Source of the DNA: an uncultured delta proteobacterium
GTDB taxonomy: Bacteria; Myxococcota_A; UBA9160; UBA6930
Reading direction: 5' to 3'
Assembly (NCBI GenBank): GCA_963716275.1
Contig: CAVQTC010000011.1
Location: 24,901-88,900, forward strand
Length of the DNA: 64,000 nucleotides
Shown: positions 1 to 64,000 of the stretch, in pieces
Position numbering within the stretch: the stretch's first letter is position 1
How the letters are laid out: every line of letters starts with the position of its first letter
Program-made: the position numbers and the translations under genes
The notes under the pieces: generated by a model
Seen by the model: the letters and a program-made list of their open reading frames with translations, nothing else
Told to the model about the DNA's origin: nothing
The model's database searches: none

Positions 1-697
1 CGAGCAGGAGCGCCTGCGCGCCCGCCTCGCGGGCCTCGGGCAGATGGCGGCCGGCCTCGCCCACGAGCTCCGCAATCCGCTCGCCTCGATCGAGCTCCTG
101 GCCGGCCTCCTGAAGCGCGAGCTGGGCGAGCGGCCCGAGGTCCTCGAGCTGGTCGAGGAGATCTCGCACGAGGTGCAGACGCTCTCGGCCACGGTGGACA
201 CCTGCCTCGCCTGGGTGCGACCCGGCGTAGCCGAGTGCGCCGAGTTCTCCCCCGCCGAGCTGTTCGCCGAGACCCTGCGGCGCGCCCGGGCGCGCGTGCC
301 CTTCGCTGGCGCGGTGGTCGTCCAGGTGGACCCGAGCGCGCGCGGGAGCGGCGACTTCGCCCAGCTGCGCAGCGCCCTCGAGAACCTGGTCGTGAACGCG
401 CTCCAGGCCATGGCCAGCCACGCCCGGCCGGAGGGCCACCGCCTCGAGCTGCGCGCGCTCGCGCGCGAGCCCGAGGGCCTCTCGCTCCTCGTCTGCGACA
501 GCGGCCCCGGGGTTCCCCTGGAGCTTCGCGAGCGCATCTTCTTCCCGTTCTTCACCACGCGCAGCGGGGGCTCGGGCATCGGGCTCGCGCTCGTCCAAAA
601 GGTGGCCGCGAGCCACGGCGGAAGCGTCGGCGTCTCGGACGGCGCGGCCGGAGGCGCCTGCTTCGCCCTCCACCTGCCCGGGGAGCCGTCGCAGTGA
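1..697 (+). CDS. Sensor histidine kinase, 5'-partial (HisKA + HATPase_c)
   Basis: H-box AHELRNPL, N-box LENLVVNALQA, G1 DSGPG, F-box FFPFFTT, G2 GSGIGL; the frame runs off the left edge. Confidence 0.9.
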   Translation, partial: EQERLRARLAGLGQMAAGLAHELRNPLASIELLAGLLKRELGERPEVLELVEEISHEVQTLSATVDTCLAWVRPGVAECAEFSPAELFAETLRRARARVPFAGAVVVQVDPSARGSGDFAQLRSALENLVVNALQAMASHARPEGHRLELRALAREPEGLSLLVCDSGPGVPLELRERIFFPFFTTRSGGSGIGLALVQKVAASHGGSVGVSDGAAGGACFALHLPGEPSQ

Positions 698-2100
698 GCT
701 CCGCGGTGGGCAGCCTGCTGGTGGTGGAGGACAACGCCGCCCTGCGCCGCGCGATCGCGCGTGCCCTCGCGGAGCGCTTCGAGCGCATCGACGAGGCCGA
801 GCAAGTGAGCGTCGCCCTCGAGCAGATCGCCACGACCGAGCGGGTCTACGACGTCGTGCTCAGCGACCTGCGGCTGCCCGGCGGGAGCGGCCTCGACGTG
901 CTGCGCGCGGCGCGGGCGCGCGACGTGCGCACCGCCGTGGTGGTGATGACCGCCCACGGCAGCGTCGACGTCGCGGTGGCGGCGATGCGCGAGGGCGCCG
1001 TCGACTTCCTGGAGAAGCCCTTCGAGCTCGCCGAGCTCGAGGCGCGCATCGAGAAAGCGGCCGGCCACGCGCGCCTGCTGGGCGAGGTCAGCGAGCTGCG
1101 CGCCTCGCTCTCGGCGCGGCGCTCGCGCGGCCTGCTCCTGGGCCGGAGCCCCGCGCTGCTCGCCGCGGTGGAGCTCGCCGAGCGCGTGGCGCCGACGCGC
1201 GCGACGGTCCTCGTCACCGGCGAGACCGGCACCGGGAAGGAGCTGATCGCGGGCCTCGTCCACGCCTCCTCGCCGCGCGCCGACGGGCCTTTCGTGAAGG
1301 TGAACTGCGCGGCGCTCCCGGAGACCCTCCTCGAATCGGAGCTGTTCGGGCACGAGCGCGGCGCGTTCACGTCGGCGGATCGGCAGCGCATCGGGCGCTT
1401 CGAGCAAGCGAGCGGCGGGACGCTCTTCCTCGACGAGATCGGCGATCTCTCCCTCGCCACCCAGTCGAAGCTCCTGCGCGTGCTGCAGGACCAGGAGTTC
1501 CAGCGCCTCGGCGGAACGCGCGTGCTGCGCACCGACGCGCGCATCGTGGCCGCCACCAACAAGGATCTCGCGACGGCCATCGTGCGCGGCGACTTCCGCG
1601 AAGACCTCTACTTCCGGCTCAACGTGATCGCCATCCAGCTGCCGCCGCTCCGCGAGCGCCCCGAGGACGTCGAGCTCCTGGCACGCCACTTCCTGGCGGA
1701 GTTCGCGCGCGAGCTCGGGCGACCCCGCAGAGGCTTCAGCGCGGCGGCGCTCGTGCGCGTGCGCGGGCACCCCTGGCCCGGCAACGTGCGCGAGCTCTGC
1801 AACGCGATCGAGCGCGCCGTCCTGATGAGCGACGGCCCCGCGATCGAGGTCGGCGACCTCCAGCTCGCCGACGCGAGCCTGCACGCGGCCGGGGCCGGCT
1901 GGCGGCCCCAGCTGCCCAGCGGGGGCTTGGGCCTCGGCGAGGTCGAGCGGGCGGTCGTGCTGGAGGCGCTCGAGCGCTCGGCCTGGGTCCAGAAGGACGC
2001 TGCCGCCTGGCTGCGCATCACTCGCCGCAAGCTGAACTACATGATCCAGCAGATGGGCATCACCCACGCCACCTGGCGGCGCAACCGGGACACGGACTGA
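694..2100 (+). CDS. Sigma54-dependent (NtrC-family) response regulator: REC, AAA+, HTH
   Basis: REC motifs LLVVEDN...SDLRLP...KP; Walker A GETGTGKE; ESELFGHERGAFTSA; LFLDEIG; WPGNVREL; GTG start overlaps the kinase stop (GTGA). Confidence 0.92.
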   Translation: MSSAVGSLLVVEDNAALRRAIARALAERFERIDEAEQVSVALEQIATTERVYDVVLSDLRLPGGSGLDVLRAARARDVRTAVVVMTAHGSVDVAVAAMREGAVDFLEKPFELAELEARIEKAAGHARLLGEVSELRASLSARRSRGLLLGRSPALLAAVELAERVAPTRATVLVTGETGTGKELIAGLVHASSPRADGPFVKVNCAALPETLLESELFGHERGAFTSADRQRIGRFEQASGGTLFLDEIGDLSLATQSKLLRVLQDQEFQRLGGTRVLRTDARIVAATNKDLATAIVRGDFREDLYFRLNVIAIQLPPLRERPEDVELLARHFLAEFARELGRPRRGFSAAALVRVRGHPWPGNVRELCNAIERAVLMSDGPAIEVGDLQLADASLHAAGAGWRPQLPSGGLGLGEVERAVVLEALERSAWVQKDAAAWLRITRRKLNYMIQQMGITHATWRRNRDTD

Positions 2101-2163
2101 GGCAGCGGGCTCGCGCCCCGCTCCGTTACTCTCCCCGCCCGCCCCCACTTCGAGGAGCCCGCC

Positions 2164-4704
2164 ATGTCGTTGGCTCGCCTTTCCCTCCTTGCGCTCGCGT
2201 TCGCACTCGCGCTCCTGGGCTGCCAGAGCGACGCCGAGCGGGCCGCCGCGCACCTGAAGCGCGGCGACGAGTTCGCCAAGGCCGAGAAGTGGGACGAGGC
2301 GGCGATCGAGTACCGCAACGTCATCCAGATCGATCCCAACAGTGCGCCCGCCCACTTCGGGCTGGCCAAGGCCTACCTCGGCAAGAAGGACGCTCGCTCG
2401 GCCTACTGGGAGCTCGAGGAGACCGTCCGTCTCGACCCCAAGAACGTCGACGCCCGCATCCAGTTCGGCGAGTTCCAGCTGTTGGGGACGAAGGACGACC
2501 TCGAGAAGGCCCTCGCGAGCGGCGAGGCGGTCATCGCGGCCGACCCGCAGCGCTGGGAGGGCTACGCCCTCAAGGGCCGCGCGCTGGCCGGTCTGGGCCG
2601 CCACGAGCAGGCGGGCGATGCCTTCCAGAAGGCTGAGCAGCTGGCTGCGGACCAGCCCGCCCCGCTCCTGCTCTGGGCCAACCACCTCCGGACCGCTGGC
2701 AAGACGGCGGAGGCCGAGGCGGCCTACAAGCAGCTCGCGGCCAAGTTCCCGGGCTTCCCCACCGCCGCCGCGCTGGGCGGCTTCTACGCGACCCTCGAGG
2801 GGCGCGACGCCGACGCCGAGGCCGCCTACCGGGATGGGCTCGCGAAGGCAAAGCCCAACGAGGTGACCTTCGCCACCACCGTGGTCGCGAACTTCTTGGC
2901 CTCGCGCGGCCGGCTGGACGAGGCCGAACAGACGATGCGCGATGCGATCGCCAAGTCTCCCGATTCGGTGGATCTGATCTACGTGCTCGCCGGCTTCTAC
3001 CAGAGCCGGGGTCGCGCCGACGAAGCCACGAAGATGGTGGAGCAGGCCACCACCGCGCAGCCCAACAAGCCCGAGCCGTGGCTGGTCCTCTCCCAGTACC
3101 GCGGCCGACTACGGGACTTCGACGGCGCGCTGGCCGCCGCCGAGAAGGCGGTGGCCGTTGCGCCTGACAACGTCACCGCGAAGCTGCGGCGCGCCGAGGT
3201 GCTGGTCGACATCGGCCGCGAGAAGAACGACCCGAAGGCGCTCGCCCAGGCGCGCGAGGTGGTGGACGCGATCCTGGCCACCGACGAGGGCCATCCCGAG
3301 GCAAATTTCGTGAAGGCCAAGCTCGACCTCTCGGCGGGCAAGACCGACGACGCGCTCGCCGATCTGCGCAAGACGATCGACCGCAACCCCGCGCTTCCCG
3401 AAGCGCACTTCCTGATGGCCTCGGCCCAGATGCTCGCCGGGGACCGCACCGGCGCGCGCACCTCCGCCTCGCGCGCGCTCGAGCTGCGCGCGAACTTCCC
3501 CGAGGCCCTCGCGCTGCTCGCGCGTATCCACGCCGCGCTCGGCGATCACGCGCTGGCGATCGAGGTCGGCAAGCGGGCGATCGCCCAGGGTGCCGATCCC
3601 GAAGAGATGCACATCGTGATCGCCCAGAACCTCGTCCAGGAGGGCCAGCTCGGGGCCGCCCGCGAGGAGCTCGAGCAGATCGCGCCCGAGGCGCGCGGCG
3701 TCGATGCGCTCTTCGCGCTGGGCCGCGTGCGCCTCTTCCAGGGCATCGAGGCCACGCGCAAGGCGCGCGATGCGTCGGGGGCCGTGAAGGACGCGCGCGC
3801 CGAGAAGGACGCCGCGGCGGCCTTCGCGGACGCGCGGCAGTACCTCGAGCAGGCGGCGAAGCTTTCGCCCAACAACCCGGAGATCCTGGCCTCGCTCTTC
3901 CCGCTCGACCAGCGCGAGGGCAGGCTCGCGGAGTCGAGCGCCCGAGTTGCCGCCGCCGTCGCCGCGGATCCGAAGAGCGGGGCGTTGGCGCGGCTCGCGG
4001 GGGACGTGGAAGCCGTCTCCGGGCACGTCGACAAGGCCGAGGCCAGCTACCGGCGCGCGATCGAGTTGAACGCGAACGATCTGGAGGCGTACGGGCGGCT
4101 CGCGGCGCTTCTGGCTCGGATCCCGGGGCGGGGCGGCGAGATCGTGAAGACCTACGAGGACGCGCTCGCCAAGAACCCGAAGTCCGGAGAGATCCAGCTG
4201 ATCCTCGGGCTCCTCAAGGAAGGGCAGGGCGTGGCGACCCGGAACGACGCGCTCATCGAGGCGGCGGTTCAGCACTACGAGCAGGCCATCCAGCTGAACC
4301 CGGACCTGGCAGTGGCGAAGAACAACCTCGCCTACTGGCTCGCCGAGCGCGGCGGCAACCTCGACCGCGCCCTCGACCTCGCCCAGGAGGCGAAGGAGGT
4401 GCTGCCGAGCACGCCCGAGGTCGCCGACACGCTCGGCTGGGTCTTCTACAAGAAGAAGCTGCCGGACGTGGCCGTGAACTACTTCCGCGAGGCCGTGGGC
4501 GGGCTCCCGCACGGGAGCCCCACCCTGCCCCTGGTGCGCCACCACCTGGCGCTCGCCGAGGCAGGCAGCGGGGACCCCAAGGCGGCCGCCGCGGAGTGGG
4601 AGATGGCGCTGAAGGAGCAGGCCGCCCTCCAGCCCAAGGGAGCCCCCGACCCGGAGTGGGTCGCCGAGGCTCGCGCCGGCCTCAGCAAGGTCCGCCCCGG
4701 CTGA
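2164..4704 (+). CDS. Large TPR-repeat lipoprotein (PrsT-like)
   Basis: GAGGAG RBS, lipobox LALLG-C, many TPR repeats, C-terminal NNLAY...ALDLAQEA...DTLGWVFYK signature. Confidence 0.8.
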   Translation: MSLARLSLLALAFALALLGCQSDAERAAAHLKRGDEFAKAEKWDEAAIEYRNVIQIDPNSAPAHFGLAKAYLGKKDARSAYWELEETVRLDPKNVDARIQFGEFQLLGTKDDLEKALASGEAVIAADPQRWEGYALKGRALAGLGRHEQAGDAFQKAEQLAADQPAPLLLWANHLRTAGKTAEAEAAYKQLAAKFPGFPTAAALGGFYATLEGRDADAEAAYRDGLAKAKPNEVTFATTVVANFLASRGRLDEAEQTMRDAIAKSPDSVDLIYVLAGFYQSRGRADEATKMVEQATTAQPNKPEPWLVLSQYRGRLRDFDGALAAAEKAVAVAPDNVTAKLRRAEVLVDIGREKNDPKALAQAREVVDAILATDEGHPEANFVKAKLDLSAGKTDDALADLRKTIDRNPALPEAHFLMASAQMLAGDRTGARTSASRALELRANFPEALALLARIHAALGDHALAIEVGKRAIAQGADPEEMHIVIAQNLVQEGQLGAAREELEQIAPEARGVDALFALGRVRLFQGIEATRKARDASGAVKDARAEKDAAAAFADARQYLEQAAKLSPNNPEILASLFPLDQREGRLAESSARVAAAVAADPKSGALARLAGDVEAVSGHVDKAEASYRRAIELNANDLEAYGRLAALLARIPGRGGEIVKTYEDALAKNPKSGEIQLILGLLKEGQGVATRNDALIEAAVQHYEQAIQLNPDLAVAKNNLAYWLAERGGNLDRALDLAQEAKEVLPSTPEVADTLGWVFYKKKLPDVAVNYFREAVGGLPHGSPTLPLVRHHLALAEAGSGDPKAAAAEWEMALKEQAALQPKGAPDPEWVAEARAGLSKVRPG

Positions 4705-4811
4705 GGAGGTGGAGTTAACAGGGGGACGCTGGTTAACCGGGTTCGACAGCAGTCAGTACGACTACGTGGGCTCACCCGGTTAACCAGCGTCCCCCTGTTA
4801 ACTCCAGCTCC
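4705..4811. repeat. GGGGACG-family palindromic element E1 (38-bp inverted repeats, 31-nt spacer)
   Basis: 4705-4742 ggaggtggagttaacagggggacgctggttaaccgggt versus 4774-4811, 1 mismatch; starts directly after the TPR gene stop. Confidence 0.92.
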
Positions 4812-4817
4812 GTTCAA

Positions 4818-4844
4818 GCCTCATCGGGGGCCCGCCGATGAGGC
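4818..4844. other. GC hairpin (10-bp stem) upstream of the lysM gene
   Basis: gcctcatcgg-gggcccg-ccgatgaggc. Confidence 0.5.
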
Positions 4845-4901
4845 CGGGGAACCGGCGTGCGTCCCAGCTCGGGCGGCGCGCGGTCTCGTGCGGAGGGACT
4901 C

Positions 4902-6095
4902 ATGAGGCTCACGAAGCTCGCGTTGGCCGTCGGGCTGGCGCTCGCATTCGAAGGACCGCTCGCTGCGGAGGAGCAGGCGCCGCCCGCGTCCGCTTCCGAC
5001 GCGGCACAGGCCGACGCAACGCCCGCTGCGGCTCCCGCGGCCGCAGCCGAGGCGGACGCGCCCGTTCCGGGGCGGGAGCTCGGCCAGGCCGGCTACGACT
5101 CGCAGGGTCGCCCGGGCCGCATCCACGTCGTGAAGAAGGGCGACACGCTCTGGGACATCTCCGACGCCTACCTCGGCACGCCCTGGGTCTGGCCGTCGAT
5201 CTGGAAGGACAACACGGCGGAGGTCGAGAACCCCCACCGCATCTATCCCAGCGAGCGCATCTGGATCAGCCCCTACGAGATGCGCAAGGTCAGCGACGCC
5301 GAGGCCGCCGAGATGCTCGCGCGCACGCCCGCCGAGGAGGCCGCGCCGGTCGAGCCGATGCCCGCCGCGATCGCCGATCCGGATGGCCCGGAGCCCATGC
5401 ACCCGCGCGCCATGTACCACTACGCGGAGATCGACACGACGGGCTTCGTGACCCTCGAGGAGCTCGAGGGCGCCGCCTCCATCGTCGACGCCCCCACGCT
5501 GCGCACCATGCTCTCGGACAACACCGAGGTCGTGATCGGCCTGGGCGAGGGCGAGGTCGCCGTCGGCGACCAGCTCGACGTCTTCCGGCCCGGCGAGCTC
5601 GTGGTCGATCCGGCGACGAGCAAGAAGATCGGCCGCGTGACCGAGCAGCTCGGCTGGCTCGAGGTGACCGTGGTCCACAAGGAGTCGGCCACCGCCATCG
5701 TGCGCAAGTCGCGCTCCGAGATCGTGCGCGGCGACCACGTGATGCCGCGCCGCCACCGGGACCCCGACGTGGCGATCGGCGATCGCACGAGCGTCGAGGG
5801 CATGATCGCCTGGACGCCGAACCACCGGCTCCAGATGAGCCAGGGCGACGTCGTCTATCTGAACCGCGGCAGCCGCCAGGGCCTCGAGCTCGGCAGCCCG
5901 ATCGAGGTCTACGATCCGATGGGCAAGGAGCGCGACACGGTGCGCGACGAGGTGCGCGAGCTCCCGGATACGGTGATCGGGAAGGGCATCGTGGTCGACC
6001 TCTACGACGACACCGCGGTCGCGGTGGTGACGCACGCGACGGTCGAGCTGATGCGCGGGTACCGCTTCCGCGGCTCGGACTCGATCGCGCCCTGA
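4902..6095 (+). CDS. LysM peptidoglycan-binding protein (TsaP-like)
   Basis: Signal peptide; LysM motif HVVKKGDTLWDISDAYLGTPWVWPSIW...NPHRIYP; sits directly before dprA. Confidence 0.85.
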   Translation: MRLTKLALAVGLALAFEGPLAAEEQAPPASASDAAQADATPAAAPAAAAEADAPVPGRELGQAGYDSQGRPGRIHVVKKGDTLWDISDAYLGTPWVWPSIWKDNTAEVENPHRIYPSERIWISPYEMRKVSDAEAAEMLARTPAEEAAPVEPMPAAIADPDGPEPMHPRAMYHYAEIDTTGFVTLEELEGAASIVDAPTLRTMLSDNTEVVIGLGEGEVAVGDQLDVFRPGELVVDPATSKKIGRVTEQLGWLEVTVVHKESATAIVRKSRSEIVRGDHVMPRRHRDPDVAIGDRTSVEGMIAWTPNHRLQMSQGDVVYLNRGSRQGLELGSPIEVYDPMGKERDTVRDEVRELPDTVIGKGIVVDLYDDTAVAVVTHATVELMRGYRFRGSDSIAP

Positions 6096-6116
6096 ACGCG
6101 CCACGACGTTCGCACG

Positions 6117-6151
6117 CGCCCGCCGGCGTTCGCCGGCGGGCGTTTGCGTTT
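6117..6151 (+). terminator. Probable intrinsic terminator
   Basis: cgcccgccggcg-tt-cgccggcgggcg followed by tttgcgttt. Confidence 0.7.
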
Positions 6152-6213
6152 CGGGCCCTTGCAGCGCAGGCGCGGCGCGCGACGCTCGGCTCCTCCCCGG
6201 TCCCGGCGGGCAC

Positions 6214-7341
6214 ATGGACATCCTCGACGCGCGCGATCCGAGCGCGCGGCCCGCGCTCGTGGCCTGGCTGCGCGTCCAGCGCCGCTACGCCCTCCATCCG
6301 GAGGAGCTGCCGCCGGCCGTGCGCCGCGCGCGGGAGCCGGCGGCCGTGCTGGCCGCGGCGGGGATCCCGCGCGCGGGCGAGGCGCGCGTGGAGCGCGACT
6401 GCGCTGCGCTCGCCAGCTGCGCGGCGCGCGCGCTCCCGATCTCGTCGCCAGCCTATCCCGAGCGGCTGCGCAGGCTCCCCGACGCGCCGCCGCTCATCGT
6501 CGTGCGCGGCAACCCGGCGCTCTTCGCGGTGCGCGCCGTCGCCATCGTCGGAGCGCGCGCCGCCACCGTCTACGGGCGCGAGATCGCGCGCGAGCTCGCG
6601 GCGGCGGCGGCCCGCGCGGGGCTGCTCGTGGTCTCGGGGCTCGCGCGCGGGATCGACGCCTGTGCGCACGAGGCGGCGCTCGCCGCCGGGGGCGCGAGCC
6701 TCGCCTGGCTGCCGTGCGGCATCGATCGCATCTACCCGCCCAATCACCGGCGGCTCGGGCAGGCGCTGATCGCGGGGGGCGCCGTCGCCAGCGAGTTCCC
6801 GATCGGCACGCCCCCACGCGCAGCCTACTTCCCGCTGCGCAATCGCCTGATCAGCGGCCTCTCGGAGGCCGTGGTGGTGGTGGAGGCGCGCGAGCGCAGC
6901 GGCTCGCTCGTGACCGCGCGCCTCGCCGGCGACCAGAGCGTGGACGTGCTCGCGGTGCCGGGCTCGATCCGCTCGCCCACGAGCGCGGGGCCGAATCGGC
7001 TCCTGCGCGACGGCGCCGGCATGGTGACGTGCGCCGAGGATCTACTGCAGGCACTGGGGCTCCCGGCTCCCGACCGCCCCAGTGAGCCAATCGCTCCGCG
7101 CCGTCCGCCGGTCGCACCGCGCAGCGCGCCGGAAGCGCCTGCGCTGCTGGGTCGGATCCTGCGCGCGCTCCGCGCCGAGCCGCTCTCGCGCGATGCGCTC
7201 GCCGACCAGCTCGGCGAGGGCGCCGAGGCGATCGCCGGCGCGCTCGCGCAGCTCGAGGTCGCCGGCAGCGCGAGCGAGGATCGCGACGGCCGCTGGGTGC
7301 CCCGGGCCCTCGCGAGCGAGGAGAGCCCCGGCCGGCTATGA
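6214..7341 (+). CDS. dprA: DNA-processing protein DprA
   Basis: VAIVGAR, VVSGLARGID..AH, FPLRNRLISGLS, VVVEA.ERSGSL.TA. Confidence 0.93.
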   Translation: MDILDARDPSARPALVAWLRVQRRYALHPEELPPAVRRAREPAAVLAAAGIPRAGEARVERDCAALASCAARALPISSPAYPERLRRLPDAPPLIVVRGNPALFAVRAVAIVGARAATVYGREIARELAAAAARAGLLVVSGLARGIDACAHEAALAAGGASLAWLPCGIDRIYPPNHRRLGQALIAGGAVASEFPIGTPPRAAYFPLRNRLISGLSEAVVVVEARERSGSLVTARLAGDQSVDVLAVPGSIRSPTSAGPNRLLRDGAGMVTCAEDLLQALGLPAPDRPSEPIAPRRPPVAPRSAPEAPALLGRILRALRAEPLSRDALADQLGEGAEAIAGALAQLEVAGSASEDRDGRWVPRALASEESPGRL

Positions 7342-7348
7342 CCCCCGC

Positions 7349-8662
7349 ATGCAGGCGGTCGTCGTGGGGGCGGGGCTCGCGGGCTGCGAGGCGGCCTGGC
7401 AGCTCGCCGAGCGCGGCATCTCGGTCGCGCTCTACGAGATGAAGCCTGCGCGCTTCTCGCCCGCGCACGGGAGCCCCGAGCTCGCCGAGCTCGTGTGCAG
7501 CAACTCGCTGCGCGCGGCCGCGGTCGAGAATGCCGTGGGCCTCCTCAAGGAGGAGATGCGCCGGCTGGGCTCTCTCATCGTGCGCGCGGCCGACGAGACC
7601 GCGGTGCCCGCGGGCCGCGCGCTGGCCGTGGATCGGCTCGAGTTCTCGCGGCGGGTGACGGCGGAGATCGAGGGTCACCCGCGCATCGCGCTGCGGCGCG
7701 AGGAGGTGGCGCGCATCCCCGACGCGCCTCTCGTGATCCTCGCCACGGGGCCGCTCACGGCGCCCGCCCTCGCGAGCGAGCTCCAGGCGATCGTGGGCGG
7801 CGCATCGCTCTACTTCTACGACGCGATCTCGCCCATCGTGTACGCGGACTCGGTGGACGCCGCGGCCGGGTTCCGCGCGTCGCGCTGGGAGGACGGGCCG
7901 GGCGACTACCTGAACCTGCCGCTCGACGCCGCGCAGTACGAGGCCTTCGTGGCCGGCCTGTGTGCGGCCGATGCGGTCCCCGCCCATGCCTTCGAGAAGG
8001 CGCTCTACTTCGAGGGCTGCCTCCCGATCGAGGAGATGGCGCGCCGCGGGCCGGCGACGCTGCGCTTCGGGCCGATGAAGGCCGTGGGGCTCAGCGACCC
8101 GCGCACGGGCCGGCGCCCCTACGCCGTGGTCCAGCTGCGCAACGAGGACAAGCGCGGCTCGCTCTACAACCTGGTGGGCTTCCAGACGAAGCTCCGCCAA
8201 GGCGAGCAGCAGCGCCTGCTGCGGACGCTCCCCGGGCTGGCGGAGGCCGTCTTCGCGCGCCTGGGCTCCGTGCACCGCAACACCTACGTCGACGCGCCGC
8301 GCGTGCTCGACGGCGCCTTCGCGCTGCGCGCGCGGCCGAACGTGCTCTTGGCCGGCCAGATGACGGGCGTCGAGGGCTACGTGGAGAGCGCCGCCACGGG
8401 CCTTCTGGCCGGTCTTTTTGCGGCGGCGCGCTCGCGCGGCGCGCCGCGCCCGGAGCCGCCGCCCGAGAGCGCCCACGGCGCCTTGCTCGCCCACCTGCGC
8501 GAGGAGCGGCCCCACGGCTACCAGCCGATGAACGTGAACTTCGGCCTCTTTCCGCCGCTCGCCGAGCGGCCGGCCACACGGCTCGAGCGCAATCGGCGGC
8601 TGGCGGAGCGCGCGCTCGCGGAGCTCGACGGCTTCCGGCGCGCGAGCGAGGCGCTGGCGTGA
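7349..8662 (+). CDS. trmFO: Methylenetetrahydrofolate-tRNA-(uracil-5-)-methyltransferase TrmFO (Gid)
   Basis: [47 protein letters not shown]. Confidence 0.95.
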
Positions 8663-9585
8663 GCTGGGACGACGCGCTCGCCGCCTTCGGGCGCTTCCTG
8701 CGCTCGGAGCGCGGCTTCTCGGAGCACACGGCGCGCGCCTACCTCTCCGACGTGCGCCAGCTCGCGCGCCACGCGAAGGCGCGCCCGCAGCGCGTGAGCG
8801 CCGACGACGTGCGCGCCTTCCTCGCCAGCCAGCACCGCGCGCGCTCGCCCGCGACCCTGGGCCGGCGACTCGCCGCCGTGCGCGCGTTCTTCCGCTTCCT
8901 CGTGCGCGAGGGCGCGCGGCGCGCGGACCCGACGCTGGGCATCCCGGCGCCGCGCGCGCCGCGGCCGCTCCCGCGCCCGCTCGCGGTGGACGACTGCGCC
9001 GCGCTGCTCGACGCGCAGAAGGTCTCCGACGGAGAGCCAGAGCTCGGCGCGCTCCGCGACCAGGCGATGCTCGAGCTGCTCTACGGCGCGGGGCTGCGCG
9101 TGGGCGAGCTGGTCGCGCTCGACGTGCGCGACGTGGATCTCGTGAGCCGCGAGGTGCGCGTGTGGGGGAAGGGCGCGAAGGAGCGCGTCGTCCCGCTGCC
9201 CGAGGCGACGCAGCTCGCGCTGCGCGCTTACCTCGATCGCCGGCGCGAGCCCGGCGTCCTCGCCCAGCCGCTCTTCGCTTCGCTCCGCGTTCCTCGCGGA
9301 GCGAAGCCCCAAAGACTCGACGCGCGCGCCGTGCGCCGGCAGCTGCGCCGCCGCGCGAGCGCGGCGGGCCTCGCGGACCGCGTGCATCCCCATCGGCTGC
9401 GCCACAGCTACGCGACGCATCTGCTCGACATGGGCGCCGACCTGCGCGCCATCCAGGAGCTGCTGGGCCACGCGAGCCTCTCGACGACGCAGCGCTACAC
9501 CGCCGTCTCGGCGGAGCGGCTGGTCGCCGTGTACGATCGCGCGCACCCGCGCGCCCGCCGCGAGAGACGGAGAGAGATCTCGTGA
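8659..9585 (+). CDS. xerC: Tyrosine recombinase XerC
   Basis: [49 protein letters not shown]; trmFO-xerC-hslV order. Confidence 0.9.
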
Positions 9586-10117
9586 CGGAGCGCCTCCGCG
9601 CCACCACCGTGCTCGCCGTGCTGCGCGGCGGGAAGCTCGCCCTTGCCGCCGACGGGCAGGTGACGGTCGGCAACATCGTGATGAAGCAAGGCGCCAACAA
9701 GCTGCGCCTGATCGCGAAGGGCCGGGCGGCGCTGGGCTTCGCGGGCGGCGCCGCCGACGGGCTCGCGCTCACCGAGCGGCTCGAGGCGAAGCTCGAGCAG
9801 CACGCGAGCAGCGTGCGCCGCGCGGCCGTCGAGCTCGCGCGCGACTGGCGCACCGATCGCGCGCTGCGCCGGCTCGAGGCGCTCCTGATCGTCGCCGACG
9901 CCGAGAACGTGCTCGTGGTCTCGGGCAACGGCGACGTGATCGAGCCCGATGACGGCATCGCGGCGATCGGCTCGGGCGGACCCTACGCGCTCGCCGCCGC
10001 GCGCGCCCTCGCGCGCCACTCGACGCTCGGCGCCGAGGAGATCGCGCGCGCCGCCCTCGCGATCGCTGCGGAGATCTGCATCTACACGAACGCCAACGTG
10101 CAGCTGGTGACGCTCCC

Positions 10118-10121
<4 letters not shown>
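9582..10121 (+). CDS. hslV: ATP-dependent protease subunit HslV
   Basis: [46 protein letters not shown]. Confidence 0.95.
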
Positions 10122-11476
<1,355 letters not shown>

Positions 11477-11512
11477 AGGGTGGATGCCCGAGCGGTCGGG
11501 CGGGGTGAGTGC

Positions 11513-13940
<2,428 letters not shown>

Positions 13941-13947
13941 CTGCTAG

Positions 13948-14040
13948 TGGGGACGTTCGTTTACGAAGTTTACGAGGCCGAGCGGCAAGACCCGGATGCG
14001 ATGTCGGGGGCCTCGTAAACTTCGTAAACGAACGTCCCCA
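13948..14040. repeat. GGGGACG-family palindromic element E2 (perfect 32-bp inverted repeats, 29-nt spacer)
   Basis: tggggacgttcgtttacgaagtttacgaggcc (13948-13979) and its exact reverse complement (14009-14040). Confidence 0.93.
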
Positions 14041-14129
14041 GCCCGGCCGCCTGCCTCAGCTTCGGCCCTCGGTCCGCCGATACCCGCTTCGTTCCGGCCC
14101 CCTCTGTTTCTGGGGGTCTCGGGGGCGAC

Positions 14130-15422
14130 ATGCGAGTTGGCGAGCAAGTCGGGAAGGCGCACGCGCAAGTGCTCGCGCTCGCCCCGGGCTGCGACCCGAC
14201 GCGCCTCTCGTTGCGGCCGACCGAGGGCTACGTGCTCTCGCGAATCGATGGCCGCACGAGCTGGGGCACCTTGCGCCAGATCGGCGCGCTGCCGGCCCAG
14301 GAGATCGATCAGCTCGTCGAGCGGTGGCTCAAGTCGGGCGTGCTCGTCGTCGCCGACGCCGGGCGCAGCGCGGGAGCCGGCGAGCGGCCGCCGAGCGCGA
14401 GCAAGCCGCCGAGCAGCGGCCCCGCGCAGGAGCAGAAGCGCAGCGGGACCAGCGCGCCGGCGCCGGTCGCGCCCGCAAGGCCGGCGATTTCGCTTCCCGA
14501 GCTCGACGCGAGCCTCGAGCTCGAGGTCGAGCTCCAGCAGGAGATCCTCGCCTTCGCCGGAGGTCTCGGGCGCCGCTACCACGAGATTCTCGGCGTCGCG
14601 GCCGACGCCGACACCAAGGCCATCAAGCGCGCCTACTTCACGCTCTCGAAGAAGCTCCATCCGGACCGCTACTTCCGACGGAACACGGGCGCCTTCAGGC
14701 CTCTGATCGAGAGCTGCTTCAAGGGGCTGCTGGAGGCCTACGAGCTGCTCTCCGATCCGCAGACGCGCAGCGAGGTCCAGAACGCGCCGCGCGCGAACGC
14801 GCCCGTCGACGAGGGCCACGCCGCGAACGCGCGGCTCTCGAGCTTGGAGGCCCGCCGCCGCCTGCGCGAGCGCGTCGGCTCGCTCGCCGGACACGCGCGC
14901 GCCCACCAGGACCGCCGGCGCAAGGCCAAGACCTTCTTCGAGTCCGGCATGGCGGCCTTCAACGAGAAGCGCTGGCTCGAGGCGGCCGGCGCCGTGCGCC
15001 TCGCCATCGCCTTCGACGCGGAGAACGCCGCCTACCGCGAGGCCTTCCCCGACGTGCAGCGCAGGGCCCACGAGGAGCGCGCCAAGCACTCGACGAAGCT
15101 CGCCGAGGCGGCGCTCGAGCTGCGCGACTACGCCGACGCACTCGAGCACTTCGAGGAGGCGCTCCACTTCCGGCCCGTGGACGACACGCTCGCCCACCGC
15201 GCGGCGAAGCTCGCTTTCCAGGTGGGCGGCGACCTGAAGCGCGCGAAGGAGCTCGCCCTGCACGCCGTGGAGCTCGCGCCGGAGAACGGCCCCTACCGGC
15301 GCTTGTTGGGCACGGTCTACAAGGCGGCGGGCCTCAAGGCCAACGCGAAGCGCGAGCTCGAGGCCGCGCTGCGCATCGACCCCCAGGACCGCGAGGCTCG
15401 CGAAGAGCTGCGCTCGCTCTAG
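14130..15422 (+). CDS. J-domain (DnaJ-like) protein with N-terminal wHTH-like domain and C-terminal TPRs
   Basis: YHEILGV..DAD.KAIKRAYF.LSKKLHPDRY...AYELLSDP (HPD intact); TPR helices at the C terminus. Confidence 0.88.
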   Translation: MRVGEQVGKAHAQVLALAPGCDPTRLSLRPTEGYVLSRIDGRTSWGTLRQIGALPAQEIDQLVERWLKSGVLVVADAGRSAGAGERPPSASKPPSSGPAQEQKRSGTSAPAPVAPARPAISLPELDASLELEVELQQEILAFAGGLGRRYHEILGVAADADTKAIKRAYFTLSKKLHPDRYFRRNTGAFRPLIESCFKGLLEAYELLSDPQTRSEVQNAPRANAPVDEGHAANARLSSLEARRRLRERVGSLAGHARAHQDRRRKAKTFFESGMAAFNEKRWLEAAGAVRLAIAFDAENAAYREAFPDVQRRAHEERAKHSTKLAEAALELRDYADALEHFEEALHFRPVDDTLAHRAAKLAFQVGGDLKRAKELALHAVELAPENGPYRRLLGTVYKAAGLKANAKRELEAALRIDPQDREAREELRSL

Positions 15423-15443
15423 GCAAAGGATTCGGAGGACGGA

Positions 15444-17018
<1,575 letters not shown>

Positions 17019-17026
17019 CGGCGACG

Positions 17027-17596
17027 ATGGCCGAAGGGACCGAACAGCGCATTGCGCGCCTCATGGCCGAGGGTCTGGACGCCTACGGGCAGGACCTGAT
17101 CGACCGGGCCGTCGCCTGCTGGCGCGCGGTGCTGAAGCTCGACCCGAACCACGAGGTGGCGCGGGATTACCTCGAGGCGGCGGGCTTCGAGACCAAGGCG
17201 GCGCCCGCGCCCGCGGCGCGCGCGCCCCAGGCTCGCGAGGCGAAGACCGTGCTCGAGCGCAGCGGCGACGCCGAGGCGCTCGAGCTGCTCGACGCCGCCA
17301 TCCGCGAGGCGCCCGCAGACCTCGAGGCCCAGGCCGCGCTCGACCTGGTGCGCGCCTCGCTCTACCGCAAGTACCGCCAGCGCACGAAGGAGGGCAGCGG
17401 CGTCCCGCGCGTGAAGCTCGGCCCCCAGGAGATCCTGCGCTTCAACCTGGGCGCCAACGCGGGCTTCGTGCTCTCCATGATCGACGGGCACACCTCGGTG
17501 GACGAGCTCGTCGCGCTCACCAACATGGACCCGTTCGAGGCGCTCCACGTGCTCGGCAAGCTGATGGACTCCGGCATCGTCGAGGTGCGCGCATGA
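17027..17596 (+). CDS. Hypothetical protein: N-terminal TPR and C-terminal DUF4388-associated wHTH-like domain
   Basis: AVACWRAVLKLDPNHEVARDYL; GFVLSMIDGHTSVDELV; AGGAG RBS; ATGA overlap with the next gene. Confidence 0.7.
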   Translation: MAEGTEQRIARLMAEGLDAYGQDLIDRAVACWRAVLKLDPNHEVARDYLEAAGFETKAAPAPAARAPQAREAKTVLERSGDAEALELLDAAIREAPADLEAQAALDLVRASLYRKYRQRTKEGSGVPRVKLGPQEILRFNLGANAGFVLSMIDGHTSVDELVALTNMDPFEALHVLGKLMDSGIVEVRA

Positions 17597-18540
17597 ACGG
17601 CGCCGAATCCCTGCTCTCGTACCTCGACGCGCCGATCGTCGTGGGCGATCCCGAAGGCCGCGCGGTCTACGTGAACCCCGCCTTCGAGGCGCGCTTCCCG
17701 CGCGCGGGGGCGCAGGCGCTGGGGCTGCCGCTGGCGGAGCTCTTCGACGGCGGCGCGCGCGAGGCTGTGCTGCGCGGCGTGCGCTCGGCCTGCGACCAGT
17801 GCGAGACGGCGCGCTTCCGGCTGCGCGCCGGCGACGTGAGCTACTCCGCGGTGGCCTCGCCGATCCGCACCTCGGGCCAGGCGGTGGGCGTCGTGATCCT
17901 GTTCAAGGAGGAGGTGGGCGCGGTCGAGCGCCTGCTCCAGCTGCAGCGCGAGATGCAAGGGGCGCTCGACGAGCTCACCGGCACGCTCGACACGCTGGTG
18001 GAGCAGACCGGCGGCCGACGCAGCCCCCAGCACCGGGCGCTGGTCGAGGACGGCATCCGCGCGGTGACGCGGCTTCGCAAATGGAGCGAGGAGATGCAGG
18101 GCGTGCTCGCGGGGCGCCCGGTCGCCGCCGCCGCCGACCGCATCGTCGTGGGCGACCTGCTGCGCCGGATCGGCGAGCGCGCCGCGCGGCTGGGCGCCGC
18201 GGACGGCATCGCGATCACGATGCTCCTGCCGGGCTCGCTCCCCGAGCTCCACGGCGACGAGGCGCGCATCGCGAGCGCGCTCCAGCGCATGGTCGAGGCG
18301 CGCATCGCGGCGGCGCCGAAGCCGGATCGCCTGACGATCGGCGCACGCGTGGTCGGCAAGACCAAGGACCGCGCCCTGCTGGTCTCCTTCGCCGAGCTGC
18401 GCGCCGGCGGCTTCCCGGCGCCTTTCGCCGACGGTCCCGTCGTGCTCGAGGCACTGGGCGAGATCGGCGCCACGCGCCACGGCGTCGCCAGCGAGCGCCT
18501 CGGCCGCTCCACCGTCGTCCGCCTCCCCCTCGAAGGCTGA
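17593..18540 (+). CDS. PAS-domain protein with a degenerate histidine-kinase-like core
   Basis: PAS LDAPIVVGDPEGRAVYVNPAF; HK-like helices lacking the H-box His, N-box and G-boxes. Confidence 0.65.
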   Translation: MNGAESLLSYLDAPIVVGDPEGRAVYVNPAFEARFPRAGAQALGLPLAELFDGGAREAVLRGVRSACDQCETARFRLRAGDVSYSAVASPIRTSGQAVGVVILFKEEVGAVERLLQLQREMQGALDELTGTLDTLVEQTGGRRSPQHRALVEDGIRAVTRLRKWSEEMQGVLAGRPVAAAADRIVVGDLLRRIGERAARLGAADGIAITMLLPGSLPELHGDEARIASALQRMVEARIAAAPKPDRLTIGARVVGKTKDRALLVSFAELRAGGFPAPFADGPVVLEALGEIGATRHGVASERLGRSTVVRLPLEG

Positions 18541-18546
18541 GGAAGC

Positions 18547-18589
18547 GAGAATCGAAATTTCGGGGTCTGACCCCGGGATTTCGATTCTC
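18547..18589. repeat. GGGGTCTGACCCC-core REP-like palindrome (copy 1)
   Basis: gagaatcgaaat-ttc-ggggtc-t-gacccc-ggg-atttcgattctc; near-identical copy at 27989. Confidence 0.9.
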
Positions 18590-18616
18590 TAGTCTTCGCT
18601 CCTGGGCGGAGGACGA

Positions 18617-19821
<1,205 letters not shown>

Positions 19822-19825
<4 letters not shown>

Positions 19826-21147
19826 TCGCGCACGGCGAGGAAGCGCAGCAGGTAGGGGACGGCGAGCTTCATCACGTCCACGCCCGGCGCGAGCTCGCGG
19901 CCGAGCGCGAAGAGCGTGCCGAGCGTCTTCGCGTAGAGCAGGAGCGGCTCCGGGAGTGCGAGCCCGGGCGTCGCGAACAGGAGCGCCTCCGCCTCCTGCT
20001 GGAGGGCGAGGACGCGCTCGCCCGAGAGGGCGAGCGGGCTCGCGGCGCCCGCGCGCACGCTCGCGAACATGCGCGCCACGGCCTCGCGCACGCCCGCTTC
20101 GGCCCCGGGCGCGATCATGTCCAGGCGCTGCATGCCCGCGAGGAACGCGTCGAGGTCGCTGCGCAGCAGCGCCAGCAGGCCGGCGCGGAGCTCGCGCAGC
20201 AGGGCCGGCTCGAGGCGCCGCGAGAGGCCGAAGTCCACGAACAGGACGCGCGGGCGCGCCGCGGCATCCGGCTCGTCGAGCACGAGCAGGTTCCCGGGGT
20301 GCGGATCGGCGTGGAACAGGCCGTCCAGGAAGATCTGGCGCGCGTAGGCGCGCACGACGATCTCGAGCACCGCGGCCGGGTCGATGCCGCGCGCCCGCAG
20401 CGTCGCGGGGTCGAGCGGCAGCGTCGGCAGGCGCTCGAGCGTGAGCACGCGGCCCCTCGAGTGCGTCTCCACCACGCGCGGCACCACCACGCTCGGCTCG
20501 GGCGCGAGGTTCTTCGCGATCTCGGTCGCGCTCGCGGCCTCGCGCACGAAGTCGAGCTCCTCGCGGTAGCTGCGCCCGAACTCGCGCCAGCTCGCGTCGC
20601 TCGGCGCGATGCCAGCTCCGAGGCGCAGCGCGGCTCGCGCGAGCGCGAGATCGGCGCGCGCGCTCCGCGCGAGCCAGGGGTACTGCACCTTCACCGCGAC
20701 CTCGCGGCCGTCCAGGAGCCGCGCGGCGTGCACCTGCGCGAGCGAGGCGGCGCCGAGCGGAATCGGCGAGAACGCCGCGAAGCGCGCCTCGAGCGGCGCG
20801 CCGAGGTCGCGCTCGAGCGCGAGGCGCACCCAGCTCCCGGGCAGCGCCGGGACCGCGTCGCGCAACGCGATCAGGGCGCGCCGCGCCTCGGGCGCGAGCA
20901 CGTCGACGCGGAGCGCGGCGAATTGCCCGAGCTTGGCGAAGGGGCCTTTCAGAGCGCCGAGCGCGCGCGCCACGAGCGGCGCGCCCGCCGCCGACAAGGG
21001 CGCAGCGCGCGCGAGCCGAAGCGCGAGCGCGAGCGCGGCGAGGCGGGCGAGCTGCGCGAGGCCGAGCGCGCGCAGGGCGAGGACCCCCGCGAGCTGCGCG
21101 CGTCGCAAAAGGCCGGGTCGTTGGGGGAGGGGGGAGGCGTCGTCCAA
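19822..21147 (-). CDS. AarF/ABC1/UbiB-family atypical kinase (start uncertain)
   Basis: LKGPFAKLGQ, GAASLAQVHAA, VAVKVQYP, EELDF..EA, FHADPHPGN, VDFG. Confidence 0.88.
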
Positions 21148-21270
21148 GCTCGGTCGCTCCAGGGCTTCTGATAGGATGGCCGCGGCTCCGGCGCCACGCG
21201 CGAAACGATGGGAGATCGGGCTGCTCAAGCCCGAGTTGCGCACGGACGATGTCTCGGGCGCGAGGGGGAC

Positions 21271-22657
21271 ATGGCGAACGCCGACAAGGCGCGCGTGCTG
21301 GTCGTGGACGACAGCCGCTTCCACCGCGAGCTCGCCCGCGACGTGCTCTCGCCGCGCGCTGAGGTGGTGGCCTGCGAGAACGCCGACCAGGCCCTGGCTG
21401 CGCTCGAGCAGGGCGGCTTCGACCTGGTGCTCTCGGATCTCTCCATGCCCGAGCTCTCGGGCCTCGATCTGCTCGAGCGCGTGCAGCGCCGCTTCACGGG
21501 CGTCGACTTCGTGATCATCACGGCCAACGCGACGGTGGACAGCGCGGTGCGCGCGCTCCGTATGGGCGCCACGGACTATCTGCAGAAGCCCGTGCGCGCC
21601 TCGGACCTGATCCTCTCGCTCGAGCGCGCGCTCGCGCGGCGCCGGCTCGTGGAGGAGAACCAGCGCCTGCGCGGCGAGCTCGCGCTCTACGCGGCCGCTC
21701 GCACGCTGGCCGCCACGCTCGAGCCGGACGAGGTCTACGCGCTGGCGCTCGAGATCGCGAGCCGCACGCTCGGCCAGCGGCCGGGCTTCGCGCTGTTCCG
21801 CCGCCCGAACCTCCAGGACGCGATCGGGCTCCACAGCGCCGGTCTGCCCGAGGCCCACGAGAGCGGTCTGCGCGACGCGCTCGCGCGCGGCAAGCGCATC
21901 GACTTCGATGCATTCCGCGGCGTCGCGCGCCACGATCGCGGCCCGCTCCACGAGCTGCTCGCAGCCGCCGGCGTGCCCGAGGTGCCGCTGGTCGTGGCGC
22001 CCCTGCGCGGCGAGGCCGCCGACGCTGGCCTCTTGTGCCTGTTCGAGGCCGCCGAAGGCGGGGAGGGCGCCCTCGAGCGCCTGGCGATCATCGCGGCCCA
22101 CGCAGGCGTCGCGCTGCGCAACGCCGAGCGCTACCGCACCGTGCGCGACCGCGCGTTCGTCGACGACACCACCGACGTCTACAACGCGCGCTATCTGCTC
22201 GAGGCCCTCGATCGCGAGATCCGCCGCGCCGAGCGCTACGGCGCCGAGCTCTCGATCCTGTTCATCGACCTCGACCGCTTCAAGCTGGTGAACGACAACC
22301 ACGGCCACCTGGTCGGCTCGAGCGTGCTGCGCCAGCTCTCCCAGCTCCTGGTGCAGTCCGTGCGCCAGGTGGACACCGTGGCGCGCTACGGCGGCGACGA
22401 GTTCACGGTGCTGCTCGCCGACACGGCCGAGCGCGGCGCCCGCGTGATCGCCGAGCGCATCCGCAAGTCGGTGGCGGACCACGCCTTCGAGGGCGGACAA
22501 CGGCATTACGCTGCGCCTCGCCTGCAGCGTGGGCCTCTCGACCTACCCGGCGCACGGGCGCACGCGCGAGGCGCTGCTCGAGGCCGCCGACAAGGCGATG
22601 TACCGGGCGAAGTCCCAAGGCCGCAACCGCGTCGTGTCGGCCAGCGAGCTCGTCTGA
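21271..22657 (+). CDS. Response-regulated diguanylate cyclase, REC-GAF-GGDEF (frameshift near 22497)
   Basis: REC VLVVDDS...SDLSMP; DLDRFKLVNDNHGH; RxxD I-site RQVD; RYGGDEF; the tail ADKAMYRAKSQGRNRV is in the shifted frame. Confidence 0.9.
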
Positions 22658-22706
22658 GGCGAACCCCCACCGCCTCTGCTAATTCCCGCTTTCCTTCGGG
22701 GACGGC

Positions 22707-24565
22707 ATGAGCGAGAGCGGAGCGACCGGGGCCAAGGGCGGAGCGGGCGCGCGCCAGCAGGCGCGCCTCGACCCGCTGGGCGCGCTGCGCCGCACCGATT
22801 ACTGCGGCGCGCTGCGCGCGCAGTCGATCGGGCGCGAGGTGGTCGTCACCGGCTGGGTGCACAGCGCCCGCGACCACGGCGGCGTGATCTTCGCCGACGT
22901 GCGCGATCGCGAGGGGATCGTGCAGTGCGTGTTCCGGCCCGAGGTGTCGAGCGAGGTCCACGCGCGGGCGAGCGAGCTGCGCAGCGAGTTCGTGGTGGCG
23001 GTGCGCGGGACGGTCGAGCGCCGCTCGGCCGAGACCGTGAATGCCAAGGTGCCCAGCGGAGAGGTGGAGATCGCCGCCCGCGAGCTGCGCATCCTGAACG
23101 TGGCCACGCCGCCGCCCTTCGCGATCGAGGAGGACGCCGGCGCCGAGGAGACGGCGCGCCTGCGCCATCGCATCCACGACCTGCGCAGGCCGCCCCTGCA
23201 GAGCGCGCTGCGCGTGCGCCACGCGCTCTATCAGTCGGCGCGCGCGTCGCTGGTGGAGCAGGGCTTTCTCGAGATCGAGACGCCGATCCTCGCCAAGGCG
23301 ACGCCCGAGGGCGCGCGGGACTTCCTCGTGCCGAGCCGGCTCCAGCCCGGCGCCTTCTACGCGCTGCCGCAGTCGCCGCAGATCATGAAGCAGCTGCTTC
23401 ATGATCGCGGGCTACGACCGCTACTTCCAGATCGCGCGCTGCTTCCGCGACGAGGACCTGCGCGCGGACCGCCAGCTGGAGTTCACGCAGATCGACCTCG
23501 AGATGAGCTTCGTCGGCGTGGACGACGTGCTCGCCGTGCTCGAGGAGCTCACCTGCCGCGTCTGGCGCGACGACCAGCGGGATCGAGCTGCCGCGTCCCT
23601 TCCCGCGGCTCTCCTACGCCGAGGCGATGGAGCGCTACGGCAGCGACAAGCCCGACGTGCGCGTGCAGCTCGAGCTGGTCGAGCTCACGGACCTGTTTCG
23701 CGCGACGCAGTTCCGCGCCTTCGGCGCCGCCGTGGAGCGCGGCGGCGTGGTGAAGTGCCTGCCGATCCACGACGCGGATGGGCTCACGCGCAGCGAGATC
23801 GACCGCCTCGAGGCCTTCGTGAAGAAGGAGCTCGGCGCGCGCGGCCTGGCCTGGGTGCGCGTGATGCCCGACGGGACCTGGCAATCGCCGATCGCGAAGT
23901 TCCTGTCCGAGGCCGAGCGGGGTGGCATCGCCCAGCGCAGCGGCGCTCGCCCCGGCAGCGTCCTCTTCTTCGCGGCGGACGAGTTCGCGAAGGCGAACGC
24001 GATCCTCGGCCGTCTGCGCGTGGACCTGGGCCGCCAGCTCGGGCGGGTGGACGCGCGCCCCTGGGCGCCGCTCTTGGTGCTGAACTTCCCCGTCTTCGAG
24101 CGCGGCGAGGACGGCAGACTGACCTTCATGCACATGCCGTTCGTGGCGCCGGTGGAGGAGGACCTCGGCCTCTTCGAGAGCGACCCCTTGCGCATGCGCG
24201 GCACGCACTACGACGTCGTGATGAACGGCCTCGAGCTCGGCTCCGGGAGCCTGCGCAACCACCGCTCCGACGTGCAGCGCAAGATCTTCGAGATCCTGGG
24301 CTACGCGAAGGACGAGATGGAGGCGCGCTTCGGCTTCCTGCTGAACGCGCTCGACGCCGGCGCGCCGCCCCACGGCGGCTTCGCCTTCGGCCTCGACCGC
24401 ATGGCGATGCTGCTCGCGGGCGCGCAGAGCCTGCGCGACGTGATCGCGTTCCCGAAGACGCAGCGCGGCCAGGACGTCCTGATGGACGCGCCGTCGGAGG
24501 TCGAGAAGCCGCAGCTCGACGAGCTGCACGTGCGCGTGGTGCTGCCAACCCGCGAGAAGACGTGA
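22707..24565 (+). CDS. aspS: Aspartate-tRNA ligase (frameshifts near 23399 and 23575)
   Basis: [65 protein letters not shown]. Confidence 0.95.
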
Positions 24566-24575
24566 CCCGCGACCG

Positions 24576-26211
24576 ATGAGCCGCTCGCTGCGCACGCGCG
24601 TGTTGGTGATCGGGGGCGGCATCAACGGCACGGGCGTTGCGCGCGATCTCGCGCTGCGCGGCGTCGACTGCGTGCTCGTCGAGAAGCGCGAGCTCGGCTC
24701 GGGCACCACCTGGGCATCCTCGGGCATGATCCACGGCGGGCTCCGCTATCTGCAGACGGACCCGGAGGTCACGCGTCACTCCTGCGTGGACTCCGGCGCG
24801 ATCCAGCGCATCGCCCCGCACCTGGTCTTCCGCATCCCCTTCGTGATGCCCGTGTTCGCGGAGGATCCGATCGGGCCCGAGATCGTGGAGATCGGGCTCG
24901 AGATGTACGACCGCTTCGTGCCGCTCAAGAACGGCCGGCCCCACACGCGGCTCACGCGCGAGCAGGCGCTCGCCCTCGAGCCCGCCCTCTCGCCGCGCCT
25001 GGAGTGCGCCTTCACCCTCGACGAGTGGGGCGTGGACGCCGCGCGGCTGTGCGTCGCCAACGCCCTCGACGCCGCGGCGCACGGCGCGCGCGTGTTCACG
25101 CACTGCGAGGCGGTCGAGCTGCTGCGCGAGAGCGGCGCGGGGCGCATCTCGGGCGCCCGCGTGCGCGACCGCATCCGCGGCGAGGAGACGCGCATCGAGG
25201 CGGAGCTCGTGCTGAACGCCGCGGGGCCCTGGGGCCCGGCGCTCGCCGAGCTGGCGGGCGAGCCCTTGAAGCTGCGGCCGGGCAAGGGCATCCACCTGGT
25301 CTTCGAGCGGCGAGTCTCGAACGTCGCCATCTATGCCAAGGGTGTGGACGGCCGCGACATGTTCACGTTCCCCCACGAGCAGAACTCGATGGCGGGGACC
25401 ACCGACGACGACTACTACGGCGACCTCGACCGCATCGAGACGCGCGAGGACGAGGTCGCCTACGTGCTCGAGGCGATGGAGCGCTCGATCCCGGGCATCC
25501 GCGCGCACCGCGTGGTGCACGCGATCCAGGGCGTGCGGCCGACGCTCTACGGCTTCGGCGCCTACGAGGACGAGCTCTCGCGCGACTACCGCGTGATCGA
25601 CCACGGGCGCGAGGGCCAAGCGCCGGGCCTGTTTACGCTCACCGGCGGCAAGCTCGCCGCCTACCGCCTGATGGCCGAGGACACGACGGACCGGCTCTGC
25701 CGAGCGCTGGGCGTCTCGGCGCCTTGCCGCACCGCCGATTCGCCGCTGCCGGGGGGCGAGAGCCCGTTCGATCCGAGCGCCGCGGCGCGCCGCTTCTCCG
25801 TCGGGATCGCCGCGGCGCTGCGGCTCGGCTTCCGCCACGGCGCAGGCGCCGTGCGCGTGCTGGAGGGCGCGGGCCCGCCGCGCACCGTGTGCGCGTGCGA
25901 GCCGGTGCTCGAGCCGGAGCTGCGCCACGCCGCGCGCGCCGAGGGGCTGCGCAAGCTCACCGACTGCCCGCTGCGGCTGCGGCTCGCGAGCGGCACTTGT
26001 CAGGGCACGAGCTGCGCCGCCTTCGCGGCCCAGGTGCTGGCGGACGAGCTCGCCTGGAGCGGCGCGCGCGCGGTGCGCGAGGTCGCGGAGCTGGCGGCCG
26101 CGCGCTGGCACGACGTGGCGCCCGTGCTCGTCGGGCGCCCAGGTCGCCCAGATGGAGCTCCACCGCGCGGTCTTCTTCGGCATGAGCGGCGCGCTCTCGG
26201 GGTCGCCGTGA
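24576..26211 (+). CDS. glpA: FAD-dependent glycerol-3-phosphate dehydrogenase, GlpA-like (frameshift near 26133)
   Basis: [36 protein letters not shown]-terminal CACE...GTCQG..C (BFD-like) domain. Confidence 0.82.
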
Positions 26212-27539
26212 TCGCCGTGATCGGCGGCGGCCTCGCGGGCGCCGCGGCCGCGCTCGCGCTCGCCGAGCGCGGCGCGGACGTGGTGCAGATCGCGGGTGCG
26301 CCCGGGGCGACGGCGCTCGCGAGCGGCGCGCTCGACGTGGCGGCCGTCTCGCCGAACGTTCCCTGGCTCGCCCCCCGCGACGCGCTGCGCGGGAGCGTGC
26401 TCTCGCCGGCCGAGCGGCTGGCGCTCGTGCTCCGCGAAGCGCCCGCGCATCCGTACACGCGCCTGTTCGGCGCCGACGCCGAGCGCGCCGTGCGAGCGCT
26501 CGCCGCCGGCGTGGAGCGCCTCGCGCGCTGGCTTGCCCCGCACGGCGTCGCGGTGGCGGGCTCCCTCGAGCGCTCGCAGCTCCTGGTGTGCGCGCCGGGC
26601 ACGCTGCGCGTGGGCGATTTCGCGACGACGGGGCCCGCGGGCGGCGACCTCGAGGGCTGTGACGAGATCGCGGTGGTGGACGCGCCCGGGCTCGCGGGCT
26701 TCGAGGCGCGCTTCACGGCGCGCGGCCTCGAGGCCGAGCTCGCCGCGATCGGCCTCAGCCAGAAGAAGGTGCGCGTGCTGCGTCTCGCGTGGCCGGCGGG
26801 CGTGCTCGGCGAGGAGCCCGCGCGCGTCGCGGCCCGGCTCGATCAGCCCGCGGCCGGCGAGGCCCTCGCGCGCGCCCTGCGCGGGGCCGGCGGCCCCCGC
26901 ACGCTGCTCCTGTTCGGTCCCGTGCTCGGCATCGCGCGCAGCGAAGCGCTCTGCGCCGCGCTGCGCGATGCGTCCGGGGGACCCGTCGCCGAGGTGCTCG
27001 CCTTCCCGCCTCACGCGCTGGCGGGCTTCCGGCTCGAGCGCGCGCTGCGCGCCGCCGTCGCGGCGAGCCGCGTGCGCGCCATCGCCGGGCGCGTGCGGCG
27101 GCTGCGCGCGGGGCGCGGCGGGGCCCCGCACCAGCTCGAGCTGGAGACGCCGGCGGGCCCGCGCTCGCTCGAAGCGCGCGCGCTCGTGCTCGCGACCGGC
27201 CGCTTCACCGGCGGCGGGCTCAGCGCCCACGGCGAGGTGCGCGAGCCGCTGCTCGGCCTCCCGCTCCACGACGCCGAGGGCCGGCGCCTCGACGGCGTGC
27301 CCGCGCACCGCGCGGTGCGCAAGGGCTACGCGAGCTGGCAGCCGCTCTACTCGGCGGGCGTGCGCGTCGACGCCGCGCTGCGGCCCCTCGGGCCCGACGG
27401 CGCGCCCGCGGCCGAGCGCGTGTTCTGCGCGGGCGAGCTGATCGGGGGCTTCGATCCGGCGCGCGAGCGGACCGGCCTCGGCGTCGCCCTCGCCACGGGC
27501 CTCGCCGCCGCCGAGCGCGCGCTCGAGGCCGCGGCGTGA
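26208..27539 (+). CDS. glpB: Anaerobic glycerol-3-phosphate dehydrogenase subunit B-like
   Basis: VIGGGLAG, GATALASGALD, VLATGRFTGGGL, GFDP..ERTGLGVA. Confidence 0.8.
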   Translation: MIAVIGGGLAGAAAALALAERGADVVQIAGAPGATALASGALDVAAVSPNVPWLAPRDALRGSVLSPAERLALVLREAPAHPYTRLFGADAERAVRALAAGVERLARWLAPHGVAVAGSLERSQLLVCAPGTLRVGDFATTGPAGGDLEGCDEIAVVDAPGLAGFEARFTARGLEAELAAIGLSQKKVRVLRLAWPAGVLGEEPARVAARLDQPAAGEALARALRGAGGPRTLLLFGPVLGIARSEALCAALRDASGGPVAEVLAFPPHALAGFRLERALRAAVAASRVRAIAGRVRRLRAGRGGAPHQLELETPAGPRSLEARALVLATGRFTGGGLSAHGEVREPLLGLPLHDAEGRRLDGVPAHRAVRKGYASWQPLYSAGVRVDAALRPLGPDGAPAAERVFCAGELIGGFDPARERTGLGVALATGLAAAERALEAAA

Positions 27540-28012
27540 GGGGCTACCGCGGCTTCCTGCGCGAGATGCTGCGCACCGGCAGCTGGCGCGCGCTCTCCCT
27601 GCAGCTCCGCACCGGCGCGCGCCACGTCCTGCGCCGCGCGCTGCCCGCGCGCGCGGTCGACCCCGTCGCACAGTTCCTCAGTCATTACGGTGCCGACGGC
27701 GTGCGCGCGCCCCAACCGGCGGCGCGCGCGCTCGCGCTGGCGGCCTCGCAGTGTCAGGTGTGCGGGCTCTGCACGATCGAGTGTGCGCGCGTCGGGGGCG
27801 CGCCGCCCCTCGATCCGCGCGAGGCGGTGATCGCCGCGTCGCGGCTCGAGACGGACCTGTTGCGCTTCGACCTCGCGCGCGAGCTCGGCGATGCGACGTG
27901 CGGCGGCTGCGACGCCTGCGCACGCGTCTGCCCTGCGGGGGTTCCGATCCACCGTGTTCAGGAGCGGCTCGGCCAGCTCGAGGCGCTCGAGAATCGAAAT
28001 CCCGGGGTCTGA
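27536..28012 (+). CDS. Small 2x[4Fe-4S] dicluster protein (GlpC N-terminal-like)
   Basis: CQVCGLCTIEC and CGGCDACARVCP motifs; GTGA overlap with glpB. Confidence 0.75.
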   Translation: MRGYRGFLREMLRTGSWRALSLQLRTGARHVLRRALPARAVDPVAQFLSHYGADGVRAPQPAARALALAASQCQVCGLCTIECARVGGAPPLDPREAVIAASRLETDLLRFDLARELGDATCGGCDACARVCPAGVPIHRVQERLGQLEALENRNPGV

Positions 28013-28031
28013 CCCCGAGTTTTCGATTCTC
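27989..28031. repeat. GGGGTCTGACCCC-core REP-like palindrome (copy 2)
   Basis: gagaatcgaaat-ccc-ggggtc-t-gacccc-gag-ttttcgattctc. Confidence 0.9.
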
Positions 28032-28080
28032 CGCTGGCGCGGGTGAAACCGCCCGTCGGATCGGCTAAATCGCCGCTTCT

Positions 28081-30436
<2,356 letters not shown>

Positions 30437-30446
30437 GGGACTCTCG

Positions 30447-31616
30447 ATGAACGTCCACGAGTATCAGGCCAAGGCGCTCTTCCGGCAGTTCGGCGTCGCC
30501 GTTCCCGACGGGGAGCTGGCGACCACCCCCGCCGAGGCGGAGGACGCCGCGAAGCGGATCGGCACGCCCGTGCTGGTGGTGAAGGCGCAGATCCACGCGG
30601 GCGGCCGCGGCAAAGGCGGCGGCGTGAAGCTCGCCAAGTCGCCCGCGGAGGCGAAGCAGCTCGCGAGCCAGATCCTCGGCATGACGCTGGTCACGCACCA
30701 GACCGGCCCCCAGGGCAAGCTCGTGCGCAAGGTCTACGTCGAGGCGGGCAGCGAGATCGCGCGCGAGCTCTATCTCGCGCTCACCCTCGACCGCGCGAGC
30801 GAGAGCTTCGCGATCATCGCCTCGACCGAGGGCGGCATGGACATCGAGGTGGTCGCCGAGAAGACCCCCGAGAAGATCCACACCGAGTTCATCGACCCGG
30901 TCGTCGGGCTGCAGCCCTATCAGACGCGCAAGCTCGCGCGCGCCCTCGCGCTGGACGCCGCCCAGGCCAAGAAGCTCGAGGTCTTCGTGACGGCGCTGTT
31001 TCGGCTCTACATCGAGAAGGACGCCTCGCTGGTCGAGATCAATCCGCTCGTGGTGACGCGCGCGGGCGAGCTCTACGCGCTCGACGGCAAGCTCAACTTC
31101 GACGACAACGCGCTCTACCGGCACCCCGAGATCGCGGCTCTGCGCGACCCCGAGGAGGAGGACCCGCGCGAGCGCGCGGCCAAGGAGATCGACCTCGCCT
31201 ACGTGGGCCTCGACGGCGATGTCGGCTGCATGGTGAACGGCGCAGGGCTCGCGATGGCCACGCTCGACGCGATCACGGTGAACGGCGGGCGCCCGGCGAA
31301 CTTCCTGGACGCCGGCGGCGGGGCGGACAAAGCGAAGGTCACGGAGGCCTTCAAGCTGATCCTGCGCGACGAGAACGTGCGCGCGATCCTGGTGAACATC
31401 TTTGGCGGGATCGTGCGCTGCGACCTGATCGCCGACGGCGTGGTCGCGGCGGCGCAGGAGCTCTCGGTGAAGGTGCCGCTGGTCGTGCGCCTGCAGGGCA
31501 CGAACGCCGAGCAGGGGCGCAAGATTCTCTCGGAGTCGGGCCTCGACATCACGCCGGCGGAGACGCTCGCGGAGGCCGCGGAGCGCGCGGTCGCAGCCGC
31601 GCGCGGGGGCCGCTAG
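30447..31616 (+). CDS. sucC: Succinyl-CoA synthetase beta subunit
   Basis: [50 protein letters not shown]. Confidence 0.96.
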
Positions 31617-31618
31617 CC

Positions 31619-32494
31619 ATGGCGATCCTGGCGGGCAAGCACACGCGGCTGATCGTGCAGGGCATGGGCAAGATGGGGCAGTTCCACGCGAGACTCTCCA
31701 TCGAGTACGGCACCGCGGTGGTGGGCGGCGTCCACCCCGGCAAGGGCGGCACCGAGATCGACGGCATCCCCATCTTCGACACGGTGCTCGAGGCGAAGGA
31801 GCAGACCGGCGCCAACGCCTCCGTGGTGTTCGTGCCGCCGCCGGGCGCGGCGGACGCGATCCTCGAGGCGGTCGATGCCGATCTCGATCTGGTCGCCTGC
31901 ATCACCGAGGGCATCCCCGCCATCGACATGGCGCGCGCCAAGCGCGCGATGCGCGGCAAGCGCACGCGCCTGGTCGGCCCGAACTGCCCGGGCGTGGTCG
32001 TCCCGCAGCAGTGCCGCATCGGCATCATGCCCGCGCAGATCACGCGGCCGGGTCCCGTGGGTGTGATCTCCCGCTCGGGCACGCTGACCTACGAGGCGGT
32101 CGATCAGCTCTCGCGGCTCGGCATCGGCCAGAGCACGTGCGTCGGAATCGGCGGCGATCCGGTGATCGGCACGAACTTCGTCGACGCGCTGGCACTCTTC
32201 GAGGCCGACCGCGACACGCGTGCGGTGGTGATGATCGGCGAGATCGGCGGCTCCGCCGAGGAGACCGCGGCCGCCTTCATCCAGGCGAACATGAAGAAGC
32301 CGGTCGCCGCCTTCATCGCCGGCCAGAACGCGCCGGCCGGCAAGCGCATGGGTCACGCCGGCGCGATCATCGCCGGTGGCAAGGGCCGCGCGAGCGACAA
32401 GATCGAGGCGCTGCGCGCCGCCGGCGTCGCGGTCTCCCTCTCGCCCGCCACGATCGGCGAGACGCTCGCGAAGCACGCCTCGGCGGTCCTCTAG
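31619..32494 (+). CDS. sucD: Succinyl-CoA synthetase alpha subunit
   Basis: [36 protein letters not shown]. Confidence 0.96.
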
Positions 32495-32506
32495 AAACGC
32501 AGCGTA

Positions 32507-32577
32507 GGGGACGTTCCTACTTGTTCACGGAGCTACGGTGCCGACCTCCGCAGTCGTGAACAAGTTGGAACGTCCCC
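32507..32577. repeat. GGGGACG-family palindromic element E3 (23-bp inverted repeats, 25-nt spacer)
   Basis: ggggacgttcctacttgttcacg (32507-32529) versus 32555-32577, 1 mismatch; GTAG at 32504-32507. Confidence 0.9.
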
Positions 32578-32584
32578 GTTCACC

Positions 32585-33856
32585 GTGAGGCCACGAATCG
32601 ACCGGGGGCGTACCGGAGGCACGCCGACCGGGGTCGCCATCCTGTCCACCACCGCGCTCGCCGTGATCACCGGGTTCCTGGTGATCGTGTCCAGCGCCGC
32701 GTGGGCGACCGTGCGCTGGGGATCCTGGCGGCTGCTGGGCATGGGGGTCATCGGCCTGGCGGCGAGCACGTGGCTCGCGATCTGGCTGTACAGCAAACGC
32801 CCGACTCCGGGGCCCGCGCCCTGCGTCCTCCCCACGGCGCCGGGCGAGCTCGGCTCGATCTGCGGCTTCAAGAACCCAGAGGATCTCGACTACGTCCGGT
32901 CGCAAGCCCGCGTCCTCGTGTCCGAGGAGGGCTTCGGCGGTCGTGTGTTGAGTCTCGACCTCCGAAACCTGGCGGCGGGCCCGCGCGTGCTCTGGCCACC
33001 GACACCCGACGAGCTCGCGCGCATGGCGGCTCGAGGCGGCGACCTCGGCGACGCCGACTGCCCGTTCCCTTCGGATCCCGCCGCGCTTTGGCCGCACGGC
33101 CTCTCGGTTCTCGAGCCTCGCGAGCCCGGCACCCCCGCGCGCGTCGCGCTCGTCTCGCACCGACTCGCGGCCGGGCGAGTCACGGACGCAGTCCAGCTCT
33201 TCGACCTGACCCAGGACGACGTGCTGCGGCTGCGTTGGCGCGGCTGTATCGCATACCCCGACGACGTCCTGGGCAACGACCTCGCCTACCTGCAGGATGG
33301 GTCGCTCGTCGCGACGAACTTCGCCCCGAACGGCACGCTCGACGAGGTTCGGAGCTCCGTCCTTCGCGGCGGCCTCGGATTCGACACAGGCGACATCCTG
33401 CGGTGGTCCGGGGCGGGCGGCTGGTCGCACCTTCCGGACACGCGAGGGGCGATCCCCAACGGCATCGCGCTGGCGCGGGACGAGCGGGAGCTCTACTTCG
33501 CCGACGCGGGGAACGAGCAGATCGCAATCGTGCCGCTCACGGCCGCTGGCGGCGAGATCTCCCGGGTGCGCGTGGGCGGGGCGCCCAACAACTTGACAGT
33601 CACCTCTTCCGGCAAGGTGCTCGCGACGGGCGCAACGTGGAGTGGAGACCTCCCGTTCCTTTGCAGCATCGGCGGCCGGCAGTGCCGCTCGGGCTGGGCG
33701 GTGTGGGAGATCGATCCCGAGCAGCGAACGGCGGTCGAGGTCGTGGCGAACGACGGCCGGCGCATCGCCAGCGCGACGACCGCGCTCGAGGTCGAAGGCA
33801 CGCTCTACCTCGGGTCCATGGCGGACGATCGCGTCGGGGTCTATCGGAAGCCGTGA
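32585..33856 (+). CDS. Membrane-anchored beta-propeller lactonase/arylesterase (paraoxonase/SMP-30-like); start uncertain
   Basis: Two N-terminal TM segments; NPEDL, PHGL, GNDL, PNGIAL...LYFAD, PNNL, LYLGS blades. Confidence 0.7.
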   Translation: MRPRIDRGRTGGTPTGVAILSTTALAVITGFLVIVSSAAWATVRWGSWRLLGMGVIGLAASTWLAIWLYSKRPTPGPAPCVLPTAPGELGSICGFKNPEDLDYVRSQARVLVSEEGFGGRVLSLDLRNLAAGPRVLWPPTPDELARMAARGGDLGDADCPFPSDPAALWPHGLSVLEPREPGTPARVALVSHRLAAGRVTDAVQLFDLTQDDVLRLRWRGCIAYPDDVLGNDLAYLQDGSLVATNFAPNGTLDEVRSSVLRGGLGFDTGDILRWSGAGGWSHLPDTRGAIPNGIALARDERELYFADAGNEQIAIVPLTAAGGEISRVRVGGAPNNLTVTSSGKVLATGATWSGDLPFLCSIGGRQCRSGWAVWEIDPEQRTAVEVVANDGRRIASATTALEVEGTLYLGSMADDRVGVYRKP

Positions 33857-33861
33857 TGGCG

Positions 33862-34887
<1,026 letters not shown>

Positions 34888-34888
<1 letters not shown>

Positions 34889-36729
34889 TAGGCCTTTCCC
34901 CCTGACAGCATCTGATCGATGCGCGAGCGCACTTCGGAGACCTTGAACGGCAGGCCCATCACCTTCGCGAGGCTCTGGGCGGGCACCAGGTACTCGGCGC
35001 GCAGCAGCCGCCAGAGCTGACCGCCGTTGAGCTCGCACACGAGCACCTGCTCGAAGCGCCGCAGCACGTCGCCGAGATTCGCCGGGAACGGGTTCATGTG
35101 GCGCAGGTGGATGCTGGAGACGTCGCGCCCCGCGGCGCGCGCCTCGTCCACGGCCGAGGTGATCGCGCCGTAGGTGCCGCCCCAGCCCACCACCAGGAGC
35201 TTGCCGCGATCGCTGCCGTTCACCTCGAGCGGGGGCAGGTCGTTCGCGATGCGCGCGACCTTCTCCCTGCGCAGCTCCGTCATGCGGCCGTGGTTCTGGG
35301 GCGTGTAGGAGACGTTGCCGGAGCCGTCTTCCTTCTCGAGACCGCCGATGCGGTGCTCGAGGCCCGGCGTGCCAGGGATGGCCCAGGGTCGAGCCAGCGT
35401 CTCCGGATCGCGCGCGTAGGGCTGGAACCCCGCCGGATCCGTGCGATGCCGCACGCGCGCGCGCGGCAGCGTCGTCACGTCGGGGATCAGCCAGGGCTCC
35501 GAGCTGTTCGCGACGTAGCCGTCCGACAGCATGATCACCGGCGTCATGTACTTGACCGCCATCTGGGCGGCCTCGATCACGGTGTGGAAGCAGTCGCTCG
35601 GCGTGGCCGCCGCGATGATGGGCACGGGGCTCTCGGAGTTGCGCCCGTACATCGCCGCGAGCAGATCGGCCTGCTCGGTCTTGGTGGGCAGCCCGGTCGA
35701 GGGGCCGGCGCGCTGGATGTCGATGATCAGCACCGGCAGCTCGGTCATCACGGCGAGACCGATCGCCTCTTGCTTCAGGATGAAGCCCGGGCCGCTCGTC
35801 GTGCACACGCCCAGGTGGCCGGCGTAGGCGGCGCCGATCGCCACGCTCGCGGCCGCGATCTCGTCCTCGGCCTGGAAGGTGCGCAGGCCGAAGTGGCGGT
35901 AGTTCGAGAGCTCGTGCAGCACGTCGCTCGCGGGCGTGATCGGATAGGCGCCCAGGAAGACCGGCTTCTCGAGCGAGAGCCCCGCCGCGATGATTCCGTA
36001 GGCGAGGGCCGTGTTGCCGGTGATGTTGCGGTAGGTGCCGGGCTGGATCTTCGCCCGGGGCACCACGAAGGAGACCGGGAAGAGCTCGGTCGTCTCGCCG
36101 AAGTGGACGCCCGCCTTCAGCGCGCGAATGTTCGCCTCGAGGATCTCGCCCTTGAAGCGCCCCTCGAGCCAGCGCAGCGTGGGCTCGACGGGCCGGTTGT
36201 AGAGCCAGTAGACCAGGCCCAGGCCGAAGAAGTTCTTGCTGCGCTCGGCCTCGCGCGTGCCGAGCTTCAGGTCCTTCAGCGCCTCGTGGGTGAGCTTGCT
36301 GAACGGCACCTCCACCACGCGGAAGCGCTCGCGCAGCGCGGGCATCGGATCCTCGCCGTAGCCGGCGCGCTCGATGTTCTTCGCGACGAAGGCGTCGCTG
36401 TTGAGCAGCACCATGCCGCCGGCGCGCAGGTCGTCGATGTTCGCGCGCAGCGCCGCGGGGTTGAGCGCCACCAGCACGTCGGGCTGGTCGGCGGGCGTGC
36501 GGATCTCGGACGACGAGAAGTGGATCTGGAAGCCCGACACACCGGCCAGCGAGCCCGCGGGCGCGCGAATCTCGGCCGGGAAGTCCGGGAAGGTCGAGAG
36601 ATCGTTGCCGGCGAGGGCCGTCGCCTCGGTGAACTTCGTCCCGGTCAGCTGGATGCCGTCTCCCGAATCTCCTGCAAAGCGAACCGCGATGCGCTCGATC
36701 TCCTCCACCGGTTTCTTCTGCTCGGCCAC
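34888..36729 (-). CDS. korA: 2-oxoacid:acceptor oxidoreductase alpha subunit
   Basis: FAGDSGDG, FPAEIRAPAG, YPITPAS, AEDEIAA, TSGPG, QRAGPSTGLPTK. Confidence 0.93.
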
Positions 36730-37027
36730 GGTTGCCCTGCTCCTTCGCGCTGACGACCTCGCGGCCGCCCCGCGCTTCCTGGCGGGGCCGGTCGGGCGCT
36801 GCCTCCCGCCGGGCAGCGCGTCGGTCGCGGAAGGCAGAGTGTATGCGGGACTCGCGCACGCGCCCGCCCCAGTGGGCTGAATTCTGACCCCGGCTGCCCC
36901 ACCCGCGGGAGGGGCGCTGCGGCCCGAATCGCGACCCCCGCGGAAATGCCCGGGAATCAGCGACTTCCCGGCTTGCCTGCCGCCCGCCGACTCAAGTCTG
37001 CCGGTTCGTGAGCCGATCCGAGAAGGC

Positions 37028-37825
37028 ATGTACTTCCTGCGCCGGAAGGCTCCGGTCGAGTTCTCGGCCGAGCGCGTCCATTCGGTGCGCGTGTCGCTGA
37101 ACGCGCCCGTGCTCGCAGCGCACGACCTGCCCGCCGGCCCCGCACGCGCGGCGATCCTGGTCCAGGGCGACGCGCGAGGCGGCTGGATCGTGACGGTCGG
37201 CGTGCGCTCGAACCGGACCGGCGAAGTCGCCTACTGGGCCTACGACGGCTCGCTCACCACCGACACGGACGTGAGCGTCGCCTTCGACGCCGCGGTCACC
37301 TTCTCCGAGGCGCTGGGCTTCCTGTTCGACGACGACGAGCTTCCGCACGGGGCGGCCGCTGCGAAGCGCTGGGCGGACTGGCTCTCGGGAGACCGCCGCT
37401 CGCTCGGCCTCGCCCGCGATGCGGAGCCTGCGACCCAGGAGCTGATGCTGGAGGAGCTGGTCGACGAGGACACCCAGCTGGCGACGCCCCCGTCCGGTGC
37501 GCGGAGCAACGACGGCTTCGAGTGGGAAGCGCAGCCCGACCTGCTCGAAAACACAGCGCCGCGCCGCGAGCCGGGGCGCACCCTGGCGGGCGAGCGCCGG
37601 CCGGGAGCCCATGCGGGTCAAACGCGGGAGCGCTCCCCGGAGCCCGCAGAGGCGCCCCTCGGCCTCACCAAGTTCCGTGCGCGCCCGCCCCTGGGCGGGG
37701 CCGAGGAGGCCGCCGCCGGCTCCCAGCGGGTGCGGCAGCCCCTCGCTCGGGTTCAGCTCGTGAAACGCCGATCTCCAGAGGAGGAGCGTCGGCTCTTGCT
37801 GCGCAAGCTCCTCACCTCGTTCTGA
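37028..37825 (+). CDS. Hypothetical protein upstream of the pilotin gene
   Basis: Coding-like ORF; folded N-terminal part ending FSEALGFLFDDD, then a low-complexity tail. Confidence 0.6.
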   Translation: MYFLRRKAPVEFSAERVHSVRVSLNAPVLAAHDLPAGPARAAILVQGDARGGWIVTVGVRSNRTGEVAYWAYDGSLTTDTDVSVAFDAAVTFSEALGFLFDDDELPHGAAAAKRWADWLSGDRRSLGLARDAEPATQELMLEELVDEDTQLATPPSGARSNDGFEWEAQPDLLENTAPRREPGRTLAGERRPGAHAGQTRERSPEPAEAPLGLTKFRARPPLGGAEEAAAGSQRVRQPLARVQLVKRRSPEEERRLLLRKLLTSF

Positions 37826-37849
37826 CGGATCCGAAACTCGGGAGACACC

Positions 37850-38641
37850 ATGGCCTCGCTGCGTTTGCTCGCGCCCCTCACGCTCGCCGCCGGGATCGCG
37901 GCGCTCGGCTGCGCCACCGCGCCGGCCAAGCCCGCGCTGCCGAAGGTCTCGGAGGCCGCCGTCCGCCAGGCTCGCTCGCACCAGAGCCTGGGCAGCAACT
38001 ACCTGAAGGACGGCCGCTACGCCCTCGCGATCCGCGAGCTGCGCGCGGCGGCCGCGCTCAATCCGAATGATAAGTGGGTCCACCTGGCGCTTGGCGAGGC
38101 CTACCGCCTGAAGGGCATGTTCGCCGAGGCGGAGAAAGAGGTCCTCCACGGCCTGGAGCTCGACCCCGAATTCCAGGAAGGGCAGCTCACGCTCTCCGGT
38201 CTCTACATCCAGATGGAGCGCTATCCCGACGCCATCACGCGCGCGCAGAAGCTGATCGACGACCCGACCTATCCGGACGTCTGGGCGGCGCTCACCAACA
38301 AAGGCTTCGCCCAGCTCCAGCTCGGTCTACTCGGCGACGCGCGTCACTCTCTCGAGCTCGCCGCCGAGTTCAACGACAACTACTGGCGGGCGCACCTCAA
38401 CCTCGGCATTCTGGCCGCGCAGCAGGGGGAGCGCGAAGAGGCGCTCGGGCACTTCGCGAAGGTGATCAAGCTCGGCGCAGGGACGCCGGCCGAAGCCGAG
38501 GCGAACTACCGTGTCGCCGAGATCTTCGTGTCCATGGGAGATCGCACGCAGGCGATGCGGCATCTCGTCGCCGCCACCGAGAGCAATCCGGACGGAACAT
38601 GGGGAAAGCTATCGGCGGACTACCTGAAGCGCCTGCAGTAG
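37850..38641 (+). CDS. TPR lipoprotein, Tgl/PilF(PilW)-like type IV pilus pilotin
   Basis: Lipobox AALG-C, about six TPRs, DPTY motif; followed by a RodZ-like HTH gene. Confidence 0.75.
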   Translation: MASLRLLAPLTLAAGIAALGCATAPAKPALPKVSEAAVRQARSHQSLGSNYLKDGRYALAIRELRAAAALNPNDKWVHLALGEAYRLKGMFAEAEKEVLHGLELDPEFQEGQLTLSGLYIQMERYPDAITRAQKLIDDPTYPDVWAALTNKGFAQLQLGLLGDARHSLELAAEFNDNYWRAHLNLGILAAQQGEREEALGHFAKVIKLGAGTPAEAEANYRVAEIFVSMGDRTQAMRHLVAATESNPDGTWGKLSADYLKRLQ

Positions 38642-39192
38642 GCCCTGCGGCGGAGCTGGTCGGCCGCTACCTCTCTCGCCAGCGGCGGCTGCGCGGCATC
38701 TCGCTGGCCGATCTGTCCGCGCAGACCCGCATCCCCATGCGCTCGCTCGAGCGCCTCGAGTCGGGGGCCTTCGACCACACGCCGGACGGCTTCTCGCGCG
38801 GCTTCGTGCGCACGGTGGCCGTGGCGATCGGGCTCGACGCCGACGAGGCCGTCGCCCGCATGCTGCGCGAGCCCACGCCGCGCGCCCGCCCGCTCTGGCC
38901 GCGCGCGGGCCGCCTCGCGCTCGCGATGTCTGCGCTCGCGGGGGTCGCGCTGCTCGGCCTCGCCGTTCACGAGCTCACCACGCGCGCGCCCGCGCCGCCG
39001 GGCAGCGCGCCGCAGCTCCCCATGCGGACCGACTACGTCCGCAAGCTCGCCAGCGAGCGCGGCCTCTGGCACGCGTCCGCCGATGCAGCCGACTCCGCGC
39101 TCCCGCCGGTTCCCGCCGAGCCGCCGAGCGAGGCGCCGACGGAGTCCGCGCCCGCGGCGCCGCCGCCCGCGCCGCTCGCGAGCCCGCTCTAA
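38599..39192 (+). CDS. RodZ-like HTH membrane protein (start uncertain)
   Basis: GRYLSRQRRLRGISL.DLS.QTRI...LE.G...RGFVR..A..IGLD, then a TM helix. Confidence 0.75.
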   Translation: MGKAIGGLPEAPAVGPAAELVGRYLSRQRRLRGISLADLSAQTRIPMRSLERLESGAFDHTPDGFSRGFVRTVAVAIGLDADEAVARMLREPTPRARPLWPRAGRLALAMSALAGVALLGLAVHELTTRAPAPPGSAPQLPMRTDYVRKLASERGLWHASADAADSALPPVPAEPPSEAPTESAPAAPPPAPLASPL

Positions 39193-39201
39193 GCTCCCCG
39201 G

Positions 39202-40014
39202 ATGGGGCAGCTCCAGACGGAGGCCCTGCTGCTGCGGGCCGTCGACACGGGCGAGTCGGACCGGATCGTCCACCTGCTGACGCCCGAGACGGGGCGCATC
39301 GCCGTGATCGCGAAGGGCGCGCGGCGCAGCACCAAGCGTTTCCCCGGCACGCTCGACTTCTTCAACGAGCTGCGCGTCCAGATCGAGCGCAAGCGCGGCA
39401 CGGGGCTCGCGCTGCTCGCGCACGCGCGCCTGATCCGCACCTTCCACGGGCTGCGCGAGGACACCAACCGATTTGCGCTCGCCTGCTACCTGCTCGAGCT
39501 GCTCGAGCGCCTCGCGCCCGAGTCCGGGCGCCGCGGCGACCTGGCCGCGCTGTACCGGGTCGCCGTCGAGTCGCTCGAGGCGATCGACGCGCTGCCTGCC
39601 CAGGCGCGGCTGCGCGTGCTGCTCGAGCTGCGGACGCTTTCGGCGGTGGGCCTGCGGCCGGAGCTCGCGCGCTGCGTGCGCTGCGGCAAGCCCCTCGCGA
39701 GCGCGCGCGTCGACTTCTCGGTGGCGGAGGGCGGGCCGCTCTGCGAGGCGTGCCGGCAGCCCGGCGACGACGCGATTCCCGTTCACCTGGGCACGCTGCG
39801 CGCGCTCGAGCGCAGCCTCGGCTTCGCCCCGGCGCACTGGGGCCGGCTGGGTCTCGACGCCGGGGCGCTGCGCGAGGCGCAGCAGATCCTGGGGCGCTTC
39901 CTGCGCTTCCACGTGGGGGCGGCGCTGCGCAGCGAGGCCTTCCTGGCCGAGCGATTGACACCCCGGGAGGCCGACGAGAAACTGCGCGGGCTCCGGGTTC
40001 CGAGACCCGCGTAG
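39202..40014 (+). CDS. recO: DNA repair protein RecO
   Basis: GESDRIV.LLT...G...IAKGARRS; Zn-finger CVRC...CEAC. Confidence 0.92.
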   Translation: MGQLQTEALLLRAVDTGESDRIVHLLTPETGRIAVIAKGARRSTKRFPGTLDFFNELRVQIERKRGTGLALLAHARLIRTFHGLREDTNRFALACYLLELLERLAPESGRRGDLAALYRVAVESLEAIDALPAQARLRVLLELRTLSAVGLRPELARCVRCGKPLASARVDFSVAEGGPLCEACRQPGDDAIPVHLGTLRALERSLGFAPAHWGRLGLDAGALREAQQILGRFLRFHVGAALRSEAFLAERLTPREADEKLRGLRVPRPA

Positions 40015-40024
40015 GAGCCCGACG

Positions 40025-41362
40025 ATGTCCGGCGACGCGCCCGAACGTTCCGCCCTCCGCATGGAGGATCTGGTCTCGCTGTGCGCGCGCCGCGGCTTCA
40101 TCTTCCAGAGCGGCGAGATCTACGGCGGCATCAACGGCTTCTGGGACTACGGGCCGCTCGGCGTCGAGCTGAAGAACAACCTGAAGGCGCTCTGGTGGCA
40201 GCGCAGCGTGCGCGAGCGCGACGACGTCGAGGGCCTCGACAGCGCGATCATCACGCACCCGCGCACCTGGGAGGCCTCGGGTCACGTCGCCAACTTCAGC
40301 GACCCGATGGTCGACTGCCGCTCCTGCAAGAAACGCTTCCGCGCCGATCAGCTGGACGGCGCGCCGCCCTGCGAGGCGCGCCCGGACGGCAAGCACGATC
40401 TCACGCCGCCGCGCGCCTTCAACCTGATGCTGCGCACGCACGTGGGCGCCTCGGAGGAGGCGGGCGCGATCGCCTATCTGCGCGCCGAGACCTGCGGCTC
40501 GATCTTCACGGACTTCCGCCGCGTGCGGGAGGCCGGGCGCCAGAAGATCCCGTTCGGCATCGCCCAGATCGGCAAGGCCTTCCGCAACGAGATCAACCCG
40601 CGCAACTTCACCTTCCGCTCGCGCGAGTTCGAGCAGGCGGAGCTCGAGTTCTTCTGCCATCCGCGCGAGAGCGCCCAGTGGTTCGAGCACTGGCGCGACG
40701 CGCGCCTGCGCTTCCACCGCGAGCTCGGCTTCGGCGCTGCGGTGCTGCGCACGCGGCCCCACGAGAAGACGGAGCTCGCGCACTATGCGGCCGCCGCGCT
40801 CGACATCGAGTTCCTGTTCCCGTTCGGCTGGCAGGAGATCGAGGGCGTGCACGATCGCGGCGCCTACGACCTGACGCAGCACGGCGAGTTCTCGGGCAAG
40901 GATCTCTCGGTCGTGATCGAGGAGACCAAGGAGCGCTTCACGCCGGCCGTGGTCGAGACCTCGATGGGCGTCGACCGCACGGCGCTCGCGTTGCTGCTCA
41001 ACGCCTATCGCGAGGAGGCGCTGCCCGAGGGCGAGACGCGCCTCGTGCTCGGGCTCGCCCCGGCGGTGGCGCCGATCAAGGTGGCGGTGCTGCCGCTCTC
41101 GAAGAAGCTCGCGGAGCCGACGCTGCGCATCGCCGCGGAGCTGCGCAAGCGCTGGAACGTCTTCCACGACGAGGCCGGCAACATCGGCCGCCGCTACCGG
41201 CGCCAGGACGAGGCGGGCACGCCCTTCTGCGTCACCTACGACTTCGACTCGGAGACGGACGGCAGGGTCACGGTCCGCGAGCGGGACAGCATGCGCCAGG
41301 ATCGCATCGCGCTCGCGGCGCTGCGCGAGTACCTGGACGAGCGGCTCGAGGGATGGCGGTGA
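40025..41362 (+). CDS. glyQS: Glycine-tRNA ligase, alpha2 (eukaryote/archaea-like) type
   Basis: RRGFIFQS.EIYGG..GFWDYGPLG, AQIGKAFRNEI.PRNF.FR.REFEQ, IGRRYRRQDEAGTP. Confidence 0.93.
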   Translation: MSGDAPERSALRMEDLVSLCARRGFIFQSGEIYGGINGFWDYGPLGVELKNNLKALWWQRSVRERDDVEGLDSAIITHPRTWEASGHVANFSDPMVDCRSCKKRFRADQLDGAPPCEARPDGKHDLTPPRAFNLMLRTHVGASEEAGAIAYLRAETCGSIFTDFRRVREAGRQKIPFGIAQIGKAFRNEINPRNFTFRSREFEQAELEFFCHPRESAQWFEHWRDARLRFHRELGFGAAVLRTRPHEKTELAHYAAAALDIEFLFPFGWQEIEGVHDRGAYDLTQHGEFSGKDLSVVIEETKERFTPAVVETSMGVDRTALALLLNAYREEALPEGETRLVLGLAPAVAPIKVAVLPLSKKLAEPTLRIAAELRKRWNVFHDEAGNIGRRYRRQDEAGTPFCVTYDFDSETDGRVTVRERDSMRQDRIALAALREYLDERLEGWR

Positions 41363-41377
41363 CGACGGAAACGCGGA

Positions 41378-41418
41378 GCGGCTCAGCGGCGAGGCGCAGC
41401 CTCGTCCGCTGCAGCCGC
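41378..41418. other. Intergenic stable hairpin between glyQS and ppdK
   Basis: gcggct-cagcgg-cgaggc-gca-gcctcg-t-ccgctg-c-agccgc (18 bp, two bulges). Confidence 0.5.
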
Positions 41419-41533
41419 CTTGCGGCGAGCTCGCACGCGATCGGGCTCGGACCGCGGAGCCTGAGGCGTTGTCCGGCAACGTCGCGACGCAAGCGAACCA
41501 CCCGACGCGGAAGCATCGGCGAATGCGCGGCAC

Positions 41534-44217
<2,684 letters not shown>

Positions 44218-44221
<4 letters not shown>

Positions 44222-44760
44222 GCCGAGCGCGAGTTCGAATCACGGCGCGGCGGGGCCTCGGACTGGGGCTCGCCCTGGCCCTTGGGCTGGCCTCGGGCTG
44301 CAGCTGGATGCGCGGTCCGAGCGGCTGGTTCGAGGGCAGCACCCCGGCCCCCCTCCCCCCCGACCTGAGCCAGGGCCTGACCGACGTCTCCTCGGGCGAG
44401 GTGGGCGCCTTCTTCGAGCACGCGAGCGGCTTCTACTCGCGCCTCCCGCTACGGCGCTTCAACGACCGCACGACGTTCCTCGACCCCAAGCTGGGCGCGT
44501 ACTTCCGGACCGACTCTGCGTATGCCGATTACTACGCGAACCTGACCGGTGCGCTGCGCATCGCGCACTTCAAACGCCTGCGCCCCACGTCCGTGGAGAT
44601 CCTCGAGGTGCGCATGGAGGGGCCTGGCCAGGCCGTCGTCTCGCTGCGGCTGCTCGGCGACAACAGTCGGCCACTGCGCTGGAACGACGTGGAGCTTCTG
44701 CGCGACGACCGCTGGGAGCGCGTCGGCGAGCGCTGGTGGATCGTCCCCGGCCCGATCTAA
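44218..44760 (+). CDS. Hypothetical lipoprotein
   Basis: ATGA overlap with ppdK; lipobox LALASG-C. Confidence 0.65.
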
Positions 44761-44976
44761 CCGCTCCGTCGCCTTGGGCTTTTCGCCGGTCTGCCGGCCG
44801 GCACCCGCAGCCGCGCTCGCGGGCCCGCTCGGCGCAGGGTGGGGTGATCCACTCCCGTGTCGCGGAAAGGGACTACCCACTCGCATTTTGCTGCGCAGGG
44901 AACCGACGTTCCGCGATGGCCACAAACTCCACGATTCTGCAAGCAATTCGCCATGGGTTCGGCGTAGAGTATTTGC

Positions 44977-44993
44977 CTGGCATGGCAGTTGCT
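44977..44993 (+). promoter_or_regulatory. Sigma54 (-24/-12) promoter upstream of the ECF sigma genes
   Basis: C-TGGCAT-GGCAG-TTGCT matches TGGCAY-N5-TTGCW within an AT-richer intergenic region. Confidence 0.7.
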
Positions 44994-45060
44994 CCCGTCC
45001 TGCCAACGTGATCTCGCGCACACCCCCGAGAGGCCAGATTCGCCAGGGAGCCCCCCAAAG

Positions 45061-45729
45061 TTGCTGAAGCAAGCGCCCCCCACTGATCCGTCTTCCGTTC
45101 CGTCGCGCCAAAACGAAACATCGTCTCGCCGCGCAGCGCCGGCGCGAGCGACCCGCCGACGCAATGTCGCGTGGGAGAGCGACGCCGAGCTCGTCTCGCA
45201 GATCCTCGCGGGTAGCCGCGAGCATTTCGAGATGCTCTACGAGGCCTATTTCCCACGCGTGTTCCGCTTTGCGCTGAAGCGCTTGCGCGATGCGGGCGAG
45301 GCCGAAGACGTCACGCAGGAAGTTTTTGTGACGGTGTTTCGGGCTCTGCGCAGCTATCAGGGAAACTCGAGCCTCTTGGTCTGGATCTTCGGCATCGCCC
45401 GCAACAAGGTCAACCGCCGTTTCCGCGGCCCGCGCCCGTGGCTCGAGTCGATCGATCCGGAGACCTTCCATGCCGCGTCGAACGAAGCGCCTGCGGACGA
45501 GACCGTGCAGGCTCGCATGCTGCTCGAGCAGTGCGAGCACGCGATCGAGAATCGGCTCACGCCGCTGCAGCGCCGCATCTTCCATCTAAAGCATCTGCGC
45601 CGGCAATCGATCCGCGCGATCGCGCAGTCGCTCGGCAAGTCCGAGGACGCGGTGAAGGCCAACCTCTACCGCATGCGCCGCGCGATCGCGGAGGCGGCCC
45701 CGGGCCTCGAGCAGGTGCTGCGCGCCTAG
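45061..45729 (+). CDS. ECF RNA polymerase sigma factor (start uncertain)
   Basis: Region 2 EAEDVTQEVF...WIFGIARN; region 4 IAQSLGKSEDAVKANLYRMRR. Confidence 0.88.
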   Translation: MLKQAPPTDPSSVPSRQNETSSRRAAPARATRRRNVAWESDAELVSQILAGSREHFEMLYEAYFPRVFRFALKRLRDAGEAEDVTQEVFVTVFRALRSYQGNSSLLVWIFGIARNKVNRRFRGPRPWLESIDPETFHAASNEAPADETVQARMLLEQCEHAIENRLTPLQRRIFHLKHLRRQSIRAIAQSLGKSEDAVKANLYRMRRAIAEAAPGLEQVLRA

Positions 45730-45793
45730 CGCGATCCCGCTCCGAGGCCGCTGAATCCTGCGGGGCAGCTCCGTCGCTGCCGCAGGCGGCGGC

Positions 45794-45822
45794 TTGACAC
45801 AATTTCGCCAGGCCCCGAAAGT
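45794..45822 (+). promoter_or_regulatory. Possible sigma70-type promoter for the second ECF gene
   Basis: Perfect TTGACA, 17 nt, weak -10 GAAAGT. Confidence 0.3.
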
Positions 45823-45922
45823 TCACGCGGCCTGCACGCTTTCCCCGCCACTTCTGCGCTGCGCTGACCACTATCTGGCCGGGACTCGCGCCAGGGACGT
45901 GCAGGCCCCGGGGGGTGGAAGT

Positions 45923-46570
45923 GTGGTAGCTCGGAAGGCCGAGCCCCGACTGCGCCGTGAGCACGCGAGGCGCCGCGACCCGAACGACGTCCAGGCCGCC
46001 GAGTCCGACGAGGTCCTGCTCTCCCACGTTCAGCGCGGGAGCGAGGCCGACTTCAACGCGCTCTACGCGCGCTACTTCGCGCGCATCTACGGCTTCGTGC
46101 GGCTGCGCGTAGGCGATCGCTCGGATGCCGAGGAGCTGACCCAGGAGGTCTTCGCCTCGGTCTTCCGCTCGTCGGGGGGCTTCAACGCGCGCTCGAGCGT
46201 CCTTTCCTGGATCTACGGCGTTGCGCGCAACACCGTCCTGAGTCACCTCCGCCGCAAGCACACCCAGCGCGAGCGCCTGGACCGCTTCACCCCCGAGCTC
46301 GCCGCCTCGAGCCCTCGCACCTTCACCCCCGAGGAGCAGGTGCGCGGCGATCGCTTCGCGCTCGAGCTCGAGCGGCGCATCGGGCAGCTCGCCCCGTGGC
46401 AGCTCGACGCGTTCCGTTTGCGCCACGTGGAAAATCTTCCCATCGAGGAGATCTCGCGCCGCACGTCGCACTCGGCGGACGCCGTCCGCTCGGGCCTTTA
46501 CCGCGCGAAACGCCTCCTACTCGATGGTCTCTCGCCGGACGGTACGAGCGCCCGGGAGGACGACGCGTGA
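45923..46570 (+). CDS. ECF RNA polymerase sigma factor (paralog of the upstream one)
   Basis: DAEELTQEVF...WIYGVARN; IEEISRRTSHSADAVRSGLYRAKR. Confidence 0.88.
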   Translation: MVARKAEPRLRREHARRRDPNDVQAAESDEVLLSHVQRGSEADFNALYARYFARIYGFVRLRVGDRSDAEELTQEVFASVFRSSGGFNARSSVLSWIYGVARNTVLSHLRRKHTQRERLDRFTPELAASSPRTFTPEEQVRGDRFALELERRIGQLAPWQLDAFRLRHVENLPIEEISRRTSHSADAVRSGLYRAKRLLLDGLSPDGTSAREDDA

Positions 46571-46836
46571 AGTGGTTGCTCTTCGAGCGCTTGGGCCGGC
46601 GCCTCTCGCGCTTTGCGGGGCGCCCGCCGGCTGCGGCGGGCTCGCCGGCCCGCGCGGAGCGCGGGCAGCGGATGCCCCCGGAAGTCGCCGCCGAGTTCAC
46701 CACCGAGGAGCTCGCGGAGTTCCTCGAAGGCGACGTCCATCCCAGCGATGCCCGGCCGGAGTTCCGCGACAAGCTTCGGCGCGAGCTCTGGGAGATGGTC
46801 CAGGATCTGTACGGGCACAAGGTAGGTCGCGACTGA
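46567..46836 (+). CDS. Small hypothetical protein (possible soluble anti-sigma)
   Basis: GTGA overlap with ECF2; helical EELAEFL...ARPEFRDKLRRELW segment. Confidence 0.5.
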   Translation: MKWLLFERLGRRLSRFAGRPPAAAGSPARAERGQRMPPEVAAEFTTEELAEFLEGDVHPSDARPEFRDKLRRELWEMVQDLYGHKVGRD

Positions 46837-47465
46837 CCGCCGGCTCGGCGCCCGATAGCTGGCAGCCTCCGACCCGGGCCGAGCTCGCCCGCTCGCCGCG
46901 GCGTCTCTTGAGTCAGGGCCGGCTCGCCAAGCCCGACGTCCTCTTGATCTCGCACGCGGGCCGCGACGTGGTCGTGAAGGACTTCGCGGCGCGCTCGGCC
47001 TGGCTCCGCGCCACGCTCGGGCGGCTCTTCGCGCGGCGCGAGGCGCGCGCCTGGGCAGCCCTCTCGGGCCACGCGGCGGTGCCGCGCTATCTCGGTGCGA
47101 TCGACGCGCTCGCCTTCGCGGTCGAGTACCGACCGGGCCGCGCGCTGACCCAGCGGCTGGCGCCGTTCGTATCCGGCGCGTTCGTCGATCAGCTCGACCG
47201 GGCCATCGCCGAGATGCACGCGCGCGGGGTCGTGCACCTCGACCTGCGCCACCGCAGCAACGTGCTGCTCGGCGACGACGGCTCGCCGGTGCTGATCGAT
47301 TTCGGCTCGGCGCTGGTCGCGCCGCCGGGGAGCCGGCGCGCGCGCGCGACTCGCAGGCTGCTCGGCTGGATCGACCGCTCGGCGCTCGCGAAGTGGCGCG
47401 CCTACGCCTCGCCGGGAGCGGGCACGCGCTCGGCAGGCTCGCGAGGCGCGAGCCGCCCGATGTAG
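46833..47465 (+). CDS. RIO1/Kdo-like protein kinase-fold protein (start uncertain)
   Basis: VVKDF, REARAW, HARGVVHLDL..SNVLL, LIDFG. Confidence 0.72.
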   Translation: MTAGSAPDSWQPPTRAELARSPRRLLSQGRLAKPDVLLISHAGRDVVVKDFAARSAWLRATLGRLFARREARAWAALSGHAAVPRYLGAIDALAFAVEYRPGRALTQRLAPFVSGAFVDQLDRAIAEMHARGVVHLDLRHRSNVLLGDDGSPVLIDFGSALVAPPGSRRARATRRLLGWIDRSALAKWRAYASPGAGTRSAGSRGASRPM

Positions 47466-47992
47466 TGGCGGAAGGTCTCGAGCGTGAGCCGCGCGTCGGC
47501 GAGCGCTCGGTGCGCGACCTGGTTCTGCACCAGCCCGGCCCGCGTCGCCGACTGGCGCAGCGAGAGCGCCTCGACCTTCTCGCCGGACACGAGCGACCAC
47601 GCGTAGAAGAGCGTCGCGAGATCGATCACGTGATAGTCGAAGGGGAAGGGCAGGGCGCAGCTCTTGTACGCCCGCTCGAGGAAGGCGACGTCCATGCGGA
47701 CGTTCTGTCCGGCCGGCACGACCTTCGGCCCCTTGGGCAGCAGGGCGGCGAGCTCCGTCAGCGCCTGGCGCACCGGCACCGCCTCGGCCGCCCACAGCGC
47801 GGCGTCGTAGCCGGAGATCTCGATCGACTCCTGGGTGATGCGCTCGGGCCGCGCGATCACCTTCCACTCTCGCGTCGCGAGCTCCGCCAGCCGCTCGTCG
47901 GTCACGATCACGCCGATCTCGGTGATGTCGTGAAGCTCGGGGTCGAGGCCGCCGAACTCGCAGTCGAGAAAGGCAAAGGCGAAGTCGGTCAT
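47402..47992 (-). CDS. DEDDh 3'-5' exonuclease (oligoribonuclease/DnaQ-like); alternative start at 48064
   Basis: LDCEFGGLD...ITEIG, GQNVRMDVAFL, HRALAD. Confidence 0.85.
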   Translation of the reverse strand: MTDFAFAFLDCEFGGLDPELHDITEIGVIVTDERLAELATREWKVIARPERITQESIEISGYDAALWAAEAVPVRQALTELAALLPKGPKVVPAGQNVRMDVAFLERAYKSCALPFPFDYHVIDLATLFYAWSLVSGEKVEALSLRQSATRAGLVQNQVAHRALADARLTLETFRHYIGRLAPREPAERVPAPGEA

Positions 47993-48065
47993 GGTCGTCG
48001 CCACCCGCCAGATCGCCCTCGCCTGTTCCAGAGAGGGGTGAAAGGCAAAGGCGAAGTCGGTCATG
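47968..48065. repeat. 26-bp exact direct repeat, 72-bp period
   Basis: gaaaggcaaaggcgaagtcggtcatg at 47968-47993 and 48040-48065. Confidence 0.9.
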
Positions 48066-48069
48066 AAGC

Positions 48070-48145
48070 TGGCGCTCCCTACGGGAGTCGAACCCGTGTT
48101 TCGGCCTTGAGAGGGCCACGTCCTAGGCCACTAGACGAAGGGAGC
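48070..48145 (-). tRNA. tRNA-Glu (CTC)
   Basis: GCTCCCT/AGGGAGC acceptor stem, anticodon loop CTCTCAA, GGTTCGACTCC T-arm, encoded CCA. Confidence 0.96.
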
Positions 48146-48356
48146 GAGGGCCGCGCACCCTAGCCGGTCTCTCCGCAGTTCGTCCACATCGGCGCGGGCC
48201 GCCCGCGGTGACGATTTTGGGCGCTCGCCAGCCCGGGCTCGTCACCCGAGAGCGTCGCGAGCTCTCGCGTCTCGCGTTAGGGCGCCGGCCGCGATTGCGC
48301 GCGGCGCCGTCAAGTTCGGCCCAGCGCTTGCCGATGGCATGCGTGCGCCCGAGGCG

Positions 48357-48373
48357 TTGGCACATCGGTTGCT
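48357..48373 (+). promoter_or_regulatory. Sigma54 promoter of pilA
   Basis: TTGGCAC-ATCGG-TTGCT consensus about 90 bp upstream of the pilin start. Confidence 0.85.
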
Positions 48374-48463
48374 GAATGCCGGGCCAACGCCAATCCGGGC
48401 GAAGCCGCCCACAGGGCATGTTGCCGTGTGGAGGTTGCTCGGACCAAGGGAGAACGAGACGAA

Positions 48464-49021
48464 ATGCGCAAGCTTCTCACGCGCAAGGGCGGCTTCACGC
48501 TCATCGAGTTGATGATCGTGGTCGCCATCATCGGGATTCTCGCGGCCATCGCGATCCCGAACTTCCTGATGTTCCAGCTCCGCAGCAAGACGGGTGAGGC
48601 GAAGACCAACCTCGCCGCGATCCGCACGGCCGAGGAAGGCTACTTCGCCGAGTTCGGCCGCTACATCGGCACGCCGGCGGCGCTGCCCGCCGGTGGTGCG
48701 CAGACGACCAAGACGAACTGGCCCGCGGTGGCGGCCGGCTTCGACACGGTCGGCTGGGCGCCCGAGGGTGAGGTGTACTTCATGTACGGCGTCACCATCA
48801 ACGGTGCCTCGACGTCGTACACGGCGGACGCCCTCGCCGACCTCGATGGCGACGGCCAGACGTCGGACTTCGGCTACGTCCACCCGATTCCGGGCGCCGC
48901 GGCCGGTCTCGGCGGCATGCAGGGCGCGTGCGCGGGTACCGGCGTGTTCGACGGCGCCGCCGCCACGCTGCTGAACTCGGTCGGTCCGTGCGCGCAGGCG
49001 GACGGCCAGAGCGACTTCTAA
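48464..49021 (+). CDS. pilA: Type IVa major pilin
   Basis: Prepilin site KGG|FTLIELMIVVAIIGILAAIAIPNF; DLDGD motif; C-terminal Cys pair. Confidence 0.92.
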   Translation: MRKLLTRKGGFTLIELMIVVAIIGILAAIAIPNFLMFQLRSKTGEAKTNLAAIRTAEEGYFAEFGRYIGTPAALPAGGAQTTKTNWPAVAAGFDTVGWAPEGEVYFMYGVTINGASTSYTADALADLDGDGQTSDFGYVHPIPGAAAGLGGMQGACAGTGVFDGAAATLLNSVGPCAQADGQSDF

Positions 49022-49035
49022 GCGCTCTCGATCTC

Positions 49036-49064
49036 GGGAGGGCCGGACGATCTCCGGCCCTCCC
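49036..49064 (+). terminator. Hairpin or terminator after pilA
   Basis: gggagggccgga-cgatc-tccggccctccc; weak U-tract. Confidence 0.6.
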
Positions 49065-49118
49065 ACACCCTTTCACCTTCTCCCCGAATCCCAAGCCCAG
49101 CCAACAGGAACCCAAATC

Positions 49119-49675
49119 ATGGAACGCGCGACCAAGCGACAGGACGGGTTCACGCTGATCGAGCTCATGATCACGGTGGCCATCATCGGGATCCTCGCGT
49201 CCACCGCGTTGACGCTCTTCGTCAGCCAGCAGATGCGCTCGAAGCGCACCGAGGCGATGACCAACGTCGAGTCCCTGGCGAAGATGGCGAAGGGATATTT
49301 CGGCGAGCAGGGCTTCTATCCGAGCGTGGCCGGCTACTGGCCCGCTCCGATTCCGAACGCCAAGCCGATTCCTTGGGACAATGCCTCCTCGGCGTTTCGG
49401 CGCGATCGGCTTCCGCGCCGAGGGCGCGGTCCGCTACCGCTACGACCTCGATGGCCGCACGGACTGCGGCTGCCCGGATTGCTTCACCGCGGCGGCCTTC
49501 GGCGACCTCGACGGCGACGCCGTTTCCGTCCGTGGTCGGCTACTTCCATCCGCCCGCGGTAGGCCCCGTCTGCGTCACCAGCATCGGCGCCTACGGCCCC
49601 GATCCGCCGCGGCGCTGGCTTCGTCCTCGACGAGACGCACGCACTGGTCCGAACCCCCTCGCGGACGACTACTGA
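49119..49675 (+). CDS. Second type IV pilin (apparent frameshifts near 49392 and 49525)
   Basis: QDG|FTLIELMITVAIIGILA; IGFRAEGAVRYRY and AFGDLDGD in a shifted frame. Confidence 0.78.
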
Positions 49676-49712
49676 TCCCAGGCCGATGCCCGCGCGCACT
49701 TTCGAGGGGGAG

Positions 49713-50622
49713 ATGCGCAGGATTCTTCAGCGCCTAGCGCTCGCAGTCGTCGCAGTCACCGGCATCGCGGCCGCTGGCTCTCGCGTTCCGGATCGGCCGC
49801 TCGCGAGCGACGACGAGGCCTTCGTGCCCGACCCGCAGCTCGCGAAGCTGCTCGCGGCCGGCTTCGAGGCAGCGCTCGCGGACCTGCACTGGATGCGCGC
49901 CGTGCAGGTGGTCGGGAGCGAGGCGGGCCCGGTGGGCCGCAATCGCCTGCTGGGTGCGCTGGTCGACGTGGTGACGACCCTCGATCCCTGGGTCGACCAC
50001 CCGTACCGGTTCGCCGCCGTCTGGCTGACCGACGACGAGGGCGCGGTGCGCAAGGCCGACGAGATTCTGCGGCGCGGGATCGCCCACCACCCGGACGACT
50101 GGCGCCTCCACTTCTATCTCGCCTTCAACCAGTTCTTCTACCTGGGCGAGTGGCAGGCGGCGGCCGCCGCGCTCGAGCCGGCGATCGCGCTTCCCGAAGC
50201 GCCGGCCTATCTCCCGCGCCTGCTCGCGCGCCTCAAGACCGAGACCGGCGGGCTCGCCGCCTCGGCGGCCTTCCTGCACGAGATGGCGGAGCAGGCCCCC
50301 GACGCGTACAGGCGCGCCGAGTACGAGAAGGCGCTCGACGAGGTCGAGACCGAGCAGCGCGCGCGCTACCTGGACGCTGCGCGCGCCGAGTACCTCCACC
50401 GCTTCGGGCGCGACATCGAGCGCGTCTCGGATCTGCGTGGACCGGGGCGTGCTCCGCGAGCTCCCGCGCGAGCCGAACGGCTGGGAGTGGGAGCTCTCGC
50501 CGGAGACCCGCGAGATCGTCTCCAGCTACGTGAAGTTCCGCTACCGCGTGAAGATCGACGCAATGAACCGACAGCTGCTCGAGCGCTTCCGGGAGCGCTC
50601 GCACGCCGGGGGCCACGGCTGA
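49713..50622 (+). CDS. PilG/XapA-like pilus accessory protein (frameshift near 50432)
   Basis: ALADLHWMRAVQ...VTTLDP...Y.FAA; TPR-like segment; lies between the pilins and the ABC genes. Confidence 0.72.
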
Positions 50623-51574
50623 TGCAGGACCAAGAGGTGCTGGTACGGGTCGAAGCGCTGGTGAAGGACTTCCGCCCGGGTTTCGGGCTGCGCAAGAAGC
50701 GCGTGTTGCACGGCATCGACTTCGAGGTGCGCCGCGGCGAGATCTTCGGCTTCATCGGCCCGAACGGCGCCGGCAAGACCACGACGCTGAAGATCCTGTT
50801 GGGCCTGATCCGCGCGAGCGCGGGCCGCGCGAGCGTGCTCGGCCACGACGTGCGCGAGACCGAGTTTCGCCGCCACGTGGGCTTCTCGCCGGAGAGCCCC
50901 TACTTCTACGACTTCCTGACCGGCGCCGAGACCGTGGACTTCTACGCGCGCCTTTGTGGCGTGCCGCCCGGCGAGCGCCCAGCGCGCGTCGCCAGGGTGC
51001 TCGACCAGGTCGGCCTCGCCTACGCCGCGGGGGCCCGCCTGCGCACCTACTCGAAGGGCATGCTGCAGCGCATCGGAGTCGCGCAGGCCATCGTGCACGA
51101 TCCGAGCGTGGTCTTCCTCGACGAGCCGATGAGCGGGCTCGATCCGGTCGGGCGCAAGGAGATCCGCGACCTGATCGTGCGCCTGAACGGCGACGGCAAG
51201 ACGATCTTCATGAACACGCACATCCTGGCCGACGTGGAGATGATCTGCGATCGCGTGGCGATCATCGTGGACGGGCGCATCGCCTATCAGGGCGTGCTGG
51301 CCGGAGCGCTCCGGCGGACATGCGCCACTTCGACGTGACCTTCTCCTCGCTCGCGCCGGAGTTCGCCGAGGAGGCCCCCTGCCGCTTCGGCGCCGAGCTC
51401 TCGGGCCGCGGCGACTGCGTCACGCTGCGCGTGGCGGAGAAGGAGGCGAGCGAGCTGATCCAGGCCGCCCTCGCGCGTGGCGCGCTGATCGAGGAGGTAT
51501 TGCCGGCGCGGGCGGGCCTCGAGGCGCTCTTCCTCGACGCGGTGGCCGGCAAGCTCCGGGAGGGCGCACGATGA
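50622..51574 (+). CDS. ABC transporter ATP-binding protein, PilH-like (frameshift near 51300)
   Basis: [31 protein letters not shown]. Confidence 0.88.
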
Positions 51575-52347
51575 GCTGGCGCAGCGCCGTCCTGGCGATC
51601 GCGGCGAACACGCTGCGCGACGCGATCCGCAGCCGGGTGCTCTACGTGCTGCTCTTCTTCGCGATCGTGATGATCGCGACCAGCGCGACGCTCGCGACGC
51701 TCTCCTACGTGGAGCGCGAGCGCATCCTGCAGGACGTGGGCTTCGCCGCGATCCGCTTCTTCGGCGCCGCGATCGCGATCTTCATGGGCGTGGGGCTGAT
51801 CCACCGCGAGGTCGATCGGCGCACGATCTACACGATCCTCTCCAAGCCGGTCTCGCGCAGCGCCTTCATCGCCGGCAAGTACGTGGGCTTCGTGGCCACG
51901 CTCTGGCTCCAGCTCGCGGTGATGTCGCTCTGCTTCGCGCTCGTCTCGCTCGCCGCCGGCGCACCGCTCGGCGTGGGCCATGCGATCGCGCTGGGGCTCA
52001 CCGCCCTCGAGCTCGCCGTGGTCGTGGCGCTGGCGACGCTCTTCTCCTCGTTCTCGAGCCCCTTCCTGGCGGGCTGCTACAGCCTGGGCCTCTACCTGGT
52101 CGGACATCTGACGCGCGACCTGCGCGCGCTCGGGGCCTCCTCGCAGTCGGAGCTGGCGCGCGAGATCACGCTCTGGCTGCACCGGCTGCTCCCCGACCTC
52201 GAAGCGTTCAACCGCACGATCGAGGCCGTGCACCAGCTGCCGATCCCGCCCCAGGAGGTGCTGTGGTCCGCGCTGATGGGCGTCTCCTGGTGCCTGGGCC
52301 TCTTGCTCGTCGCGGTCTTGACCTTCGAGCAGCGCGACTTCCGGTAG
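51571..52347 (+). CDS. ABC transporter permease, PilI-like
   Basis: IAANTLRDAIRSR, EVDRRTIYTILSKPVSR..F..GKY, multiple TM segments, FEQRDF end. Confidence 0.88.
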   Translation: MSWRSAVLAIAANTLRDAIRSRVLYVLLFFAIVMIATSATLATLSYVERERILQDVGFAAIRFFGAAIAIFMGVGLIHREVDRRTIYTILSKPVSRSAFIAGKYVGFVATLWLQLAVMSLCFALVSLAAGAPLGVGHAIALGLTALELAVVVALATLFSSFSSPFLAGCYSLGLYLVGHLTRDLRALGASSQSELAREITLWLHRLLPDLEAFNRTIEAVHQLPIPPQEVLWSALMGVSWCLGLLLVAVLTFEQRDFR

Positions 52348-52356
52348 CCTCGCGCG

Positions 52357-53223
52357 ATGGCGGCCAGCTCGGAGCTCGCGCTCACGCCGGTCGGGCTGGC
52401 CCTCGCGGGCGCCCTGGGGCTGGTGGTGGGCTCGTTCCTGAACGTCGTGATCCACCGCGTCCCGCGCGGCGAGTCGATCGTGACGCCGCGCTCGCGCTGC
52501 CCCGCCTGCCAGCGCCCGATCGCGGCGTGGCAGAACGTGCCCGTGCTCTCCTTCGTGTTTCTGCGCGGCCGCTGCGGCGGCTGCGGCGCCTCGATCTCCT
52601 GGCGCTATCCGCTCGTGGAGCTCGCGACGGGCGGCGTGTTCGTCGCCGTGGCGTTCGCGTACGGCGTGAGCGCGCTGACCCCGCTCTTCTGGCTCTTCGC
52701 CGCGGGCCTGATCGCCGCCGCCGGAATCGACGCGGACGAGCGCTGGATCCCCGACTCGATCTCGCTCGGCGGGCTCGCCCTCGGGCTCGCGCTCGTCCCG
52801 CTCGCGCGCTGGCAGGGCGGCGCGAGCTATCTCGACGCGCTCTCGAGCTCCGCGCTCGGCGCGGCGCTCGGCGGCGGCGCGCTCTGGTTGGTGGGCTTCC
52901 TGCACGCGCGGCTCTGCGACGCGCTGGGTCGGACCTTCGACCACTGGCCGGGGGAGGGCGTCCCGCGCCCGCGACCGAGCAGCCTCGACTACTGGACCTG
53001 GTTTCCCGGCATGGGCTTCGGCGACGTGAAGCTGATGGCCGCGGTGGGCGCCTTCGTCGGGCCCCTGGGCGCCCTCCATACGATCTTCCTGGCGGCGATC
53101 TTCGGGCTCGTGCTCGGCCTCGCTCCGCTCCTCGCGCGCCGCTCGCTGGCGGCGCCCTTCGGCCTGGGCCCCGCGATCGCGCTCGCGGCCGTGGTCGCCG
53201 CGGTGCTGCCGGCGCCTCTTTAG
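52357..53223 (+). CDS. pilD: Prepilin peptidase
   Basis: GSFLNVVIHRVP, SRCPAC, LRGRCGGC..SISWRYPLVE, GMGFGDVKL. Confidence 0.92.
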   Translation: MAASSELALTPVGLALAGALGLVVGSFLNVVIHRVPRGESIVTPRSRCPACQRPIAAWQNVPVLSFVFLRGRCGGCGASISWRYPLVELATGGVFVAVAFAYGVSALTPLFWLFAAGLIAAAGIDADERWIPDSISLGGLALGLALVPLARWQGGASYLDALSSSALGAALGGGALWLVGFLHARLCDALGRTFDHWPGEGVPRPRPSSLDYWTWFPGMGFGDVKLMAAVGAFVGPLGALHTIFLAAIFGLVLGLAPLLARRSLAAPFGLGPAIALAAVVAAVLPAPL

Positions 53224-53322
53224 GGGACGCTGGTTGACTACGTGTCAACTTGGGGACGCTGGTTGAAACGCGTGCGTTTCAACCAGCGTCCCCAAGTTGA
53301 CACTTAGTCAACCAGCGTCCCC
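53223..53322. repeat. GGGGACG-family palindromic element E4 (49-bp arms, 2-nt centre, nested inner copy)
   Basis: 53223-53271 versus 53274-53322, 1 mismatch; inner complete copy at 53252-53293. Confidence 0.94.
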
Positions 53323-53417
53323 GCTCAACCCGCTCGGGGGGCGCGCCGAAACGCACGGCAGTCGGGGAGGAGTTGCCCTTGCTGCGCGCACTTGGAGCGG
53401 GTGTCTGCCGGCGCACG

Positions 53418-55586
53418 ATGGGGGTGGGGCTCGCCTTGCTCGGGGCCCTGGGCTGCAATCGCATCCAGGCCGAGCACGGGCCCGCGCCGAGCGGACCGAG
53501 CGTCCTGCTCGTCACGATCGACACCCTGCGCGCCGACCACGTGGGCGCGTATGGGGATGCGCAGGCGCACACGCCCACGCTCGACGCGCTCGCGGCCGGC
53601 GGCGCCACCTTCGAGCAGGCCATGGCGAGCGTGCCTCTCACGCTGCCTTCGCACACCTCCATCCTGACCGGCCTCTATCCGCCGCATCACGGCGTGCGAC
53701 ACAACGCGGTGTTCCGCCTGGACGAGTCCGTGGAGACGATCGCCGAGCGCTTCCAGAAGGGCGGCTACGCGACGGGGGCCGTGATCGGCGCCGACGTGCT
53801 CTCGCACTCCTTCGGCCTCGCGAAGGGCTTCGACCAGTACGACGACCACGTGGCGGGCGCGCGCGCCGGCGAGGCCGGCTTCGCCGAGCGCAAGGCGACG
53901 GCGGTGACCGACGCCGCGCTCGCGTGGCTCCTCCAGGAGCCGCGGCCCTTCTTCCTCTGGGTCCACTACTACGACGTGCACGCGAAGTACGATCCGCCCG
54001 AGCCCTATCGCAGCCAGGCCGGGAGGAGCCTCTACGACGGCGAGGTCGCCTACGTCGATCACGAGCTCGGCCGCGTGCTCGCCGCGCTGCGCGAGCAGGG
54101 CCGGCTCGCGAACACCGTCGTCGCGGTGACGGCCGATCACGGAGAGGGGCTGGGCGAGCACGGCGAGCCCAGCCACAGCTACCTGATCTACGACTCGGTG
54201 CTGCACGTGCCGTTGATCCTCCAGGGTCCGGGCGTTCCAGCGGGCGCGCGCATCGAGCGAGTCGTCTCGAACGTCGGGCTCGCGCCGACGCTGCTCGCGC
54301 TGGCCGGGCTCCCGGCCCTCGCTCGGCAGGACGTGGCCGATCTCGCGCCCAGCTGGCGAGGACAGGATCGCGAGCCGGGCTGGGCCTACGCCGAGACGCT
54401 CGCGGGCCAGCTCGACTTCGGCTGGGCGCCGATCTACGCGATTCGCAGCGAGCGCGAGAAGTGGATCCGCGCGCCGCGCAGCGAGTGGTACGACCTCGCG
54501 AGCGACCCGCACGAGCTCCACGACCTCTTGGCCGGCGGCGCCGCGCCGCGCGAGCGCGTCGCTGCGGCCGAGGGCCGACTCGCCAGCGTGCGCAAGGACG
54601 AGCGCGAGATCGCGACGCGCGAGGTCGACGCCGAGACGCGCGCGCACATCGAAGCCCTGGGCTACGCGATCCCCGGGGCGGGAGCCACGGGGGGTGAGCT
54701 CGACGGCGCGGACCCGAAGGACGTGCACAAAAAGGCGCGCCTCGGCGTCGACGCGCTCGCCGCCTACTTCGAGAAGCGCTACGCGGATGCCGAGCGCATC
54801 GCGCTCGAGGGCCTGCGCGCAATGCCGCGCAGCGTGCAGCTGAACGAGATCCTCGCGCGCCTCTATCTCGAGACGGGGCACTGGACCCAAGCGATTCCCT
54901 ACGCCGAGGCGACCGTGCGCTACCTGCCGAGCTGGCCGGGTCACCACGTGCAGCTCGGCCTCGCCTACCTGGGCACCGCCGACACCGAGCGCGCCGTGCA
55001 CTGCTTCGACGAGGCGCTGCGCCTCGATCCCGACAACGTGGGCGGCCACCTGGGCAGCATGTGGCGCGCGAAGCTCGGCCTCCCGGTGGAGGAGGCGGCG
55101 CAGCACGCCGCGCGCGCCCTCGAGCTCGCGCCCGACGACCCGCTCGTGGCCGACACGATCGGCGAGACCTGGGAGTCGCTCGGCCAGTACGACCGCGCGC
55201 TCGAGGTCTACGAGGGCGCGCTCGCGCGCTTCCCCAACGACCCGCGCGTGCACATGCGCCTCGCGATCCAGTACGCGCGCTTCGGCGACGGCGAGCGCTC
55301 CGCGGCGGAGCTCGCGAAGGCGGGCGCCCTCGCCCAGGACGCGCGCCTCGCGAGCCGGCTCGGCATCGTGTACGCGGCGCGCGGCGAGTACGCCCGGGCG
55401 GAGCCGCTCTTCCGGGCGATCCTTCAGCGCGAGCCGCGCTCGCGCGTGCGGCTCTACCTCGCGCGCCTGCTGCGGGAGACGGGCCGCGCGCCGGAGGCGG
55501 ACGCGCTGCTCGATGCGGCCGTCGAGGCGCCGGGTCCGACGCCCATCCTGGACGGCCTGATGCCGGAGGCTCGCCCGCGCGGCTAG
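53418..55586 (+). CDS. Sulfatase-like (alkaline phosphatase superfamily) lipoprotein with C-terminal TPRs
   Basis: Lipobox LGALG-C; VTIDTLRAD, LTLPSHTSILTG, ADHGE, HVPLI; TPR tail. Confidence 0.85.
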   Translation: MGVGLALLGALGCNRIQAEHGPAPSGPSVLLVTIDTLRADHVGAYGDAQAHTPTLDALAAGGATFEQAMASVPLTLPSHTSILTGLYPPHHGVRHNAVFRLDESVETIAERFQKGGYATGAVIGADVLSHSFGLAKGFDQYDDHVAGARAGEAGFAERKATAVTDAALAWLLQEPRPFFLWVHYYDVHAKYDPPEPYRSQAGRSLYDGEVAYVDHELGRVLAALREQGRLANTVVAVTADHGEGLGEHGEPSHSYLIYDSVLHVPLILQGPGVPAGARIERVVSNVGLAPTLLALAGLPALARQDVADLAPSWRGQDREPGWAYAETLAGQLDFGWAPIYAIRSEREKWIRAPRSEWYDLASDPHELHDLLAGGAAPRERVAAAEGRLASVRKDEREIATREVDAETRAHIEALGYAIPGAGATGGELDGADPKDVHKKARLGVDALAAYFEKRYADAERIALEGLRAMPRSVQLNEILARLYLETGHWTQAIPYAEATVRYLPSWPGHHVQLGLAYLGTADTERAVHCFDEALRLDPDNVGGHLGSMWRAKLGLPVEEAAQHAARALELAPDDPLVADTIGETWESLGQYDRALEVYEGALARFPNDPRVHMRLAIQYARFGDGERSAAELAKAGALAQDARLASRLGIVYAARGEYARAEPLFRAILQREPRSRVRLYLARLLRETGRAPEADALLDAAVEAPGPTPILDGLMPEARPRG

Positions 55587-55589
55587 GGC

Positions 55590-55684
55590 GGGGAACGCTC
55601 GTTGGCGACGTTTACGAATTCCGAAACCGACTCGGACACTTGCGAACGAGCGAAAGTTTCGTGAACTCGTCAACGAACGTCCCC
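55590..55684. repeat. GGGGACG-family palindromic element E5 (degenerate)
   Basis: Left ggggaacgctcgttggcgacgtttacgaa; right-arm reverse complement ggggacgttcgttgacgagttcacgaa; GTAG foot on the - strand. Confidence 0.8.
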
Positions 55685-55689
55685 TACCG

Positions 55690-56535
55690 ATGGCGAACGA
55701 CGACCAGCAGAAGTACTGGAACGAGCAGGGCGGCCCGGTCTGGGTCGCCAATCAGGAGCGGCTCGACGCGCAGATCCGCCCCCACGGCGAGCGCGGCCTC
55801 GCACGTCTCGACGCGCGGCCCGGCGAGCGCGTGCTCGACGTCGGCTGCGGCTGCGGCGAGACGTCGCTCGAGATCGCGCGGCGCGTGGGGCCCTCGGGCC
55901 GCGTGCTGGGCGCCGACATCTCCGCCCCCATGCTCGGGCGCGCGCGCGAGCGCGGTCAGGCGGCGGGGCTCGCGCAGCTCTCCTTCGAGCAGGCCGACGC
56001 GCAGACGCATCGCTTCGAGCGCGCCGCCTTCGACGCGCTCTTCTCGCGCTTCGGTGTGATGTTCTTCGAGGATCCGCCCGCCGCCTTCGCGAACCTCCGC
56101 AACGCCCTGCGGCCGGGGGCGCGCCTCGTCTTCGTTTGCTGGCAGCCGATCGGCGCGAACCCCTGGCTGGGCATCCCGATGGGGGCGCTGAGCGCGCTCC
56201 TCCCGCCGGCGCCGCCTCTCCCCGAAGGTGCGCCCGGGCCCTTTGCGTTCGGCGACCCGGCTCGCGTGGAGAAGATCCTCACGACGGCCGGCTTCGCCGA
56301 GGTGGCGCTCCGCGGCGAGCAGCTCCCGATCGGCTTCCCGAGCATCGAGGAGGCGGCGCGCTTCATGATCGAGTTGGGGCCGGCGGGGGCCGCGCTGCGC
56401 CAGGCCGGCGCCGACGAGGCGCTCCGGGCGCGAGCGCTCCAGGCCCTGCGCGACGCGCTCGCGCCGCATTCCCCGGGCGGGGTTCCCAAGCTGGGCTCCG
56501 CCGTCTGGGTGGTCAGCGCCCGCAACCCGAGCTAG
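55690..56535 (+). CDS. Class I SAM-dependent methyltransferase
   Basis: VLDVGCGCG, ADAQ, FSRFGVMFFEDP, LRPG. Confidence 0.9.
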   Translation: MANDDQQKYWNEQGGPVWVANQERLDAQIRPHGERGLARLDARPGERVLDVGCGCGETSLEIARRVGPSGRVLGADISAPMLGRARERGQAAGLAQLSFEQADAQTHRFERAAFDALFSRFGVMFFEDPPAAFANLRNALRPGARLVFVCWQPIGANPWLGIPMGALSALLPPAPPLPEGAPGPFAFGDPARVEKILTTAGFAEVALRGEQLPIGFPSIEEAARFMIELGPAGAALRQAGADEALRARALQALRDALAPHSPGGVPKLGSAVWVVSARNPS

Positions 56536-56563
56536 CCGCAGCCGCATAGCGCGCGAGAGCGGC

Positions 56564-56637
56564 TGGATCCCCGGCGAGGATTCGAACCTCGACAAACAGG
56601 TTCAGAGCCTGTGGTCCTACCGTTAGACGACCGGGGA
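56564..56637 (-). tRNA. tRNA-Gln (CTG)
   Basis: TCCCCGG/CCGGGGA acceptor stem, ACAGG-CTCTGAA-CCTGT anticodon arm, GGTTCGAATCC, CCA. Confidence 0.95.
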
Positions 56638-56711
56638 ACGGCGCGCGAAACTTAGAAGACGTGGCGGGAGCGCGCCGCTCCGCTATCGGAGCGCAACCCC
56701 GCGACGAGGCT

Positions 56712-56883
56712 CCTGAGTCCCCCGAGTCAGAAGTACGCCGAGATTCGGCCGCCGATCCATCCCCGCCGGCTGCGTTTCGCGCCCTGCGGCGTAGGATGCA
56801 GTTACGCCTCGGTCGCGCGCCTTGCCGGCGGGGCGTCTCGGCGGCCTCGGTCATGCGGCGTACTTCCGACTCGGGGGACTAGG
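56712..56883. other. ~170-nt rod-like inverted repeat (candidate structured RNA or MITE-like element)
   Basis: Nested stems 56716-56740/56856-56880, 56747-56755/56838-56846, 56761-56770/56824-56833 and 56788-56793/56803-56808. Confidence 0.7.
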
Positions 56884-57449
56884 TGAGGCTGGCGATCGAA
56901 CCGCTGACGGAGACCCCGAGCGCATTCCATTTCGGAGCGTCGCCGCAGTGGTTCGCCGAGCGCTTCCCCGGAGCGGGCCATGCCGGAGACGTCCTCAGCG
57001 AGGAGCTCCAGGTGGATGGCCGCGCCTACCGGGCCGGCGCGGACGCGATCCTCGAGGGGGAGGTCCGGGGGGTGGTCGAGCTCGCGTGCAGCCGATGCCT
57101 CACCCGCTATCGTGCGCCCGTCCGCGAGCCGTTCCGCCTCGTGCTCGAGCCGGCCGGAGCCCGGGTGCCCGCCGATCCGGAGGGCGCGCTCGCCCTCTCC
57201 GAGGATGGGGTGTACCTGAGCGACGAGCCCGAGGCGGGGTGGTATCGCGGGACGGAGATTCGTCTGGATCGCTTCATCGGGGAGGTCATCTCGCTCGCTC
57301 TGCCGGTGCAGCCCCTGTGTCGGGAGAGCTGCAAGGGGCTGTGCCCCCGGTGCGGCGTGGATCGCAACCTCGAGACGTGCAACTGTGCGGAGATCCGAGC
57401 CGAGTCCCCGTTCGCCATCCTGCGCAAGTTGCGCGACCGGTCTTCCTAG
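56883..57449 (+). CDS. yceD: DUF177/YceD family protein
   Basis: CSRCL, LPVQPLCRESCKGLCPRCG.DRN...CNC; directly upstream of rpmF. Confidence 0.9.
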   Translation: MRLAIEPLTETPSAFHFGASPQWFAERFPGAGHAGDVLSEELQVDGRAYRAGADAILEGEVRGVVELACSRCLTRYRAPVREPFRLVLEPAGARVPADPEGALALSEDGVYLSDEPEAGWYRGTEIRLDRFIGEVISLALPVQPLCRESCKGLCPRCGVDRNLETCNCAEIRAESPFAILRKLRDRSS

Positions 57450-57479
57450 CCCAGAACGCAAGCCCAGTCGGAGAGCACG

Positions 57480-57665
57480 ATGTCCGCCGTCCCGAAGCGT
57501 CGAGTCTCGAAGTCGCGCAAGAACAAACGGCGCAGCCACCACTTCCTCGCCACGCCGGCCAGCGCCGCCTGTCCGCAGTGCGGGGAGCCGCGCGCTCCGC
57601 ATCGGGTGTGCCGCTTCTGCGGCACGTACAAAGGCCGGCAGACCCTGAAGGTCGCCGACGAGTAA
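57480..57665 (+). CDS. rpmF: 50S ribosomal protein L32
   Basis: AVPKRRVSKSRKNKRRSH...CPQCG...PHRVCRFCG.YKGR. Confidence 0.96.
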   Translation: MSAVPKRRVSKSRKNKRRSHHFLATPASAACPQCGEPRAPHRVCRFCGTYKGRQTLKVADE

Positions 57666-57672
57666 GTCGGGC

Positions 57673-58614
57673 GTGCTGGCGCTCCTCTTTCCGGGTCAGG
57701 GCTCGCAGGCCGTCGGCATGGGCCGCGACGTCGTGGAGGCGTCGCCGGCCGCGCGCGCGACCTTCGAGGCCGCCGACCGCGCGCTCGGCATCGCGCTGTC
57801 CACGCTCTGCTTCGCCGGACCGGAGGAGGAGCTGCGCCGCACGGAGATCCAGCAGCCCGCGATCCTCACCACGAGCATCGCCCTGCTGCGCGCCCTCGAG
57901 GAGCGCGGGCCGCTCGCGGCGCGCTACGTGCTCGGGCACAGTCTGGGCGAGTACTCGGCGCTCGTGGCGGCGGGGGCGATCGGCTTCGAGGACGCCGTGA
58001 CGCTCGTCGCGGCGCGCGGGCGGTTCATGCAGGAGGCGGTCCCCGCCGGCCGGGGCGCCATGGCGGCGCTGATGGGTCTCGAGCCCGATGCGGTCGACGA
58101 GGCCTGCAAGCTCGCGCAGGAGGCCACCGGCAACGTCGTCGCGTCGGCCAACTACAACTCGCCCCAGCAGACCGTGATCGCGGGCGAGACGTCGGCCGTG
58201 GAGCGCGCGATCGTGCTCGCGAAGGAGCGCGGCGCGAAGCGCGCCGTCCCCCTCGCGGTGTCCGCCCCCTTCCACTGCGAGCTGATGCGGCCCGCCGCGG
58301 AGAAGCTCGCCGTGGAGCTCGCGCGCGTGCGCTTTTCTGATCCGCGCGTGCCCGTGGTGACCAACGTCGAGGCGGAGCCCAACCAGCGCGGCGACCGCAT
58401 CGCGGGCCTGCTCGAGCGCCAGGTGACGGCGCCGGTGCGCTTCGCGGAATCCGTCCGGCGACTCGCCGCCCTGGGCGTCACGCGCGTGCTCGAGATCGGG
58501 CCGGGGTCGGTGCTCACGGGGCTGGTGGCGCGCATCGAGCGGGGCCTCGAGCGCGCCAACCTGGGCACGCTCGAGGAGTTGCAGGCAGCGGCGGCGCGCG
58601 AGTCCGGGGCGTAG
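57673..58614 (+). CDS. fabD: Malonyl-CoA-ACP transacylase
   Basis: FPGQGSQ..GMG, GHSLGEY, ANYNSP.Q, VSAPFH. Confidence 0.95.
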   Translation: MLALLFPGQGSQAVGMGRDVVEASPAARATFEAADRALGIALSTLCFAGPEEELRRTEIQQPAILTTSIALLRALEERGPLAARYVLGHSLGEYSALVAAGAIGFEDAVTLVAARGRFMQEAVPAGRGAMAALMGLEPDAVDEACKLAQEATGNVVASANYNSPQQTVIAGETSAVERAIVLAKERGAKRAVPLAVSAPFHCELMRPAAEKLAVELARVRFSDPRVPVVTNVEAEPNQRGDRIAGLLERQVTAPVRFAESVRRLAALGVTRVLEIGPGSVLTGLVARIERGLERANLGTLEELQAAAARESGA

Positions 58615-58673
58615 GTTAGGAGCCGGGCCTTGGGGCCGGGCTGCCAGGAGGCGAGATCGTGGAGACGAAGGAA

Positions 58674-58910
58674 ATGCCTCTCGAGAAGCGGGTCGAGGAG
58701 ATCATCATCGAGCAGCTCGGGGTGACGGCCGAGGAGGTCGTGCCCGAAGCGTCCTTCATCGACGATCTCGGCGCGGATTCCCTCGACATCGTCGAGCTCG
58801 TGATGGCCATGGAAGAGGAGTTCGACATCGAGATCCCCGACGAGCACGCCGAGCGCCTGCAGACGATCGGGTCGGCGATCGTCTACTTGAAGGAACGCCT
58901 GGAGGCATGA
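58674..58910 (+). CDS. acpP: Acyl carrier protein
   Basis: [21 protein letters not shown]. Confidence 0.96.
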
Positions 58911-60169
58911 GCGCCGCGCCCTCGGCGGCCGAGCAGGAGGTCGTCGTCACGGGCCTGGGCTGCGTCTCCCCGCTCGGGGTCACGGCCGAGGCCACCTGGC
59001 AAGCGCTGATCGCCGGCGCCTGCGGCGTGGGGACGCTTCCGCCGGAGTTCGACGAGCGGCTGCCGGTGCGCATCGCCGCGCGCGTGACCGGCGAGCTCGA
59101 CCCGGGCCCCATCCCCGCCAAGGAGCTGCGCCGCCTCGACCGGGGGATCCTGCTGGCGCTGGCGGCCGCGCGAGAGGCGATCGCGGAAGCGGGCTTGGGT
59201 CAAGCCGCCGAGGCGATCGACCGCGACCGCGTCGGCGTCGCGATCGGCACCGGCATCGGCGGCATCCACACGCTCGTGCAGAACGATCGCCTCTACGTGG
59301 AGCGCGGCCCGAGCCGCGTCTCGCCCTTCTTCGTCCCGATGACGCTCGCGAACATGCCGGCGGGCCTGATCGCGATCCATCACGGCCTGCGCGGCCCCAA
59401 CCTCTGTCACGTGACCGCCTGCGCGAGCGGTGCGCACGCGATCGGGGAGGCGCTGCGGCTGCTCCAGCGCGGCGATGCCGATGCCATGGTGGTGGGCGCG
59501 ACCGAGGCGGCGATCATCGAGGTGGTGATCGCGGGCTTCGCGAACATGCACGCCCTCTCGCGCCGCAACGACGCGCCGGAGCGGGCGAGCCGGCCCTTCG
59601 ACTCCGACCGAGACGGCTTCGTGCTGGGCGAGGGCGCGGCGGTGCTGGTCTTGGAGCGCGCCGCCCACGCGCGCGCCCGCGGCGCCCGCGTGCGGGCGCG
59701 GCTGCTCGGCTACGGCGCCTCGGCCGACGCCGCCCACATGGCCGCCCCGGACGCTGCGTCGGGGGGCGCGCTGCGCTGCATGCGCGCGGCCATCGCGAGC
59801 GCCGGCCTCGCGCCCGAGGACGTGGACTACGTGAACGCGCACGCCACCGGGACGCCGGCGGGCGATGGCGTCGAAGCCCAGGCGATCCGGACGCTGTTCG
59901 GCGCCCACACGGATCGCTTGCCGGTCTCCTCGACCAAGGGCGCCACCGGCCACCTGCTCGGGGCGGCGGGGGCGCTCGAGGCGCTGGCCTCGGTGCGCGC
60001 CCTGGAGACCGGTACACTGCCTCCGACGCTGAATTTGGATCGCCCCGATCCCGAGTGCGCGCTCGATCACGTCGCGGGCAAGGCTCGCGGCGCGCGGGTG
60101 CGCGTGGCGCTCTCGAACTCGTTCGGGTTCGGGGGCGTGAACGCAGCGCTCGTGTTCGGGGCCGCCTAG
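58907..60169 (+). CDS. fabF: 3-oxoacyl-ACP synthase II
   Basis: [50 protein letters not shown]. Confidence 0.95.
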
Positions 60170-60191
60170 CGACCGAGAAAGGGATGGAGCC

Positions 60192-61895
60192 ATGGCCGAG
60201 CCGATCGCCCTCGCCAGCGACCACCGCGGCTACGCGCTGAAGCAGGCGCTGCGCGCCCGGCTCGAGGCCGCGGGCTACGAGGTGAACGACTACGGCACGC
60301 AGGGCACGGCGTCGGTCAACTACCCCGAGTTCGCGGCACCGGCGGCGCGCGCGGTCTCCGAGGGCGCGGCGGCGCGCGGCATCGTGATCTGCGGCACCGG
60401 GCTCGGCGTCGCCTACACCGCGAACCGCTTCCCGCGCGTGCGCGCGGCGCTGGTGCACGACGTCGAGACCGCGGAGCTCGCGCGCCGGCACAACGACGCC
60501 AACGTGCTCGCGCTCTCCGGCGACCGCCTCGATCCCGACAGCGCCTGGGCGATCGTGCAGCGCTGGCTCGAGACGCCTTTCGAGGGCGGGCGCCACGCGC
60601 TGCGCGTGCAGGAGATCGACACGCTCACGCAGACGCACGATGCGGCGCTGCGCGCGACCGACCCCGCGATCGCCGGCATCCTGCAGCGCGAGGCCCAGCG
60701 CCAGGCCGAGGGCCTCGAGCTGATCGCCTCCGAGAACTTCGTCTCCGAAGCGGTGCTCGAGGCGGTGGGCTCTGTCGCCACCAACAAGTACGCCGAAGGC
60801 TACGTCGGCAAGCGCTACTACGGCGGCTGCGAGGTGCTCGACGAGGCCGAGACCCTCGCGATCGAGCGCGCGAAGCGGCTGTTCGGTAGCGACCACGTGA
60901 ACGTGCAGCCGCACTCGGGCTCCCAGGCGAACCAGTTCATCTACAACGCGGTGCTGCAGCCGGGCGACACCATCCTCGCCATGAATCTCGACCACGGCGG
61001 CCACCTGACGCACGGCAACCCCGCGAACTTCTCGGGCAAGACGTACAAGATCATCCCCTACGGCGTGACGAAGGAGAGCGAGCGCATCGACTACGACGCG
61101 CTGCGCGAGCTCGCGCGCGCCCACCGGCCGAAACTGATCCAGTGCGGCGCCACCGCGTACTCGCGCGTGATCGACTTCGCCGCGTTCCGCGCCATCGCCG
61201 ACGAGGTGGGCGCGCTCGTCTTCGCGGACATCGCGCACATCGCGGGCTTGGTCGCCGCGGGCCTGCACCCGAGCCCGGTGGGTCACGCCCAGCTGATCGG
61301 GACGACCACCCACAAGACGCTGCGCGGCCCGCGCGGCGGAATGATCCTGTGCGACCGCGAGTTCGCGAAAGCAGTGGACAGCGCAGTCTTCCCGGGCGGG
61401 CAGGGCGGCCCGCTCATGCACGTGATCGCCGGCAAGGCGGTGGCGTTCCAGGAGGCGCTGCAGCCGGCCTTTCACGACTACGCGCGCCAGATCATCGCCA
61501 ACGCGCGCGCGCTCGCCGACGAGCTCGCGGGCCACGGCCTGCGGATCGTCTCGGGCGGCACCGACAACCACCTGTTCCTGCTGTCGCTCGTGGGTCGCCC
61601 GTTCTCGGGCAAGAAAGCCCAGGACGTCCTCGACCACGCGGGCATCACCACCAACAAGAACATGGTGCCCTTCGACCCGCGCACGCCCTTCGTGACCTCG
61701 GGCCTGCGCCTCGGCACGCCCGCGCTCACCACGCGCGGCATGCGCGAGGGCGAGATGCGCGAGATCGCCGGCCTGATCGCGCGCGTGCTCGAGCGCCCCG
61801 CGGACGAGGCGGTCCAGGGGGCCGTGCGCGCCGAGGTGCGCGCGCTGTGCGCGCGCTTCCCGCTCTACCCCGGGCGCTGGCGCCGACAACCCTGA
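60192..61895 (+). CDS. glyA: RpiB::GlyA fusion (ribose-5-phosphate isomerase B + serine hydroxymethyltransferase)
   Basis: ASDHRG..LK, ICGTGLG, HNDAN, FEGGRH, then [32 protein letters not shown] in one ORF. Confidence 0.93.
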
Positions 61896-61914
61896 CGGGA
61901 GAGCCGAGAGCGCG

Positions 61915-62391
61915 GTGCGCTGCCCTTACTGCAACGACCTCTCGAATCGGGTGATCGACTCTCGCTTGACGCGCGAGGGCGAGGAGATCCGCCGGCGCCG
62001 GGAGTGCGAGGAGTGCGGCCGGCGCTTCACCACGCGCGAGCGCGTCGAGAACCTCGTGCCCAAGATCATCAAGCGCGACGAGCGGCGCGAGGAGTACGAC
62101 CGCAAGAAGCTCGAGCAGTCGATCCAGAGAGCCTGCGTGAAGCGGCCGATCTCCGAGAACGCGATCCAGCGCATGGTGGACCGCGTGGAGCGCCAGCTCA
62201 CCGAGAGCGGCGACGCCGAGGTCTCCTCGCGCGCGGTGGGCGACCTCGTGCTCTCGGAGCTGCGCGCGCTCGACCCGCTCGCCGCCGCGCGCTTCGCCTC
62301 GGTATTCCGCGATTGGACGAGCGCCGCCGACTACGAGGCCTTCTTCGCCACGTTCGGCGCGCCCGGCTCCGACTCCGACCCGCCGGACTGA
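61915..62391 (+). CDS. nrdR: Transcriptional repressor NrdR
   Basis: CPYC...VIDSR...IRRRRECEEC..RFTT.E, ATP cone, RFASV. Confidence 0.95.
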   Translation: MRCPYCNDLSNRVIDSRLTREGEEIRRRRECEECGRRFTTRERVENLVPKIIKRDERREEYDRKKLEQSIQRACVKRPISENAIQRMVDRVERQLTESGDAEVSSRAVGDLVLSELRALDPLAAARFASVFRDWTSAADYEAFFATFGAPGSDSDPPD

Positions 62392-62398
62392 AGCGCGC

Positions 62399-63514
62399 GT
62401 GCAGCCCGAGGCCGCCATGGCGCGCGCGCTGGCGCAGGCGAGGCGCGCATCCGGGCGCACCTTCCCGAACCCGCCCGTCGGCGCGGTGGTGCTGCGCGGC
62501 GAGCGCGTGCTGGGAGCCGGCTTCACCCAGCCCGCTGGCGGGCCCCACGCCGAGGTGGTCGCGCTCGCGCGCGCTGCGCGGCGCCACGGCGAGCGCGCCC
62601 TGCGCGGCGCCACGCTCGCGGTCACGCTCGAGCCGTGCTGCCACCACGGGCGCACCCCGCCCTGCACGAGCGCGATCCGCAGCGCGGGGCTCGCGCGCGT
62701 CTGGATCGGACAGCGCGACCCGAATCCGCTGGTGGCCGGGCGCGGCATCCGCGAGCTGCGCCGCGCAGGGCTCGAGCTCCGCGTCGGCATCCGCGAGGCG
62801 GAGTGCGCCGAGCAGCACCGCGGCTTCAGCTCGGTGCAGGAGCGCGGCCGCCCCTGGCTCGCGCTGAAGATCGCCGCCACGCTCGACGGCCGCATCGCCA
62901 CCGCGGGCGGCGAGTCGCGCTGGATCACCGGTCCGGCGGCGCGCGCGCTGGTGCACCGCCTGCGCGGCGAGGCGGACGCCGTGATGATCGGCTCCGCCAC
63001 CGCGCGCAGCGACGATCCCGCGCTCACGGTACGGCGCGGCCGGGCGGCGCCCCGGGCGCCGCTGCGCCTGCTGGTCGACTCGGGCCTGAAGGCGCCGGCC
63101 AGCCTGCGCCTGTTCCGCGACGCGTTCGCCGAGCGCACCTGGCTGCTGACCGCGCGCGGACATCCGGCGCGGGCCCTCGCGGCCCGGCGCGCGCGCGGCG
63201 CGCGCGTGCTCGAGCTTCCGCGCCAGGGCGGCCACCTCCTGCTGGCGCGCGCCCTCGCGCAGCTCGCGCGGGAGGGCTTGACCCACGTGCTGGTGGAGGG
63301 CGGCGGTGGGCTCGCGGCGGCGCTGCTGCGCGCGCGCCTGGTGGACGAGATCCACTGGTTCGCGGCCCCGAGCCTGTTGGGGGGCGACGCGCGCCCGGCC
63401 CTCGCGGAGCTCGCGATCGCGCGCCTCGCCGGGCGGATCGGCCTCGCCGTGAAGCAGGTGCGCCGCGTCGGTCCGGATCTGTACGTTCACGCCATCGTCC
63501 GGCGCGAGCGCTGA
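62399..63514 (+). CDS. ribD: Riboflavin biosynthesis deaminase/reductase RibD
   Basis: PNPPVG, HAEV, TLEPC.H.GRTPPC, DGRIA...ESRWIT, VEGG. Confidence 0.95.
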   Translation: MQPEAAMARALAQARRASGRTFPNPPVGAVVLRGERVLGAGFTQPAGGPHAEVVALARAARRHGERALRGATLAVTLEPCCHHGRTPPCTSAIRSAGLARVWIGQRDPNPLVAGRGIRELRRAGLELRVGIREAECAEQHRGFSSVQERGRPWLALKIAATLDGRIATAGGESRWITGPAARALVHRLRGEADAVMIGSATARSDDPALTVRRGRAAPRAPLRLLVDSGLKAPASLRLFRDAFAERTWLLTARGHPARALAARRARGARVLELPRQGGHLLLARALAQLAREGLTHVLVEGGGGLAAALLRARLVDEIHWFAAPSLLGGDARPALAELAIARLAGRIGLAVKQVRRVGPDLYVHAIVRRER

Positions 63515-63544
63515 CGCGCGCGCGGGTTGCGGAGTGGTGCGGCG

Positions 63545-64000
63545 ATGCGGAGCTATCCGGCCGAGCGAGACGCGAAGGGCCTGCGGCTGGCCGTGGTCGT
63601 CGCGCGCTTCAACCACCCGATCTCGGCGAAGCTCCTCGAGGGCTGTGCGGCCCAGCTTTCGGAGCGCGGCGCGGCGGAGGACGATGTGCACGTCGCCTGG
63701 GTGCCGGGCGCCTTCGAGATCCCGCTCGCCGCGCGCAAGCTCGCCGCGAGCGGGCGTTATCACGCAATCGTCGCGCTCGGCGCGGTGATCCGCGGCGGCA
63801 CGCCCCACTTCGACTACGTCTGTCGCGGCGTGACCGACGGGATCACCGCCGTCATGCGCGACACGGGCGTGCCCGTCGCCTTCGGCGTGCTCACCACCGA
63901 TGACCTCGACCAGGCCCTGGCGCGCGCGGGCGGCAGCGAGGGCAACAAAGGGGCCGAGGCGGCGCTCGCAGCGATCGAGATGGCGCGCCTCGCGCTGGCG
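63545..64000 (+). CDS. ribH: 6,7-dimethyl-8-ribityllumazine synthase, 3'-partial
   Basis: VVARFN, WVPGAFEIP, LGAVIRGGTPHFDYV, FGVLTTD, NKG (translated from the raw sequence). Confidence 0.94.
   Translation, partial: MRSYPAERDAKGLRLAVVVARFNHPISAKLLEGCAAQLSERGAAEDDVHVAWVPGAFEIPLAARKLAASGRYHAIVALGAVIRGGTPHFDYVCRGVTDGITAVMRDTGVPVAFGVLTTDDLDQALARAGGSEGNKGAEAALAAIEMARLALA

Follow-up and report, generated by a model that had tools for sequence, protein, structure and literature searches.

The window, a stretch of 64,000 nucleotides from an uncultured Myxococcota genome, carries five long palindromes (E1 to E5) which, very probably, are non-autonomous REPIN-like hairpin repeats of a TIRYT/RAYT system, in which the enzyme is a HUH Y1 tyrosine transposase with a putative C-terminal HTH. 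This reading builds on direct results, namely the anatomy of the elements, their copy number, their link with transposase genes, the absence of target duplication, the boundaries of the unit, the empty orthologous sites and the placement at gene 3' ends. The interpretation proposed in an initial annotation, that of REPIN-like inverted doublets with copy-specific arms and of a possibly undescribed kind, is partly supported, as detailed below.

All five elements, and a half copy, were found at the positions previously annotated, as strong palindromes having GGGGACG at both outer ends; for the longer motif GGGGACGYTS, the window has 12 occurrences where 1.16 are expected, a count of 12 being reached in 0 of 100 shuffles. 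E1 (type C; nt 4705–4811) follows immediately on the stop codon of a TPR gene (nt 2164–4704), with arms of 38 nt (97% match) placed 31 nt apart; its core arm is GGGGACGCTGGTTAAC and its outer module bears GTTAAC. The half copy is a single type B arm on the forward strand (nt 13926–13947), entered by the argB frame, which ends at an internal TAG (nt 13938–13940); this arm is absent from congeners, whose argB ends earlier. E2 (type D; nt 13948–14040) lies between argB and a DnaJ-TPR gene and has perfect arms (32 nt, 100% match, 29 nt apart), while E3 (type I; nt 32507–32577) is found 12 nt past the sucD stop codon (arms of 23 nt, 96% match, 25 nt apart). E4 (type B; nt 53223–53322) is a nested two-module palindrome with arms of 49 nt (98% match) only 2 nt apart, and its first G is the last G of the pilD TAG stop codon. 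E5 (nt 55590–55684) is a decayed type D palindrome, outside the 25 longest inverted repeats of the window, that occupies the gap between the stop codon of a sulfatase-TPR gene (nt 55586) and the ATG of a methyltransferase gene (nt 55690). Folded as single-stranded DNA, E1–E4 reach −29 to −63 kcal/mol (z −7.4 to −19) and E5 −26 kcal/mol (z −3.5). As originally remarked, the elements are poorer in GC (56–61%) than the window (72%) and sit close to stop codons, the gap from stop codon to element start being 0–12 nt for every one of them (sequence and gene calls), within the limit of about 15 bp first noted. A second palindrome family, with GAATCGAAAT arms and the centre GGGGTC-W-GACCCC, is present in the window in two copies (nt 18547–18589 and 27989–28031) and in the genome in 41.

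Searching the whole genome (4.3 Mb) for arm pairs and clustering the arms, as the initial annotation had proposed, retrieved 275 clustered GGGGACG arms distributed over 151 loci, of which 101 are paired and about 45 consist of a single arm. The arms fall into approximately 10 subfamilies, each with 6–73 members genome-wide; they are therefore specific to a subfamily and not, as first thought, to a copy, and the apparent differences between copies arise because these multi-copy subfamilies replicate as whole palindromes. Each element consists of two inverted arms of one type, with the outer tag (C)GGGGACG, and of a centre fixed in length and free in sequence; the tag points outward in all paired loci but one. 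The elements lie dispersed between housekeeping genes, not in arrays. The base preceding the tag is C at 53% of the ends and G at 5%, and GTR abuts GGGG at 5 of 251 outer ends against 5.0 expected. The GT(A/G)G foot, on which a relationship with RAYTs had originally been based, occurs at chance level and that GTAG-based link is not supported.

The link with HUH Y1 enzymes is supported instead by the genes found between the arms. The matches to PF01797 in the genome fall into two classes, of which class 1 comprises four genes (R1, R2, R4 and R6) with the motifs HHVM-RG, NH-H and Y--RNP, scoring 38–44 bits against Y1_Tnp (cut-off 23; 38.5 and 43.5 among the scores). The HUH histidines and the tyrosine (H70, H72, Y129), as well as N69, are invariant in 18/18 aligned homologs, and a profile search of the PDB gave E. 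coli TnpA-REP (4ER8, E = 0.0025) as sole match. The C-terminal block is also conserved across the homolog alignment, with R251 invariant, and it resembles HTH_23, at residues 248–283 of R2 (E = 1.2e-4; 22.2 bits) and, more faintly, in R1 (17.4 bits), both under the Pfam cut-off of 24.6. Scores with the NCBIfam REP_Tyr_transpos equivalog (NF047646) were 60.1 and 54.8 bits, under its cut-off of 80. The flanks of R1, R2 and R4 are inverted single arms, with a different subfamily for each gene: R1 has CTCG-type arms (F-like and G/J-like), R2, on contig C3, the type C arms also seen in E1, and R4 type A arms. R6 is flanked by two copies of the second palindrome family, and both R4 and R6 appear frameshifted. 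Only these four class-1 genes were found for approximately 10 arm subfamilies; no cognate gene was detected for type D (E2 and E5) in the present assembly (80% completeness), and no Y1 transposase gene lies in the window itself, in agreement with the initial annotation.

The association extends beyond this genome. Of 20 homolog loci in relatives, 14 have GGGGACG in the inverted repeats on either side and two more have GGGGTCAGACCCC there (16/20 with inverted repeats in total), and in other phyla GGGG[AT]C-type repeats flank 10 of 17 homolog loci. Among 31 genomes of the order, the number of GGGGACG-N55-85-CGTCCCC pairs was compared with transposase presence, the reversed pattern serving as control (0–6 pairs): the median is about 21 pairs in the 16 genomes that carry a homolog, with 111 in genome G000, versus 3 in the 15 genomes without. 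Exceptions are G023 (13 pairs) and G028 (18 pairs), which lack a homolog at E ≤ 1e-10, and G007, which has homologs and only 2 pairs in the N55-85 size range.

Several observations indicate that the palindromes move, and that they do so as whole units. In congeners retaining the junction, no element is present at any of the five window sites, which holds for five congeners at the sites of E3 (sucD) and E4 (pilD); the R2 unit is missing at its site in four. Recent gain or loss is shown by sibling copies at unrelated loci and by a contig without E5. In two sibling pairs at unrelated loci, arms and centre are common to both copies and homology stops exactly at the tag. The sibling of E2, on contig C2, shares the centre over 27 nt (96%), with homology starting and ending at the tag; the spacers of E1–E3 have the lengths first reported (31, 29 and 25 nt), but they are not all unique. 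As for E5, one metagenome contig with 98.5% flank identity lacks the element and carries 25 other letters instead, a candidate strain-level polymorphism seen in one contig of depth 4.

Terminal inverted repeats, small size and high copy number would also be expected from ordinary MITEs, i.e., deletion derivatives of a DDE-type IS with GGGG-initial terminal inverted repeats (e.g., a Tn3-like end) moved by a DDE enzyme, and one family of this sort is indeed present in the same genome (163 bp, 25-nt ends, CTAG-like flanks). However, no target duplication was found in 86 pairs, the lengths of direct repeats being those expected from shuffled flanks, and the genes found between matching arms are exclusively of the Y1 HUH type. 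Moreover, the centre of the DDE-type control family is conserved at 92%, while the centres of the palindromes are not conserved. An origin as DDE-type MITEs is therefore regarded as extremely unlikely.

In type C elements the arms are 98% identical and the centres 55% (52% when shuffled), with a centre length of 38–43 nt in 14 of 15 copies and of 14 nt in the remaining one; across types, arms are conserved at 88–98% and centres are at random level. Copying alone is insufficient to leave conserved arms beside randomised centres, so that constraint or homogenisation of the arms is needed. The symmetry of the two arms within a copy, already pointed out in the initial annotation, is reflected in arm changes that tend to be mirrored: 20 mirrored variants were counted in type A and 23 in type C, against 0.9 and 1.2, respectively, expected under independence. 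Such an excess is also what one arm with a few adjacent bases as the primary unit would produce, if the second arm were made by fold-back or template-switch synthesis (quasipalindrome correction) with no selection involved. The approximately 45 single-arm loci, the 12 private variants that are mirrored (versus 36 one-sided) and the single arm difference between the C16/C8 siblings, which is mirrored (T>C in one arm, A>G in the other), are in accordance with this mechanism. On the contrary, most mirrored variants are common to several copies, as fits whole-palindrome replication of sublineages, and arms and centre travel together in the sibling pairs. Furthermore, the E2 sibling shows two unmirrored arm changes, and in type I, which includes E3, the same one-position T/A asymmetry between the arms is kept in 7 of the 7 copies displayed, so that arms are not simply equalised. 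In REPINs compensatory arm changes have been explained by selection for the hairpin, in the part of the source considered here (Bertels & Rainey 2011, PMC3116915). Taken together, generation of the second arm from the first appears very unlikely as the basis of the family.

The position of the elements relative to genes raises a different possibility, namely that they are immobile host elements kept for a function, either as 3'-end hairpins (terminators or mRNA stabilisers) or as protein-binding sites, the transposase-like genes being domesticated or irrelevant. Indeed, on a gene map built with a crude ORF/GC3 heuristic, the median distance to the stop codon is 4 nt, and it is at most 15 nt at 77 of the 103 loci with a stop-side neighbour. 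Where both neighbours of a paired locus were called (45 loci), the gap is convergent in 21 cases, tandem in 22 and divergent in 2, versus 193, 790 and 172 in the genome; of the 22 elements in tandem gaps, 17 are closer to the stop than to the next start. The strong conservation of the arms beside random centres points in the same direction, as does the R1 locus, which is occupied by a homolog in four of five congeners (39–48% amino-acid identity). Nevertheless, congeners carry no element at any of the five window sites, which speaks against a conserved site-specific function, and the siblings at unrelated loci and the contig without E5 attest recent gain or loss. No T-run follows any of E1–E5 (0/5), and none of them was called by a terminator scan, whose limit of 3–8 loop bases would miss E1–E3 anyway. 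About 10 different arm sequences would, in addition, be needed for one function. A purely host-maintained, immobile family is accordingly quite improbable, although a host function leaves mobility possible and the two can coexist: elements lying past stop codons may also act as RNA 3' hairpins. A joint reading, in which the palindromes have been co-opted as a standard gene 3'-end hairpin in this high-GC Myxococcota lineage, with arms kept at each locus by selection or enzyme-driven homogenisation and HTH enzymes seeding or maintaining the copies, is conceivable but rather unlikely; if true, the centres would drift and HTH-bearing tyrosine enzymes would place new copies right at stop codons. 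To the same reading belongs the idea that the tag, which also flanks homologs in Elusimicrobiota, Negativicutes and Clostridia, could be the TIRYT counterpart of GTAG, as a universal signal for recognition or cleavage.

Returning to mobile hairpin repeats of a TIRYT/RAYT system as the preferred explanation, the biochemistry of IS200/IS605 and of E. coli TnpA-REP provides a model for how they might move. Binding, cleavage site, strand and timing of transposition, as well as any host function, are inferred. The palindrome would fold into a hairpin whenever its DNA is single-stranded, e.g., at the replication fork; the enzyme would recognise the common tag together with the paralog-specific arm and cut at or near the tag, and the whole palindrome would be moved or copied with no duplication of the target. 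The copies that survive lie mainly just past stop codons, where little harm is done.

Among known systems, IS200/IS605 elements also rely on a HUH Y1 enzyme that recognises single-stranded hairpins and leaves no target duplication, and the family described here resembles them and their miniature derivatives in both the Y1 link and the missing duplication. Nonetheless, IS200/IS605 elements carry two different subterminal hairpins and are not palindromic over the whole element, and their transposase has no HTH extension, whereas the elements found here are whole palindromes associated with an enzyme that has a putative HTH extension. Integron attC sites were considered as well for their conserved ends and variable centres; they form arrays beside an integrase gene, with RYYYAAC/GTTRRRY core sites, while the present elements are dispersed.

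A partial likeness exists with the CGTC-tagged REPs, since CGTC is included in CGTCCCC, the complementary-strand reading of the outer end, and head-to-head dimers lie downstream of genes. In the portion of Di Nocera et al. 2013 used here, those REPs have stems of 8–9 bp beginning with A-T pairs, loops of 4–5 nt and a CCA tail, with no associated transposase; on the contrary, our arms measure 16–49 nt and are associated with Y1 genes. Closer is the similarity with the REPIN-RAYT systems of Pseudomonas and E. coli. As far as the cited sections go, REPINs have spacers that vary in sequence but not in length, and their arms show compensatory changes (PMC3116915), and highly abundant flanking 16-mers characterise only RAYT groups 2 and 3 (Bertels et al. 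2017, PMC5581495). Shared traits are the extragenic inverted doublets forming hairpins, the compensatory changes, the invariant ends beside a less conserved spacer of fixed length, and the own repeat type around each Y1 gene, with R1 syntenic across the genus. Different are the missing GTAG tag at the element ends, the arms, which are long inverted repeats and themselves small hairpins only in some types, and the protein, which has a putative extra HTH domain and falls under the NCBIfam RAYT cut-off. As to the single-copy, vertically inherited RAYT expected for each REPIN family, the R1 locus with its homologs in four of five congeners (39–48% identity) may be a counterpart, and the R2 unit is missing at its site in four congeners.

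The best correspondence is with TIRYTs and TIRtrons, i.e., RAYT-like genes coding for a C-terminal HTH, flanked by inverted repeats with GGGG[AT][CG]A[CG] and accompanied by dispersed dimers (Di Nocera, De Gregorio, Rocco 2013, PMC3733652). They correspond to subclass 2.1 of TnpA-REP in Quentin et al. 2018 (PMC6006769), for which the C-terminal HTH is Bac_DnaA_C, HTH_23 or HTH_28; this account, like what follows, draws on excerpts of the two papers. The kind of family is thus not undescribed, as had been supposed, and a match with a described REP/MITE family exists at the level of kind; our literature search found no description of these particular arm subfamilies, and a term search of the two papers gave 0 mentions of Myxococcota. 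Our system shares the RAYT-like Y1 HUH protein with an HTH_23-like C-terminus (here below the Pfam cut-off), the gene between inverted repeats bearing a GGGG-initial motif, the dispersal of the same repeats in the genome, mainly as dimers (101 of 151 loci paired), and the presence in one genome of several paralogs, with separate repeats for each. The TIRYT consensus fits the second family (GGGGTC-W-G) and the inner module of type A, GGGGACAC, and is matched by both the GGGGACAC and GGGGTCAG variants, while the commonest tag, GGGGACG(C/T), departs from it at position 7. Unlike the "moderately abundant" TIR families (PMC3733652), ours counts 151 loci and approximately 10 subfamilies; and unlike subclass 2.1 genes, beside which REP-like sequences were not found according to the relevant part of Quentin et al. 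(PMC6006769), the genes here do adjoin the repeats. Overall, the family matches the TIRYT/TIRtron class (subclass 2.1) and behaves as REPIN-RAYT systems do, and its palindromes are a further example of an already described kind of miniature mobile DNA, here in the genome of an uncultured member of the Myxococcota.

Five palindromes, here E1 to E5, were confirmed in the window at positions 4705–4811, 13948–14040, 32507–32577, 53223–53322 and 55590–55684, respectively, together with a half copy at 13926–13947. The sequence GGGGACG (the tag) stands at the outer ends and opens an inverted repeat (the arm), a centre being enclosed between the two arms. The pattern GGGGACGYTS occurs 12 times in the window versus 1.16 expected, a number reached in none of 100 shuffles. 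Arms measure 38 nt in E1, 32 nt in E2, 23 nt in E3 and 49 nt in E4, with a complementarity of 96–100%, and for these four elements the predicted folding energies as single-stranded DNA range from −29 to −63 kcal/mol (z −7.4 to −19); for E5, a decayed copy, the value is −26 kcal/mol (z −3.5). In accordance with the initial annotation, the elements are AT-rich relative to their surroundings (56–61% G+C vs. 72% for the window) and close to stop codons, each of the five beginning 0–12 nt 3′ of one. The genes ending just before E1–E5 are, in this order, those for a TPR protein, argB, sucD, pilD and a sulfatase-TPR protein, and the first G of E4 is the last G of the pilD stop codon. For sucD, the best relative among the named genomes of the collection is from a Myxococcota MAG (79% amino-acid identity). 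The assembly under study comprises 4.30 Mb in 20 contigs, with ≈72% G+C and a completeness rating of 80%, and the window corresponds to C11:24901–88900. The argB gene (AA_kinase, 12301–13940) is split in two overlapping frames (12301–13536 and 13479–13940), either by a frameshift or by an assembly error, and the second piece has its final codons and its stop within the half copy. The sulfatase-TPR gene (53373–55586), located between pilD and a methyltransferase gene, is missing in two congeners (G005 and G007, loci L025 and L027), where pilD is directly followed by the methyltransferase gene.

Genome-wide, GGGGACG occurs 1,301 times. Repeat families were defined by clustering the 26 nt 3′ of each occurrence, leading to 275 clustered arms spread over 151 loci, 101 of which are paired with the tag outward at both ends; the opposite arrangement was found in one pair only. 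Under a stricter pattern, 110 of 116 pairs of +/− neighbours span 32–121 bp. Following our own assignment rules, of which those for types A and I overlap, the arms were distributed among types B (73), A (48), C (37), D (25), I (14), E and G (13 each), F (12), H (9) and J (6), with 25 further variants fitting no rule, an unusually rich set of subfamilies. The two arms of any pair belong to the same type, apparent A/I mixed pairs being due to the overlap of the two rules. The arms, initially annotated as copy-specific, are instead specific to multi-copy subfamilies: E1 belongs to type C, E2 and E5 to type D and E3 to type I; type B is represented by E4, with two modules, and by the half copy, which consists of one arm. 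Nested or modular loci exist, as in the ++−− form of E4. At C6:491772–491904 (contig C6), a type C palindrome is nested in a type A/I-like arm pair, with an identical junction on both sides. A second palindrome family, 43 bp in length, has 41 copies in the genome, including those at 18547–18589 and 27989–28031 of the window. A third family is represented at 56716–56880 by an element of 163 bp, whose inverted ends measure 25 nt (AGTCCCCCGAGTC...) and whose flanks are TAG/CTAG-like; the family counts seven full-size copies (TIRs 93% and centres 92% identical) and 26 end matches in the genome, and looks like a DDE-type MITE. The window copy adjoins a tRNA gene (56567–56637, minus strand) which, with a second one (48073–48145, minus strand), was the only match of an Rfam scan of the window.

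Three arm pairs lie 933–982 bp apart, and each of them surrounds an ORF with the motifs HHVM-RG, LMPNH-H and Y--RNP. A Y1_Tnp (PF01797) gene bordered by the repeats, whose search had been proposed in the initial annotation, was indeed found, at other sites of the genome. PF01797 has 14 matches, falling into two classes. Class 1 consists of four genes, R1, R2 (on contig C3), R4 and R6, and tblastn of the genome retrieved no additional member. Both R1 and R2 exceed the Pfam Y1_Tnp cut-off, and their C-termini match HTH_23 weakly; on the NCBIfam model for REP-associated tyrosine transposases they score 55–60 bits, the cut-off being 80. A PDB search with a profile of 18 homologs gave E. coli TnpA-REP (4ER8, E = 0.0025) as the sole match, and none was obtained by single sequence; all 18 homologs retain the HUH histidines and the tyrosine. 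R2 sits between type C arms and R1 between two CTCG-type arms, one F-like and the other G/J-like. R4, with an apparent frameshift, has type A arms on both sides, and R6, whose N-terminus is apparently frameshifted, is flanked by two whole 43-bp palindromes of the second family. Judging from these flanking sequences, the four letters following the tag would pair each group of arms with one gene: CTGG (types B and C) with R2, CTCG/CTCC (types F, G and J) with R1, and TTCC (types A, E, H and I) with R4. The TTCG group (type D) has no matching gene in the assembly. Since the assembly is incomplete, both frameshifts, like the lack of some transposase genes, may be artefactual. Class 2 includes ten paralogs of ≈235 aa with the HUH motif in ...QRDHAH... 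(e.g., C6:465456–465662 and C2:105675–105881), sharing 71–96% DNA identity over roughly the gene length. These genes were put aside, because none of the three repeat families was found within 400–2,500 bp of the ten copies.

Of the 31 genomes of the order, 16 contain an R2 homolog (E ≤ 1e-10), all eight congeners included. Among the 20 homolog loci fetched, flanking inverted repeats carry GGGGACG in 14 and GGGGTCAGACCCC in two; the remaining four show neither repeat, two of them being truncated by contig ends. Past the tag, arms vary between genomes of the order. Pairs of the form GGGGACG-N55–85-CGTCCCC number 111 in the genome studied here and 62, 59, 35, 33, 31 and 23 in six others, against 0–6 for a reversed-pattern control. 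The median is ≈21 pairs in genomes with an R2 homolog and 3 in those without, the genomes being kin and not independent samples. Two genomes without a homolog hold 13 (G023, 73% complete) and 18 pairs (G028, 95% complete), and G007 has homologs and just two pairs. Homologs from other phyla (29–56% identity) have GGGG[AT]C-type flanking inverted repeats at 10 of 17 loci, about six of which show (G)GGGACG. At the R1 locus (C16:251131–252063), four of five congeners (L177–L181) have a homolog at the same site, with proteins only 39–48% identical to R1, arms diverging after the tag and flanking DNA 75–84% identical, a pattern suggestive of either rapid co-divergence or replacement at one and the same site.

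Two sets of sibling copies with the same arms and centre were found at unrelated loci, namely E2 with a copy on contig C2 and C16:96122 with C8:10238, and in these the homology starts and stops at the tag. Comparison of orthologous junctions, as initially suggested, revealed that the element is absent at all five window sites wherever the congener keeps the junction: E3 and E4 sites are empty in five of five congeners, E2 in four, and E1 and E5 in three each, two further congeners lacking the sulfatase gene altogether at the E5 site. Comparison with four metagenome contig sets gave mostly noise from other organisms, and a single contig was used. This metagenome contig (depth 4) joins position 55587 to 55687 via 25 unrelated letters, with 2 mismatches in 134 flanking bases, and is an allele without E5. 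Four congeners likewise lack the R2 unit at the corresponding site, with a gap of 138–171 bp instead of 1,094 bp. No target duplication was detected: 86 pairs show direct repeats of 0, 1, 2 and 3 nt in 66, 13, 5 and 2 cases, the shuffled expectation being 65.5, 12.3, 6.0 and 1.6. The reading of the palindromes as DDE-type MITEs was therefore rejected. Palindromic target sites were also discarded, outer-flank symmetry being at chance level except in 10 of the 86 pairs, which have an extra outer module.

Mirrored non-consensus bases between the two arms were counted and compared with the number expected under independence: 20 vs. 0.9 in type A, 23 vs. 1.2 in C, 10 vs. 0.6 in D, 9 vs. 0.6 in I, 8 vs. 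0.4 in F and only 1 vs. 0.6 in E. Mirrored variants are mostly common to several copies and mark sublineages multiplied as whole palindromes. Private variants were mirrored in 12 cases and one-sided in 36; the siblings on C16 and C8 differ in their arms only once, in mirrored form, and the E2 sibling carries two unmirrored changes. Between type C copies, identity is 98% in the core arms and 55% in the centres (shuffled, 52%), with a centre length of 38–43 nt in 14 of 15 copies, and the same pattern holds for types D, F, G, H, I and J. On the contrary, the centre of the DDE-type MITE-like family of the same genome is 92% conserved. CRISPR-like or target-derived centres were rejected after a BLAST search of the genome with 43 centres, only three of which have a real partner (in two sibling relations), the other five matches being 16–20 nt long (E = 0.004–0.04). 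Nor is the centre captured target DNA, as siblings at unrelated loci have an identical one. Conserved arms around random centres imply that the arms are constrained or homogenised; candidate causes are selection to remain transposable, a role for the host at the 3′ ends of transcripts, and correction by template switching.

Placement was evaluated on a crude, non-greedy list of 2,630 candidate ORFs, picked by length and codon-position G+C, in place of an earlier, likewise crude greedy gene model covering 64% of the genome. On this list, 141 of 151 loci are outside any ORF, and 103 have a neighbour whose stop codon is no more than 300 nt away; for these the median distance is 4 nt, and 77 of them lie within 15 nt. 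In one quarter the stop codon is overlapped by the element, because the reading frame enters it and terminates inside. Both neighbours were called for 45 of the paired loci, which lie in 21 convergent, 22 tandem and 2 divergent gaps (193, 790 and 172 in the genome, respectively), and in 17 of the 22 tandem gaps the element is closer to the stop than to the next start. Canonical terminators were rejected for E1–E5: none of them has a T-run, and none was called terminator-like in a scan limited to loops of 3–8 bases. The repeats provide or displace stop codons (e.g., argB and pilD), may hamper the assembly of such genomes and deserve annotation as repeats.

A mechanism can be drawn from the biochemistry of IS200/IS605 and TnpA-REP. 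By analogy with these, the palindrome would fold into a hairpin while the DNA is single-stranded, the enzyme would recognize the tag plus the arm and cleave at or near the tag, and the unit would be moved or copied with no duplication of the target.

The REPIN-like character proposed in the initial annotation stands, with transposases elsewhere in the genome; the argument from a GTAG foot does not, this tetranucleotide being at chance level at element ends, nor does the claim of an undescribed kind, as anatomy and gene link fit two published descriptions, to the extent of their accessible text (PMC3733652, PMC6006769). Di Nocera et al. 2013 define TIRtrons/TIRYTs as RAYT-like genes between long inverted repeats with a common GGGGWSAS, from which the main tag found here departs at position 7, these repeats forming moderately abundant families, frequently as dimers (PMC3733652, available portion). 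The consulted sections of Quentin et al. 2018 equate TIRYT with TnpA-REP subclass 2.1, with a C-terminal Bac_DnaA_C, HTH_23 or HTH_28 domain, and report no neighbouring REP-like sequences for it (PMC6006769). Highly abundant flanking 16-mers are attributed to RAYT groups 2 and 3 only in the accessible part of Bertels et al. 2017 (PMC5581495). The CGTC within CGTCCCC recalls CGTC-tagged REPs, which are, in the same portion of PMC3733652, short stem-loops without a transposase. Searches of the literature for RAYT/REPIN in myxobacteria, TIRYT, TIRtron, GGGGACG and CGTCCCC, with incomplete coverage of subscription papers, found no description of these repeats. Unlike canonical RAYTs, the family lacks the GTAG tag and falls below the NCBIfam cut-off, but it works like REPIN-RAYT systems. 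Indeed, for REPINs the available text of Bertels and Rainey describes a less conserved spacer, whose length and hairpin capacity matter, with common compensatory changes (PMC3116915), the same pattern of arms and centres as seen here. With an order-wide 7-nt tag, lineage-specific arms, and about ten subfamilies and three to four paralogs in one genome, the family offers a comparative system in which recognition of a common tag versus a private arm becomes testable, owing to the coexistence of shared tag, private arms and paralogs. REPIN-like populations are now shown in Myxococcota and linked to the HTH-bearing TIRYT/subclass 2.1 branch of Y1 transposases, and the palindromes are a further example of TIRYT/TIRtron-type, REPIN-like repeats.
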